A stretch of 64,000 bases of DNA from Cenococcum geophilum (lineage: Eukaryota): the NCBI GenBank assembly GCA_050273025.1, contig CP158635.1, positions 17,980,001 through 18,044,000 of the forward strand, given 5' to 3'. The translations under genes and the position numbers were made by a program. Positions within the stretch are counted from its first letter, which is position 1. Each line of letters starts with the position of its first letter. The notes under the pieces were generated by a model. It was not told the DNA's origin. It saw nothing but the letters and a program-made list of their open reading frames with translations, and did not search any database. Shown here one piece after another: positions 1-64,000 of the stretch.

Positions 1-524
1 AAGAGTAAGAGAGGCGATCCGCTTATTTAGGCGGTATATATTTATGTTAAATTATAAGGCTAGTTTTAGCTGCGTTATAAATCCGCTTTTCTTTTTAATA
101 TATATTTAAGTTTGCTAGCTTACTAGTAATTAAAATTTCTATAAAGAACTAGATAAGTAATAAACGTTATATATAAGCTGTTTGCTTATTATAGGCGACA
201 AGTAAATGCTAAATGGACGGTAAATAGGTAGTAATACTAATGCCTTTCGCTATAAAGAGGACCTTATTATAGACTCTCGCGGCTAAGTTACCCCCTATCT
301 CTCTTACTTCCCTTACTGCTCCTTCTAATTAAGAATTCTTTTTAAAGGAAAACTTCTTAATATAATATAATCTATTACTAAAGAGAGAAGGAGCTACCTA
401 TTACTACCTTCCTTCTTCCCTTCTTTTCTTCCCTTTTTTTTCGCTTGTTATCTTAAATATAGAGATAGTAATAACAATGCGTTCCCCTTGCGATATATAC
501 TAGTAAAGGGGGAGTCCGCGTATA

Positions 525-3121
525 TTAGTAAGATACTCTATACGTATTAGATATATATCTTTTAAAATATATTATGCTATTTAGCTTAATAGAATATTTA
601 GGGTGGCGATATTAAAACTCTCTCTAATATTTAGGGAGTTAAAAGTGGGTTTCCACGTACTTCTTTAGGACGTCTTTTCGCGGTATATAGCGCATCCGTT
701 TTTTGTATAAGAACTCGTTATTGCCTATATAAATAAGGTATACTAGGTAGGAAAGCTCTATAGGATATAACTAAATAGTCTTGGCTTTAGCGGCGTCTAA
801 AGTGCCAAGCTCTTATTAAATAGTCCCACAATATTTATTATCCGGCGACTCTTCCTTTAGGGACGCATAATTAGGAGTTTGGTAATTTAAGGTACTTTTA
901 AGACTGATATTCTTTCGCTTTTGCATATAAGATATTTTCTTATTTTTAAAAACAATGAAGTCTATTTTCTTCCGTTTTGAAGGTTTACGTTAAGCTGTTT
1001 CTTCTTAATAATATAGTTAAGCTAGGTTTTCGATGAACTTAACCTAGGCTTTTTTATTTTTAAAAGGTGTAAAGAGTATTCTAGTAATAGTAGCCCGCTC
1101 TAGAAGTTCAAATTCCTACCTTAGCAGTGTTAATACCTTAGTTAGGCCCTTCCTACTAAGCTAACTGGCTATTTCAATCGTGTCGATTAAGTCGTAAAAT
1201 TTGCGAATAGCAGTTATTAATCGTTCCCTCTGTAACCTTTAATACGTTATACCAATATTCCGCTTAGTCTCTTTATATTACTAGTATAATTTAGTACCTT
1301 TGACCTTAGTAACGAGGTAGAGGCCTTTATTATAGATAAGGTTCTTATATTCTTTTCGTTTATTATAAAGCGCTTTAAGCTTAGGGTTATTACGGACTTC
1401 TTCTAGCTAGTTATTATTGAGCTCTATAGGCGCTTGTCGATTTCATAACAGCCCCATTCTCGCGATAGATTTAATAAGGAGATCCTATAAAGGACTTCTA
1501 AAATAGATACTCTGGTAATTGCGTGCAATATGCGTTAGTATATAATACCTCTTATACGTACTACTAAGATGGCCTATAGTCTGGTTCCGCTCTTTTGGAG
1601 TAATAGCGTCTATCTATATAATTAATATATAACCAGGTTTAGAGGTAATTATTAAGTAGTTCTACCGTTAATGTTTTTACCTAAAGCCCGTCGCAGCTAG
1701 TACAGCTCTAGTGCCTTCTTAACCCTAGCAATAAGCCCTAGGCGTATAAATATATTATAGTATTTAGCGTATAGAAAGGCCTTTTCTTTTATAATATTGC
1801 CACCCCTAGTTATATAGCTGACGTTACAGAAAAATAGTTAATCTAGTACTTCGTCCTGCGCCAGTACCTTAAGGTTGAAGATGTTTTAAATACTTATAAA
1901 GTTATTTCGGAATACGTTTTAACTAACGCTAATAGCTAAAATATGCGAAATAATATAGAATGTAGGAAGGTCTTCTAGACGGAAGGTAAATTTCTTTTTA
2001 TAGATTTACAGTTAGTAGGATATATTGTTTAGATATAGTATAAAGCTTATAGTTTACTATCTTTTTCTATATTCTTAATATATTCTAGGTTTATATTTAC
2101 CACAACCGTGCTCTTATTAGAGTGTTTCTTACTGCGAACAACTATAATGTTAATATTCTTAAACCAGACGGCTTTATTGCTGCCTTTAACACTAGCGCTT
2201 TCCACTAGAGCGCCTAGTCTTATAGCTATAGCTATGCTAAGTAGGAGAAGAAGCGAAATTTAGACTTAAATAAAGCCATAGAGTGGCTTAGTATTGTTAA
2301 TTTAAAGAGCGTAAAGGATAGTATAAAGGTCTTAGACGAATATAACGTACTTTTCCTTTACTAACTTGTTAAGCTTAAGGCTTAGAATCCACTTCTATAG
2401 CTATTAGCCTACCTTAAAGGAGGGGTAGGAACTTATATTATAAATATTATTAAGGATATTACCGTCTATCTTATGGCGTGTAAGGTCTATATAGTATATG
2501 CTAATTCGTTTCTAATAGCTCCGCATTAAGCTCTCCTTTTTAATTTAAAAATGTCTCTTCCGCTAACGGAGATATACTTTAAACACTATTAGGGCGCATT
2601 TACGCAGCTAGTCGTCTGCGGTTTTTTAGGTTTTCTTTTTAATCTTTAGGCAGTACCTAGTTTGTAGTAATTAGAGGGTATAATAATAAGTTAGCAGAAA
2701 TTTTTATAATTTATATCTTCTAGATTTTGCCTTCCCTCTTCTATAGTTTCTTGGTATAAGAAGTATGGTTTAGTTTTATAGGTCCCTCCTCTTCTAATTT
2801 AGCAATGTCTTTTAGTATTTCCTTAGCTTTAGAGTCCAATTTTATATCTAATCCCGCATCTAACTCTATATTAAACTCCGCATCTAATTCTATATCTAGT
2901 TCTCTAGAATTTAAATCTATACTATCTTCTAAACGAATATATATATCTAGGTCGGTGTCTATATCCGAGTCTAGACTTTAGAGTTATAAATTTAAGTTTT
3001 AATAAACAGCGGCGGCGTAGAGTGCTCCTCTCCTCTCTGTCCTATAAGCCGGAGCAGCTACTTTAATAGGTATACTACTATTCTAGCGACGGCGAGTTTG
3101 CTAAATAGGTAAGGTAAGCAT
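525..3121 (-). pseudogene. RIP-inactivated DUF3435 tyrosine recombinase (Starship 'captain'-type)
   Basis: Hand translation of the minus strand gives LGLIARVKKALELY*LRRAL (~1740-1682), an intron-like gap, then DAITPKERNQTIGHLSSTYKRYYILTHIARNYQSIYF (~1612-1500). These match the YQLRR and RNQ.MGH...Y..YY...I..D.Q motifs of DUF3435. There is an acidic N-terminus (2860-2990) and a degenerate C-terminal C2H2-like segment (RKDVLKKYVETHF...YRHPKY...YFKRY). Many TAA/TAG stops. Confidence 0.85.
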
Positions 3122-3739
3122 TATAGATAAGGATTAAATTGCTAGAGAGGAAGTAGAATAAGGATAGTAAAGGGAAAGAGAGAGGAATTAGAATAAGGGT
3201 AGTAAAGGGAGAGAGTGCGGGGAGAGGGTAAGCAGGCTATTTCTTTAAATAGACGCTGGCCTTTCTATATGGGCTGTGCTATTGTTAAATTAACGTAAGC
3301 GCTAATAAGCTTTGCTAAAGCTTATATCCTATTTTTAACCCCTCCAGAACAATAGACAGGGTAGGGATAAGAAGTGCTTAAGTAAATAGAGCTTCTTTAA
3401 AGCGGCGATGTAATAGGGTCTAAGCAAGATGAGAACGCCGCTAAAAGCGGCGGCTAACAACCCCTAAAAACAGATACAATCCCACCACCATATGTATTTA
3501 GATAGGTATATTTTCGTATTTATTATTCTTTAACACCACTGTGTAAATCTATAGGGGAATTCTTATAAATATAGTTCTATACTATAGTATAATGCTAAAT
3601 ATAATTTTATTACCCTTAAAACTAGTATTATATAGTATATAGATAAATAGAATAGGATTATATCTAATATTGTATATTTATATTGTCTAGCGTTAGAGAA
3701 TATCTATTTCCGGATATCTAACTCCTTAGCCACCTATTA

Positions 3740-4960
3740 AGTTTAACCGTAACTAAGTTGCTCTTTAGTTCCTTAAGTGTAGCATATTCTAAAATAGTAA
3801 TTAATTAATTCTTATATCTGGGGTGCCCACTTTAGCCTACTATAGTTACTCCGCATACCTTTACCCTGTCTAGCTTAGCCAGTAGATTCTTATCTTATAC
3901 CTTTTCTAAAAGGGATATTTAGAAGTCTAAGGGAAGTCTAAAGTGCCGTAGTTAAAGGTACCTAAGCGTTAGTGTAAGGGATTCTAGAAAGGATAATAGG
4001 CTCTTTTTAGTAGCGTTAAGGCATCCTAGAGTGAGTTCTTTAAGAGCCGGCTATATAATACTAGCACCTATAATGTTATCGTCCTCTAAAGGTAAATCGA
4101 TACTAATACTTAACTTATGGAGATTCTTAAGCTTACTAAGAAACTTCTTAAGCACGTTAGTAGCTAGCAAATCTTAGTATTTTATTATATTACTGCCTTA
4201 TTTATCCTCTAGCTCTAGTATAAGCTCTAGAATTATAAGTAAGAAATAAGCCTAGTTTATATATCTAAGCTTTCTAATATTTGTAATGGTTTGCTAGTAT
4301 AAGGCCCCACCTTAAACTTTGTTAAGTTAAGCGTCCTAATAAAAGGACCGCTTAGGAAAGCTTTAAGCAGTCGTATATTAATGGGTTAGTAAGGTGTCTT
4401 TAATGCGTCTTTAAACGCCGTACGCTTAAACTAACTATTCTAGCCGTGGCGGAAATAACCTCCCTATAAGATGGTTACACTTTTTAACTTTGAGAATTAA
4501 CTAATAGCTTTAGCAATTTACTTAAAGTCTAAGTTTTCCTAGTAAATACGACGCTGATCTTTAACTAAGAGCATATAGCTGTTAAAGCCTTATTAAAGCT
4601 CGCCTTCGTTACATTTCTCTCTATTAAGCGACGGCTTAGATCCTTTCTAAGCTTCGTATATTCCGATACCCTTATTAAAGAGGGTATCTGCGTAGAATAT
4701 AGACCGTACATGTCTCCTAATAATGGGATAATTCGAGATTTTAGCACTAATGTCATTAAATTTCAGTTAAGAGAATTGAGCAGAGCCTAGAGATTATTAA
4801 AGATTACGTAACGAAGAAGGACTATATAAGTGGCGAGCTTGGCGAGCTTAATAAGTTAAACTCATCTAATAGGCCGACTTGGCAGAAACTTTAAGGGAGG
4901 ACGTTCTCTACCTTAGTCCTAGACAGAGAATGTATTAAGGACTAATCTAAAGAAAAGGAA
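3740..4960 (-). pseudogene. RIP-degraded gene, leucine-rich/F-box-associated-like fungal protein
   Basis: The minus frame reads PALKELTLGCLNATKKSLLSFLESLTLTLRYL*LRHFRL (~4050-3940) and KFLSKLKNLHKLSISID, LRR-like segments typical of fungal F-box-type proteins. Includes ORF 4565-4756. Family and ends uncertain. Confidence 0.4.
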
Positions 4961-5304
4961 AAGAGTAATAGTTACATAAGAGGAAGATCCTCGTAGCTTA
5001 TTGGGGGATTAATTAGACCCTAAAAATATGGCCCGAATTGTAGGATAGGGGACTATTTTCGGCGTTTAATACGGTCCTTAACTTAGCGGGTTGAGGTTTA
5101 CTCTTAGACGCCGAAAATTAATCCTCGTTATTTATAACCACGAAGGAGCTATGTATAGATTAGAGAATAAGACCCTTAAACGCCCAAATTTGGACCCCAA
5201 TTGGGGGATGCCGAAATTTTATCCCTATAGCAGCCAAAATAGGACCTTCGCTTTTAGGGTCTATCGACTATAAAAGGACAACCTTCCCGCACTCTCTGTA
5301 TTTA

Positions 5305-5499
5305 CGGACCCTTAGGAAAAAGGATCGGAGGCTGCGATAGAGTAGAGTTCTTAGGCGGAGTAAAGCTCTTATAAATTCTAAGACAATATTTTTTTTTAAA
5401 TTTTTAAAAAGGAAATAATTTCTTAGAATTAATGAGAGCTTTGCTCCGCCTAAGAACTCTACTTTATTACAGCCTCTAATCCTTTTTCCTAAGGGTCCG
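5305..5499. mobile_element. 195-bp fold-back MITE with TA target duplication (Tc1/mariner-type)
   Basis: TA|CGGACCCTTAGGAAAAAGGA...AGAGTTCTTAGGCGGAG is mirrored by CTCCGCCTAAGAACTCT...TCCTTTTTCCTAAGGGTCCG|TA. Arms are ~80 bp around an AT-rich spacer. Confidence 0.85.
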
Positions 5500-6665
5500 T
5501 ATTAATTTATCTAGTATGGGGTTTTATAAACCCCATTCGCGTAGTCTATATTAAACTTTTACTTACTCTAGAATTTATATTAGATATCTTACTAAAAATT
5601 ATTTTAATTAGAAGAGTAACGTCCCTCCCTACGGGTTAAGAAACCCCCCACGCCGAGAAATATAAGGGGTACTTTAACTTTAAGCAACTTAAAATTTATA
5701 CACACGTTAATATTTACTATAGCCCTATATAGGTTATATGCTATAGGTACTCCTAGATATCTAGGACCCTTTCTATCTAAAAATTACGTTATATATCGTC
5801 GCCTTCGCGCCTAGTTCGTAGAGAACCTCCTTTTATAGTAATACAGAGTCCCTTCCCTACAGCACTACCGTTAAGCTCTTACTACTCTATAATATTTATT
5901 AACGGTCTTATCTAAACCTTAGAACCTTATTACAATATTAGGAGGTTATTATTAGCCTTATATCTACTATAGCGTACAAATTTATACAATATTGCCACCT
6001 CTATTAGTACTTCCGATTAAAGTAGCTACTAATCCTAGCTAGTGCAAAACAACCCTATACGTCTTATATAATCACCATAGTGTAATTTAGGCTTAGCGTA
6101 GAATATAATACAGTTAGCTAGATATCTAATACCGTATTCCGTAAGTGCGCTAAACCCTTATACCAAGATATACGGTAGACCCCTTTATACGGATAAATCC
6201 GGAGTGCATATTTTTATAGGCTAAGCGTCTTTAAAACTTAGGATTATCTTCTTCTATAATAGAGCTATCATTCTAACGTCCCTCCCTACGGGGCGAGAAA
6301 CCCCCCGCACTAAGATAAATCCATCCTTTATACGTCCTAAGTCCTTCCCTTATAAGTCTTCAAAGCTTTAACCTATATAACGTCCGTCCTACCATAGCGA
6401 GCCACCCACCAAAACGAGTCAACTTCTTAGTATACCTCTTAAAAGTCTCTCCCTTGTATATTAATAAAATTATAATTAATATATCGCTATTTTAAACCCA
6501 TTTCCCTTTTAATATAGCTATACGCAATAAATATTACCCTATAATTGCTTGTACTAACTAAAATTTTCTATGCGTTAAAATTTCTAGCTTTGTATTTTCC
6601 CCCCTGCAAATTTATAAGCATAAAGCTTTACTATTATTTTGGAGCCTAGAAATAAAAGCCATTTT

Positions 6666-9600
6666 TGTAACGGAACCTTATAGCAAGAACTACAATAGGC
6701 TCGTTAATGGGCTAGGTGTATAGGTGATGCAAATTAAAGTTAACAACGAATAATAACTAGTGGAGTAGTTGCCTAACAGATTAACTCTAATTGTATTCTG
6801 AGAATTACTATAAGGAAGGAACTATCTAAGTAGGGACTGTGGTCCTTTAAATATATAACCGTACTTCTAAGAAATCCTTCTTATATATAATGTACGTCTT
6901 ATATATAAGGTACGTAAGTTCCTTTTATTCCTCTTATTTAATATATAGCATGTTATATAACCTTAGTTACTATTCCTCGTTATATAGTTCTACCGGCTCT
7001 ATTCTAGACCGTGCCTAGATTAACTAACTAGCTTCTTCTAACTTCTCTCCTAGTAGTTATAATATTATACTTAAAGCGTCCATAACACTATCTCTTTCCT
7101 CTTTATCTTTATCTTTAAAGATTCTAAATATCTCTAAGTTATTTACTAGAGGTATAATATCTATCTAATTAATTTGGTTAATATTATTGCTTATTATACT
7201 TAAAGCAATTTCTTCTTTATACGCCCAACGTCGTACTCGCACTATTGCTGTAATATTATCTCTTAGTAAGATTATACCGTCTCCGTATTCTTATTATTTA
7301 AAAGAGGGGTTAGTTTATATTGCGTTGGCGAACCTATCTTTACGATAACCATTTTCTTGCTTAGAGTGCACTAAAGCGAATATTTATTCGTCCTGCAATG
7401 TTTACTTTACCTCTAATGCTAAATATACGCGACCTATTACTCTTAATAGTCGTCTAGTTCCCTAATTAATTTATCTTAAGGTCTTATATTTAATCTGCTG
7501 CTACGCGGCTAGATAGTAAACTGTCTTAAGCCCTTACTAAGTTAAAATGTTCTTAGGATGTAGAATAGAAGGCCCTAGATACTTATATCGCGGCATTTAC
7601 TTATTTACTTTATCTTAAGAAGGTTTATAAGAAGGTTTATTCTAAGAAGTAAAAGCTTATAGAATAGGGTCTATAGGAACTTAGTAATAAAAAAACGGAC
7701 TTTTTTTTAATAGAGAAGGAAATAGATCTAAGTAGTTTGGTAACTGCTCTTCCTAGGTCCCCCTTAGGTAACTTATTCTTTAGTAATCCTTTTTTTTAAT
7801 ACTGCCTGACCTAATCTCTTCTAATACTCCTATACCTTTCTTATAGCGTTCTTTAAATTTTCTAATAGCTCCTAGGTAGTCTTAGTGTAGCCTATTTACT
7901 TAACCTTGTACTATATTTTATTATTAATGTCCTTATAACTAATAATCTTTAAAACTTACTATTCGTCTTCTTCCTACCCTTTATATATATCTACTTTATA
8001 AACTAGTGGCTTAATATTCCTATATACTAGCTCTAGCATTATAATATGCTATATAGGGTAGATCTTTATCTTAGCTAGTAGGTTTAACTTAAATATAACT
8101 GGTGAAATCCTCTATATAATTTTAAAAGGTCTTAGTCTAACGTAGTCTAACTTCTTACTTAGTCATCAACTCTTAAAAATTTTGTGTAGTAGCTATACTT
8201 TATCTCCCTCCTTAAGATCTAGTCCCTTAGATCTCTTAGTATTATAATACTTTTTTATTCTCTTTTGTACCTTCTTTACTAATTCTATAAGGTCTATATA
8301 AAGATTTATTAACGTCTTTATTCTTTCTTTAGCTATACTACTCGTTTTCTTTACTTATCGTAATAACAATAATATCCTTAGCTTATATCCATGATTTGCC
8401 TTAAATAGTGGTATGCCTATTCCTTCTTAAGGTGTTATATTATATGCAAACTATATAACTAGTAGTAATAATACCTAATTATTCTGTGCGTGATTAATAT
8501 AATATCTTAGATACTATTTTAGTGTTTAATTTAATCTTTCTATTTAACTGTCTGTCTGCGGATAATATACGGTAGAAGTTACTACTCTAACTCCTTACTC
8601 CGCTAAGAATACCTCCTAAAATGCTACTATAAATCTTAGATCTCTATCTAATATAATTTTACTTAGTGCTCTATATCTTGCGAATACTTCTTTAATATAA
8701 ATTCTAGCAATATCTTCCGCTAAGATTTCTTCTGTATACGCTATAAAGTATCCCTACTTTGTAAGCTTATCTATTATTACTAAGATCGCGTTATAATTTT
8801 GCCCGGTAATAGGGTTTTTTAACTTTAGTAACTTAATAATAAAGTCCTATAATATGACCTCTTATAGTCTCTCTGGTGTTTTAATAGGTTATAGCCCTCT
8901 ATACGGCTTATGCCTTATTAGTTTATTCCTTTAGTAATCTAGATATTCCTTTATAACTTTTCGCGTTAAGCCTTAAATTCCGTTAATAATATACTTCTCT
9001 TAGAGTCTTAATACTAGGCCTATAGCTCCGTTATATCCTTAAGTTAATCTTTTATAAAATTCTTTTATAAATTGCTCCGCTATGCTTTTTAGGATATACT
9101 TTACTTTACGATTTTTGTATATATCTATTTATAAATCTTCTAGTTATGCTTTTAAAATTCTTTATACCTAAAAGCTTTTTAGTATCTTATAGACTCTATC
9201 TTATTCCTCTTAAGTTATTATAATTTTTAGATAATTATACCTAATTAATCCGTCTATATCTTTTCGCAGTAAAGCCCCTAATGGCTTTTTATTGTTTTAT
9301 AGTTTAGCCTTATAACTTAGAGCATCTATTCGCGTGTTATCTATACCCTTAGTATACTAAATCTTAAAATAGTATTTTATAAGCATCTCTGCCCATCTAA
9401 CTTATCTCTAGTTAAGTTCTTTTATTATTAGGAACCCCATTAGGTTCTTATAATCTATCTTAACTATAAATAGTTTTTCCACGCCTTGCAAGAATGCTCT
9501 CTATTTCTTTAGTGCTGTAACTATACCTAATAACTCCTTATTGTAGATGTTATAGTTTAACTCTAGTAGTATTATCTTTTAACTATAGTATACCACTAGG

Positions 9601-12600
9601 TGCTATCTATCTTAATACCTTTATATAAAGTATGCCCCTAGTATATAGTCTAATGCATCCGTTTCTATAACCGTCTCTAGTCTTAATTAATAGATTTTAA
9701 GAACTAGCTCCTGGGTAAACAACTCCTTAACTTTCTTAAAGAGTTCTCTCTGTTCCTTTCCCCATGCCTATAGTTTTTCTTTCTTTGTTAATCGCGTAAA
9801 TGGTTTAATATCCTTTAACTATTGCGCTATAAACCTTCTGCAGTAATTACAAACCCCTAAAAACATTCTTAACTATATAATATTCTCTAGTTCTTACCAA
9901 TTCACTATAGCTTTAATCTTCTTTAGATCTATACTAGGTTAGCTTAATTTAATAATAAATTTAATAAAATTAGTCTTCCTTATAAAGAACTCGTATTTCT
10001 TAATTGCTACTAGTATTTATTCTTTCTATAGTCTCTTTAAGACCCATTTAACATATTCCCCGTGTTCTTCCTTAGTTATTAAGTAGATAATAATGTCGTT
10101 AAGGTATACTATAATAAATTCATCTAAGTGCTCTCCTAACACATTATTAATACGCTTTTAGAATGTTGCTAGTGCGTTTATAAGCCTAAACTGCATAACT
10201 AATAGCTTATATAGTCCTTTCTTTAACCTAAAGGCTGCCTTCTATTTATTGCCTTCCTTAATTCTAATCTAATAGTACGCCTATCTTAGATCTATCTTTA
10301 TAAAGATTTACGCATTGCCTATCCTATCTTAGATTTCGCTAATTAAGGGTAAAGGATACCTATCCTTCCTAGTAATGCTGTTTAACTATCTATAGTTAAT
10401 ATACAGCCTTAGTTTACCATTTTTCTTTAATATAAATAGTACTGGGTAACCCGCTAATAACTGCAATAGTCTAATATATCCCTTTTATAGGTTTTCCTAG
10501 ATAAACTCTTTTAGTACTCTACCCTCTTCTTTAGTAAGCTTATAGATTGGAAAGAACCTTAAACTTATTCCTAGTTCTAATTCTATCTTATAGTCCTATA
10601 CTATATAATCTACTAGCTTTTTACTTTCCGGTAACTATAGTTTCTAACCATACTTATAGTATCTCTTTAGTACGTAACTTAAGCCTTTCTTTATTTCTTT
10701 ATAGGTCGCTTCTACTTAGTACTATACCAACTTAGCTTATTGTTATATCTTGCGGCGTTAAGTATCCCTAATATTAACCTAACCTATAATCCAATTAATC
10801 TTTAGATTGTATTCCCATAACTAAGGCATTTTTAATACTGCCTTATCCCGTCCTAATAGTAGGATATTAAAAGATATCTTAATCCGTCTTCCCTTAATGG
10901 TTAACTAAATAGGTCCTATTTTAAGATTAATAATCCCTCCTTTATAGGCTATTAGATCTCCTAAAATTATAACTAATAGGTAAGGTTACTTCTTCTATCT
11001 ATAAGGTAGTCCTATTCTTTTAACTGCTGCTAGTAAGATATAGTTTTGCGTTACTCCACTATCTATTAGCGCTTTAAACTACTAATCTTACTATTTAATT
11101 TATAAATTTAAGTGTCGTCCTTAAATTCCTTTAAGGGTCTAAGGCTCTACTACTGGCTCCCTTTAGTTCCGTGGGCCTCTACTTTTCCTAACTATTAGCT
11201 ACTTAATCCTATTACGCTTGGCTTACTCTTTAGCTAATACCTAGTTTGTTTTTTGTCTTTAATATACTATAGATATATATTCTCTAGATATTCCCACCAC
11301 TATTGTCTATCTAAGCATTTTTCTATAAGGAATCTTCCTGGTTAAAGTATTAAATTTCCTTCCTCTTAAACTTCTGCTAGATGCCATCTATGCATATATT
11401 TAGCATTCCTATACTATTACTCGTTTATTATCCAGTATATCCTTATAGGGTATTTCTAATTCTTTTCCTTTGGATTCTTATACATCTCGCATATATTATC
11501 CACGTATGCAATCTATAATAGCGTATAGTATGCTGGGTGCTTTAGGTTAACTCTTAACTCGTCTTTATCTTTAAGTTTAAACCTTTATTATGCTAATCTA
11601 AATGTTATAACCTTATTCGCAGGTACTAAAATACGCCTTTCGCTTCTTTAGTCCTCTAATCATTCTTCTAGATCCTTTAATATTATAATTAAGGCTCCTT
11701 TAATATACGTTATAGCCTTTTCTATAATTAGGTGGTCCTGGATAACTCTTTTATCTAACTATATATAGAAATCTTCCTACTTATCGTTATGCCTTTGTCT
11801 ATACCACTTTTGGTACAGCTACTAGAGTATATACGGCTTGTCCGTAAGGAAGTATCTTCTTATTACTATATTATAACAGCCCTTTATATATTATTCTTTA
11901 AACCTAGTAAGGATCCCTAGATCCTCTTTATCTTCTAGTTCGGTAAGCCACTTAGCTCTTAGTATGCCTACCCTAGGCCTATTAGTAATTCTTATACTAG
12001 TGCCCTATCCCTTATACGTCCCAATATACTAGATCTTTTATCTAGTTTCTATTCTCGCTATGCGATAATTCTCTGTCTAAATTCTTTTATAGTTTCTTTT
12101 AGTTTGCGTCTTACGCTTAGATCCTTAAAGTCTTCTTACTTCTTAATCTTAGTATTAATATTTTAATCTTTAGGCCGAATACTGTGTTCTCCTAGTAGGT
12201 CTTCTAGGTCTATATATCTGTCTCCTAGTCTAGTTACTATTTATACCGCAGATTCCTTAATCTATAAAGAAGCCTCTTGCCTCTTATTTATGGGTGTCCT
12301 TATTTATACTCTAAATTCTTAACCCCTTTAGATTCTCGATCCCAAGCTTGCTTTTATCTTAAGCCTTACTCCAGCCTTAGTCTAACTAGGCTTACTTAGT
12401 GTTCTTATCTTATCTTAAGAGTCTTAAATTTTACTTATCTTGTCTTAAGAGTCTTATGTTTTTAGGAAACTTCGTCCTAAGCTTATTTATATATTACTAA
12501 ACTAAGCCATTACTCTACTCTATCGGTTATCGTCCGTTATAGGTCCTTAAGCTTACCTTATCTCATCTTAAGAATCTTGGTCGTCTTTTATCTCATCCTA

Positions 12601-14420
12601 AGAATCTTAAGCCTTTGGCTTTTTGCCTTTATTAAGTGCTAAAGTAGTTCGCTGCCCTACTTCTCTTACGTCTCGCGAAGCGATAGACATTATATCTAGT
12701 AGGGTTTTAATCCCTACTAATGTTCCCTATTCTATAGTAGAATTATCCTCTACTTTTGGTGTAATATCTCTTAGGTCCGCATACTCCTAGTAAGCTGCCT
12801 TTATTACCTCGTCGTTACGAAATACTTCGCCTATATTAAAATCGTCGTCCTTAATATCCGATCTGCGAGCTAGTTCATTAGTTCCTCTATATCCTATAGG
12901 TGCTAGCTCTTATAGCTAGTAGCTTTTGCCATACTTAGCATCCTTATAAATTCGGTATGCGTTATTATAACAGAACGCAAAACTTTTAATTAAACATTCT
13001 TTCGTTCCTCGCAGTATATTATCGTCCCTCTATATATATATATCGTCTACTAGTCTTATACCTTTTACTATATAGTAACTCTGCCTACTTCTATAGTCTT
13101 TAATATAATAACCCTATTTTCCGCAATTTATATAAGCTCCCTCTTTAAACCATTTTTCTTGCTATAGAGTCCGCCTGAATATCTTCTACTGCTAAGATCC
13201 CTAATTCGGCCTCTGCTCCTTAGACCTTTAATTACTTAATCTTTATCCTTTAGGTTTCCACAGTTTTTTACTCTATCTCTTATAGGCTTTTTTAATACCA
13301 CTAAGGTCTATTAACTTTGCGCTATACTATAGTTTCTAACTTAGCTTTAGTTGTTATATACTCTACGCCTTATATAACTATAGAACTCTACCCTAACCTC
13401 TCTTAGCCTACTCCCTTTAGTAAATCTAATTATTAATCTTAATCGCTTAATCTATTAATTCTCTTAGGGTATCCGCATCTTTTATTAGAATAATCGCGTC
13501 CTAGACTTTAGCCTTAAGTCCTTATTTATACTATGCTATAAGCGCCCTATTATTCTACTCTACTTATATCGCTAACGTCTAGAACTACGTTGTATACTTA
13601 ATTGCTAAGGTTTATTATATAATGTCTTAGAGTTTCCTTTCTGCTATAGTTGTTACCTTCGGGTCTCCAAATATCTAGGTAAATTATTCTATAAATCCAT
13701 TCTAGCTTAAGAATATAAACCGTACCTTTTAGTTAGTGGTTATTATACTATTTGCTTATATCTCTATAAGATAAGGCTTAAACTATTTAAGTGCCCTTCC
13801 TATTAAGAACAGTCCTGTATACGCTATTAATCCATAAATATTGCTAGCTTTGCTCCCTCCTATATAACCTTAAAGTGCATTTATATAAGGAATCCTTTAA
13901 GCTTTAATCTCCCTCCTAAGTACCCCTTAATTAATAGTAACTTAACCTTTACTGCGCCTATCCCGTTAATCCTATTTTCCAATATTATATTATTTTCTAT
14001 TAACTAATTAACTATCTCTTATAGTTATCCAACCGTTATAGGTTACTATGAGTTAGTGTCTACTATACTAGTGTCGTTACCTAACCTTAAAGTAGTTACC
14101 ACCGTTAATAGCGTTATAGTGGCTGCTTTTAGTAGCATATTATTCGACTCTCTATATTAGATACTATAACTAGGTAGTAATTATATAATAGAACCTTATA
14201 GTAAGAACTACGGTAGGCTTGTTATTAGGCTAGGTATATAGGTAAAGTAAATATAGAAGTTAACAACGTAATAATAACTAGTGGAGTGGTTGCCTAATAG
14301 ATTAACTCTAATTATATTCTAAGAATTACTACAAGGAAGGAACTATCTAGGTAGGGATTAAGGGTCCTTAAATACACAACCGTACTCCTATAAAATCCTT
14401 CTTATACGTAATATACGTGT
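6666..14420 (-). mobile_element. RIP-degraded chromoviral Ty3/gypsy LTR retrotransposon (copy 1)
   Basis: 422-bp 3' LTR at 6666-7087 (TGTAAC...ATAACA) with an adjacent polypurine tract (7088-7105 on the minus strand). The 5' LTR starts at 14184 and is truncated near 14420. RT VYLNDIIIY (~10110-10085), integrase YPQTDS*IERLN (~8565-8530), chromodomain ~8000-7850, gag ~14140-13100. Confidence 0.92.
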
Positions 14421-14670
14421 GCTCTATCTACTCTGTTACGGATTATACAGATCCTATAGATTATTGACCTGAGGTACGAGTGGTCTATATTTTCGGGTCC
14501 TGGATTTCAAACCCTTGCCAAGCCGGCTTTTAATTGGTCCAAAAAAAAACTGCGGGCGGTATCTACCTGTAGAATACACGTGACGAACATCAAAATATTT
14601 AAGATCTCACTATTAATAAATCAACCTTTTTATTGACATCTCTATTAATACTACTATATGCGTCTTAACT

Positions 14671-17600
14671 ATGGTAGAACCTGCTCTAATTAAGTGTAGT
14701 AAGTGCTGTTTAATACAACCCCGTATTAATTTTATTAAAAACGGCCCATCTACTAAGCTTTTAAAGTAATGTTAATTGTGTTGGTTAAAGGCGCGTTTTC
14801 CCTGTATATTTTTTCTACTTTTACTTACTTTCCTAGGGCTCTAAATATGATTTAAATAGGCGGAAAGCAGAGCTTGGTTCTATTAAGACTCGTCCTATAA
14901 AGCGCTAGTAAAATGCTTTACCTAAAACCGATACTGAGGACGTCTTCTTACCTCGCGGCTAGAACAGTTAAGATACCCCTGAAATAGCTTAATGGCGGAA
15001 GACAATTAGGGTAATATAACGGGAGCACTGCATTCTTAATCGGCGGGGTAAAGCTTACTCGCCTACTCCTCCGCTATATACTACAGATAAAGCTCCATAC
15101 AGTAGAAGAAGCACCCTAGATGGCCTAAATACGTCCTTGCCGGAACTAGCTCCTATGCCTGCTTTACCGCTAATACCTACCCTACCACTAATACCACCTT
15201 TCTCGCGGTAAGCTCTGACTACGGCTACATTACTACCCGTTTCGGCTGTTAATTGGGAGCGAATTAAGAAGTTTAGGAGTATACTATAGGCTAAATGTAT
15301 GAAGACGTGTAGTTGTTGTAAGGAGCGGTGGTTCTAAATGGGCCTAGCTACGGAGGGTAACAATATAGGTATATGCAAAGCCTGTATTAAGGACGCCGAT
15401 AGCCTTAAATATCCAACCCTTCCTCCCCTGTTTGGTGAAAGTAACGGGCTCGATCCGGGGCCTGTTTCTGGCTTCCTACCTATACTTACCGCGGTGGAGG
15501 AGCTTCTGATTGCGCGCGTATACGTTTATCTGCAAGTCGTGCGTGTACGCGGCCAGTAACATCGCTATACTGGCTATGTCTGCTGCTTTGGCTAGAACAC
15601 ACTAAAGACTTAGAGGCAGCTACTACGGCTACCTACTGAACTCGATATACTGGTTGTGAGGCCTGCGGCAGTAGAGGGTAGCGAATACCTAGGTTAGCGG
15701 TTTACTAAGCGGTATACTATAAGGCGCTCTGCTATAGCATAGTGGCTTTACTTTCTAAAGGCCAATTATCCTAATTATCGCGACGTTAAAATATGTAGCA
15801 CTCGGCTTACCAGCTTACCCGAAAATGGCTCTATATTAGATTAGCTACCTTATATTAACGAGTTAGAGTCTAATTCTAGTGGCCTAACGGCTTACCCTAC
15901 TACTCCTATGCAACGTCCTTCTGCTATTAATCCTCTGCCTACCGAGCTTAGCAGTAATATACTAGACGGTGAATTTAATGACGATGTACTGGATACTTTG
16001 GTTCCTGATTTAGTACCTAACCTTAATGAATTGGAGCTTTTAGGTCGCGAGGTTTAATACTAATAAGACCTACGAGCGGGCCTAGAGGTTCCCACTGTGC
16101 AATAGATACCTCTCTCTGAGCGATTAGCTAGCTTTATTATGCGCGGCGCCTTTCTTACTCTGTTTCCTTATAGTAAAGCTAATTTTAACATGCTACGAAG
16201 CCGTACAGTTACCCTGGCTGCGTACGCCAAGCATATGCTTAAGTATTAGGACGGTTGGTTTGGCCGCCACCCCTTATTTCGCTACTATGTGTTTAATCGG
16301 ATTATAAGAGAGTAAGCCCTTAACGCCACCCGCTTCCTTTGCGGCCGATTAAATAAGAATGGTCTATCTTTAGATAAGCTTAGTAATCTTATAAATAGTA
16401 ATAGGGGTAGCTAGTTGCTGAATAAGATTGTACGGCATATACGGAACCTTAAGGGCACTAGACCTTACTGGAGGTAGAAGAGAAATGAGCTTATAGCTTA
16501 TGCTAAGAATATTAAGAGCGGGTCTCTATTCTTTACACTTAGCGCTACTAATCTATATTGGTATGATCTACACTCTTATATACCTCTATTTAACGAATAT
16601 AAGGCTGCTAATAAGGCTTAGCGCTACCGGATTGCTTTTTAAAATCTTAACGATAATCCGCATATTACTGCTTACTGGCTGCATCGCTGCTTTAATCTGT
16701 TTAGGAAGCACGTACTTATAGGCCTATTTAATAGTACTGACTTTTGGTCTTAATATGAGTGGTAGGTATAAGGTAGCGGCTATATATATGGCTTTTTATA
16801 GAGTTTAACAGCCCTAAGGCCAGATTTATTAGCTAGTGACTTAAGGGCGGCTTTTGCTGAGTACTGGGCTACTTTTATATCCGTAATTAATCCTAATTAA
16901 TCTAGGCCTCCCGATCTCCAATATCCTTTTGCTCTTAGCTATGAAGAACAGCTTAATACTAGTGAGCTTTTTACTGCCTGCCTTAATTAATTTTAACGGT
17001 ACCGTAATTGCACCGAATCTTACTGCTTAAGATTGAAGAAAGGCTCCACTGGAGTAAAGGAGTGCCGCTTCTATTTTCCACGCTTTCTCCGTAATAAGGC
17101 CGCTGTATTAAAGGATTAAAATCCATATTACTGGACGTTCTGTCCATAGCGTAATAATAAGCTTCTTAATAGTTATAATGCAGCTATAATATTAGCGTGG
17201 ATGGCGAATATTAATACGTTACCTGCTATGAGTATATTAGTAATAGTTAACTATATAGGCAAATATTATAGCAAGGAAGAGAAGAAGTTAACTTCCTACT
17301 AGGAGTTACTCTAATTAGTACAGCCGCACGCCAATAGCCTTTATGCCTTTAGTTCGGTTGTGGCCAGGTTTATAAATAAGCTTATTGCTAAATGTAATTG
17401 GTTAGCGTAGGAGGTATGCTATTTACTTCTTAATATTCCCCTTTGCGAAGGCTCTAGGAATATAGTAACTTTAAACTGCCACTAGGAGGACGATTAAAGC
17501 GCTATGTATAAGCTTAATAATGGGCAACTAAGAGGGTGCGGACTGTCTAACTATAAGAAATATAAGCGCCGCCTAGATGGGGTAGAGGACGTTACTTTCC

Positions 17601-19608
17601 TTAATTTTCTACTCTATTTTAATTACTCTACTTATAAGCGTCGGCTAAGAGTAAGGCCTTAAGTTATATCGTACTTTCCGCGATATAACGGCGATTGTTC
17701 CTATCTATAGTATCCTAAGTTCTGCCGTGTAAAGCTTATTCTTTATCACCCGTAGAAGGAGTATAAGGAAGTAGCTACTTATACTAATGGATTTGGGGCC
17801 CCTAATTATATGGCTTCCTATTAGGCTTGTGTTAACTCTTATTAGCACCCGCCTAACTACTTCTATAATTAGAAACTAGAGGAAGGCCGCGAAACTACTA
17901 ATGATATTAATAAGTTTAATGGCGGTTTTATAGATGACTTAGAGCTATACTAGTCCTTTAAGGCCCTGCATGCCCGCGTTTAAAATACTAACGGAGTTAA
18001 AATTAAGGATCCTAATAGGCTTGGTGATAGGGAGCTTAATTATAACTACAACTAGAGTACACATTAGGGTACATACCCGCAGCTTAATAAGAGGACTTAT
18101 TGGTAGGAAGCATGGCTATAGTCTCTACTATAGAGCCGCCTATTTTAAACAGCAACTCCGTCCTCCTTATAACTAGGTCAGCGTTATATTTATAATATTA
18201 TAGTTAATTACTATAGGCAGATCTAAGCGGGCCTTAGCCCCCCCCTACTGCGGATTAATGTTAATGGAGAGGCAGGAACCGGTAAATTATATCTTATTGC
18301 TGTCCTCTCTACTACGCTCTGTAATATAGTAAGGGCTAATAGCAAGCTAATGCTATTGGCTCAAGCGGCCCCTACTAGGGTAGCTGCCTTTAATATTAAC
18401 GGCAGAACTATATACGATCTATTAAGGTTGCCAGTAAATCGCCCGTTTAAGGAATTGCCTACTACTAGTCTTACGCCTCTATAGCAAGCTTTTAAGAATA
18501 TTTACTATCTCGTCCTTAACAAGAAATCTATGATCGGGCAAGTATATCTAGCTTAGATTAATCGCCGCCTCTATTAGATCTACCTTATATATAACAACGA
18601 CTACTTTAAAGGCTTAAATATTTTCCTAGTAGGCGATTTCTATTAGCTTCCCCCTATAGGTTAGGCGGCCTTATACAGCAATCTACCCGCTAGGCCGTTA
18701 GAGTTCGCCAGCTATAGAAAGGGAGCCTATAAGGCGATTGACCGAATAGCTGTCCTAGATTAAGTTATGCGGCAGGGCGGTAATAACGCTAAGAGCTCTA
18801 TATTTAGGACAGCCCTTATAGAGCTATATAGTGATTCTGTAAGTGATTTAACCTAGAAGCTTCTTTTAACTAGGTGTAAGCAGGGCCTATCCACCAATGA
18901 GGTTGCGAGCTTCGATAACGTAATTCGGCTATATAGCACGCGCGCTGCTATAGGTAAGTATAACACTATTCGGCTTCGCGACCTTTTACAGCTAGTGGTG
19001 GTTATTAAGTTAGTTAACACTGGTGTAGGTGCGCGGAAAGTTACTCCTAATTAGTGCGATACTATAGAGAATCTAGCCCTATGTATTGGCGCGAAAGTAA
19101 TGCTAATATAGAATATCTGGGTTGAACTAGGCTTAGTAAACGGTACTACTAGTATAGTTAAAGATATTGTATGGAAGGGACACGCGGATATTAAAAAGGA
19201 TTAGCCTTAATTACTACTAATTGCGGTAGATGGGTACAACGGACCTGCCCTATTTACTTAGTAGGATGGTAAGAAAGTCGTTCTTATATTTTCTATGCTT
19301 TATAAGTGGGAGGGTATAAGAGGCTCTTGCTTATAGCATTAATTTCTAATTACTCTGGCTTTTACTCTTACCGTATATAAAAGCTAGGGCCTAATACTTA
19401 ACCGGGTGGTTCTAGATGTTAAGGAAAAGGATAAGACAGCCGGGCTAACCTATGTAGCAATCTCACGAGTTAAGAAGCTTTTAGGGCTTATGTTCGAATG
19501 TGGGTTTAATATAGAACGATTTTAGTTATCTACAAGTAAGACTAAAGAGGCACGATAAGAAGATTTTATATAGAGGCAGTAGCAACTACTTGTAAACGAC
19601 TTTTCCTA
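14671..19608 (+). pseudogene. Helitron Rep/PIF1-helicase gene, RIP-inactivated
   Basis: LTAVEELLIARVYVYLQVVRVRGQ (DUF6570-like), HUH relic EW*V*GSGYIYG (~16757), YIGKYYSK (~17252), Walker A GEAGTGK (~18266), AAPTRVAAFNINGRTI, LVGDFY*LPP and TVYKS*GLIL. Element termini not resolved. Confidence 0.93.
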
Positions 19609-20211
19609 AATAGGAAATTATATACTGGCTCGGAGGTAAGTGGAGAATACGGCATTTATCTTAGTTTTTTAATTTTTAAACAGCTTAACCGCGAAATCCA
19701 ATTTTCTAAATTTCAACCCCCCTATCCGTCCTACCTTCTTACCGCTTTTGGAGCTGTTAGATATACATATAATAGTATATAGGGAGAATTAGCAGTCTTG
19801 CCGGATTAATATTACTGCTGTCTATAGCGTTGATTAATTTTTAGAATTTTTTAAGTTTTTTTTAAAGGGCGGAAATGTCGCTTATATAAGGAGTTACGTG
19901 ACCTCCGAGAATACATGCTACTTGGGACTGCATATTAGCAGCCACGACTTCTCTACCCTATAGTTAAGATTTTATATATACCGCACCTAGAGCTGCTTAC
20001 AATAACTATTACCTATAGATCTGCCGATTTATAAATTAAAAATTAGACGTAGTTAGAGCTGTTAGTAAGGGTTATTAATTACGCTCCCCGTAATAAAATT
20101 TTGGATTTTGGTGATCTAAACTAATGAATTAAATTAACGTCCAAATAAGGTTCTGCTAAGACGCTAGCTGGACCCTAACCTAGACCCTTCCTGACCTATT
20201 AAATTCTAAAA

Positions 20212-20590
20212 ATGACGACCCCTACTGAATTAAAAATTAACCTTATCCTTAATAAGCCATCCGATTAGATTTAATGGTTCTTTATTATTTAAGACATAGC
20301 TAAAACTAACGAGGTATAGTAGTATATCGACCTATCTAAGAAGAAAGACGATCTTCCAAATCTTCTAAAGCTAGAACTACTAAGTCGGCCTATACTAAGG
20401 GATATACTACCTATAGCTATATTAATAGCAAAGCTAGACCTAAACTAGCTCACTACCTATAACTAGCTCTATGCCGAATATAAGGACAATCTACGCGTAC
20501 ACTAGAAGCAAAAACAGGCCATAAACGATATTAATAACTACATCGTTCGCACTATATCGGTAGCCTACCTTCCACTTATCGACAGCCTCA
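20212..20590 (+). pseudogene. Truncated Copia-type gag N-terminus
   Basis: MTTPTELKINLILNKPSD*I*WFFII*DIAKTNEV**YIDLSK restores to IL.KPSDWIQW...VWQYIDP, typical of fungal Copia gag starts. Ends abruptly. Confidence 0.6.
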
Positions 20591-21108
20591 GTAGTCGGTT
20601 ACATTAAATATTTAAGGCGTCTCTACCACTGCAGTAGCTACTGCAGTAATAGAGACACCCTATATTTTGGTAAGTAATTAAGCCCATCTTGTACGAGAAT
20701 CTTATACTATTAGTACTTACTAAATTACGTGCTCGTAGGGCCTCCTCCCATCTATAAATACTCCTTCTACACCTTCCTCTCTTCCTTTCTTCTTCCTTAT
20801 AAGAGCTGGCGGTGCTCTAATACTCCTCCTTAGTCCCCACTAAGGGACCTATTGGTTAACGTGGCGATATAGACAGTATCGGACGAGGAGACAGGCGAGA
20901 GAGAAGATAGGAAGGACGGAGGAGCCTCTGGTAGGTGTTAGTCGAGTAATGTTAATGGCTATATTATGGCTGCCTAACCTCCTGTGCTTATAGGCCTCCT
21001 CCCGTCTATAAATACTCCCTCCTTTACACCTTCCTTTCTTCTTTTCTTCTTCCTTATAAGAGCTGGAGGTGCTCCAATACTCCTCCTTAGTCCCTACTAA
21101 GGGACCTA

Positions 21109-23187
21109 ACGTGACTCACCCCCAAGCGAGACAACCCCCCCAACGAGACATATGCACCCAAATACATTTATATTAATAATTAAGCCAACAACGCCTATAT
21201 TTAAAAACCAAATAGCCCAAATTGAAGCGAATACGCTTCTTATTACAGAAGAAAACGGCTTGGAAGTTTCCGGGTACGTTGTGGGCGTGATATTGCACCT
21301 GGCGTTGGCCAATTAGATGGCTTACCACCACACTCTTCTGAAGCTCCTTTCCAGATTAGCTTATCACCAAAGTCCTCCACAGGCTGAGCATTACACCAAA
21401 AGACGTGCGCAAAGGCTGCCCAGTCTTGATTACGTTCGCCAGGGTTTAATACTGATCTAGTATACAAAGCAACGCTAAGCTCTGGTAGAGAGGTCCCTTC
21501 CTCATACTCCTTTTGAGCTAACTTTTGGGCGGCGAGCTCTTGTTTTTCTAGGTCCTCTGCCTTTAATCTATCGACGTCTTCCTGGGTAAGGACTCTGCCC
21601 TTGCTAAGGAGTCTCCTACTACTTTTCTTATCCATTTTGAATGCTTGAAACTTCTTATTCTCTTCTCTCTGTATATGCGCATCAGTCGCAAAGCCTATAG
21701 CAGCTTTAAATAGCTTTTCAAGACGTCGTTGAATGGGGGATTCAAGCATACCGTCTAGTCGCTCGGTAGTTAATTCGGCAATCTGATTTCGTAGAGACTA
21801 AAGGTCCTCTACCGTTTTAGGTGTCCTTGGCGTTTGAGGATTTATATTCGTAATTAATTGTAGGCTTGCGGGGGGCTCTACATGTGGTAGGGTCTTCAAA
21901 ACAGCCGTAGGATTGTATGGTAGAAGACCTGTAGCTTTCCAGGCGTTGCAAATCGTCTCATGGGTGAACGCCTTTGTACGCGCCGTTGGGTAGAGCTTCA
22001 TAAAATACTCTTTGTTCACCCCTGTATGGCCATATCGACAGAAGTTGTCTACTTCTTCGCCGTAGTAGTGTTGAAGAGGTCCAAAACAGCCTACATCTAG
22101 TGGCTGAAGCTTATGCGTTGAATGAGGCGGGAGAGCTACTAGGACGATCTTGCGCGATAGTGCATACTGGATGAACTGCCAGGTAAGATGGCTCGAATGA
22201 TTATCCATTAGAAGCATACGGTAGCTTCAAATATTACCCTCAGCGTCCTCCACAAGCTGTCTCGTATATTTATCGTAGTGTTCGATGTAATGTAGGCCTA
22301 ACGAGTCGTCCGTCCAGCCATTAGTTGAGGTCGCATAGGCATATCCGCGAAGGCGCTCATCGTGCTCAGTAATTTAATACCAGGTCTCCTGGTGTTGCTG
22401 CCCCTTCCAAATTAAGAACGGAGGTAGGTAAGAGCCATCGGCGGTAATTGTCTCTATAATAGAGACTGACTCTCGAGATCCTGGTTGTCGAACAGTCCGA
22501 TTCTTTGACCTCTCCCTACTATTCTTGCCAGAGACGATTATTCGAGCCGTTGCTGCTTGGCCTAGCATAACCCCTTTCTCGTCAAAGTTGGCTATAAATT
22601 TTGAGTGCTTGATTGAATATTTGTTTCGTACGCTTCGAAAGAACTTAAACCAATCGTAGATAATGATTGGATCATCATTCCAGGCCCTCTGGCAATCTAA
22701 TTGACGACTTATAATAGTATAGAGCCCGTGGCGTTGTATAAATTTCACCCCCCAGTGTTTGCCTATTACCCTGCCTTCTGCCAAGAACGAGCTCGCCATC
22801 GCAGGAAGCATATTAACCTTTATCGCAAGGCCCCAGGACTGACATTCGTGTATCCATTTGACAATTTGATCCTCCTGATAAGGATGCAGTAGCGTTTTAT
22901 GAGCTAGGTGTCGAGGGAGACGCCCAGCAAGACGATGCGCAACGGTAGAATGGGGTAATGCGCGAACGCTGGAGGCTTTGCGAATTGATGGCTCAACGCC
23001 TGATTCGACGTCTTGTATAGCTTTTTGTATAGAGACTTCAGCTTCACGAGAACTTAATTGGGGAAGGGACATGTTGATTTGTACAAGGAATTTCGGGTTT
23101 GGGTGTAATTTGGGAGGGAAGAAGAAGAGCGCGTACGAACGCGCATGTCTCGTTGGGGGGGTTGTCTCGCTTGGGGGTGAGTCACGT
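21109..23187 (-). mobile_element. Full-length pogo/Fot1 (Tc1/mariner) DNA transposon, 2079 bp
   Basis: Perfect 43-bp TIRs ACGTGACTCACCCCCAAGCGAGACAACCCCCCCAACGAGACAT. TA duplicated at 21107-21108 and 23188-23189. Confidence 0.97.
21243..23072 (-). pseudogene. pogo/Fot1 DDE transposase (HTH_psq/CENP-B HTH + DDE_1) with three in-frame stops
   Basis: ORFs 22374-23072, 21798-22217 and 21243-21749 share one frame. Motifs NFDEKG, NGWTD, LLMDNHSSH and LPPHSTHKLQPLDVGCFGPL. The stops TAA, TGA and TAG are each one C>T from a sense codon. Confidence 0.93.
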
Positions 23188-25405
23188 TATTAGTTGATGT
23201 GGTGATATAGACAGTATTGGACGAGGAGACGGGCGAGAGAGAAGATAGAAAGGACGGAGGAGCCTTTGGTAGGTGTTAGTCGAGTAACGTTAATGGCTAT
23301 ATTATGGCTGCCTAATCTCCTATACTTATAGGCCTCCTCCCGTCTATAAATACTCCCTCCTTTATACCTTCCTTTCTTCTTTTCTTCTTCCTTATAAGAG
23401 CTAGAGGTGCTCTAATACTCCTTAGTCCCCACTAAGGGATTTATTAGTTAACGTGGTGATATAGATAGTATTGGACGAGGAGACGGGCGAGAGAGAAGAT
23501 AGGAAGGACGGAGGAACCTTTAGTAGGTGTTAGTCGAGTAATATTAATAGCTAGTTTTCGTCACCCAAAAATTGCGTTATGTGATGATATTTGGGAACGC
23601 AAATATATACCCTGTCCTATACTTATACTACTACTAAATATTTTAGATTTTGTATTTGGAGCTGCTTGCAATAGGCATTCCTAAGAGATCTGCCGGTTTA
23701 AAGCTCTACAATTAAATGTTGTTGACGTTTTATATAGGGGTCGTTGATTAAGCTCCTAGGATATGATTTTTAAAGTTTAACACCACACTAATATTATGAC
23801 CTTCTTGTAGTGGCTGAGCCACCCCTAATCTCCTCCCCTCCCTTTTCTCCCTCCCATTACTTGGCGCCAAGCTATTGTGTCGTTGCTAAGCCATCATGTT
23901 GTTGTACGTCCGAACTGGGTGGGTAATGACGTAGTTAATAGTTATTAGGTATTAAAAATATTTAGTATATAAAGCTTTAAATTGGAATTACAATCTACTA
24001 TATTATATCCTACGTAGAGGGCTCTGCATTAAAGCTCTGCAGTCTAAATATGTGCTATATTCGTGACTAATATATTCTTTAGGCCCGGCTCAAGTAGGGC
24101 GCCTCGGTTACTGTAGTAGATCCTTACCTAGTAGTAACTAAGGCGCCTTAATCTTACTACTACTTCTAAATTAAGCAAAAGCTCTATATAGGGGGGTCCT
24201 AGGGGGTCTCCCCCTGGAAAACCTTATCTCTATATATATTAATTAAAGTTTATATAATAAAGCTCTAAATTAAAGCTTTGGGTTAATTAATTGGCTTATT
24301 ATACTTGGGTTAAAATTTGCGTTGGGGGACTAACGTTCCGCATGTTATAGATTACCTCACGTGACTTCGGTTACCATTTCTCGTCACATGGTTCTATCGG
24401 CTCCATCCTAGTCCGTGCCTAAATCAACCAACTAGCTTCTTCCGACTCTTCCCCAAGTAGTCGTAACATCGTACTTAAAGCGTCCGTAACAGCAACGTGA
24501 TAGTTGTCACGGTACTGATCTGCACAGTACTAACAGCTGTACGATACTGTTTCCTACAGTATCGTACCCGGCCTACGGCCACGCCATTAACCGTTATCGA
24601 CGGCTACCAGTCATGGCAGAACTGCAAATAATAGGTCACGTGCTGACGCAGAGGCCTCGCGCTAAACGCACTGGCCTCTCCCCTTATTTCTTAACCGCGC
24701 GCTACGCGATACCTCTCTTCTTTACGCAACGTCTTAATATATCACTTGATACCGTATATAGCAACAATTGAATACTTCTATAGAAGTTCTTTAACCCTCG
24801 CTAGTAGCATCCGTGATAACAGTAAGATTTGTTGGTGTCGCAGGCCAGGTATTATCTTCACGAGCCTGAGGAAACAACTGTATTAAGTTAGTAATCTAAC
24901 TGTACACCTGCGGGCCGAAGTGTCCCAGATCTTAAATAAGAACAACGAAAAACAACGCTGCTGCTTGCCAAAAATTCATCTGACTTTTTGTCATTTCAGC
25001 ACGCCCAGTGCGACACTAAGCTTACACCCAAATAGGTTAGCCAATCTTGGCATATTATATCAGCAAAATCTTGCTCGGCTTAACGTCGGCTCAACTCTAC
25101 TCAGCTTTACACTGCCACTGCTTATGCGTCTGTCCACATCAGCAGCACCTGGGCAGGTGCTCAAACTTCAACCTGAAGGTACCTACCTAAGAACGCTCAA
25201 CCTTCCAAGGTCACCAGCACTGCCGGTCAGCATGCGGTGTCATATAATTTTGTACAATGCACCCTGAAATATCCTAGTTGCTGCATTCCTCATGGAAGCA
25301 CATCCCGCCCGCCACTCAAATGACTGCAAATTCAACACTGCTGACCTCCTTTCTCCATAGCCATTCCGAACACCAAACCCCGAAATAGTCTCTTCCAGTC
25401 TCAAC

Positions 25406-26583
25406 ATGGCCGCTCTCGCCGGTGCTCTCGGTTCTGTTATCGGTTACCTGGGCGCTGAAGTCGCCGAAACTCTCATCTTCGAGCGTCTCTTCTTCCCCGC
25501 CCGCTTTTACAATGATCTCACACCGCTTGTCCTGATCAAGCTCGTCCTGCTCTTCCCCATGGGCGGCCCGCTCCACCGTGCCGCGCTCTCGGTGCTCGAC
25601 ACTTTCCGCTCCCACGATCTCTATGCCGGTCGCCAGCGCGGCACCATGCTCGGCACCGCCTTCTTTGCTGACAGTGGCCTCAAGTACTGCGAATCGTCGC
25701 AAGGCCGGGCCGGGCCGAAAAAGGATACCCGCAATGCTATGTGGATGCGGGTTATGCAAGCAGTTCGGCGGCGAGGTGACGGCGCGGCGCGGAGAGCAAT
25801 GCAACCAGTGTACCAGCTGGGTCTGCGAGCCGGGTCTGTGCCGCGGCGTGTACGTGCAGTGCGCGAGGACTGCTTGACATGGCGGACAGTCGTGGGGATC
25901 TTTTGTAGTGAGCTTACGGCAGTGGCAGTGGCGCTGATCGCCGGACTCTACATCCACGTTCCATGGCTCGCTGGCTTCGTCATGGTACCGTTGGTGCTGA
26001 AGTTGCTAGCTGCGATCGTGGCAGTGAAACGTGAACACCTGAGACCAATATCAGAGAAAGATATCCCCACTCAGGAAAAGATTTTTGAGATCGATGACCT
26101 GGTTAGGGGATTCTTCATTATTAAAGGCTCCGAGGAGGCGGTATGTATTTGTTTGAATCCTTGCCTAAACATTATGGCTAATAGCACCCACAGGTTCTTC
26201 AATTCTTCCGTCACTACGCTCATCCGCTGCGGGATACCAGGTGGCGTGAGATCATTTCAATCGGAATTGCATACCTATTTGTCCTCTACTTTCCCGCGGG
26301 ATTACTAGCCTTGCTGTGGATGGATCAAGAGGCACAATACCTGTGGCTGAGCTACCAAATATACATTATAATCGCGATGCACTTGATAAGAGTGTGTGGA
26401 TTCAACGGGTGCGGTAGCACAGAAGAACGACTGGCTAGGTATTTAGAAATTGGCGAAGAGGTGTGGTTGAGTGATTCAACTGGGAATGGGGTTGCTGCCA
26501 CACTGGTGGTAGAGGAGGTAGAGAGTGTCAAGGTGGCAAGGGAGAAAGTAGATAGTATCTTCGCTACTTTGGAGGAGTGTTGA
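25406..26583 (+). CDS. Fungal hypothetical multi-pass membrane protein, 374 aa (exons 25406-26140, 26194-26583)
   Basis: A 53-bp intron GTATGT...GCTAAT...CAG (26141-26193) joins ORF 25406 in frame to VLQFFRHYAHP...LLWMDQ of ORF 26311. Several hydrophobic segments, GC-rich coding, no RIP stops. Confidence 0.88.
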
Positions 26584-26998
26584 GCTCTGCCTCGTCTGTA
26601 TCCAAGTTGTCCCTCTACCTCGTCTTGAACGATGAATACTCAGGACTTCCGGGGTAAAATGACATTCCAATCTAGATACTATCTCGAATCAGCTACAACT
26701 AACCCTATACCGACACTAACAAGTATCTAACAGTCCTGATCACAGTTGATGGCGATTAGGAATAAAAGTTATCACAATGAGATATGGAGCCACCTATTGC
26801 CAAGGCCCTACGTCGTAGCCCTGTCAGCCACTATTGGCATCCAAATGAGCTGAAGCCACCCCTGAATTTGAATCACAGATCTCGCTGTTCGGCTTCTCAC
26901 GCTTCGTTCTCGGCTTCAATTTTGGATATACCTAAACAACAACTTGAAGACAACCGAATAATCATAGGATCGACCATCTGTTGGTCCCTACGTGCAAC

Positions 26999-29659
26999 AT
27001 GTCTCGGTCCTTAGGAAAGTGCATAGAATCGATTTTTGACCCACTGCCTCCCCTCCGTGGCTATGGGTATCTCGTTATGGTCTGGAAACTCTATCGACTG
27101 CTCGCGATTGGTGGCCGCGACTCGAAGCATCCACAGAAGGTTACCTTTCTACGACGACTTACCGACGTCGAGAAGCGAGTGCTCTACCTGCTCGAAGAAT
27201 GGTGGGACGGATGGATCAAAGAGGATATATTGACGAGATTTACAAAGGGCATGCTGTTAGCGTACGCTGTATTTGAACTACGCTACTACTACGAAAACGA
27301 AGAAGAAACCGCCGGATTCGAAGAGTTCTTGCTCGGGACGGATGACAAATCCCTTTATGAGACGGTTAAGAAACAAGTGCTCGAGACCCATGAGGGCGAG
27401 TACTTCACCTACGTTGCGATCCGGTCGCACCGTGAACGACAGAAGGGAGGCAGAGTGTATGACGACCCGATTTTGACGGACATCACCGCCTACAACCGAG
27501 AGCTCTTCCACCTGGCCAAAGTCGAGCTCCTGCTTGAAATATGTCCAGAGGATATGAGGACTGAGGAGCGCAGGTCGGCCGGCATCATGGCTGCTTGCCA
27601 GCGAGTCGCCAACGAGTGCGTCGCCAACGGCATGAAATTGATAGGCCAAGCAGATGAGCCAGAAGGGATCATCGTCCATATGGCTGGACGGGACTTGCGG
27701 GTCGCCATCAACAGCTCGCAGCTAAGGGAACCGTGGCCACGAGAGAAGAAGGCCATTGGACACTGCTACTACAATCCTGGAGCCGTTGTTGATGGCTGTC
27801 CATGGTTGACTACCAGTTTGGAAAAGCTGGAAGACGACTCGGACACATCCAGTGATGACAAAAACTTTGATTTGAGGGAAATCCTATGGAATTTGCAGCA
27901 ACTCGATCTGATGGGACCGCCCTACTACCTATGGAGCATCAAGGAGAAGAGGACTGTCAAGGTATCCGACCTAGGGATCTCACCAATGTATGCCATTATC
28001 AGCCACACCTGGGGCCGCTGGCGGATACCGGGTGAGAACATAGAGATTCCTGGAGTGCCCTGGGCCGTACCGGCGAACACTCGGTTCGACGTCGCGACCC
28101 TTCCCGCTATGATAGAGAATGCGGCGTTTCCAGAGGACTACGTTTGGATCGATCTGTTCTGCATCCCACAAGATCGTGATGATCCTGAACAGCAGCGGAT
28201 CTGCCGGATGGAGCTCATTCGTCAAGCCAACATCTTCCGGAATGCTGCGACGGCCGTAGCATGGCTTTTTGACGTCGAGGATTGGGGACCCACAGCGGCG
28301 GCGCTCGCCTACCTGGCCGTCGAGTTTCACAATAACTCCACCAACGAGGAGCACACAGAATCGATGCCGCTCTACAACCTGATTCTACAGGCTGCCGGTG
28401 AGCATGCGAACCGCCGCTGTGGCCTGCTAGAGGGCGACATATACGCGAAGAGCGGCGACGACGTCGAGTTCATCAGCTGGTTCTCATCGCTGTGGACTCT
28501 GCAGGAGGTATTGATGCGGCCGGACATGCTTCTGTTAAACCGCAACTTGGAGCCGCTCGTGGTGTGGCATGTTACCATGACTCTCGATACCATTGCCTGC
28601 CTAGTTATGTGCCGGAGTACTACATTCCACAACCCTAAGGATTCCAGATCCAAAGCTGAGAAACTGGAGGCGATACGCCAGGTCAGCATGAAGTTACCTT
28701 CAGGCCCGCGTGAGATCTACGTCCTCTTCAGCGTGACGGGGATGGTGCAGATTGCGCGGCCGTCTCGACTTTCTGCTCTGACTCTGGGCGGCAAGAGAGT
28801 TTGCAAACACTCACGCTCTCAGGCCATCATGTCTGTCACTGGCGCAACTCTGTGGTTTAGGCACAACGACTTCCAGCAATTCTCCGACCCCGAGTCACCG
28901 GATAACATGATTTTTGGTCTCTACGAGCCTGGATTTATCAATGAGCTCTTCCACCTTGTAGGAGGCTCCTTCTTCCTGTGCCGGAACGAAGGACCAACGG
29001 TGACAGCACCGCCGGAGACTGTTCACAAGGGCGAAACTCAAATCAGGATAACGCATTCAGTTTCCGGATCCATGCTGCCCTTCAGCCCCGGCTCGGCTAC
29101 ACGATTTGTGAGTTTCCCAGAAAAGCATCGCGAGCTCGTGGACCATCCGTCTGTTGCGGGTTGGAGGATCGGAATGGGCCGAGATCCCTGGACGGGCAAC
29201 AAGGGCGGCGACGTCCGTCTCCCGACTGTCGTTGTCTTGGCTGCCAACTGCGAGTGGGAATCTGAGCCGCCCGTTGTCCCGCAGGGCGAGGGCCAGCTGG
29301 AGTCGTCACCTCAGGCCGTTGGCGCGGTTCCTGAAGGCGCGAAGACCATTAAATGCCAGATTGCCCCCCGCGCCCGCCCCTTGAAGGGAACGGTACAAGG
29401 CAATATGCCGGGGCCCGAGTATGACGAGGGCAGCGTTATTGAGGTCGACGACGTGGGTATTGATGAGTGGGTGTCCAAATTCGAGTTGGACACGTTCGCT
29501 GTCTGCGTTATGAACAGCCGCACAGAGGTCAGAGGAGTGCTCCTACAGCGGCCGGGCTTTGGACATGGTCCCCTTATAAAGATTGGCGTTTTTGAGATAG
29601 AAGACGAGGAGGGCATTGAGTTACCCGACGCGTGTCGTGTAGACTGGACTGTGATGTGA
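26999..29659 (+). CDS. HET (heterokaryon incompatibility) domain protein, 886 aa
   Basis: Uninterrupted ORF with HET signature motifs YAIISHTWG, YVWIDLFCIPQ, IFRNA..AVAWL and WFSSLWTLQE (~27990-28510). First in-frame ATG at 26999. Confidence 0.93.
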   Translation: MSRSLGKCIESIFDPLPPLRGYGYLVMVWKLYRLLAIGGRDSKHPQKVTFLRRLTDVEKRVLYLLEEWWDGWIKEDILTRFTKGMLLAYAVFELRYYYENEEETAGFEEFLLGTDDKSLYETVKKQVLETHEGEYFTYVAIRSHRERQKGGRVYDDPILTDITAYNRELFHLAKVELLLEICPEDMRTEERRSAGIMAACQRVANECVANGMKLIGQADEPEGIIVHMAGRDLRVAINSSQLREPWPREKKAIGHCYYNPGAVVDGCPWLTTSLEKLEDDSDTSSDDKNFDLREILWNLQQLDLMGPPYYLWSIKEKRTVKVSDLGISPMYAIISHTWGRWRIPGENIEIPGVPWAVPANTRFDVATLPAMIENAAFPEDYVWIDLFCIPQDRDDPEQQRICRMELIRQANIFRNAATAVAWLFDVEDWGPTAAALAYLAVEFHNNSTNEEHTESMPLYNLILQAAGEHANRRCGLLEGDIYAKSGDDVEFISWFSSLWTLQEVLMRPDMLLLNRNLEPLVVWHVTMTLDTIACLVMCRSTTFHNPKDSRSKAEKLEAIRQVSMKLPSGPREIYVLFSVTGMVQIARPSRLSALTLGGKRVCKHSRSQAIMSVTGATLWFRHNDFQQFSDPESPDNMIFGLYEPGFINELFHLVGGSFFLCRNEGPTVTAPPETVHKGETQIRITHSVSGSMLPFSPGSATRFVSFPEKHRELVDHPSVAGWRIGMGRDPWTGNKGGDVRLPTVVVLAANCEWESEPPVVPQGEGQLESSPQAVGAVPEGAKTIKCQIAPRARPLKGTVQGNMPGPEYDEGSVIEVDDVGIDEWVSKFELDTFAVCVMNSRTEVRGVLLQRPGFGHGPLIKIGVFEIEDEEGIELPDACRVDWTVM

Positions 29660-29810
29660 TCGTTCTCTATGTTTTGCAGCTTGGTCTATGTAAGATTTGG
29701 TATTCATCACAGTTTGGACGGCTTCTTGCAACAGCCTATGGCCCGGTAGTTGAACGGCCGAGGTTGCGTACCTGTTGGGAAGTGATGGGTGATAGGTGTT
29801 TCATATGGCC

Positions 29811-30382
29811 CTAGATGAAATTTTCACCTGTTCCACTTCTGAAGAATAACTTTGCTTGACCGATGATGTCTATTGGGAACATGTTAACCCAAGGCTATTT
29901 TCAAAAAGAAGTGGAGCATTATTACCTCTAATTGCCTCTTCAGCCCACGGGAGTGGCCTTCTTGTATCTCCCATCCAATAGTCTATTAGGGCATCTTGAC
30001 GAAGCAGTTCCTGATCTTCCACCATGGCTCTAATAATGTCAAACATATCTTTGACTCCTTGTTTGAGATCCTCTCGCTGGGCGTTGCAGGATTTGTCGAA
30101 GAACCAGCGACGGTCTGGTACTATACTCGTTGGAGAAGCGTCAATTGATTGAAGGCAGTCTTTGGACAAATCGTCTGGATTGTCGCAACCTTTCTTGTCT
30201 TGGAGCCTTTCCCAGCCGATGTCATGAGGAGGTTCCATAAAACCCATGATGTCCATTCTAGCTGGAGGGAGATTGGGTGTGTCTAATGAATCAAGATTCT
30301 GGCACTCATCCCGTTTGTGCAGCACAGAAGCACTAGTGGCTGCTAAGAAACAAGTGAATAGAAAGATAACGAGACCTCGCAT
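29811..30382 (-). CDS. Small secreted protein (~171 aa), possibly a truncated metalloprotease-like/effector gene
   Basis: Signal peptide MRGLVIFLFTCFLAATSA, Kex2-like LHKR site and 4 Cys in the mature part. A probable 56-bp intron 29925-29870 (GTAATA...TTAAC...TAG) gives a last exon DIIGQAKLFFRSGTGENFI*. Confidence 0.65.
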
Positions 30383-30808
30383 CTTGATAATCCTTTGAGT
30401 ATGCTCTGAAAAAGATTGATGATGAGTAGGTGTGTCAACCTGACCATGAATATCTTTCCTGACTTATGTACATTATTACATTCGCCGTATACCCAAATCA
30501 AGAAGCCATGTCAAGGTGTTAGATATCGCTTGAATGCATGAAACCCACTAAATAAAGATCTGAAGGAGGACACATGCCGGTTGATGTGCGCATGTTGTTA
30601 CCATAGCCTTGTGTCAAGACGCGGCAAAGATATGTTGGTTGAGTTGTATTATCTTTGGTTGGTGCTCATGCCGTCTTGAACCGCGCTAGCGCGTTGTTGG
30701 TCAACTTAGAAGGCGTTTGGAAGGTGTCCATATGATCTTGGCACCTCCGCCTTGCTCCCGCCCATTGCTCGTGCTAATCTCCGTCGCATTGAGCTACTAT
30801 CATGATAT

Positions 30809-31070
30809 TTAAAGACGCAACACAGAGCAATAGTCTTCCAGCCCCATCGCACCGATTTCTTGTTTTGCTGCTTCCATCTCATCCTTTCTCGGTCTATTTG
30901 AGGTTGGCTTCGTGGATGCAGGTTCCTTACGTTTACGACCTCGTTTCGTCCCTTCATCCGCCTTGGCCTTCTTCTCGTCGCGCTTCTTCTGTGCCTCAAC
31001 GATATCCTCATAGCTCATCACTTTCGCTTTGCCTATAACGGTCGATCTCGTAGATGTTCGCGTCCTGCTG
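30809..31070 (-). pseudogene. C-terminal fragment of a pogo/Fot1-type transposase
   Basis: STRSTVIGKAKVMSYEDIVEAQKKRDEK...EIGAMGLEDYCSVL resembles C-termini of fungal pogo transposases. No DDE domain upstream. Confidence 0.7.
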
Positions 31071-34000
31071 TTAGATCTGTGGCTGTGCAAAATCTTGGCA
31101 ATTGGGCCACAGCGATGATTATGTGAGGTGGGGTTGTTCGCCACTAGCCCGGATTGGTGATCGCTTCGATTGAAAGGTACCGATCGACCTGGCCACGTTG
31201 CATAAATCATCCTTACATGGCAGCTAAAGGGCTGATAATAACTCATCAGCGTGCTAGTGAGGCTCCAAGGCTTGGATACTACCATATTATGACTATTAGG
31301 AAGGATGAGAGCTCGGTGATAAAGCTGTGATGGAGGTGTCCCCTGACGCCACTAAAAGGAGGCTCTCCGTAAACCACGCGACGCGGCGACGCCAGCGTAA
31401 TTTTTAGTTGGGCGCTGTCCCTGGGGATTAGGGGTGGCCAAACTACAGGACTCCCACAGAATTAAAAAAAAATGAAGATGTGGATGGGACGCTGAAATTA
31501 CTCTAATACAAAGTACCTACGATTTGGCTCGCTACACAGGGTGGCTCGCGACATGGGGATAGATGTTAGTATTTTTCTTGAGGCATTTACACCTTAGGGA
31601 CCGGTTTGTAGCAAGAAAAATACAACGGTCTTGGTCATGCTGTTGATCGTTCCGTCCCCGGCATCCAAAACCGCGTCAGTTTTGGACCCCTGCTCCACGA
31701 CCGCCATCAACATATTCTTCAATTTCGGAATATTAGAAGGATAGTTCTATAAAGAAAGAAGATTACTCTGAATTTTAAAGACATTTAGCCCTTGCAAATA
31801 TGCACTCCGGATTTGTCCGCGCGTAGGGGCCAGTGAAGTGTCTTGGCATGAGATTTAGCGTGCTTACGTGGTGCGGTAATACACATCTCGCTAATGTCCT
31901 AGCCACCCAGCCGAGCCAGCCATGCAGCCGGGCTTACCAGATGACGTACGTAAATTACGCTACATTGATTATTACGCTACATTGATTACGTGGGCAGTGC
32001 GGGGTTGTTTTAAGCTAGCCGGAGTTGGGGCTCGCGTCGATTAGAGTACCGACCAGGGTGGCGACGTTGCATGAATTTGCGCGCCACAGCAGACACAAGG
32101 CTGATATAACTTCCTGGCATTGTAGTAAGATTCTGAGGCTCAGACAACACCGTTTATAAGTATTATAGAGTAGAAAAGGCTCTATAGTAGTGCTATAGGG
32201 AAAAAACTCTCTTGCGTTATAAAATGAGGCTCTTTATAAACTAGGCGCGAAGGCGAGGATATATTACGTAAATTTTAGATAGAAGGGGTTCTATACGTCT
32301 AGAAATAGCTACGGCATATAACCTATGCGTAGTTACAGTGAACATCGATATGTGAACAGATTTCAAGTTGCTTGAAGTTGAAGTACCCCTCATATTTCTC
32401 GGCGCGGAGGGTTTCTCGCCCCGCAAGGAGGGACGTTAATGCTCCGAAATTTGAAGATGTGTTAATGGCTGTAGTGGATCAGGGGTGCAAAGCTGTCGCG
32501 GTTCTAGATGCCGTAAACGGAATAATCGACGGCATGACCAAGACCGTCGTATTTTTCTCGCTGCAGACTCGTTCCCAAAGGAGAAATGTCTAAAGAAAAA
32601 TAATACATAGGCTATAACTTAATAGACTCACAAGGAAAAGAATTAAGATGCCTAAACAATGGATTTATCTCGGCGCGGGGGGTTTCTCGACCTGTAGGGA
32701 GGGACGTTATTTTATAAACTTTCTTTACTCTAAAACCTTTTTCCAGTTAACATATACGCAATTTCTCGTACGCTGTATACCATTGTCTTATCTGTTTAGT
32801 GTTGTCTTATTTAACATTTTGACATAGCTAGATCCTGTAAGAGATATTTAAATAGCAATAGCAAATATAAGGTATCTTGCGGTATTTAGCTTTAAGCACT
32901 CTTACTAATAGTGTACTTTAAGCGTGGATTTTTCGGCAAGCTATGCTGGTATCTCTCAACATCTGCAACATATATGCTCAGCTTTTCAGAAGAAACGGTT
33001 ATCTCTCAAGTCTCAGTATATATATTTTCTGCCAATGCTTTCGTTACTACCTATACCGGGTCATTAGACAAACTGCCGTCCTTATTACGGATTTTACCCG
33101 GCCGTTGTCTACTAAAGCTTCGTTTGGCCGAATATATAGCGATCTATATTATGGCCAGATTAAATAGCACAGAAAAAGTAGGTTAAATACTTTATTCTGC
33201 AAGCAAGAGTTTAATAGATATTTCTATAGTAGATGCGTTAAGAACTATATAAAAATTAGCTTAATAAGCTAGTTCTTTAGGTAATATAATAACGCTAACG
33301 GACTGCTAAAGCGCTGCCGATATTACCTCCGCCCGCTAGCGATACATTTTATATTACTAAGCGGCCGATTAACTACGGAGGCCCGGTACTACGCTAGCGC
33401 CCGTTTATTCTAAAACTTAGTAATTGGGACCTTAAGGACAATATAGCTAGAGCGTCTTTATAAAAGCAGGTTCCCGAAGTCGACCGCTTATTTGCCTTTG
33501 TTTAGGCCTTTTTTTTACGCCGGGCTATTCTTTAATAAATGTCCTCTGGATATAGTCTTTCTAAAATTAGATAATACCGTTCCTATTTATCATTAGCGAG
33601 GACAAGAGTATTCTAAGTTAATAATGATTCCTTACTAGGATCCTATCTAAAGGACGCCATTTCTTATCAGGAGAGCTATCGTATATAGTGTATTTGCTAT
33701 TAAACTCTACTATTATATAAATGTTCGCACTATTAGAACTAAGGTGGTACACTTTATTAAGAATAGTGTTCTTTTCTCTTCGCACCATTTTAACCAAGTT
33801 TTTCCGTGCTAACTAAGGAGTTATTATTAAGTGGCAAGGTTAGGGACTATAATAATAATATAAATAAGATAAGGTGATGTACGTGGAATAAAGTGCCGCC
33901 ATTTAGCTCTTTTTTCTTTATTACTGATAAGATTATATTAAATTTAAGGGGAACCTTTTTTAGTTAAGGGGATCTCTTTTGGCCGAGATTGGCCTCTTTT

Positions 34001-34989
34001 AAACCCAGGGGGCCTAAGTATAGCCCTCCGGAAATATAAGTCCCAATTTAGGGCTGTTATTTTAAGATGCTTCTTATCATTATCGTTACTATATTATAGC
34101 GTACAAATATTATCTGTTTTAAGGACTTCCTGCGGAATTTTAATAAGGGCCCGAAACGACTAGAAAAATTTCCTTTAAGTTAAATAAGCCTATAACTAAG
34201 TTAATTAACTAGACTATTTACTCCTACTACTACTTAATTAAAATAATTATTTTTAGTACATTTTAAAATTTTACTAAAAAGCTCTACGCCTATTACGTAA
34301 CTTTACTACTACTATAAAATAATACAAGGGTGGCCAGAAGAGGGCCTTTACATTATAATAGGGTGGCATTTTATCTTACTAATAGTCTATTTCTGGTCCC
34401 AGAAGAAGATTATTCTAACGGAACTAGTTTTTTAAGTATGTCTTAATGTCTTAAGAAGCGTTATATAGATATACCGCGGTACTAAAGGATAATAAAACGT
34501 AATAGGCCAAACCTTATCCTGTTTAAAAGCAACACTTACTTTTAAAATGCTTCCCCAACGGGCTAAATGTACGCAGTATTAGATTTAATATAAAATGCGG
34601 ACACTCTCTAAATAGCGAATTTGTCAAATGTCAAAAGTATAAGAACACCAACTTAAAGTGCCCTAGAGTTAACTATAAGGAGGAGAAGCATTAAGCCCTA
34701 TATAGTCTTTTGCGTTGCTAATAACTTACAAACTTGTTAAAACAATTACGGAAACAGTATCACCCTTAAAATATTAACAGCAAAGTGCTAAAGTTATACC
34801 TCTCGGAGCTTTTGTAATTATTTATTATTATAATCTAGAATTAGGTATACCTATATTATAATAATTAAAGTTATTACAGACCTAGATAGTCAAACACTAA
34901 CGGGTTATAAAGGTTAGGAGAGTAGATTTAAGATATTCTAGCCAAGGAGTGCATACCTTAAATAGCAGCTTACTAGCTCAATTGTTATT

Positions 34990-35900
34990 ATCTTCTAAGG
35001 TATCGGTAGATACATTATTAGTACTAAAGGGATCCATAACATATTCAGAAATCGCATCAACATACAATCTTAGCAGAAACGCGTAAGGATCCCCATCTTC
35101 CCTATTTTCGCTATCTTTGCCATTTATACCCTTACTATTATTGTTATCACACGCGCCACCTATAACCTTGTCGAAGAGGAAGTCATCCTATATTAGATGT
35201 AACTTTATAAAGTATAATAAAAGCAAAATATACGGCCGATCAATTCCGCACTTTATATAAGGTCGCATTTTATCCCCTTTATCTAAAATCTCCTTAACCG
35301 CAGAGGACTTCTAGAAGGTAGCTGTAGAACCTACACCAAAGGGATCTATAATATGGTTACGAATCGCACGAAGATATCTCTTTAGATTGAATGTATTATC
35401 TTTACTATCTTCGCCATTTTTGCCTTTACTATTATTATTTTTAAACACGCCATCTATAGAGTTGTTAGAGGGGGAGAGATCCTATAATAAATATTGCTGT
35501 AAGAGTTTAAACAATCCAATAATACGCTCTTTTATAATTCTATAATTTTTATAAGGTGGCTTTCTAGCCATCTTATTAAGGATCTTCTTTTACTAAGAGG
35601 ACTCCTAAGCGCGATTTAACTCATTAATAGAGTCCTTATAATCGCTATCTAGAATAATTAAATTATCTGCGCTATTACCTAGAGACCCATTAGAAACTAA
35701 TAAGTAAGATAATAAGTAGTAGGCTACCTAACTCTACGCTATCCGCTTTAGTTTTATAGGCTTACGCCCCTTATATATCTTTCTAGGCTTTCTAGTTGCC
35801 TTAATTAACAAACCCCTTTTCCTATTATAGTCTATAATCACCAGCGTACCTAACTCTTTATCTATTATAATGACTTAAGAGTTTTAGATATAATTCCCTA
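34990..35900 (-). pseudogene. RIP-degraded unknown gene with an internally duplicated ~105-aa module
   Basis: Two diverged ~310-bp repeats (~35030-35330 and ~35340-35620) translate on the minus strand as DGVFKNNNSKGKNGEDS...AIRNHIIDPF and GGACDNNNSKGINGKDS...AISEYVMDPF. Confidence 0.45.
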
Positions 35901-38900
35901 CGTCTTCTCTATGTGCGCTACGGCTCTTTATGGTTAACGATAGCGAACTAGGAACGCGTAGCTGACTTTAAATTAGTAATTCTATAATATACTGCTAGAG
36001 AATATAAATAGGGAAGTTATATTATAGAAGTAAAGTCGCCTTATGCGAAGCAATAGGTATACTTTAATTTATATAAGATTATAAGTATATAAGATATATA
36101 AAATAAAAGCAGGGACTGCAAAGCTATTTATACTCAGTTAATGTCGGTACCTAGCTATACCGCTCTCTTACAGCCTCCTTAAACAAATTAAGGAGCCCTA
36201 CTACGTAATTTATAGTATAGACGCCTAATAATGCGAGGGAGGGGGGGATTATATCTACCGCGGCGTCATCCTCCTCCAGTTAAGCTAAACCTAACCTTTC
36301 CCCGCTAAGACCCTTTGCTAAGGATATCAGCCTTTTTAAGAGGGTTACATCTAGCGATAATAACCTGTATTACCTATCTAAGTATTCTAACGGAAGCCGG
36401 TTAAGGGCTACTTTATACACCAATACCTATTTACACCTAAGACTGTCTATATACTATAGTGTAACCTAAATATCCGTCTGCGCCAAAGTTAGCTACCTAT
36501 ATTAGCACAAGGGCTAATAAAATTTATAGCTGCGGATTTAGGTTATATACGCTTCCTAGCTAGCTAGGTATTTACTAAACACTAGTATACTTTAGGGCTC
36601 TCTTTTATATAATCCATATAGCTAAAATTATAGCCACTGTTTAAGGTTGGGATTTAGGATATAGCTAATCCAGGCTAGTTAAAAAGGTTCCTCGCCGTTA
36701 ATAATAAGGATGTATATTAGAAAGGAAGAAGCCCTAAGACTACTTATATAAAATAAGGGCACAGCTTATATAAATTAGACTGCTATTAGGTAATAGTTAT
36801 ACTCTCCTAGTATATAATAGGTGGCTTATATATATTAGATGCTAAGGATTAACGCGGAGAATAAATATTAAGGCACACTTTGGTTAAGCACATACTTTAT
36901 GCTTAGGAGAGCTATATATCGCAAAGCCTCCTTTTTAACTACCTTAAAGGGCTGTTATATTCAGAGCCCAGTTGCTATAACCCTAAAATATCTTAACAAT
37001 TTATATATCCGTAGCGTATTAGGTAATAGAAAAGGAGGGCATTTATATAGTTAAACACGTTCCGAATTTGCCACACTACTTAAGCTGTTGGAGATTATAG
37101 CTACTTACTTATCAATATAGATAGATGCCTATGGATTTAAGTAGGGTAAAGGACGTCTGCACTATAGCATAATGGTATAGTTTTAGCCGTATTAAAGATA
37201 AAATGTATAAAAGTAGAAGGAAAATAGGAGAGAGTAAGGCAAAATAGGAGTAGAACATATTAGAGGTTTTAGTTAGGGGAATCCAGTTGACCCTAAAAAG
37301 TAAGGGTCCAATTTTAGCTTCTATAATAATAAATTTCGGAATTAAATCTAGATTTAAGCGTTTAAGGGTCCACTTACCTATTAATAAGTAGTTCCTTTAT
37401 AGAGATAGCAATTCTTTTCTATTAGCATATAGTTATTTTTAAAATCGGCGTCTCTAGCGCGCTACTTAAGCTACGCTAGGTTAAGTCTAGGCGTTCACCC
37501 TTACTAGACTTAGATAAGCGTTAGCTAACTATATTTAAATATATTATCTACCAAACGTCTCTATAAAGGCCACTGTGTATTACGGTATTATATATAAAAG
37601 TATTATACGCCTTTCGCACTATTATTTAATATAACAGAATATTACCCTCTATACTCTAATCTAATAGTTACCGTTTTAAAGTGCGTTAGGTAACCCTATT
37701 AGACTTTTATAAAAACTAAGATCGCAATATTATAAATCCAATTTACTCTTTAACTGGTAAATCTCTCCCTAAGAATCTAACTACATTAAGAGCTTCCGTT
37801 TTATAGCACTATTTTAAAAATTTAAATACTTATAGTTAATATCAGCAGCGTTAAGGCTAGCGCGTAGTTTAAGGAGGATAGTAAAGGTACTTTAGTGGAG
37901 CCTTATAAGGCTTTACTACTAAGGGAAAGCCTCTAAATTTATAATTAGGGTTAGAGGAGTTTCCAGTCCTTATAAGGAGCACTTTTTAGATAATAGGGGT
38001 GCCGGGAAATAGATTCCCGGGTATTATCTAAGCATAAGGTCTAAATGGTCCAAAAATAGCCTCTTAAGGTAATATTAGCTAAAAATTAACTTAGTCGCTA
38101 TATCTATTATATATAACTAACTTAGTCTTAAAAGCTGCTAAAAATAGTTTACGTCTTTATATATAGCTGCCCTTCTTTTATACAAATAAGTTATAAAATA
38201 TTGCGCTAAATCCCGTAGCTTTTAGCAGCTACCTCTTTAGAAAAGTTTCCGGTATAGCTCTAGCCCTCGCCAGTTTTGCCCAGTATATAAAAAGGCCCGC
38301 TTTTACACCCCCTCCTTTACATGCCCTAATCCAGTCTCTTTACCTAAGCCACCTACAACATATACGTTAGCGTATCACTATAATCTTCTTTATTAAGTTT
38401 ATTTAGAAGCATTCTTCTTATCTATAAATTATAGGCAGTGTTCTATATTAATTTTCGCCCTATAATAAGCTGCCTAGTGCTAGTGTCTTGGCCGTCCAAC
38501 TATACCTACAGCTGGCCTCTTAATCTGCTTTTATTGCCTCCCAAGCGTTAATAAGTTTGTTCCTTTAGGCTTAGCTAGTATATACTAGTAAATATTGGTA
38601 ATTAAAATCCGGCTTTCTAATCCTATAAATTAGAAGGATAAAAGTACCTAGCCGATATAAAGTCTAATAGGGTCTAGGTAGGGACCTATAGACAAACTCT
38701 AGTCATTTTACGTCAGCTTAGGCTAAATCAATAGGTTATAAAGGCAGAGATAGGCTTAATCGGCGTGGCCGGCTATAAAAAGTTAAGAGGATAATTATAG
38801 ATTAAGGAGGCCTACTTGACTTATTACGACGCTAATTTAAGACAAAGTATATTGCGAATTTATACTAAAATTAGGTCTTATAGCCTATGGCTAAATAGCA

Positions 38901-40649
38901 TAGAATAGCTTCTATTATCCAGGAGTCGTTATAGAATAGCCGTTCCCTAGCACGGCTCTACTAAGCTATACGCCTATTAGCTTAGGGATTATAGCACCCT
39001 CTATAGGTAATATTATCAAGCTAGCGGCTAAAGTCTTAGGTATTAAGATAGGGCTAGAGGGCTGCCTAGCAAAGTTACACTGGCAAATTTCTAGGTTTAG
39101 CTGGCGTTTAAAAGGGGCGAATCTGCTAGGGTTAGATTAAGGGATTGGCCAAGCCTCCTCAACCATAGTATACTATTATTAGGTAATTAGGCGCCTTAAT
39201 ATATTATATCTCAGCTATACAGAACTACCGTATTATAGATATTGGTCAATTTCTACGGGCTGACTATAACCCTATAGCGATATTAGGAGGCAGCCAAACT
39301 TATAAAGTAGTAGACTTCGATTTAACCTTCCTAATAAGAAACAGCGTCTACTAGGCCGTCTCCAAATCTACTTAGGCATTACTACGCGTCTATACGGTAA
39401 TAAAGCCGAGTTTAAGCTAGGATAAGGAAGTAATCTACAAATAACCGTAGCTAACTATAGTTAGCAAAGCAGCAGCTATTACAAACTTAGAAGAAAGGAG
39501 GCGTTAGACTAACTTTTAAGGTAGCTAGGGACTAGGAGCCACTAGGTAATAATTAATCCGCGTAATCCTATGCGTCTACGCTCAGGCATTATACCCACAC
39601 CAGTCTTGGCGCGGCCCCTAACTATAGAAATCTCCGCTAGGAGCTAATTTATGCGAGGAGGAGAAGCTTTTATTAATGTAGGAATACAAAACTTTATAAC
39701 GTCTAGCGTAGGCCGCGGGCAATACGTAATTTGCTAGTTGGCTTAGAATATAGAAGTAGGAATAGCCTTAGGAGGGTTACATTAGCTTAAATACCTTATA
39801 TTCCCTACGCCCCCCTAACGTAACAAGGTTACGGATTAGTAATAGGTTAGTTAGTTAGTCTATCTAAGTAGCTTATAAGAAGCTACAGCACCTATAAACT
39901 TGTCGGCATTTTAGCTAGGCAGCATAGCTAAGATACGGCCGACTTAGCAAGCTACGGTCTAGTTATAATAGCATTATAAATAGGTTGGGTAAAGGGAGTA
40001 ATTGGAAGACAAGGCGAGCGTTAGGCTTTAATATAGAATAGCTTCCTCCTCTATTATATATCTTAGTGGCGGTAAAAAGGTATATAAGGGGCGACGCGGG
40101 CTTCTTAAGAATGTAACAAGGGGGTAATATAAAAGAGCATGCCGGTAGTAATAAAGGACTAGCTTAGCTCTCCGCGCAGTATTAAGCTTATAAAACAGTT
40201 AATTCTAAATCTTCTTTAAGAGTAAAGCTAAGGTATCTGCCTCTAGCCAGGCTCTAATAGCTTTAAAACTCTATATAGACAACTCTAGCTATAGTTAAAG
40301 AGTGCCAAAAACAGGTATAAAGCAGTATTTAATTTTATTTCTAGTTCTATAAGAAGATTATTTTAACAAAGCCAGCTTTCTTAAGTAGCTCTTAATATCT
40401 TAGTTCCCCTCGCGCTTACTCTAACATCTATAATATCCGTCCCTCTATAGGCTAAGAAAGCGTAACTTATCCTTTCTCCCTTCCGCCCTATTTATTCCTT
40501 TTATCTTACTTAATCTAATCGAACTATTTATATTAGAGAGTTTATAATAATACCGTTTTAATAGCTCAATGGTTAGGTTAATGGAAGGCTAAGATCCTCT
40601 AAGACTCCAGCGTTATTACTAATATATAGCTTCCCTTATTACTAATGGG

Positions 40650-40860
40650 AACCCTAGTATAACAAAAACCCCCCTATTCCGGAAAAAGTTAAAGGTACTT
40701 TAACTTTTAAATAACTTAGAGCCTACACAGACGTTAATATTTTATAAGTGCTATAATTAGTATACTCTATAGTAAATCCTTAATATTTAATAAATTTTTC
40801 ACCTAAAATTACAGAAGTATAGTCGTCTTTTTACTTAATTGGCGCGCTATATACCTTAAT
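40650..40860 (+). repeat. Diverged relic of an X-family end
   Basis: AAACCCCCC...GGTACTTTAACTTT...ACGTTAATATTT...AAAATTAC...GTCG is collinear with 5640-5810. Confidence 0.6.
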
Positions 40861-42904
40861 GCCGCAACCAAACTTCTTTAAGTTAACGTTGGCCCCCTTA
40901 TCTTATCGCTATTCTAAACAAAAAACTAAGTAATTTATAGTATATAATGCTCCATATAATACTTCTAAGCTATTATTAAATAATATATGTAGTGTAGGAG
41001 GCAATCCGCCACAGAGGTTAGTACTTACTTAACGCTACTTTAACCACTTACGGTAATACGCAACTACGTACGTTAATATAACTATATTAATACGTAAATA
41101 TTTTAACTATAAGTTAACTTAGTTAGATTATTTTTCATATATAGCCTAATTTCTAACTATTAGCAGTCTAACCTCTCCTAGGGTAAATAGAAAATGCCCT
41201 ATATATAGAAAAGAAGCATCGGCTAATTAAATCCCTGCCCTATTCGGAAAACCTATTATAAGTCCTACATATACACCTTCTATAAACTTCTATACACGAT
41301 TATTAGGCGGCTTTCCCTCTAAACAGAACTCTTAGAATGCTAGTCACTAAGGGTTAAGTATTAACGAAGCCTAATGCGATAATTATTCTAGACAGAACTT
41401 CCATTTTATAGCCCTAAAATTCAAAGAGCTTCCAATATCCATAATATAGTAGGGGAGTATAGCTCTAGCACCTCTCCCTACTATAAAAGAACTGACTGAG
41501 AAGATAGCCAAGTTATATATATTTTTGCCCTTATAAGTAAGAATCACTTAAAGCAGAGACTTAAAAATATATTAATATTAACTATAGGTTTATAAAGGAA
41601 CGGAGTAGAATATAAGATATTAATAAATCCAAGTATTAAAGGCACGGTGGGTTTTCCGTAATACTAGGGGGGAGGTTAAGTACTTAACGCTTAACCGGAT
41701 TAGTTTTATAGGTAAGAAGCCTAGTTAAGAAGCGACGTAAAACTTCTAGCAACTGCACACAAAGGGGGAAGCCGGTTTCGCTAGTAACTATAGCTATTTC
41801 TTACTTAAAGCCAGTAACTAATCCTAGATTCCTAAGAACTATAATAAATTTAAAGTTGTGAAACTATCAGCTAGTATATTAGCTTATGCATTAGGATTTA
41901 TTATTTATATATTACTGCTGTCTTACTACTATCTTACTACTATCTTAAGATTTATTAGAGGTATTTTTAATATACATAAAAACATATATCTATTACTTAT
42001 TTTCTTTTCCTTAGATTAGACTTTAATGTATTTTATTTTTAAATTAACTAGTTAACAGGAACCATTACTAGAGCTAATTCTAGAACCATTTCTGTTACAA
42101 ATAAATAGTAGGGCTTAGCCTATAATAAGGATACAGTAGTGCTATAGCCTGTATTTCCTAATAAGGGAGAGTTTAGGGTAAATGAAATACAATAATAACA
42201 ACAATAATAACAATAACAATAACAACGACTATAGTGCCGTGTCCTTAAAGCTTATGCTGCGTTTATTAGAGAGCTTAATATAATAAACATACGTTAGGGA
42301 GAGAAACATTAGCAAGGTTAAATCCGAGATAGATATTAGGAGGATGCTTTTTAGTCCTAAAAATATCCCTTTAGCACTCCTAAAAGCTTTAGTGCCTTTT
42401 CTAGCCCTTTTTCTATAGCCTAACATTGGCTTAAGAACGGGTTAACAATTGGCCTCTAAATCCGTCGGTGCCTTTTCCCAACCCCTTTCTTAGCTACAGT
42501 TAACATTAGCAGAAGTCTACTATTAACTCCTATAGGTGCCAATTCCGGCATTATAGGGCAGTCCATACTCTATAAGTATAAAAAGGTATTATAAAGATAT
42601 GTTTTTAGATATTATTAAACCTCTAGATTTCTAATACTACTCCTTATACTATAAAACTTAAGGAACCTAAAAAACCTAGGTGTTAATACTATAAGTATAA
42701 AGGCAAGCTAGCCTTTAAAGACTGGACTTTACTTAGAGAACATATTTAGAGTAAGTACTTAGTTGTCGATATTATTTGTACGGGATGCCATAGTGGTTTT
42801 AATTTGCCTATATTGTATTATTTACACCAATGCAAAGAAACGTATGGGAAAAAAAGAGCGGCGTAATAAAGAGTTCTTTATGCAATTTTCACTAGCGTAG
42901 TACT

Positions 42905-43398
42905 TAGGGTGGCTAATCAATTAACGAGTTTCAGCCGTTAATTAAGTTAAGTTAAGACTTGGTAACTAACTCAATTAACCAAGAGCTTGCAGTTATTAGT
43001 AATCAATTAACTTAAAAGGCCTTATTAAGTTAAGTTGATTAAAATATAGTTTAACACCTTAGCACCCTACTAACTTAGGGTTCTAGGGTTCTATAGCCTA
43101 TTTCTAAGGTGCTTTTTTAGAGGAGTCTTTATATATAATAAGATTTGTAAACATTAAGACCTTCTAAGCTTGTAAAGCTTAGTAGACGGCTTTATTAGCA
43201 TGTATCACCAGTTTTAGCGCGGTGTTTTATAACCTCTTACGTATATACACCCTATACATAACTAGTTAATATTGGTTTTCACCAACTCAATCAACTTTAA
43301 CTCAACTTAATTAACTAAAACCTTCGCTAACTAAGCCTTCAACTCAATTAACCGGAGCCCTTAAGTTAATTAAGTTAATTGATTAACTAGCCACCTTA
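42905..43398. mobile_element. 494-bp hAT-type MITE with 8-bp TSD
   Basis: Ends TAGGGTGGCT / AGCCACCTTA. Flanks GTAGTACT (42897-42904) and GTAGCACT (43399-43406) differ by one C>T. Subterminal CAATTAAC repeats. Confidence 0.85.
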
Positions 43399-43939
43399 GT
43401 AGCACTACTACGCAGGACAAAGGGGAGCTATTAAGCTTTTGCTTTAAGTCTTACATTATTCGTACTTGCAAATATATCTCTTCTATTAGTGTAGTAAAGA
43501 ATAGTCTTGCCCTAAAAACTTGCTAGTAGTAGTATCTAGGCGCCTTATCTAGGAAGTACTTTAGGGATCCTGTTTTAGATTTTTGACCATATTGATAAAG
43601 GCTAAGTTAGTATCTATATATAACTGACTAACCACCTATCGCTAGTACAGAACTGTTTTATTAATTTTTTTCTGTTTATTATTTAGAAAAGATATGTCTG
43701 GATCTAAACAGCTTACTAAAAGCCATAAATATAGAACCGAACCTCTGCAGTATGGCGATTATAACAAAAACAATAAGCTAAAGGAAGAATCATTATCACT
43801 AAATCGCATATTTAAAGCAAAGCGGCAGTTATAAAAAAGAAATTAGACGGGAATTTAGGTAATAATATTAATAATATTGCTAGGTATATACTAACAACGT
43901 GTTATTAGCTAATTCCTCTCTTCACTCCAATTATAGTAG

Positions 43940-46900
43940 TGTGGTGGTGTAGATTGGACGACGCCTAGTATCTTGGCATTTTCCTATATTTATACAGCCT
44001 TCGGCTTCCTTCCTTCCTTCCCTCTATCATATATATACCGCGACTCTACCAGTTACCAGAAATACACTCTTTTCTTTCTTTCTTACTAACTGATTATGAC
44101 TGACTGACTGACCGACCGACCGACCGACCGACCGACAGACAGACAGACAGACAGACTAACAGCACCGTGACTTTCCTATCTTAGAGAGGTCGTACCCTCC
44201 CACATATTTTATGGCATTCCACGTGGGGACGACGGCAAGCTCTTTAGATTAGAAGTCTAGTGCTACATACACAGGAGACACGCAGAAACATACTACGACT
44301 ACAGAAGATCCGCTAGCTGTAAAAGAACGACTAGCTATAAAAGAGCTGCCACCGGACGGACGAGGCAGAAGAGAACCAGGCAGTATCGGACAGTAAGGGG
44401 AATCAGGCAGTCCCGGAAAAAGACAGGACAGCCAGACTCAACACATAGGCCAAAGAGTGGCAATAAGAGGCAAAAGAGCATGGGTCAGATGGTCTTAAAA
44501 AGTTACGTATAAGGACGTTAAGCGAACTGGCGAGCCAATTAGACAACTTCAACCGGCGGTTAGAGTTACCAAGATCTACTACCGAGCATGGCCAGACCTT
44601 TATTAAAGATGCAAAGACGACAAGCTAAGGGCTAATTAATTAGATGGAAACGAGGTCTAAGACATCTGGCGGTAAAGGAGGTCGGTACTGCCCTTTGGGA
44701 ACAAAGGAGATAATACCGAGCAAGGTCGCAAGCACACGAGATCGGATCTGTTCTTGAAAGCTTCCTATTCTAGCTTAGCTTTATCCTCTTTCGAGTCATG
44801 CGGATTATGTTAGCAGCAGCTCTAGAGGCGTTCCGCGAAGAGGTAGATGTGAGCAGAAGCGTAAGGCTCAGTAGCACCCTACCGCGCGGAGCAACGGCAG
44901 GCCAAAACAGATGGACGTACCGAGACCCGGTGGCAGTAGATGATGAAGATTCCGTGCTCTCCCAGGAAGACCCCCCCTCAGGCGTCAAGAAGCTCTTCGT
45001 TAGGGACATAGCTATATAAGTAGACCAGCTAAAGCATGCACCTGTCAAAGTACCACTAGGACAGCTATCTGGGACACCCTCTGTCAAGACCGCGGCCATG
45101 CAAGCAGACCTACCGCAGCGCTCACCCGTGACCCCTAGGACCGGTGACTCTCAGCAGACGAAGGATATAAACCGTAAGGACCACTTGCAAGCTCCCAAGG
45201 AAGCTCTAGATGCACGCAACCAGCAGTCAACGGCTCAAGACAAGATCTACGTCATAGCCCAGCCTATGCCAGCCCCAGGAACTGTTGGGACTCCTTACTT
45301 TGCAGGGCAGAACGTGTCGCAGTTTATCGAACAGTACGAACGGCTGTGCACCCGACATCACGCGACAGGTAAGGAGAAGCACCAGGGCCTTCCGGAGTAC
45401 TGCAATTACTGGATAGGGATGTGGATCCGAAGCTTGCCTAAATTTACAGCTGGTAACTAGACGGAGCTTGTAAGAAAGCTTAGGGCTGAATATCAAGCGG
45501 ACGACTACTACCGACGCATGGAGACAAGAGACTTTGTGGAAGCTTTCGTTCGAAAGTCAGCGGAGCAGCCAGGAGATCTGCGTCACTATATGCAAGATTT
45601 CACTAGTATCTCAGCTAAAGCAATAGCCGCAGGAAACCTTACTGAGCAAGAGAAGGGGTGGTGGTTTATGCGAGGACTCCCCATTAAATACCGCAGGCAC
45701 GCAATGGAGAAGACAGGGGCCGTAGCAGACGAGTCCAGTACCCTTGTGTTTGAAGAACTAAAGGAGGCCGTAGAGTCGAGAATAATGGCTATAGAGGGTG
45801 CGGAGCGAATGGATATACTTTCAGAAGATGTCCAGAATGTCCAGCTTATACAAGAGCTACGGCAGCAAAGGAATGAGCTTGACTACCGAGGGTTACCTAC
45901 CACGTATCAGGCTACAGTTCAAAGCCCAGCACAAGGATACGAAGACTGGCGGAACAGCACCCGAGCTCCCTTTATTCCGCAAAGCTATCGACCTCAGCGA
46001 GATTCCCAATATCCGCAAGACTCCCAATATCCGCAAGATTCTACTGCCTTTGGACGGCCGCAGTGGGACGCGTGGGGTCAGCAAGGCACGCGAAGACAAG
46101 GCCAACAGACCTGCTCTGGATGCGGAGGAAGTCACCGTTTCACCAAGCACGAGTGTTAAGGCTTAAAGGATCTTATTCAGCAAGGACTTGTACATCTGTC
46201 TAACCAAGAAAGACTAGTAGCTGGGACGCACGAATAACCTGGACCTGAACTTCCGTGGCTCGGCAATAAAGGACGATTAAAGGGTATTAAGAACTGGCTC
46301 CGTACGTACCGAGGAACAGACCTAGGTAGGCCAAAGGAAAAACAGACATAGCAACGGGCCCCTATAGTACAAACGGATTTTACTGCTTTCCATAACGGAG
46401 TAGTGCTAAAGAACAGTGACAAAATACGTCCGAACTGGGAGGACTACTATCAAGTATGGCCCACAGACTCAGTAGTAACGCCCAGCCAGCAACGTCCGCA
46501 GGCTCGCCCGACCCTTAGAGACAGCCGAACAACCAGGACAACCGTTGAGCCGCAAGCTCCGCAGCAGGTGGCGCAGGCTCCGCCGTAGGAGAAGAATGTA
46601 CGACCAGGAGATTACGTCCAGATTAGGTTACGGCCTACGGATAAGACAGCTGAAACGAGGAAGGAGAATGAATCGTTCGACCCTTGGAGACGATCTTGGA
46701 GACGGACGCTTAACCAGCAGGCTCCGCAGCAGGCTCCGCAGCAGGTATAGGATGTTTGACTAAGGGACAGTCAAGTTCTAAGGTGGGGGAGGGGACGTAG
46801 GTGACGGCCGTAAAAAGATTTTTATTTGTCTGCTTAATTACTGTATTTCCTAAAGCTCCTTTCTTATTTACTTTCTTAGTCAAGACGCGTCAGTCGCGAC

Positions 46901-49900
46901 GACCTGCTGCAAAGATGTCAGCTCAGCTCACCGCCTGTCACCGAGCCAATAGCGATTTTCCATGCCCGGCACGGAAAATCCTGATTGGTCCATTCAGCAG
47001 TAAAGCCGGCAAAACTCTACACCGCCCCTAGAAATGCGCCAGCTGCACGATAAGAACGGCACCGAGAGCCTTAATTGATTGCACGGATACAGAGCCGATT
47101 GTACGATGCAGAGCCAGACGCAGAGCCTTGATCGAACGACCGCACGGAAACCTTGATCAGTCAAATGACTGCGCAGAAGCCGCGACTAGTCGAGGGAACG
47201 AATCAAGCCAGAGCCTCGATACCAGCACGTCACGTCACTGAATCAAATCAGTCGAATGTCGTCAAATTAGAGCCTTCGACCGGGCCGACCTTATTCCTTA
47301 ATCGAACGACGACTGATTGCAGCACGACTGCCATTGCCATCCGAATTCAGTACTGCGCCAGCTGCACAACGAGAACGGACACCGCGGCAAGGAAGAGACC
47401 TGTACAAAGGCAGTAGCATGATATTAGAAAACAAGCAGCATACGAAGAGACACTGCTAAAGATGCCTTGCAAGAGATCGTACATAGGGCACAGCTGACCA
47501 CGATAAACCCAAGCCATCCTCATGCGACTGAAGACAGGACCGAGCCGTATCTGGCTAAGCTAGTAAAGGGCCTTGTCAAGGATTACAAGGGGAACAGGAA
47601 TTGGACGTACAGGAACCAGCGCTTTTCCTTGGAGGTTGTCTGACGAAGGGCTGTATTGTGGACATAAGGCCAAGGGATATGCGACGGAGGTAGTCACAAC
47701 AGCCGAGAAGCTGCCACCGGATGGTTTCGAAGGACGACTCAGACGAAGCATAGAGTCAGCAGGACAGCGACAAAGAGACCAGAAGCAGAAGACAATCCTA
47801 AGAGGGTTCTTAAGCCGGAAGAAGATCAAGGATACGCGAGTGTACTGCCAGCAGCGGGAACAAAGAGGCAGCCGCAAAAGCCTAAGGATGCACCGAAGAA
47901 GCTAAGAGCAAGGACGGTTCAGAAAAGGAAGAAAGCAGCTGTCAAGGACGTCCTATAAAAGCGCTAGGCCTGTTATAGTGGTTCAGAGGAAGCTACCGTT
48001 AGTGCTTGTAAAGAAGGAAGTCTTAAGACAGGTCTCTGGATTGGACGTCTAGTGGACACTGAGAGCCCTGATTATACGATGCGAAGCCTTGATCGATTGC
48101 ATGGATGCAGAGCTTTGACAGAACGACTGCACAGCCAGAGTCTTGATCGATTGTCCGCAGATGCAGAGCCTACGGATGCAGAACCCAGGTCGTACGTGCA
48201 GCAGAAGACACCTTGAGTCAAGCCAGAGCCTCAGTCAAATCCTGATCAGTCGAACGCCGCCTGTACAAGTCAAGTCGTTAGATTAGAGCCTTCAGTCGGG
48301 CCGACCTAATACCCTATTTGAACGTCAGTTAATCGTACGGTCACAGTCAAATCGAATCAGTCACCCGTCGCTGTTAGACGTCTTCAATCAGCAGTCAAAG
48401 CAGACAGACAGGCACTAGGCCTAACCAGGAAATCAGTATACGGCCGACAGCGTCAGAAACACGGCCAATCAGCGTCTTGGAGCCTCTGCGAGGGCCTCTC
48501 CCTTTGACCCCCCTTATCGATCGATTGCCGCTCGTCTCGACGCTCACGGATTGGTTAACGAGAATGATCTTTCCTGCAGACATAGATACGGAGCTTTACA
48601 CGGAGTCTCACACGGAGTCGTATACGGAGTCTACGGATATGGAGCATACAGGTGCAGAGCCTTGATTGGACAACAGTACGGCAGCTTGACTGGACGCCTA
48701 TATATGCGAAGCCTTGATCGAACGGCAGATGCGGAGCCTTGACCGAACGGACGTCTACACAGAAGCTTTGACCAACTGTCTACGGATGCAAAGCCCCAGT
48801 CGTACGTGCAGCAGAAGACACCTTGAGTTAAGCCAGGGCCTCATCAAATCTCGATCAGTTGAACGCCGTCTCCGCATTCAAATTAGGACAATCAGAGCCT
48901 TCGGCCGGGCCGACTTTCTACCTTAATCGAACGACCAAACGATCAGTTGCAGCACGTCGTCGCCGACCGATTAGATAGTCTTCGGCCAGCAGTCAAGGCA
49001 GCCATATACGCATACACGCAGACACGGACGCAGACACGGACGCAGAATATGCAATACAGAGCTGCTGATGCACAGCCAGATGCAAGCCTTGTACGATATA
49101 AAGCCACGGATGCAGTGCTAGATGCGGACGTAGAGCTCGACGAATGTAGGACCCGATGCAGAGCCACGGACAGAGCCTTGATGTAGAGCCTGATGCCAAA
49201 GCCTCTGCTATCTTGATCGACTGCCCTGCCGCCACCGCTGCTGCTGTCACTATTCCGCTCAGCTATTTCGTCCTTACTATCTCGACCGACTACTCTATCT
49301 CTACTATTCTAGATCTATACCACCGCTAGATCTATTTTACTACTAGATCTACTAGATCTACTATGTCGTCCAGCTATTCCGACTATTCTACTGTTGCTCT
49401 ACCGACCGCCGTACCCTACCGTTTTGATTGCCCCGCCGCCGCTATTCCGAATAGCCGCCTCCGACCAACTGCTACCGACCACTACCATTAGCCGTTCTGT
49501 TACTGCTGCTACTGCTACTGCTACTGCTACTATTCTAACTATTCTGATTGTTCTACCGCTACCGTCCTAACCGACTGCTACTAACCAACTGCTACCGACC
49601 GACTGCCATCGACTGTCTGCCGCTACCGAGATTTCTACTACTAAAAGTTCTGCCTTACTAACTGTTACCGAGTTCTTCCACCGAGTATTCTACCACCGAC
49701 TGTTCTATTTTATTTTACCGCACTGACTGTCTGCTCTTATTACTGTTTATGCCACTATTACTGTTACTGCCGTTACTACTGCTACTACTACCGTTATTAT
49801 TTTTGGTTTACTGCTGTCCTAGTTACTGCTAGTAGGAAAATCGGATCTTAGCTATGGGTAACGGAAAGACACCGTAGAACAGTTCTATAGGAAGGCTGAG

Positions 49901-50292
49901 GATATAGTTGCCTGCGTTTGTTTAGGGATATGCTTTCCTTTGTCTATTCTGCTTTTACTATACTCTCGTTTTGCTATTCTTCTATATTGTAGAACGTTAG
50001 GGGACAACGTTCTTGGTGGGGGAGGTATGTGGTGGTGTAGATTGGACGACGCCTAGTATCTTGGCATTTTCCTGTATTTATACAGCCTTCGGCTTCCTTC
50101 CTTCCTTCCCTCTATTATATATATACCACGACTCTACCAGTTACCAGAAATACACTCTTTTCTTTCTTTCTTACTGACTGATTATGACTGACTGACTGAC
50201 CGACCGACCGACCGACCGACCGATAGACAGACAGACAGACTGACTGACAGCACCGTGACTTTCCTATCTTAGAGAGGTCGTACCCTCCCACA
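43940..50292 (+). mobile_element. Young non-autonomous (gag-only) LTR retroelement, 6353 bp
   Basis: 265-bp TG...CA LTRs at 43940-44204 and 50028-50292, differing by a few substitutions. TSD GTAG (43936-43939 and 50293-50296). PPT GGTGGGGGAGGTA. No RT, RNase H or integrase motifs seen. Confidence 0.92.
44798..46588 (+). pseudogene. Ty3/gypsy-type gag-like ORF interrupted by RIP-type stops
   Basis: ORFs 44798, 45098, 45518 and 46403 are all in one frame. TPYFAGQNVSQFIEQYERLC gag motif and knuckle-like CSGCGGSHRFTKHEC. Confidence 0.8.
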
Positions 50293-53200
50293 GTAGTTTT
50301 CGGCCTATTATTTCACAGTTATAGTATATTTAAAGATGGTATTATCAAAGCTGCTAACTTAATCAGCTGTTATAACTGGAGCACCCTATATTAGTAGCAA
50401 TATCTCTAAAATTTCTACACTCTTTATATTTTACCTACTTACGTCTATTATACTAATTCACTACTATATTTAATTTACACGTGGTTCTCTCTAGGCAATT
50501 ACTTTATATCTAGCTTAAAGCGGTTTTTTTCTAAAAGACTTATTAGAAATTTCATTTATTTCTTATATTTTACCCAACTTTTACTTTAAAATTCTTCAAC
50601 TTATTATTAATTTAATTACAGCAGTACCAAGCGCTTTTTTTGGGTAATTCTTATTGTAATCGCGAATGCGCTGTCGCACCCACTAGGTTTAGCGGCCCAC
50701 CCCAAATTAGGTATAGCACCACCTAGACTACTTAACCCACCCCACGCCGCCGTATAAATAGAGCCCTTTGCCTAACATCCATCCTCTATCCCTTTCTTAT
50801 ACTCTTAACCTTCTTTTTACCCAAAAATCCCATTATAACCTTTGAGCCATTTATCTGGTCGGGACTTAATTTTCGCCAGCCACCGCTCCTCTCTGCCCTC
50901 CCCTGCCTCCCTACCTCCCTACCTCTTTTCCCCTCTTTCATCTACCCTTAACTCACCGAGCTAAATTCGCGTTACGACACAATGCCGCCGCCTCATCATC
51001 TCCATTCAATCCGTCCGCCATCATCAAACCACTCCCTTAATTCGGCCCCCCCGGGGGGGGCCTTCTTTCCAGGCCCCTTCACGCATTCTAGGCCTCCCAT
51101 TACAAGAGTTTCTTGCCTCTCTCTTGGTTTTCTTAACTTAACTTTTATTACTAAACTAGGTCACTTAGCTCCCTTTAGTTAACAAGTATCTTATAACAAG
51201 GAGCTACCGGCTATTAGCCTATAAAGGCTCTAAGCGCATTTAGCTAGTTACAAAAATACCACAAGCGCTATTGCGTTAATAGCTGAGCACATTACAGCAA
51301 GGTATTATTAGGTTAGGCATAGCTGTACTAGGCGTCATCCTTTACAAGCTAGATACTCTTTTTAGTAGCGGTTAAGACGGATTTATAGCGGCCGTGTAAA
51401 CCTTAGTATTATTACAGCTATTACTGCCACAATAAGGGATAGGCGGGGATCCCTATTACATATAATAAGCTAAGCTATAATATAAAAGACTAGCTAAAAA
51501 GCGAGAGTATAAATAACTAGTCCAATAGGACCGAATTCCGGGGGGAAAGGGCGTGCTTACCGCAAGGAAAAAGGGAGAAATCGTTTTAAAGGGGAAGGCA
51601 AGAGAAATAGCTCTTAGGATGGCCTGGCTGCCTTCCTTAGGCATTAATAATAACTCTAATAGCATACTATAGACGCCGAGGGGGTACTAGGAAGGGCCTA
51701 TAATATAACCCTATATATTACTAGTTTCCTACTTAACAATTAGGTAGATATAGATTACTAAAGGAGCTTATAGGCTAAATTAAGGGCCGTAATAGGCAGC
51801 TTAGTGGCCTAAAAGCGCCTAATAATAAACCTAGGTTCCTTTATTATCTAATCTACTTACATAATACAATAAGGGGAAGAGTAGTTATATAAGAGGGGAT
51901 AAGAGAGTTAACGCGCGTATATTACACTAGATCTATTTACTCTACTTAAAGCCGTCTCCGGAAACGCTAAGGATCATATATCTTAAAACAAGAGAAGGTA
52001 ATTTACAGCGAGATCAAGAGGCAGTAAGGGTTCCGCCTCCCTCTAGCCGCGTTAGTCTAGTTTAGTAGTTAGATAATTGGCAGAGATATAAGAGACAAGG
52101 GACTAATATATTAAGGACCTCCTAGCTATAATAGGGGAGATGTAGATCACCTCTAAGTACGCCCTTCGCTAGGCTTATTTTAGGGCAGGTAGAAGGTTAT
52201 AAAAAGCTAAACACGCCTAGGGGCAGTAGTTTTACGCTTAGCCTTCCCGTATATATAGATAATATTTTCTCCTAATGCCCGCATCTTATAAGGAACGCTT
52301 ACACAGTAACGCTTTATATATCGTTGTTTACTAAAGAGCTTAAGGCCTTTTATAACCATTTTCAGCTTTACTAAAAGTATACGCAATACTATAACAATAT
52401 ATATCAGCCTTAATAATACTATCTATTAGGCCCCTTTTATAGCAACAGTTAGTAAGCCTATAAGATAGAATCTTTAGCACTAAGGCCTTCCTCCTTCTAT
52501 GGCCACCTTAGGGAGCCAAACTTTGCCTTAGTGGGACGGTAAAGTATATAACCCTAGATCCGTTATTGCAGGGGAGTCTATAAGTAAGCCGATATTAATC
52601 TCTAATAATAATAGTATAGATAATAACGGAGATATAGATAATTCCTAATCTGGCACAACGCCCCCCTAGATTAAAAAGCTAATTTCGCCTACTAAAGCTA
52701 AGAACCTAAAACCTAGCAATATAACAAGCAGTGCGGGTATATACTTATATCTTTTTACCCTAGAGCAGGATATTTAATAGTTAGCTAACAATTTCCCTAG
52801 CAAGTCCAAGTATAGTATTTAATACTACTAGTAATAACGGCGTTATAGAATTATTCCTTGCTAAAGCGGCGGCACCGGGCTAAGTAACTATACCAAGTAT
52901 ACACATATAAATGTCTGCCCTAGGGCATCTAACAGCTTTCCCACCTTATTCATCTCCCTTACTAGTGCGTCGTTAGAAAGATACGGATCTACCTAATTTT
53001 ATTAAAAATATGCCGTGCGAAGCCAGCCAGATACCCGTAACTAGCAATATAATATATAGTACACGCCTTTAGGGGACACTTAGGGTATTATTAACAGGAA
53101 TTAGGATTAAGCTACAGTCCCCTTAGCCCTAACGCGATTTAAGGCTCTCTTTACTATAGCGGCAGGAGGATCTGCGCTAAAAGAGCACGTAATACCTTAA

Positions 53201-53559
53201 TTATGCCGCTGGTAAAGACGCTAACTTAAAAAGCAAAATATACTTAAGTAGCTCTTAAGGGCGGGGGGATTGTCGCTATAAACGCGGAAATAGAAGCGAT
53301 AATAAGGACTACCGTCCCCTTCCAGTTAAAGATAATAAAGGAAAATAAGATGAGGAAAAAGGTAACGAAGAGGACAATATGCGACTACTAGCACGTAAGC
53401 GCGGTAAAATGATCCCTCCCTAGATAAAGCTTAATGCTGCTACTATACGGCGACTTTATTTATTAGAAGGTCGTGTTTTTTAGTTATAGACTGTCTAAAT
53501 ATTAGCCTATGGCAGAACATACTCTTAGTTACGTGGCATTCCTAGCCTACTATCTTTAT

Positions 53560-53975
53560 ATACTTTACGCGATAAAGAAAGGCCTAGGGAAAGTATATTT
53601 ACTAAGTTTAAAGAGTGGCCACTTAATAACGTGTCCCTTAAGCGCGTTATAGAGAACGGTGTAATAACTTTCTAGCTATAATTTACTTAGGACTTATACG
53701 CGAAACACAAACGTGTAGATTATATTACTAAGAATTAAAAATATATATTCCTAGCTAAGAGGCGCGGCGTAGTAAAGCAAGGCCTATTAATAAGAGCCGC
53801 TTTTACAGCTAATAAAAACGTGTTTATTATTAAGCTAAAGGAAAACCAGAGGCTATAATAGTAGGAAATTTATAACTAGTTCTTAAAAACCTTTCTAGGG
53901 CGTACCGTAGGGGCCTTATAAGTGTGATACTATATAAAGCTAAAGGAGAGGCACGCGAGGACGGTGGGCGGTTAG
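53560..53975 (+). pseudogene. RIP-inactivated Myb/SANT-like domain gene (3' part)
   Basis: One frame reads FKEWPLNNVSLKRVIENGVITF*L*FT*D...FTANKNVFIIKLKENQRL***EIYN*FLKTFLGRTVGAL*V*YYIKLK, which restores to FT..E...LKE...W.EI...F...FPGRT.GALQVRY.TKLK. Upstream extent (possibly from ~51 kb) unresolved. Confidence 0.75.
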
Positions 53976-55123
53976 TGGAAACAAGCTAAGCGGGCCGGGC
54001 GTTAAATAGGGCGAGTGGAAGTTTAACGCACGATTAAAAATCTTATCGGTCTTTACAATTGCTATCATGGTTACTCTAATTAAAATTAGCTAAAGTTTAG
54101 ATCTCTTCTGGAGAGAATATCGTCGCGTTAAGGCTACTCAAACTTCCTGTATCTTATAAATGTGACATATTAAGTGGATATCTTTATTTCCCCTATCCTC
54201 CGTTCCTAAGTAGAATAATCTGCTAACTCCATCCCGTCACATTCTAAAGACAAGGGGAATAATAAATAGGGTAACTCGACCTTAATAACAATCGTGCCCC
54301 TACTATCTAGAACAGCCTAACACCTATACTTCGCCGCTTCTATATCTAACAGTTTTGCAGTTAATCCTACTACTACCTTTACTTTCCCTTTCTTATACCA
54401 TTTAGGCCAGACTGTCTAGGTCTTTGCTGCTGCTCTTAAGGTTTGAAAAAAGGGGTACTGGGACTCCTGTCGGCCAACCCTGAAGCGGTTCACCTAATCT
54501 AAGAAATCACACCATCCAGTACACGTAAAACGGTACCTTAGGCAGTTTAAGCTTCCCTATCTCCCCGCTACTTAGTAAGGTTGGCTTCGTCCTAATGCTT
54601 ACTATTACCCCGCCCCCCTTTACGATAGACGTGAACTTAAACACCTACCCCATATTTTCGTAATAAAATCCGGTTTATTATAATGCAAGGCCACGGATTA
54701 ACTGTCCGTAATATAAGCCTATAAAATAACGGTCTTCCCCCTCGTGCGCGACTGTTCACTTTCTCCATTATGATACTCCGAAAACATGTCCACGACTCCA
54801 TTACCGCCCCGTCTTAAGAGTATGGATCTAATCCATCTTTGGACGAGGTATTATTATTATAAGAATGCCGTCGAACTAGACTCCTCCGCTTTAGATAGTG
54901 GTGACTTTAAAAATATCCTTAAGTCCACTAAGGACTTGCTAGAGCATGTCGAATATTAAAATGAGATTATTACCTCTTAATCCTGGAAGGTATTAGTTAA
55001 CCCTTATTAATTATAGCGAAGTACTAGAATAGAAGTGAAGAAGCGAATAATATTCCTCACGTTAACGTGGCCGATAGTCGTTAAGGATTTGAGGCAACAG
55101 TGTATAATTTGATTGTCTCTCAG

Positions 55124-56110
55124 TAGGGCGGTCGATTAATTAATTAAATCAACTACAGGCCTCCAGTTGATTTAATTAACTGCTTAATTAGCAGGCGGTC
55201 GATTTAATTGATTTAGTTAATAAGTTTTGATGGTTAATTTAAATTAATTTATACTAAATTAACTGGGATTAATATATAGTCTTGGTATGGTTGAATAAGT
55301 ATTTGACTTATTTTTGCCTGCTAAAAGCTCCCTTCCTGCCCCTATACCGCTGAATTGACCCTTTATTAACGTCTTAGCATAGTGTAGCACTTGCCGCTTA
55401 TCCTTCCTTCTCTCCCTCGCACTTTGCTGGTGCGCAGCATGCCTATTACGCCCTTATGCCCAGCGATAGCAGCGCGCTAATACTCCCTAACGCCATCTGC
55501 TATCGTAGCTGCATTATAGTAAGGTCTGCTTTACTAAATTAACACTCTAGCTTATTGTTTATGCGTGGAATTGTGAGTATATCAAGCGCCATACGAGAGG
55601 GCCGTAGAGGGTCGCGTTTTCATTGGTTAAAACAAAGCTAGAAGGCGCGAAAACGCTGCTATAAGCTAATAAATGGTTTAAAATAATAGAACTACCGTTA
55701 GTAAGCTCTAGTAACGCCATGAAGTTAATATAGAGGTAGTGTCTACGATGAGGAAGTTGAAGATTAATGCTAAGCGAATTCTATTAACTAAAATTACGCT
55801 GGAATAGACTTCTAAGGCAAAGAGCGCTAATGCGTTAAAAAGTTGCTTGTAGAAGCTCCACTATTACTATCAGTCTGCCTTTGTTCTCTAATTTTCGGAG
55901 AAGAGGTAGAAAGTTTACGGACAACATAGACTTTAAAAAGAACCCGATATTAACCAAGAAGAATCTTTTTTGGTAGCTCCGAGGGAGACTTAGGTAGTTC
56001 TACTCGCCAATCTCTTGTTCTAATAAAAGAGATTCTTAGGCGCGGGAAACGCAACTAATTCTAGAGTTATTTAAGGATTACTCTAAGTAGAGTTCGGCTC
56101 ATATTTAATG
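55124..56110 (+). mobile_element. Possible truncated hAT-like element end
   Basis: TAGGGCGGTCGATT start followed by GATTTAATT/CAACT subterminal repeats like those of the 42905 MITE. No partner TIR seen; cut by gypsy copy 2. Confidence 0.35.
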
Positions 56111-56111
56111 T

Positions 56112-59100
56112 TAATTACAATAATATATACCAAATTTATAAAGACGCTAAGTATAGCGCAAGCTATTAGCTATAAGAGCTAGAATTAATAAAGTTTAAAG
56201 GAACTAATAAACTATTATATAGATTGGATATTAAAGATAACAAGTTTAATAAAGGCGAAATATTTAGCAATAATAAGGTAATAAGGGCAGCTTACTAAGA
56301 GTATATAGACCTTAAGGACGTAATAATAAAAGTAGGGACTAAGACCGCTATAGAGTAAGGTTTAGTAACGGGAATTATAATACCATTAGATACGGTCTAT
56401 CGCTTTATAAAATAGTAGGAAGAGTATTTTATAGAGATTAAGTAAGCAGACAAGTACTAGTGCTAATTTACTACTTAATAAAGGTAAAAGGCTAAAGGCT
56501 TAAGATTCTTAAGACAAGATAAGAGATAATTAAGATTTTTAAGATAAGATAAGGTATACCTAAGGACCTATAATGGATAAAAACCAATAAAATAGGGTAG
56601 TAGCTTAGTTTAGTAATATACGAATAAGCTTAGAATAGAGTTTCCTAAAGGTATAAAACTCTTAAGATAAGATAAGTAAGATTTAAGACTCTTAAGATAA
56701 GATAAGAATACCTAAGCCTAATTAAACTAAGATAGGAGTAAAGCTTAAGATAGAAGTAAGCTTAGGATTAAGAATTTTATAGAACTAAGATTTTAATATA
56801 TAAATAAGGACTATTAATAAGAGAATTAAAAAGTAAGAAGACTTTAAGGATCTACTTATAAGACGCGAAAAGAAAGAAACTATAGAGGAATTTAGAGCGA
56901 GAATTACCTTATTATAAGAGCAGAAACTAGATAAAAGATCTAGTATATTAGGACGTATAAGGGACAGAGTACTTATATAAAGAGTTACTAATAGACCTAA
57001 AATAGGCATACTAAGAGCTAAGTAGCTTACTAAACTGGAATAAGAAGAGGATTTAGGGATTTTAACTAGATTTAAAGAATGATATATAAAAGACTGTTAT
57101 AACGCAGTAATTAAAAGATATTTCCTTACGGATACGCTGTATATACTTAAAGGGTTATACTAAAAGTAGTATAAATAATAATATAATAATAAGTAGGAGG
57201 ATTTCTATATATAGTTAGATAAGAAAGTTATTTAAGACTACCTAATTATAGAAAAGGCTATAACTTATATTAAAGGAGCCTTAATTATAATATTAAAAGA
57301 TTTAGAAGAGTAATTAGAGGACTAGAGAAGCAAGAGGCAGATCTTAGTTTCTATAAATAAAGTTATAACGCTTAGATTAACACGAAAAAGGTTTAAACTT
57401 AAGAATAAAGATAAGCTAAGAGTTAACCTAAGACACTAAGCGTATTATATATTGGTATAAATTATATACGTGGATAATATATATAATATATATAGAGTAC
57501 CTAAAAATAAAAACTAAAAGTACCTAGTAAGGATATATTGGGCACCGGATAAGGCAAAATATAGAAATACTAAGTATATGCATAGTTAGCACCTAGTAGA
57601 AGTTTAAGGATAAGGGGACTTAATACTTTAGCTAAGAAGATTTCTTACGGAAGAATACCTAAATAGACGATAGTAGTAGGAATATCCTAAAAATACGTGT
57701 TTATAGTATATTAAAGATAAAAAGTAAACTAAGTATTAGCTAAAAGCGGACTAAGTATAAATAAGATCTAGTAGCTAATAGTTAGGAAAAGTAGAGACCT
57801 ACGGAACTAAAGGGAGCTAGTAGTAAAGTCTTAAACCCTTAAAGGAATTTAAAGACGATACTTAAATTTATAAGTTAAATAGTAGGATTAGCAGTTTAAA
57901 GTACTAATAGATAGTAGAGTAATAAGGAACTATATTTTACTAGTAGCAGTTAAAAAAAATAGAATTACTATATAGAAAGAAGGAATATTCTTACCTATTA
58001 GTAATAATTTTAGGAGATCCGATAGCCTATAGAGGAGGTATTATTAATCTTAAAATAGGACCTATTTAGCTAACTATTAAAGGGAGATAAATTAAGATGT
58101 CTTTTAATATATTACTATTAGGAAATAATAAGGCAGTACTAAAAATGCCTTAGTTATAGGTTAGGTTAATATTATAGATACTTAACGCTATAAGATATAA
58201 CAATAAACTAAATTAGTATGGTACTAAGTAGGAGTAACGTATAAAGAAACTAAGGAAGGGTTAGATTATATACTAAAGAAATACTATAAGTATAGTAAGA
58301 AGCTATAGTTACCAGAAAATAAGAAGCTATTAAGGTATATAGTATAGGACTATAAGATAGAATTAGAACTAGGAATAAGTCTAAGGTTCTTTCTAACCTA
58401 TAAACTTATAAAAAAAGGGTTATAGGTACTTAAAGAGTTTATTTAAAAGAATTTATAAAAGGGATATATTAGACCATTATAGTTATTAGTAGGATATCCA
58501 GTATTATTTATATTAAAGAAAAATGGTAAATTAAGGCTATATATTAACTATAGATAGTTAAATAGCATTATAAGAAAGGATAGGTATTCTTTACCTTTAA
58601 TTAGCGAAATTTAAGATAGGATAGGTAATATATAAATCTTTACGAAAATAGACCTAAGATAGGCGTACTATTAGATTAAAATTAAGGAAAGCAATAAATA
58701 GAAGGCAGCCTTTAGGTTAAAGGAAGGACTATATAAACTATTAGGTATGCAATTCGGGCTTATAAATATATTAGTAATATTCTAGAAGCGGATTAATAGC
58801 GTATTAAGAGAACACCTTAATAAGTTTGTTATAGTATATCTTAATAATATTATTATCTACTTAATAAGTAAGGAAGAATATAAAGAATATATTAAATGGG
58901 TTTTAAAGAGACTATAAAAAGAATAGATGCTAGTAGTAATTAAGAAATACGAGTTCTTTATAAAAAAGACCAATTTTGTTAGATTTATTATTAAATTAAG
59001 TAAATTAAGTATGGACCTAAAGAAAATTAAAGCTATAGTTAATTGGCAAGAGCTAGAGAATGTTACATAGTTAAGATTATTTTTAGGGTTTTGTAACTAC

Positions 59101-62100
59101 TATAGGAGGTTTATAGTATAATAGTTAAAAAAATATTAAGCTATTTACTTAATTAATAAAGAAAGAGGAACTATAGGTATAGGGAGACGAGTAAAAGAAG
59201 TTATTTATAGAACTTAAGGAGTTGTTTACCTAGGAACCAATCCTTAAGATCTACTAACTAAAGTTAAAAACGGTTGTTAAAATTAATGTATTAGACTTTA
59301 TATTAGGAGTATACTTTATATAGAAATATAAAGATAGATAGCATCTAGTAGTGTACTATAGTTAAAAGATAATACTACTAAAGTTAAACTATAACATCTA
59401 TAATAAAGAGTTATTAGGTATAGTTATAGTACTAAAGAAATAGAGAGCGTTCTTATAAGGAATAAAGAAACTATTTATAGTTAAGACGGATTATAAAAAC
59501 CTAATAGGATTTTTAACAACGAAGGAACTTAACTAAAGATAGGTTAGATAGGCAGAGATACTTATAGACTACTATTTTAAGATTTAGTATATTAAGGGTA
59601 CAGACAATGCATAAGTAGACGCTCTAAGTAAAAAGGCTAAACTATAAAATAACGAAAAGCCATTAGGGGCTTTACTGCAAAAAGATATAGACGGATTAAT
59701 TAGGTATAATTATCTAAAAATCGCAGCTACTTAAGAAGATAAATTAGAAAGAATTTATAAGATATTAAAAAGCTTTTAAGTATAAAGAATTTTAGAGGTA
59801 TAACTAAAAGATCTATAGATGGATATATATAAGAACTAAGAAGCCACATACATCCTAAAAGGTATAGTAGAGCATTTTATAGAAGATTTCTATAAGGGAA
59901 TAACTTAAGGATATAATAGAGCTATAGGCTTAGTGTCGAGACTTTAAGAAGAATATATTATTAATAGAATTTAAAGAATAGCTAAAAGGGTTACTAAAGA
60001 GTATCTAAATTACTAAAGAAATAAGCTAATAAGATATAAGCTATATAGAGGACTATAACTAGTTAAAATACTAGAGAAACTATAGGAGGTTATATTATAG
60101 GACTTTATTATTAAGTTACTAAAGTTAAGAGATCCTATTACGTGATAAGATTATAACGTAATCTTAGTAATAGTGGATAAGCTTATAAAGTAGGGATACT
60201 TTATAGCATGTATAAAAGAAATCTTAGCGGAAGATGTTACTAGAATCTATATTAAAGAAGTATTTATAAGATATGGAGCACTAAGCAAAATTATATTAGA
60301 TAGAGATTTAAGATTTATAGTAGCATTTTAGGAGGTATTTTTAGCAGAATAAGGAGTTAGAGTAGTAACTTTTACTGTATATTATCCGCAAACAGACGGT
60401 TAAACAAAAAGGTTAAATTAGACACTAGAGCAGTATCTAAAACATTATATTAACTATGTATAAAATAATTGGGTATCGTTATTACTAGTTATATAATTTA
60501 TATATAATATAATACTATAGGAAGGAATAGGCATATTACTATTTAAGGCGAACTATAGATACGAGCTAAAAATATCCTTATTACTACGTTAAGTAAAGAA
60601 AACGAGTAGTATAGCTAAGTAAAGAATAAAGACTTTAATAAATCTTTATATAGACCTTATAGAAATAGCTAAAATAGTATAATAGAAAATAAAAAGGTAC
60701 TATAATGCTAAGAGATTTAAGGGACTAGATCTTAAGAAGGGAGATAAAGTATAGCTACTATATAAAAATTTTAAGTGTTAATAACTAAACAAGAAGTTAA
60801 TCTATGTTAGACTAGGACCTTTTAAAATTACGTAAAGAATTTTACTGGTTATATTTAAGTTAAATCTACTAGCTAAGATAAAGATCTACCCTATATAGTA
60901 TATCGCGATGCTAGAGCTAGTATATAGAAATATTAAGCCACTGGTCTATAAGGCAGACACATATAGAGGACAAAAGGAAGATAAATAGTAAGTTTTAAAG
61001 ATTATTAGTTATAAGGATATAGATAATAAAATATAGTATAAAGTAAAGTAGATAGGCTATACTAAGACTACCTAGGAGTTACTAGAGAATCTAAAGAACG
61101 CTATAGGAAAGGTATAGGAGTATTAGAAGAGATTAGGGCAGGTAATATGAAAGAAAGATTATTAAAAAATGAGTTACTTAAGGGGGACCCAGGAGGAACA
61201 GCTACTAAGCTATTTAAAGCTGTTCCCTATTTAGTTAAGGGAGGATTAGTCCTCTTATTACTAAGTTCCTATAAACTTTATTTTATAAGTTTCTACTCCT
61301 TAAAACGGACCTTCTTATATACTTTTTTAAGATAAAGTAGCTAAGTAAACGCCGTAATGCGAGTATATAGGGCCTTTTATTCTATATCTTAAGAACGCTT
61401 AAACTTAGTAAGGGCCTACACTAGGTTACTATCTAGCTTTATAGCAATAGTTTAAATATAAGACCCTATAATAAATTACTTAGGGAACCTAGAGACTATT
61501 AAGAGTTATAGAACGCGTATATTTAGTATTAAAAGTAGAATAAACGTTATAAAAAGAATAAACGTTTACTTTAGTGCACTTTAAGTAAAAGGATAATTGC
61601 TAAGATAAAGGGCTTACTAGCGTAATATAAACTAATCCCTTTTTCGTATAATAAGAATATAGAGATAATATAATTTTACTAAGTAATAATATAGCAATAA
61701 TAGTGCGGGCATAACGTTACGCATATAAAGAAGAAGATGCTTTAGGTATAATAAGTAACAATATTAACTAAATTAATTAGATGGATATTATACCTCTAGT
61801 AAACAACTTAGAGATATTAGGAATCTTTAAAGATAAAGATAAAGAGAAGGGAGATAGTATTATAGACGCTTTAAGTATAATATTATAACTACTTAAAGAG
61901 AAGTTAAAAGAAGCTAGTTAGTTAATATAAGTACGGTCTAGGATAAAACTAGTAGAACTATATAATAAGGAATAGTAAGCGAGTTATATAATATATTATA
62001 TATTAAATAAGAGGAATATAAGAAACTTATATACCTTATATATAACACGTATATTACGTATAAGAAGGATTTCTTAGGAGTATAGTTATATATTTAAAGG

Positions 62101-62279
62101 ACTATAGTCCCTACCTAGATAGTTCCTTTCTTATAGTAATTCTTAGAATATAATTAGAGTTAATCTATTAGGCAACTACTCCACTAGTTATTATTACATT
62201 ATTAACTTTATTTATATCACCTATATATTTAGCCTATTAATAGGACCTACCGTAGTTCTTACTATAAGGTTCCATTATA
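56112..62279 (+). mobile_element. Ty3/gypsy copy 2 (5'-truncated, heavily RIP-mutated)
   Basis: Collinear with the reverse complement of 6666-12970. YPQTDG at ~60383; PPT GAGAAGGGAGATAG then the 422-bp LTR 61858-62279. Confidence 0.92.
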
Positions 62280-62280
62280 C

Positions 62281-64000
62281 GTACGGCTTATACCTTATTA
62301 GTTTATTCCTTTAACAATCTAAATACTCTTTTATTACTTTCTTAGCTATACCTTAGATTCCGTTAATAATATATTCCTCTTAAAGTCTTAACACTAAGCC
62401 TATTACTCTATTATGTCCTTAAGTTATTCCCTTATAAAAATCTTTTATAAAATACTCTACTATACTTCTTAGGATATACTTTACTTCTTAATTTTTATAT
62501 ATATCTATCTATAAATCTTTTAGCTATATTTTTAGAATTCTTTATACCTAAAAGCTCTTTAGTATCTTATAGACTCTTTCTAGTTCTTTATCCTCTTAAG
62601 TTGCTGCTAGCTTAGGGTAATTATATCTAATTAATCCGTTATTATCTCTGTGTAGTATTACTCCTAATAGTTTTTTTATCGTTTTATAATTCAGCCTTTT
62701 TACTTAGCGCATCTGCCTTTATATTCTTAGTACCTTTAGTATACTAAATTTTAAAATAGTATTCTATAAGCATCTCTGCCCATCTAACCTACCTCTAATT
62801 AAGTTCTTTTATTATTAGGAACCCTATTAAGTTCTTATAATCTATTTTAACTATAAATAGTTTTTCTATACCTTATAAGAATACTCTTTATTTCTTAAGT
62901 ACTATAACTATACCTAATAACTCCTTATTATAAATATTATAGTTTAACTCTAGTAGTGTTATCTTCTAACTATAATATGCTACTAGATGCTATATATTCC
63001 TATACTTTTATAGCAAATATACTCCTAGTATAAAGTCTAATATATCCGTTTCTACAACTATATTTAGTCCTAGTTAATAGATTTTAAGGATTAACTCCTA
63101 GGTAAATAACTCCTTAAGTTCTTTCAATAGCTTTTTTTATTCCTCTTTCTTTATAAGCCTAGTAAATAGTTTAATGTTTTTTAACTGCTATGCTATAAAC
63201 CTCCTATAGTAGTTATAAACCCCTAAAAATAACCTTAACTGCGTTACGTTTTCTAGTTCTTACTAACTTACTATAGCTTTAATCTTCTTTAGGTCCATAC
63301 TAATATAATCTAATTTAATAATAAATTTAATAAAATTAGTCTTCCTTATAAAGAACTTATATTTCTTAATTACTACTAGCCTTTATTCTTCTTATAGTCT
63401 CTTTAAAACCTATTTAACGTATTCTCCGTATTCTTCCTTAGTTATTAAGTAGATAATAATATTGTTAAGGTATACCATAATAAACTTATTAAGGTGTTCT
63501 CCTAATATACTATTAATTCTCTTTTAAAACGTTACTAGTATATTTATTAACCCGAATTGCATAACTAATAGTTTATATAGTCCTTCTTTTAACCTAAAAA
63601 CTGCCTTTTATTTATCGCCTTCCTTAATTCTAATCTAATAGTACGCCTATCTTAGATTTATCTTTATAAAGATTTATACATTACCTATCTAATCCTAAAT
63701 TTTGCTAATTAAGGGTAAAGAATACCTATCCTTCTAAGTAATGCTATTTAACTATTTATAGTTAATATATAGTCTAAGTTTTCCGTTCTTCTTTAGTATA
63801 AATAGTACTAAATAACCTACTAATAACTATAATGGTTTAATATATCCCTTTTATAGGTTTTCTTAGACAAACTCTTTAAGTGCTCTTAACTCCTCTTAGG
63901 TAAGCTTATAGGTTAAAAAGAACCTTAGACTTATTCCTAGTTCTAACTCTATTTTATAGTCCTATACTATATAATCTACCAGCTTTTTACTTTCTAGGCT
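62281..64000 (-). mobile_element. Ty3/gypsy copy 3 fragment (RT-RNase H-integrase start), runs off the window
   Basis: Same-strand match to ~8900-10635 of copy 1. Confidence 0.9.

Follow-up and report, generated by a model that had tools for sequence, protein, structure and literature searches.

In fungi, HET-domain genes control the recognition of self and non-self, and their distribution is notoriously patchy. Starships are known carriers of large gene cargo in fungal genomes, ACGT ends are typical of Fot1 transposons, and repeat-induced point mutation (RIP) acts as a fungal defence. Gene-carrying TIR elements are already known from fungi as well, as exemplified by ToxhAT and by Tc1/Mariner transduplication in Pyrenophora. 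ToxhAT is a 14-kb TIR transposon of wheat pathogens that carries ToxA along with further genes (PMC6737239), and one of the transduplicating families described in Pyrenophora tritici-repentis is a Tc1/Mariner with a sequestered ORF (PMC3538342). Here, we describe a locus in the repeat-rich genome of Cenococcum geophilum at which a pogo-type TIR element, Y, non-autonomous and inserted at a TA, encloses three intact host genes and may therefore have moved them as cargo. The window, that is the whole stretch of DNA that was analysed, is 64,000 nucleotides long, and its features are collected in Table 1.

Table 1. Features of the Y locus, with positions counted from the first letter of the window.
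Feature	Position	Strand	Description
X1, left part	5619..6273	+	TIR start ACGTCCC; TA at 5617-18
X2, short part	6276..6379	-	includes TA copy at 6378-79
Y 3' block	6380..6610	-	TIR 6380-6425 and subterminal sequence; RIP-mutated (RIP indices)
Ty3/gypsy LTR retrotransposon	about 6605..24491	-	RVT_1, RNase H and SH3_Tf2-1 domains
Helitron unit	14465..24345	+	high-copy; DUF6570, Helitron_like_N, PIF1 and Pif1_2B in a single frame, stops the only breaks
pogo in Helitron	21109..23187	-	2,079 bp; DDE_1, HTH_Tnp_Tc5; near-perfect TIRs, TA flanks
Candidate cargo	24492..30808	.	6,317 bp, single-copy, without RIP mutation
Gene A	25406..26583	+	exons 25406-26140 and 26194-26583; 53-nt GT..AG intron; 374 aa
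HET-domain gene	26999..29659	+	one open frame, 886 aa; PF06985 at 3.7e-09
Gene C	29870..30382	-	170-aa orphan
Transposase remnant frame	30809..31351	-	180 codons; catalytic core deleted
Y 5' block	31068..31566	-	TIR 31521-31566 and subterminal sequence; without RIP mutation
X2, long part	31567..32436	-	starts with second TA copy, 31567-68
X1, right part	32439..32707	+	TA at 32708-09; crosses Y target site, single TA 32604-05

A discrete insertion among nested pogo-type elements

The initial annotation had proposed that positions 6380-31566 constitute one discrete insertion, and this is borne out by inverted ends of the pogo/Fot1 type, by the flanking TAs and by a sister element that reads across the same site. 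At 6380 the left terminus starts with ACGTCCGTCC, while the reverse complement from 31566 starts with ACATCTATCC; GCGAGCCACCC and a second CGAG motif are common to both. The termini have diverged, as had been described, and are identical without gaps at 28 of 46 positions, a level matched by only 5 of 200,000 random window pairs; of the 18 mismatches, 11 are transitions. Y begins with ACGT on the left, and its right end now reads ACAT, the latter counting against a cargo transposon. TAs border Y at 6378-79 on the left and at 31567-68 on the right, in agreement with the earlier description, and the empty X2 site can indeed be rebuilt from its sister X1, a paralogous sequence with a single TA at 32604-05. 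In this comparison 6274-6379 pairs with 32709-32604 and 31567-31735 with 32605-32437, and the two arms overlap by exactly that TA. The boundaries of Y, the duplication of its TA target and the paralogous empty site are established by these observations.

It is hardly conceivable that the inverted termini resemble each other by chance or were brought together by misassembly. The TIR identity of only 28/46 would be in keeping with such an origin, as would read support that covers the right junction alone, but the join at the empty site is exact to a 2-bp TA overlap and the subterminal homology to the X elements extends over hundreds of bp, far exceeding shuffled sequences. The right junction of Y is moreover spanned with 0 differences by contigs of three DNA runs.

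X1 is a non-autonomous pogo-type element of about 924 bp that is homologous to X2 over the full length (0-924 versus 0-972), and the target of X2 in X1 was a TA (6274-75 / 32437-38). These X elements, of about 950 bp, show homology to both ends of Y, for about 500 bp at one end and about 230 bp at the other. The Y 5' block aligned to X1 1-513 with a score of 276 (20 shuffles, 34.9 +/- 3.6), and the Y 3' block to X1 686-924 with a score of 72.5 (20 shuffles, 33.2 +/- 3.5). As judged from this homology, Y and its hosts X1 and X2 are members of one wider family. A further 3' end just behind the transposase stop, which would betray a concealed short Y, was also considered and rejected, the alignments (43.5, 30.5 and 24.0) failing to clear shuffle maxima of 41-43.

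The signature TAACRTNNNTC(N11)AG was matched with 0 mismatches in only 8 places, which are exactly the 8 nested termini (5617, 6274, 6378 and 21107 on the + strand; 23189, 31568, 32438 and 32709 on the - strand). The TIR architecture of Y is thus common to X1, X2 and the DDE_1-encoding 2.1-kb pogo, and pogo-type elements are nested four deep (X1 > X2 > Y > 2.1-kb pogo).

Later insertions and the size of Y without them

Gypsy, Helitron and pogo elements had been reported as nested within Y, and domain scans confirmed all three. A Copia insertion, reported alongside them, was not found by Pfam in frames of at least 70 aa across the window or in stop-read-through scans. All repeated DNA in Y forms one hierarchical nest (gypsy > Helitron > pogo), and the genes lie outside all three elements. 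The gypsy has its left LTR at about 6605-7087, adjoined by a purine-rich tract, and LTR alignment identified the right LTR in two pieces, 14124-14464 and 24346-24491; a sister copy is found at 56.1-62.3 kb. The right LTR is split by the Helitron unit of 9.9 kb, and the corresponding contig joint 24343>14464 was observed in read data. This unit contains 254-bp tandem repeats (20708-21108 and 23188-23553) and has a summed depth of 10,000-52,000 versus 42.9 in single-copy DNA. The 2,079-bp pogo within it is distinct from Y, with about 29% identity to the kind of transposase represented by the remnant in Y, and shows little RIP (RIP indices 1.04/1.06).

Y had been termed giant, and its span of 25.2 kb stands, but the size is secondary: the single gypsy nest makes up 17.9 kb of this span, and Y therefore measured about 7.3 kb before the nest arose. 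The view that Y was later inflated by nested transposons holds, with the gypsy followed by the Helitron and then the pogo. Even without proof of gene movement, the locus presents an unusually clean series of dated insertions, stacked as X1 > X2 > Y > gypsy > Helitron > pogo, the order of nesting being evident.

No clean 5-bp target duplication was found for the gypsy, with CCCCC or GCAAA on one side versus GCAAC on the other. Some recombination or deletion within Y is therefore possible, which counts against the cargo reading. Recombination of dispersed gypsy or other repeats might even have set a native gene block between the halves of a short Y, and both the mismatch of the gypsy flanks as a target duplication and the repeat-saturated region would be compatible with such an event. 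We nevertheless consider it improbable, since the right edge of the gene block is joined to the transposase remnant without a repeat at that point, and since both outer flanks of Y restore X2 exactly, an outcome that a single exchange cannot yield.

The enclosed genes and the transposase remnant

The membrane-like, HET and secreted-protein genes recognized in the initial annotation are indeed enclosed by Y and placed outside the gypsy/Helitron/pogo nest. The segment that holds them has a flat depth of 42.9 and is represented by one contig of 8,156 bp with 0 differences, with a GC of 0.514 and a TpA/ApT of 0.74. Repeats pairing its two ends were not found, and it thus lacks terminal repeats. 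X homology was found neither in the segment nor resuming after the gypsy at 24492, and on the other side the genes adjoin the transposase remnant with no intervening repeat.

All three genes are intact. Gene A is putatively membrane-like, as judged by eye from hydrophobic stretches, and has 219 representatives at E<=0.001; its second exon aligns to homologues immediately behind the first, which supports an intact gene. The Protein Atlas gave no usable match for gene A, and a Pfam scan assigned no family to gene A or gene C. The HET protein has an exact record in the database, and its relatives include a 574-aa protein at 79% identity, with 64% query coverage, besides several others at 55-59%. 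Gene A and the HET gene are linked in other fungi too. Gene C encodes a small, putatively secreted protein with a presumed signal peptide, recognised by eye at the N-terminus, and matched itself only in the database. Of the words sampled from 23554-33000, a fraction of 0.67-0.72 was present in nine RNA-labelled runs, and one raw RNA run had no reads on 24607-31943.

The scrap of pogo transposase that had been noticed near the right end was verified: 30812-31096 (-) corresponds to the C-terminal ~95 residues of DDE_1 proteins of 570 aa and stops at the same C-terminus as these. In one such protein of 570 aa the aligned residues are 476-570 (E 3e-26); the match was recovered also by tblastn, and PF03184 was present in 12 of 12 matches. 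A Pfam scan found no DDE_1 domain in the frame of Y itself. Y is non-autonomous because it has retained no more of a DDE_1 transposase than the final ~95 codons.

With the Helitron only 0.15 kb from the gene block, and with Helitron gene capture described for fungi (10.1101/2025.11.13.688278), the genes could be regarded as the cargo of another mobile element, acquired by Helitron capture or within a Starship. This is very improbable. The Helitron unit stops at 24345 within the gypsy LTR, while the genes lie past the end of that LTR at 24491 and are single copy, and a Starship captain (DUF3435) was not found in any Pfam scan of Y. DUF3435 had no Pfam match in frames of at least 70 aa across the window and none in stop-read-through scans of 6380-20700, 19161-21112 and 23190-25402.

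Copy number and the proposed history of Y

In three DNA runs, all of which may represent the assembly's own strain, 24,607-31,943 had single-copy depth with no differences and no polymorphism at >=90% likeness, and the same runs held no second copy of the right end of Y, the scrap or the genes at this likeness. When metagenome contigs were searched with the HET alignment as query, 30 loci were recovered, all distant (<=48% identity), and none had a pogo TIR or DDE_1 homologue nearby.

We give an even chance to the reading in which Y is a deletion derivative of a pogo/Fot1-type (DDE_1) transposon that carried the genes as cargo and swelled later. Such a derivative would have kept both TIRs, together with roughly 500 bp at the 5' end, roughly 230 bp at the 3' end and the final ~95 transposase codons, and the cargo site would be located between the stop codon of the remnant and the Y 3' block, with 6.3 kb and three intact genes taken in. 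A transposase supplied in trans may have excised the unit of about 7.3 kb at its two TIRs and reinserted it at a TA within X2. The Ty3/gypsy would then have landed beside the Y 3' block, the Helitron unit would have entered the gypsy LTR and the pogo the Helitron, these later insertions bringing the span of Y to 25.2 kb. We infer that the three genes lay between the TIRs before Y integrated, and also that the element was mobilised in trans.

The cargo reading is favoured because the genes lie outside the nest and are intact, because their segment lacks terminal repeats of its own and adjoins the transposase remnant, and because there are fungal precedents. The efficiency of cut-and-paste transposition is described as dropping above about 6 kb of cargo, and whole-gene capture as rare (PMC6431247), both of which count against it. 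That the three genes moved as a unit inside Y is plausible, with the odds evenly balanced, and yet unproven, as a single copy cannot prove it. More tentatively, a non-autonomous pogo-superfamily element may have gained, in the short 3' part that follows its transposase remnant, a complete three-gene block, including a two-gene HET module and the block's own promoters, and transposed this block as a unit.

Alternatively, a short Y of about 1.1 kb may have integrated into X2 and the 6.3-kb gene segment entered later in place, either through break repair copying an ectopic template or by an unrecognised carrier, with no gene travel between TIRs. A capture step is required by every model and its timing relative to integration is undated, Y is single copy, and the left boundary of the gene segment is masked by a gypsy without a clean duplication, all of which would accommodate a late entry. 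If an ectopic template had been copied, however, a donor copy should still be present, and none was found at >=90% likeness; the segment is without RIP, and it has no bounding carrier ends. We regard this later entry as unlikely, though a serious alternative to carriage between the TIRs.

Comparison with known systems

Starships resemble Y in being low-copy fungal elements with cargo genes and short bounding repeats, but they are described as being defined by a captain, a DUF3435 tyrosine recombinase located 5', and as measuring tens to hundreds of kb (PMC11162782). Y differs in its pogo TIR ends with TA, and a captain was not found. If the cargo reading is true, small DDE transposons would, besides Starships, relocate allorecognition (HET) genes, and transfer between genomes would be possible. 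A pogo derivative able to move a HET module together with the conserved gene that accompanies it would represent a simple second route beside that of the Starships.

The Pack-MULE and Pack-TYPE elements of plants are, like Y, non-autonomous TIR elements that have taken up host DNA, and they are mobilised in trans, as is proposed for Y, but as described they mostly hold fragments of genes, typically measure 1-2 kb and come from other superfamilies (PMC6431247). The transduplicating transposons of P. tritici-repentis resemble Y in that host coding sequence is found between class II TIRs in an ascomycete (PMC3538342). These families are, however, reported as amplified (46 members, 31 nearly identical), whereas Y is single copy, and they have one extra ORF beside the transposase (PMC3538342), whereas Y has no functional transposase and three unrelated complete genes. 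A pogo/Fot1 element with several complete genes was not met in our literature search, which is not proof of absence.

ToxhAT, like Y, is a TIR-defined type II element that encloses several complete genes, is located in RIP-affected, transposon-rich DNA and in some hosts contains nested Tc1-mariner/LTR insertions that place its TIRs about 20 kb apart (PMC6737239). Its TIRs are 74 bp and about 92% identical, in contrast to the pogo-type TIRs of about 46 bp in Y, and it is named after an adjacent hAT-like transposase gene (PMC6737239), whereas Y has a TA duplication and a DDE_1 remnant. The mobility of ToxhAT is also backed by its occurrence in three species (PMC6737239), while Y is known from one locus. 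If Y did carry its genes, the pogo branch would join the small number of fungal TIR elements for which carriage of whole genes is known.

Nested pogo-type elements and the target site of Y

The window consists of fungal-type DNA in which AT-rich blocks resembling the products of RIP (repeat-induced point mutation, a fungal defence) alternate with GC-balanced blocks. Between 5617 and 32709, the pogo elements X1, X2 and Y (Y being the candidate cargo carrier), which are related and all non-autonomous, are stacked by insertion one into the next at TA sites, an arrangement suggestive of self-nesting or of a local preference in the X/Y family. The signature TAACRTNNNTC(N11)AG, at zero mismatch, was found at eight places only, four on the plus strand and then four on the minus strand, in a bracket-like nesting.

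Features in and around Y (window positions)
Feature	Position	Strand	Remarks
X1	5619-6273 + 32439-32707		TA-flanked
X2	6276-6379 + 31567-32436	opposite to X1	X1 family; inserted in X1 at TA
Y	6380-31566		inserted in X2
Ty3/gypsy	within Y	minus	RVT_1, RNase H, SH3_Tf2-1 domains
gypsy left LTR	~6605-7087		end placed by adjoining purine-rich tract
gypsy right LTR, two pieces	14124-14464; 24346-24491		first ~300-340 bp; last 146 bp; by LTR alignment
Helitron unit, 9.9 kb	14465-24345		high-copy; between gypsy right-LTR pieces; Rep/helicase, single frame interrupted by stops only
pogo, 2,079 bp	21109-23187		DDE_1 and HTH_Tnp_Tc5 domains
gene A	25406-26140 + 26194-26583		53-nt GT..AG intron; 374 aa
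HET gene	26999-29659		one 886-aa open frame; PF06985
gene C	29870-30382	minus	170 aa
transposase remnant	30809-31351	minus	180 codons; tail matches DDE_1 proteins

The left end of Y reads ACGTCCGTCC from 6380 and the right end, in reverse complement from 31566, ACATCTATCC; common to both are GCGAGCCACCC and a second CGAG motif. Aligned ungapped over 46 bases the termini are identical at 28, transitions account for 11 of the 18 mismatches, and this identity was equalled by only 5 of 200,000 random window pairs. TA stands immediately outside each end. The flanks pair 6274-6379 with 32709-32604 and 31567-31735 with 32605-32437, the overlap being exactly the TA at 32604-05. The flanks rebuild one element and define a paralogous empty site. 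The inverted, TA-bordered termini 25 kb apart described in the initial annotation, and its claim that excising Y restores X2 as X1 reads, are both borne out.

By transition-tolerant alignment, with 20 shuffles as control, Y is a relative of the X elements: 31068-31566 (reverse complement) scored 276 against X1 positions 1-513 (shuffles 34.9 +/- 3.6), and 6380-6608 scored 72.5 against positions 686-924 (shuffles 33.2 +/- 3.5). Transversion counts place Y further from the X elements than these are from each other in both the 5' block (79 in ~499 aligned bases, versus 30 in 487 for X1 and X2) and the 3' block (69-71 in ~231, versus 19 in 269).

Later insertions and the core of Y

The gypsy LTR is split by the Helitron unit, and the 2.1-kb pogo lies within that unit's 254-bp tandem repeats, so that 17.9 kb of Y constitutes one gypsy > Helitron > pogo nest. 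The predicted gypsy, Helitron and pogo insertions were recovered by their domains, LTRs and TIRs; Pfam scans of Y gave no Copia domain; "giant" holds for the 25-kb span and not as an original property, the later nest leaving a ~7.3-kb core (6380-6604/6610 + 24492-31566). Summed depth of the Helitron unit in public contigs was 10,000-52,000, against 42.9 for single-copy DNA, and one public contig connects its end at 24343 to its start at 14464 with two extra letters between, a junction that would arise where copies of the unit stand head to tail at other genomic sites.

The same gypsy family recurs as two additional copies, both RIP-mutated, in head-to-head arrangement: 56.1-62.3 kb on the minus strand and 62.2-64.0 kb on the plus strand. 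An element at 43940-50304 bounded by LTRs (~277-bp direct repeats, 96% identical; GC ~0.50) has no Pfam domain in its frames of at least 70 aa and is possibly both young and non-autonomous.

RIP mutation marks the left halves of X1, X2 and Y; the core is free of it (GC 0.514, TpA/ApT 0.74), and its middle, the unique segment 24492-30808, is single copy, without X homology or repeats that pair one end with the other. An 8,156-bp contig spans 24464-32600 with zero differences, and contigs of two further runs bridge the right junction of Y equally exactly; that Y is an artefact is very improbable.

Genes and transposase remnant between the termini

Homologue alignments of gene A end where exon 1 ends, and exon 2 continues onto the next residues in 8/8 members tested. 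At E<=0.001 the gene A family comprises 219 representatives; it has no Pfam domain. Relatives of the HET gene include a 574-aa protein 79% identical over 64% of the query, and several others at 55-59%. Gene C, which matched only itself in the databases, begins with a predicted signal peptide, as read by eye.

Seven of the 30 metagenome loci, falling into about four distinct groups (L001/L002, L003/L005, L015 and L019/L029), have a gene A homologue at a distance of 1-7 kb from the HET homologue, and one family representative (P0189, 958 aa) has a gene A-like N-terminus fused to a HET domain. Gene A and the HET gene (25406-29659) look like a conserved two-gene module.

Nine runs recorded as RNA, each a metatranscriptome bearing the label "fungus metagenome", contain 0.67-0.72 of the words sampled from 23554-33000, and this word content suggests that the gene block may be transcribed. 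Raw RNA reads of one run (X21) match 14463-14528 and 32058-32105 only, with loose ends on both sides, and these stretches are possibly fragments with similarity to sequences transcribed from other places.

The tail of the remnant frame aligns with residues 476-570 of a 570-aa protein, its C-terminus identical in position, and PF03184 was present in 12/12 matches. The start of the frame resembles the N-terminal region of that protein weakly (E 0.37), which is only a hint of an N-terminal part; tblastn found no other part of this transposase type elsewhere in the window. On this content Y is non-autonomous. The annotated intact genes and C-terminal pogo transposase scrap between the termini are confirmed.

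Did the genes move with Y?

We give an even chance to the genes having been carried in Y at integration. The TIRs enclose all three, none of which falls within a nested element; the genes adjoin the transposase remnant through a repeat-free join, and no ends of any other carrier are visible. Against carriage, the gene core of Y was seen once, in three DNA runs without differences that possibly all represent the assembled strain. None of the 30 metagenome loci showed pogo features, their HET relatives being at most 48% identical. Entry of the genes into Y later, in place, is appreciably less probable. Repeat-mediated rearrangement is unlikely; in its favour, a clean 5-bp duplication was not found for the gypsy element (left CCCCC or GCAAA, right GCAAC), so that internal recombination in Y is conceivable.

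Comparison with known gene-carrying elements

Carriage by a Helitron or Starship has very little probability; Starships, according to PMC11162782, require a DUF3435 captain, whereas Pfam scans of Y found none. A review (PMC6431247) describes whole-gene capture as rare and transposition as declining beyond ~6 kb of cargo, and in the literature searched no pogo/Fot1 element emerged that carries multiple complete genes. PMC6737239 describes ToxhAT as a 14.3-kb element that has TIRs of 74 bp and carries several genes, reaching ~20 kb in some hosts through nested insertions, and PMC3538342 describes Pyrenophora hAT and Tc1/Mariner elements that multiplied with extra ORFs between their TIRs. Because these cases document gene-carrying TIR elements in fungi already, Y is placed with them as a candidate, and its "giant" size is secondary.

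What the first reader, a model, noticed from the sequence alone, without database searches (positions are those of the whole stretch)
5619..32707. Three-level nest with internal empty-site evidence: X family inserted into itself, then Y
Seen: three right-facing ACGT ends within 760 bp (5619, 6276, 6380) and three left-facing ends within ~1.1 kb (31566, 32436, 32707). X1's split junction gagctatcattcTA|atgctccgaaattt occurs unsplit in X2 (reverse complement of ~31720-31752, gaactatccttcTAatattccgaaatt). Inference: the order of events is X1, then X2, then Y. Repeated targeting of one sub-kb element suggests a target preference. Any of the three TIR pairs could in principle mobilise the whole 25-27 kb as a composite transposon.
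Basis: partly seen in the sequence, partly recalled or inferred. Interest (0 to 1): 0.72.

Follow-up and report, generated by a model that had tools for sequence, protein, structure and literature searches.

The report
Self-nesting pogo transposons carrying HET cargo
Three related cut-and-paste transposons of a fungus sit one inside the other, and the innermost encloses three intact fungal genes, one for self/non-self recognition, which points to a transposon group that lands in its own ends and ferries genes.

Summary
The nest is real. X1 (926 bp), X2 (972 bp) and Y (25.2 kb) each end in TA-flanked inverted repeats, and both split sites occur unsplit, with a single TA, in other copies in the genome. 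An inversion does not explain this. X1 and X2 are deletion derivatives of longer RIP-killed pogo (DD35D) elements with two different ends. Y is a third, more distant member of the same group, not a separate family. Y has lost its transposase and holds three intact genes (HET-domain, unknown family, small secreted orphan) plus a retrotransposon, a Helitron-like element and a second pogo, so the nest is six deep. Elsewhere, three independent insertions hit the same TA just inside the family's own inverted repeat, and 4 of 14 other two-ended interiors hold HET/NLR-type remnants. Against a wider claim: solo ends show no inside/outside gene bias, the cargo is single-copy and no intact transposase was found. 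The order X1, X2, Y is not unique. It works like the fungal cargo element ToxTA. This scan noted end-bracketed NLR/HET genes elsewhere in this genome before.

The parts
5619..6275 (+). X1 left arm: about 45-bp TIR plus 'alpha' end (5619-6089) fused to the inner part of the 'gamma' end; ends in the duplicated TA (6274-6275). Outer TA at 5617-5618
6276..6379 (-). X2 gamma terminus (first 104 bp), ending in the TA duplicated by Y
6380..6665 (-). Y gamma-type end (the transposase-side end in long copies), cut off at 286 bp by the retrotransposon
   Evidence: z 4.0-11.7 against 8 gamma ends, at most 1.2 against 5 alpha ends, first 40 bp removed
6666..24491 (-). RIP-killed Ty3/Gypsy-type LTR retrotransposon. 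LTRs 6666-7087 and 14184-14462 + 24354-24491 come from two different copies (no target duplication; 27 transversions)
   Evidence: (RVT_1, RT_RNaseH, SH3_Tf2-1)
14463..24345 (+). RIP-killed Helitron-like element inside the right LTR, flanked by an 8-bp direct repeat; holds a gag-like scrap and 254-bp tandem repeats
   Evidence: (Helitron_like_N, PIF1, DUF6570)
21109..23187 (-). Separate Fot1-like pogo element, TIRs identical over 40 bp, TA duplicated; transposase broken by two stops
   Evidence: (HTH_Tnp_Tc5, DDE_1)
24505..24818 (.). Solo LTR with a 5-bp target duplication differing by one transition
   Evidence: read from the sequence
25406..26583 (+). Cargo gene 1: intact, probably one intron near 26141-26194; ascomycete family without a Pfam name
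   Evidence: (61 relatives)
26999..29659 (+). Cargo gene 2: intact 886-aa HET-domain protein; 80% identical over 891 aligned residues to a Hapsidospora chrysogenum protein
29870..30382 (-). Cargo gene 3: intact 170-aa protein with a signal-peptide-like start (read by eye); no relative outside its own cluster
30809..31099 (-). C-terminal scrap of a transposase of the family's own type, read away from the alpha end (opposite to long copies)
31100..31566 (-). Y alpha-type end with its TIR; duplicated TA at 31567-31568
   Evidence: z 14.9-26.8 against 5 alpha ends, at most 1.7 against 8 gamma ends
31569..32436 (-). X2 main arm: inner gamma part fused to the alpha end; duplicated TA at 32437-32438
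32439..32707 (+). X1 gamma terminus; outer TA at 32708-32709

Best explanation
X1, X2 and Y are three subfamilies of one group of pogo-type (DD35D) cut-and-paste transposons with about 45-bp TIRs that begin ACGTCC and a TA target. Long members run gamma end, transposase read inward, a variable interior, then an alpha end of about 470 bp. X1 and X2 are end-only deletion derivatives. Shown: X2 sits in a TA of X1, and Y in a TA of X2. Inferred: Y arrived as one unit carrying its three genes, moved by its own or a sister transposase. Two Gypsy copies then landed in it and recombined, removing the transposase; a Helitron-like element and a second pogo piled in, and RIP killed the repeats but spared the single-copy genes. 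Inferred mechanism of nesting: transposase bound to the ends of a resident copy draws an incoming complex to a nearby TA, so the group lands in its own ends far more often than chance.
For: Empty sites are collinear with one TA in 4 of 4 and 5 of 5 other copies. Both halves of X1 are close to the C2/C4/C7 copies (2-6% transversions) while all three X2 pieces are further (6.6-7.7%), as the joins require. Y's ends are gamma and alpha type in the right polarity. Long copies carry a DD35D transposase behind the gamma end. The two LTRs in Y differ by 27 transversions and 5 gap blocks and lack a target duplication; an intact copy's LTRs differ by 0 and 0 and have one. Of 68 alpha pieces outside the window, 5 begin at position 52 next to an incoming TIR; these are 3 independent events after merging paralogues. 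One of them, C5:3927131-3936240, keeps both halves of the split end with TA duplicated and holds a HET-NACHT-like remnant. With 34,315 bp of end sequence held, random insertion predicts 0.02-0.19 hits for 100-1000 events, P(3 or more) at most 0.001. 4 of 14 other two-ended interiors hold HET, NACHT-ankyrin or WD40 remnants.
Against: Cargo and Y's exact ends are single-copy in this genome, so movement with cargo rests on one empty site. Only 1 of 35 pattern-found TIRs outside the window lies in a family end. Two of the three position-52 events lack the matching first 51 bp in the DNA I hold. The window's own hits are at gamma positions 104 and 270, not alpha 52. RIP index inside versus outside 33 alpha ends shows no polarity (11 vs 9 unmutated, p = 0.25), so genes beside solo ends are not shown to be cargo. 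The Poisson test weakens to P = 0.02 if 3000 events are assumed. No stop-free family transposase among 118 scored of 669 candidates.
Confidence: 0.7

Rival explanations
1. The nest is real but there is no targeting: these ends collect in repeat-rich accessory regions where insertions are tolerated, and the repeated TA is merely a good target sequence or the scar of alternative transposition between neighbouring ends.
For: Only 1 of 35 outside TIRs lies in a family end. Two of three position-52 joints are one-sided. Unrelated elements (solo LTR, Helitron-like) also interrupt alpha ends. Y itself took four unrelated insertions.
Against: Family ends were only 34 kb of the DNA examined and a far smaller share of the 178-Mb genome, yet took three family-type hits at one TA out of 42-71 per end, plus two in the window.
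Confidence: 0.2
2. Y entered X2 as an ordinary or short pogo; the three genes came later, brought by the retrotransposon recombination or by another insertion.
For: The LTR pair is chimeric, so Y's interior was rearranged. The transposase scrap beside the alpha end points the opposite way to that in long copies. The cargo has no second copy.
Against: The genes lie outside the LTRs and run on into the alpha end with no other element boundary seen. Other two-ended copies also enclose HET/NLR-type genes.
Confidence: 0.15
3. An inversion between two intact copies produced the pattern.
For: X1 and X2 lie in opposite orientation and are homologous.
Against: Recombination at homologous points leaves two contiguous chimeras. 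It cannot set TIR termini against two different internal positions, each with a duplicated TA. The pieces sort by subfamily as the nest predicts.
Confidence: 0.03
4. The structure is an assembly artefact.
For: The region is repeat-rich; no listed contig spans it whole.
Against: The pieces are 72-89% like other copies, not collapsed duplicates. Contigs of run X6 bridge two of the three right-hand joints without differences.
Confidence: 0.02

Closest known systems
ToxTA (formerly ToxhAT) of Bipolaris, Pyrenophora and Parastagonospora (PMC12506042; passages read)
   Same: Non-autonomous, TA target duplication proven by an empty site, TIR-bounded, many kb long, carries intact genes, collects nested elements, suffers RIP.
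   Different: ToxTA has 74-bp TIRs and its mobilising transposase is stated to be unknown. Here the ends tie to a DD35D pogo, the cargo is HET-type and varies between copies, and copies nest in their own ends. Current mobility is shown for ToxTA, not here. No sequence comparison with ToxTA was made.
Fungal pogo elements of the Fot1/Tan1/Aft1 type (PMC2836289, PMC7325037; passages read)
   Same: TA target, TIRs of 42-49 bp, HTH/CENP-B plus DDE_1 transposase, DD35D spacing.
   Different: Those described are about 1.9 kb TIR-transposase-TIR units, and the Paracoccidioides study reports no Trem copies nested inside other transposons. Here long members reach 8-16 kb or more, with conserved 470-760-bp subterminal ends and genes inside. 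The Tan1/Aft1 label for this transposase is recalled, not tested.
Pack-Mariner and other Pack-TYPE elements of plants (PMC8903248; passages read)
   Same: Non-autonomous TIR elements with conserved ends and a captured interior; capture by fusion of neighbouring insertions.
   Different: The examples read are a few hundred bp and hold gene fragments; Y holds three whole open genes.
Starships (as described in PMC12506042 and PMC13449251; passages read)
   Same: Carry NLR-type genes and move them between fungi.
   Different: Starships use a tyrosine-recombinase captain and direct repeats; Y has TIRs, a TA duplication and a DDE lineage.
Maize double Ds, and bacterial IS30/IS911 insertion next to their own ends (recalled; one search listed only Ac/Ds alternative-transposition papers)
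   Same: An element inserted into or beside an end of its own family, in inverted orientation.
   Different: Different superfamilies; here the nested members are diverged subfamilies, not twin copies.

Membership tests
pogo (Tc1/mariner group), fungal DD35D | TA target-site duplication | tested here: met
   Single TA at both empty sites in other copies; TA on both sides of X2 and Y.
pogo (Tc1/mariner group), fungal DD35D | Terminal inverted repeats | tested here: met
   About 45 bp in X1 and X2; degenerate in Y.
pogo (Tc1/mariner group), fungal DD35D | HTH/CENP-B plus DDE_1 transposase with DD35D, linked to these ends | tested here: met
   Long copies carry it behind the gamma end. The near-intact relative at C6:8494807 has both domains and 35-residue spacing. 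X1, X2 and Y themselves lack it, apart from a C-terminal scrap in Y.
pogo (Tc1/mariner group), fungal DD35D | Placement in a named subfamily (Fot1, Tan1/Aft1) | not tested
   No reference transposases were available to build a tree; about 28% identity to the Fot1-like element in the window.
ToxTA-like cargo TA-TIR element | TIR pair with TA duplication enclosing intact non-transposon genes, with an empty site | tested here: met
   Y in X2.
ToxTA-like cargo TA-TIR element | Same element with cargo seen at a second position | tested here: inconclusive
   One copy in this genome; other genomes could not be searched by position.
ToxTA-like cargo TA-TIR element | Sequence kinship of ends with ToxTA | not testable with these tools
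   The TIR letters did not appear in the passages searched.
Starship | Tyrosine-recombinase captain as first gene; direct-repeat target | tested here: not met
   Y's ends are TIRs with TA, and no such domain appeared in the Pfam scans of its interior. A Starship around the whole nest was not tested.
MITE | Short, non-coding, many near-identical copies | tested here: not met
   X1 and X2 have different internal breakpoints and no second copy was seen; other short derivatives are 0.42, 1.7 and 2.2 kb.

The most novel reading that the evidence does not exclude
A fungal pogo group that homes to its own ends and acts as a Starship-independent shuttle for HET/NLR self-recognition genes, building nested cassettes and carrying genes between distant fungi (the HET cargo is 80% identical to a protein of a distantly related fungus, Hapsidospora). 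It would supply the missing transposase class for ToxTA-like elements.
Probability: 0.3. Interest if true: 0.8.

Novelty: new variant of a known kind. Interest (0 to 1): 0.57.

Why it matters
Nested transposons are common in RIP-affected fungal genomes, and the bare nest would be ordinary. Two things lift it. First, the nest gives a 25-kb gene-carrying element an empty site inside one genome and ties it to a defined DD35D transposase; for ToxTA, the best-known element of this build, the transposase is unknown (PMC12506042). Second, how fungal NLR/HET genes move is open: a recent study infers a role for transposons and names Starships (PMC13449251). This family offers a second, testable vehicle, and a specific TA just inside the TIR at which self-targeting can be assayed.

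Tried and rejected
X1's own empty site: searches with each outer flank found no informative paralogue. One X14 contig joins about 67 bases ending at 32774 to 33618 with some 12 kb of other sequence in front; this is only a hint, since its letters were not shown. Presence/absence: 11 runs of 8 samples with the same species label hold next to none of the region's words, and X14 and X22 show no depth over the cargo, but also none over much of the flank, so absence is not shown. X9 gave only short scattered pieces. X6 is letter-identical and may be the same clone. Genes next to solo alpha ends (PNP-NACHT-ankyrin, HET-NACHT-WD40, HeLo, kinase) first looked like cargo, but the inside/outside test was negative, so they are not counted. 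No second Y copy by DNA or pattern search. No metagenome locus for the HET protein. No relative for the secreted protein. Gamma ends cut near position 105 at two other loci showed no incoming TIR. Literature: searches found no description of a cargo-carrying or self-targeting fungal pogo family other than ToxTA; the library omits most subscription papers, and supplements were not read. A genome paper on Cenococcum geophilum mentions TcMar-Pogo and TcMar-Fot1 counts but has no hit for 'nested' or 'cargo'.

Full report
Setting. The window lies at C1:17,980,001-18,044,000 of a 178-Mb, 7-contig genome. Most of it shows the dinucleotide signature of fungal repeat-induced point mutation (RIP); 25.0-31.3 kb does not. 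Named proteins in the 90% clusters of two cargo genes (one reached through a partial near-identical hit) are labelled Cenococcum geophilum.

The observation. The self-comparison gives the order alpha, reversed gamma tip, Y, reversed remainder, gamma remainder. Removing the inserts gives X1 = 5619-6275 + 32439-32707 (926 bp) and X2 = 6276-6379 + 31569-32436 (972 bp, reversed). They align end to end with 690 identities, 164 transitions and 66 transversions (those joins kept one extra base). With one TA, the X1 junction is collinear with 4 of 4 other copies tested and the X2 junction with 5 of 5. Both halves of X1 differ from the C2, C4 and C7 copies by 2-6% transversions, all three X2 pieces by 6.6-7.7%, so the pieces belong together as the nest says. 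An inversion between two intact copies cannot put TIR termini against two different internal positions with TA doubled at each. Contigs of run X6 carry no differing letters and bridge the Y|X2 and X1|flank joints.

What X is. A search with the right-hand cluster gave 51 matches from 40 of 121 candidates scored. The family has two kinds of end: alpha (about 470 bp conserved) and gamma (about 760 bp), sharing a TIR of about 45 bp. Long copies such as C2:1,624,772-1,640,952 and C1:20,853,328-20,866,143 carry a RIP-broken transposase read inward from gamma. Its best-preserved relative (C6:8,494,807) has HTH_Tnp_Tc5 and DDE_1 domains, DD35D spacing, one stop, and a related TIR upstream. DD35D marks several pogo groups, among them the Fot1 clade (PMC7325037, passages). 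X1 and X2 are alpha-gamma fusions with different breakpoints, that is, deletion derivatives. No stop-free family transposase appeared among 118 scored of 669 candidates.

What Y is. With the first 40 bp removed, the 6380 end matches gamma ends (z 4.0-11.7, 8 of 8) and not alpha; the 31566 end matches alpha ends (z 14.9-26.8, 5 of 5) and not gamma. Y is therefore a third, more distant member of the group with the correct polarity. At gamma position 286 a Gypsy-type element begins (6666-24491). Its LTRs differ by 27 transversions and 5 gap blocks and have no target duplication, while an intact copy on C7 has 0, 0 and a 5-bp duplication. I infer recombination between two copies that deleted Y's transposase. 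Inside the right LTR lies a Helitron-like element (14463-24345), and inside that a separate Fot1-like pogo (21109-23187). The full depth is X1, X2, Y, Gypsy, Helitron-like, pogo. Y's own core is about 7.0 kb and holds three open genes: an ascomycete protein of no named family, an 886-aa HET-domain protein and a 170-aa probably secreted orphan, followed by a transposase C-terminal scrap. The genes are single-copy in this genome. The HET protein is 80% identical over 891 aligned residues to a Hapsidospora chrysogenum protein; of 193 relatives found, seven others lie at 51-79% and the rest of the 120 listed at 38% or less. That suggests horizontal transfer, but no tree was built.

Target preference. 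Of 39 TIRs found by pattern (control 0), 35 lie outside the window and 1 of these sits in a family end. A wider map of 800 kb of fetched DNA found 68 alpha pieces outside the window; 5 start at position 52, directly against an incoming TIR. Merging paralogous duplicates leaves 3 independent events at the same TA, 7 bp inside the TIR, out of 42-71 TAs per end. One is a clean insertion with both halves present (C5:3,927,131-3,936,240, long inverted ends, HET-NACHT-like remnant). For the other two the first 51 bp were not found in the DNA held. Random insertion into the 34,315 bp of end sequence predicts 0.02, 0.19 or 0.58 hits for 100, 1000 or 3000 events (P for 3 or more: 1e-6, 0.001, 0.02). 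I inspected the junctions of only some truncated pieces, and the event number is an assumption. The preference is likely but not proven, and the window's own hits are at gamma 104 and 270.

Cargo in the family. Many alpha ends are followed by intact NLR-type or other genes, but RIP index inside versus outside 33 ends shows no polarity (11 vs 9; p = 0.25), so those cases do not count. Among 14 interiors with an end on both sides (one lacking its gamma TIR), 4 hold HET, NACHT-ankyrin or WD40 remnants and one holds a metabolic fusion gene; two further one-ended regions tested were left out of this count. Only Y and the C5 insert have an empty site.

Mechanism and order. Shown: three TA insertions in a nest, one group, cargo enclosed by Y's ends. 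Inferred: cut-and-paste movement of Y with its genes; later loss of the transposase; tethering of incoming complexes by transposase bound to resident ends. The order is only partly fixed: X2 predates Y's arrival and X1 predates X2's, but X2+Y may have moved together. Nothing shows that X1's or X2's ends ever moved the whole block.

Comparison. The closest system is ToxTA, a 14-kb non-autonomous TA-flanked cargo element whose transposase is unknown (PMC12506042, passages). Ordinary fungal pogo elements are about 1.9 kb (PMC2836289, passages). Plant Pack-Mariners in the examples read carry gene fragments (PMC8903248, passages). NLR mobility in fungi has been linked to transposons and Starships (PMC13449251, passages). 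Searches found no account of a self-targeting, HET/NLR-carrying pogo family; that library is incomplete and supplements were not read. Earlier notes of this scan describe inverted ends around NLR/HET genes elsewhere in this genome; I did not test whether they are this family.

Verdict. Observation confirmed; interpretation partly supported and extended. A new variant of a known kind; interest 0.57.

Noticed in passing
window 14463-24345; also G000 C2:14160337-14174024: The Helitron-like element is flanked by an 8-bp direct repeat here, unusual for Helitrons; a relative with the same termini splits an alpha end on C2 without an obvious duplication.
   Followed up: partly
G000 C5:3927131-3936240 (L136): 9.1-kb element with inverted ends similar over about 300 bp and a RIP-killed HET-NACHT-like gene, inserted cleanly at alpha position 52; its ends do not match alpha or gamma beyond the TIR.
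   Followed up: partly
G000 C2:7431123-7461656 and C6:14701226-14724923: Two paralogous composites of several family ends sharing flank sequence; an inner segment is inverted between them, and the C2 copy holds intact NACHT-ankyrin and HeLo-SesB genes that did not align to the C6 copy.
   Followed up: partly
G000 C3:2793538-2804066 (L074, L089): Alpha end, then an intact 1161-codon frame with FAD-binding, phosphomevalonate-kinase and phosphoribosyltransferase domains, then a broken family transposase and a partial gamma end.
   Followed up: partly
G000 C7:13425227-13431510 (L131): A second, inverted transposase-bearing relative sits inside the interior of a gamma-transposase-alpha element.
   Followed up: no
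G000 C4:18445048-18445466 and C2:7465791-7466208: About 420-bp miniature elements made of an alpha end plus a short inverted alpha tip.
   Followed up: no
window 5303-5501: A 200-bp inverted repeat (87% self-complementary) just left of X1.
   Followed up: no
window 43940-50292: An LTR element with 265-bp LTRs 97% identical and higher GC than its surroundings.
   Followed up: no
window 56100-64000: Inverted, more heavily RIP-mutated copy of the Gypsy element found in Y, with an internal inverted duplication near 58314-63995.
   Followed up: no
window 40666-40789: A short, diverged piece of an alpha end (72% to 5641-5763).
   Followed up: no
window 20729-23553: 254-bp tandem repeats, into one TA of which the Fot1-like pogo inserted; a gag-like scrap lies just upstream (about 20210-20600).
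   Followed up: no
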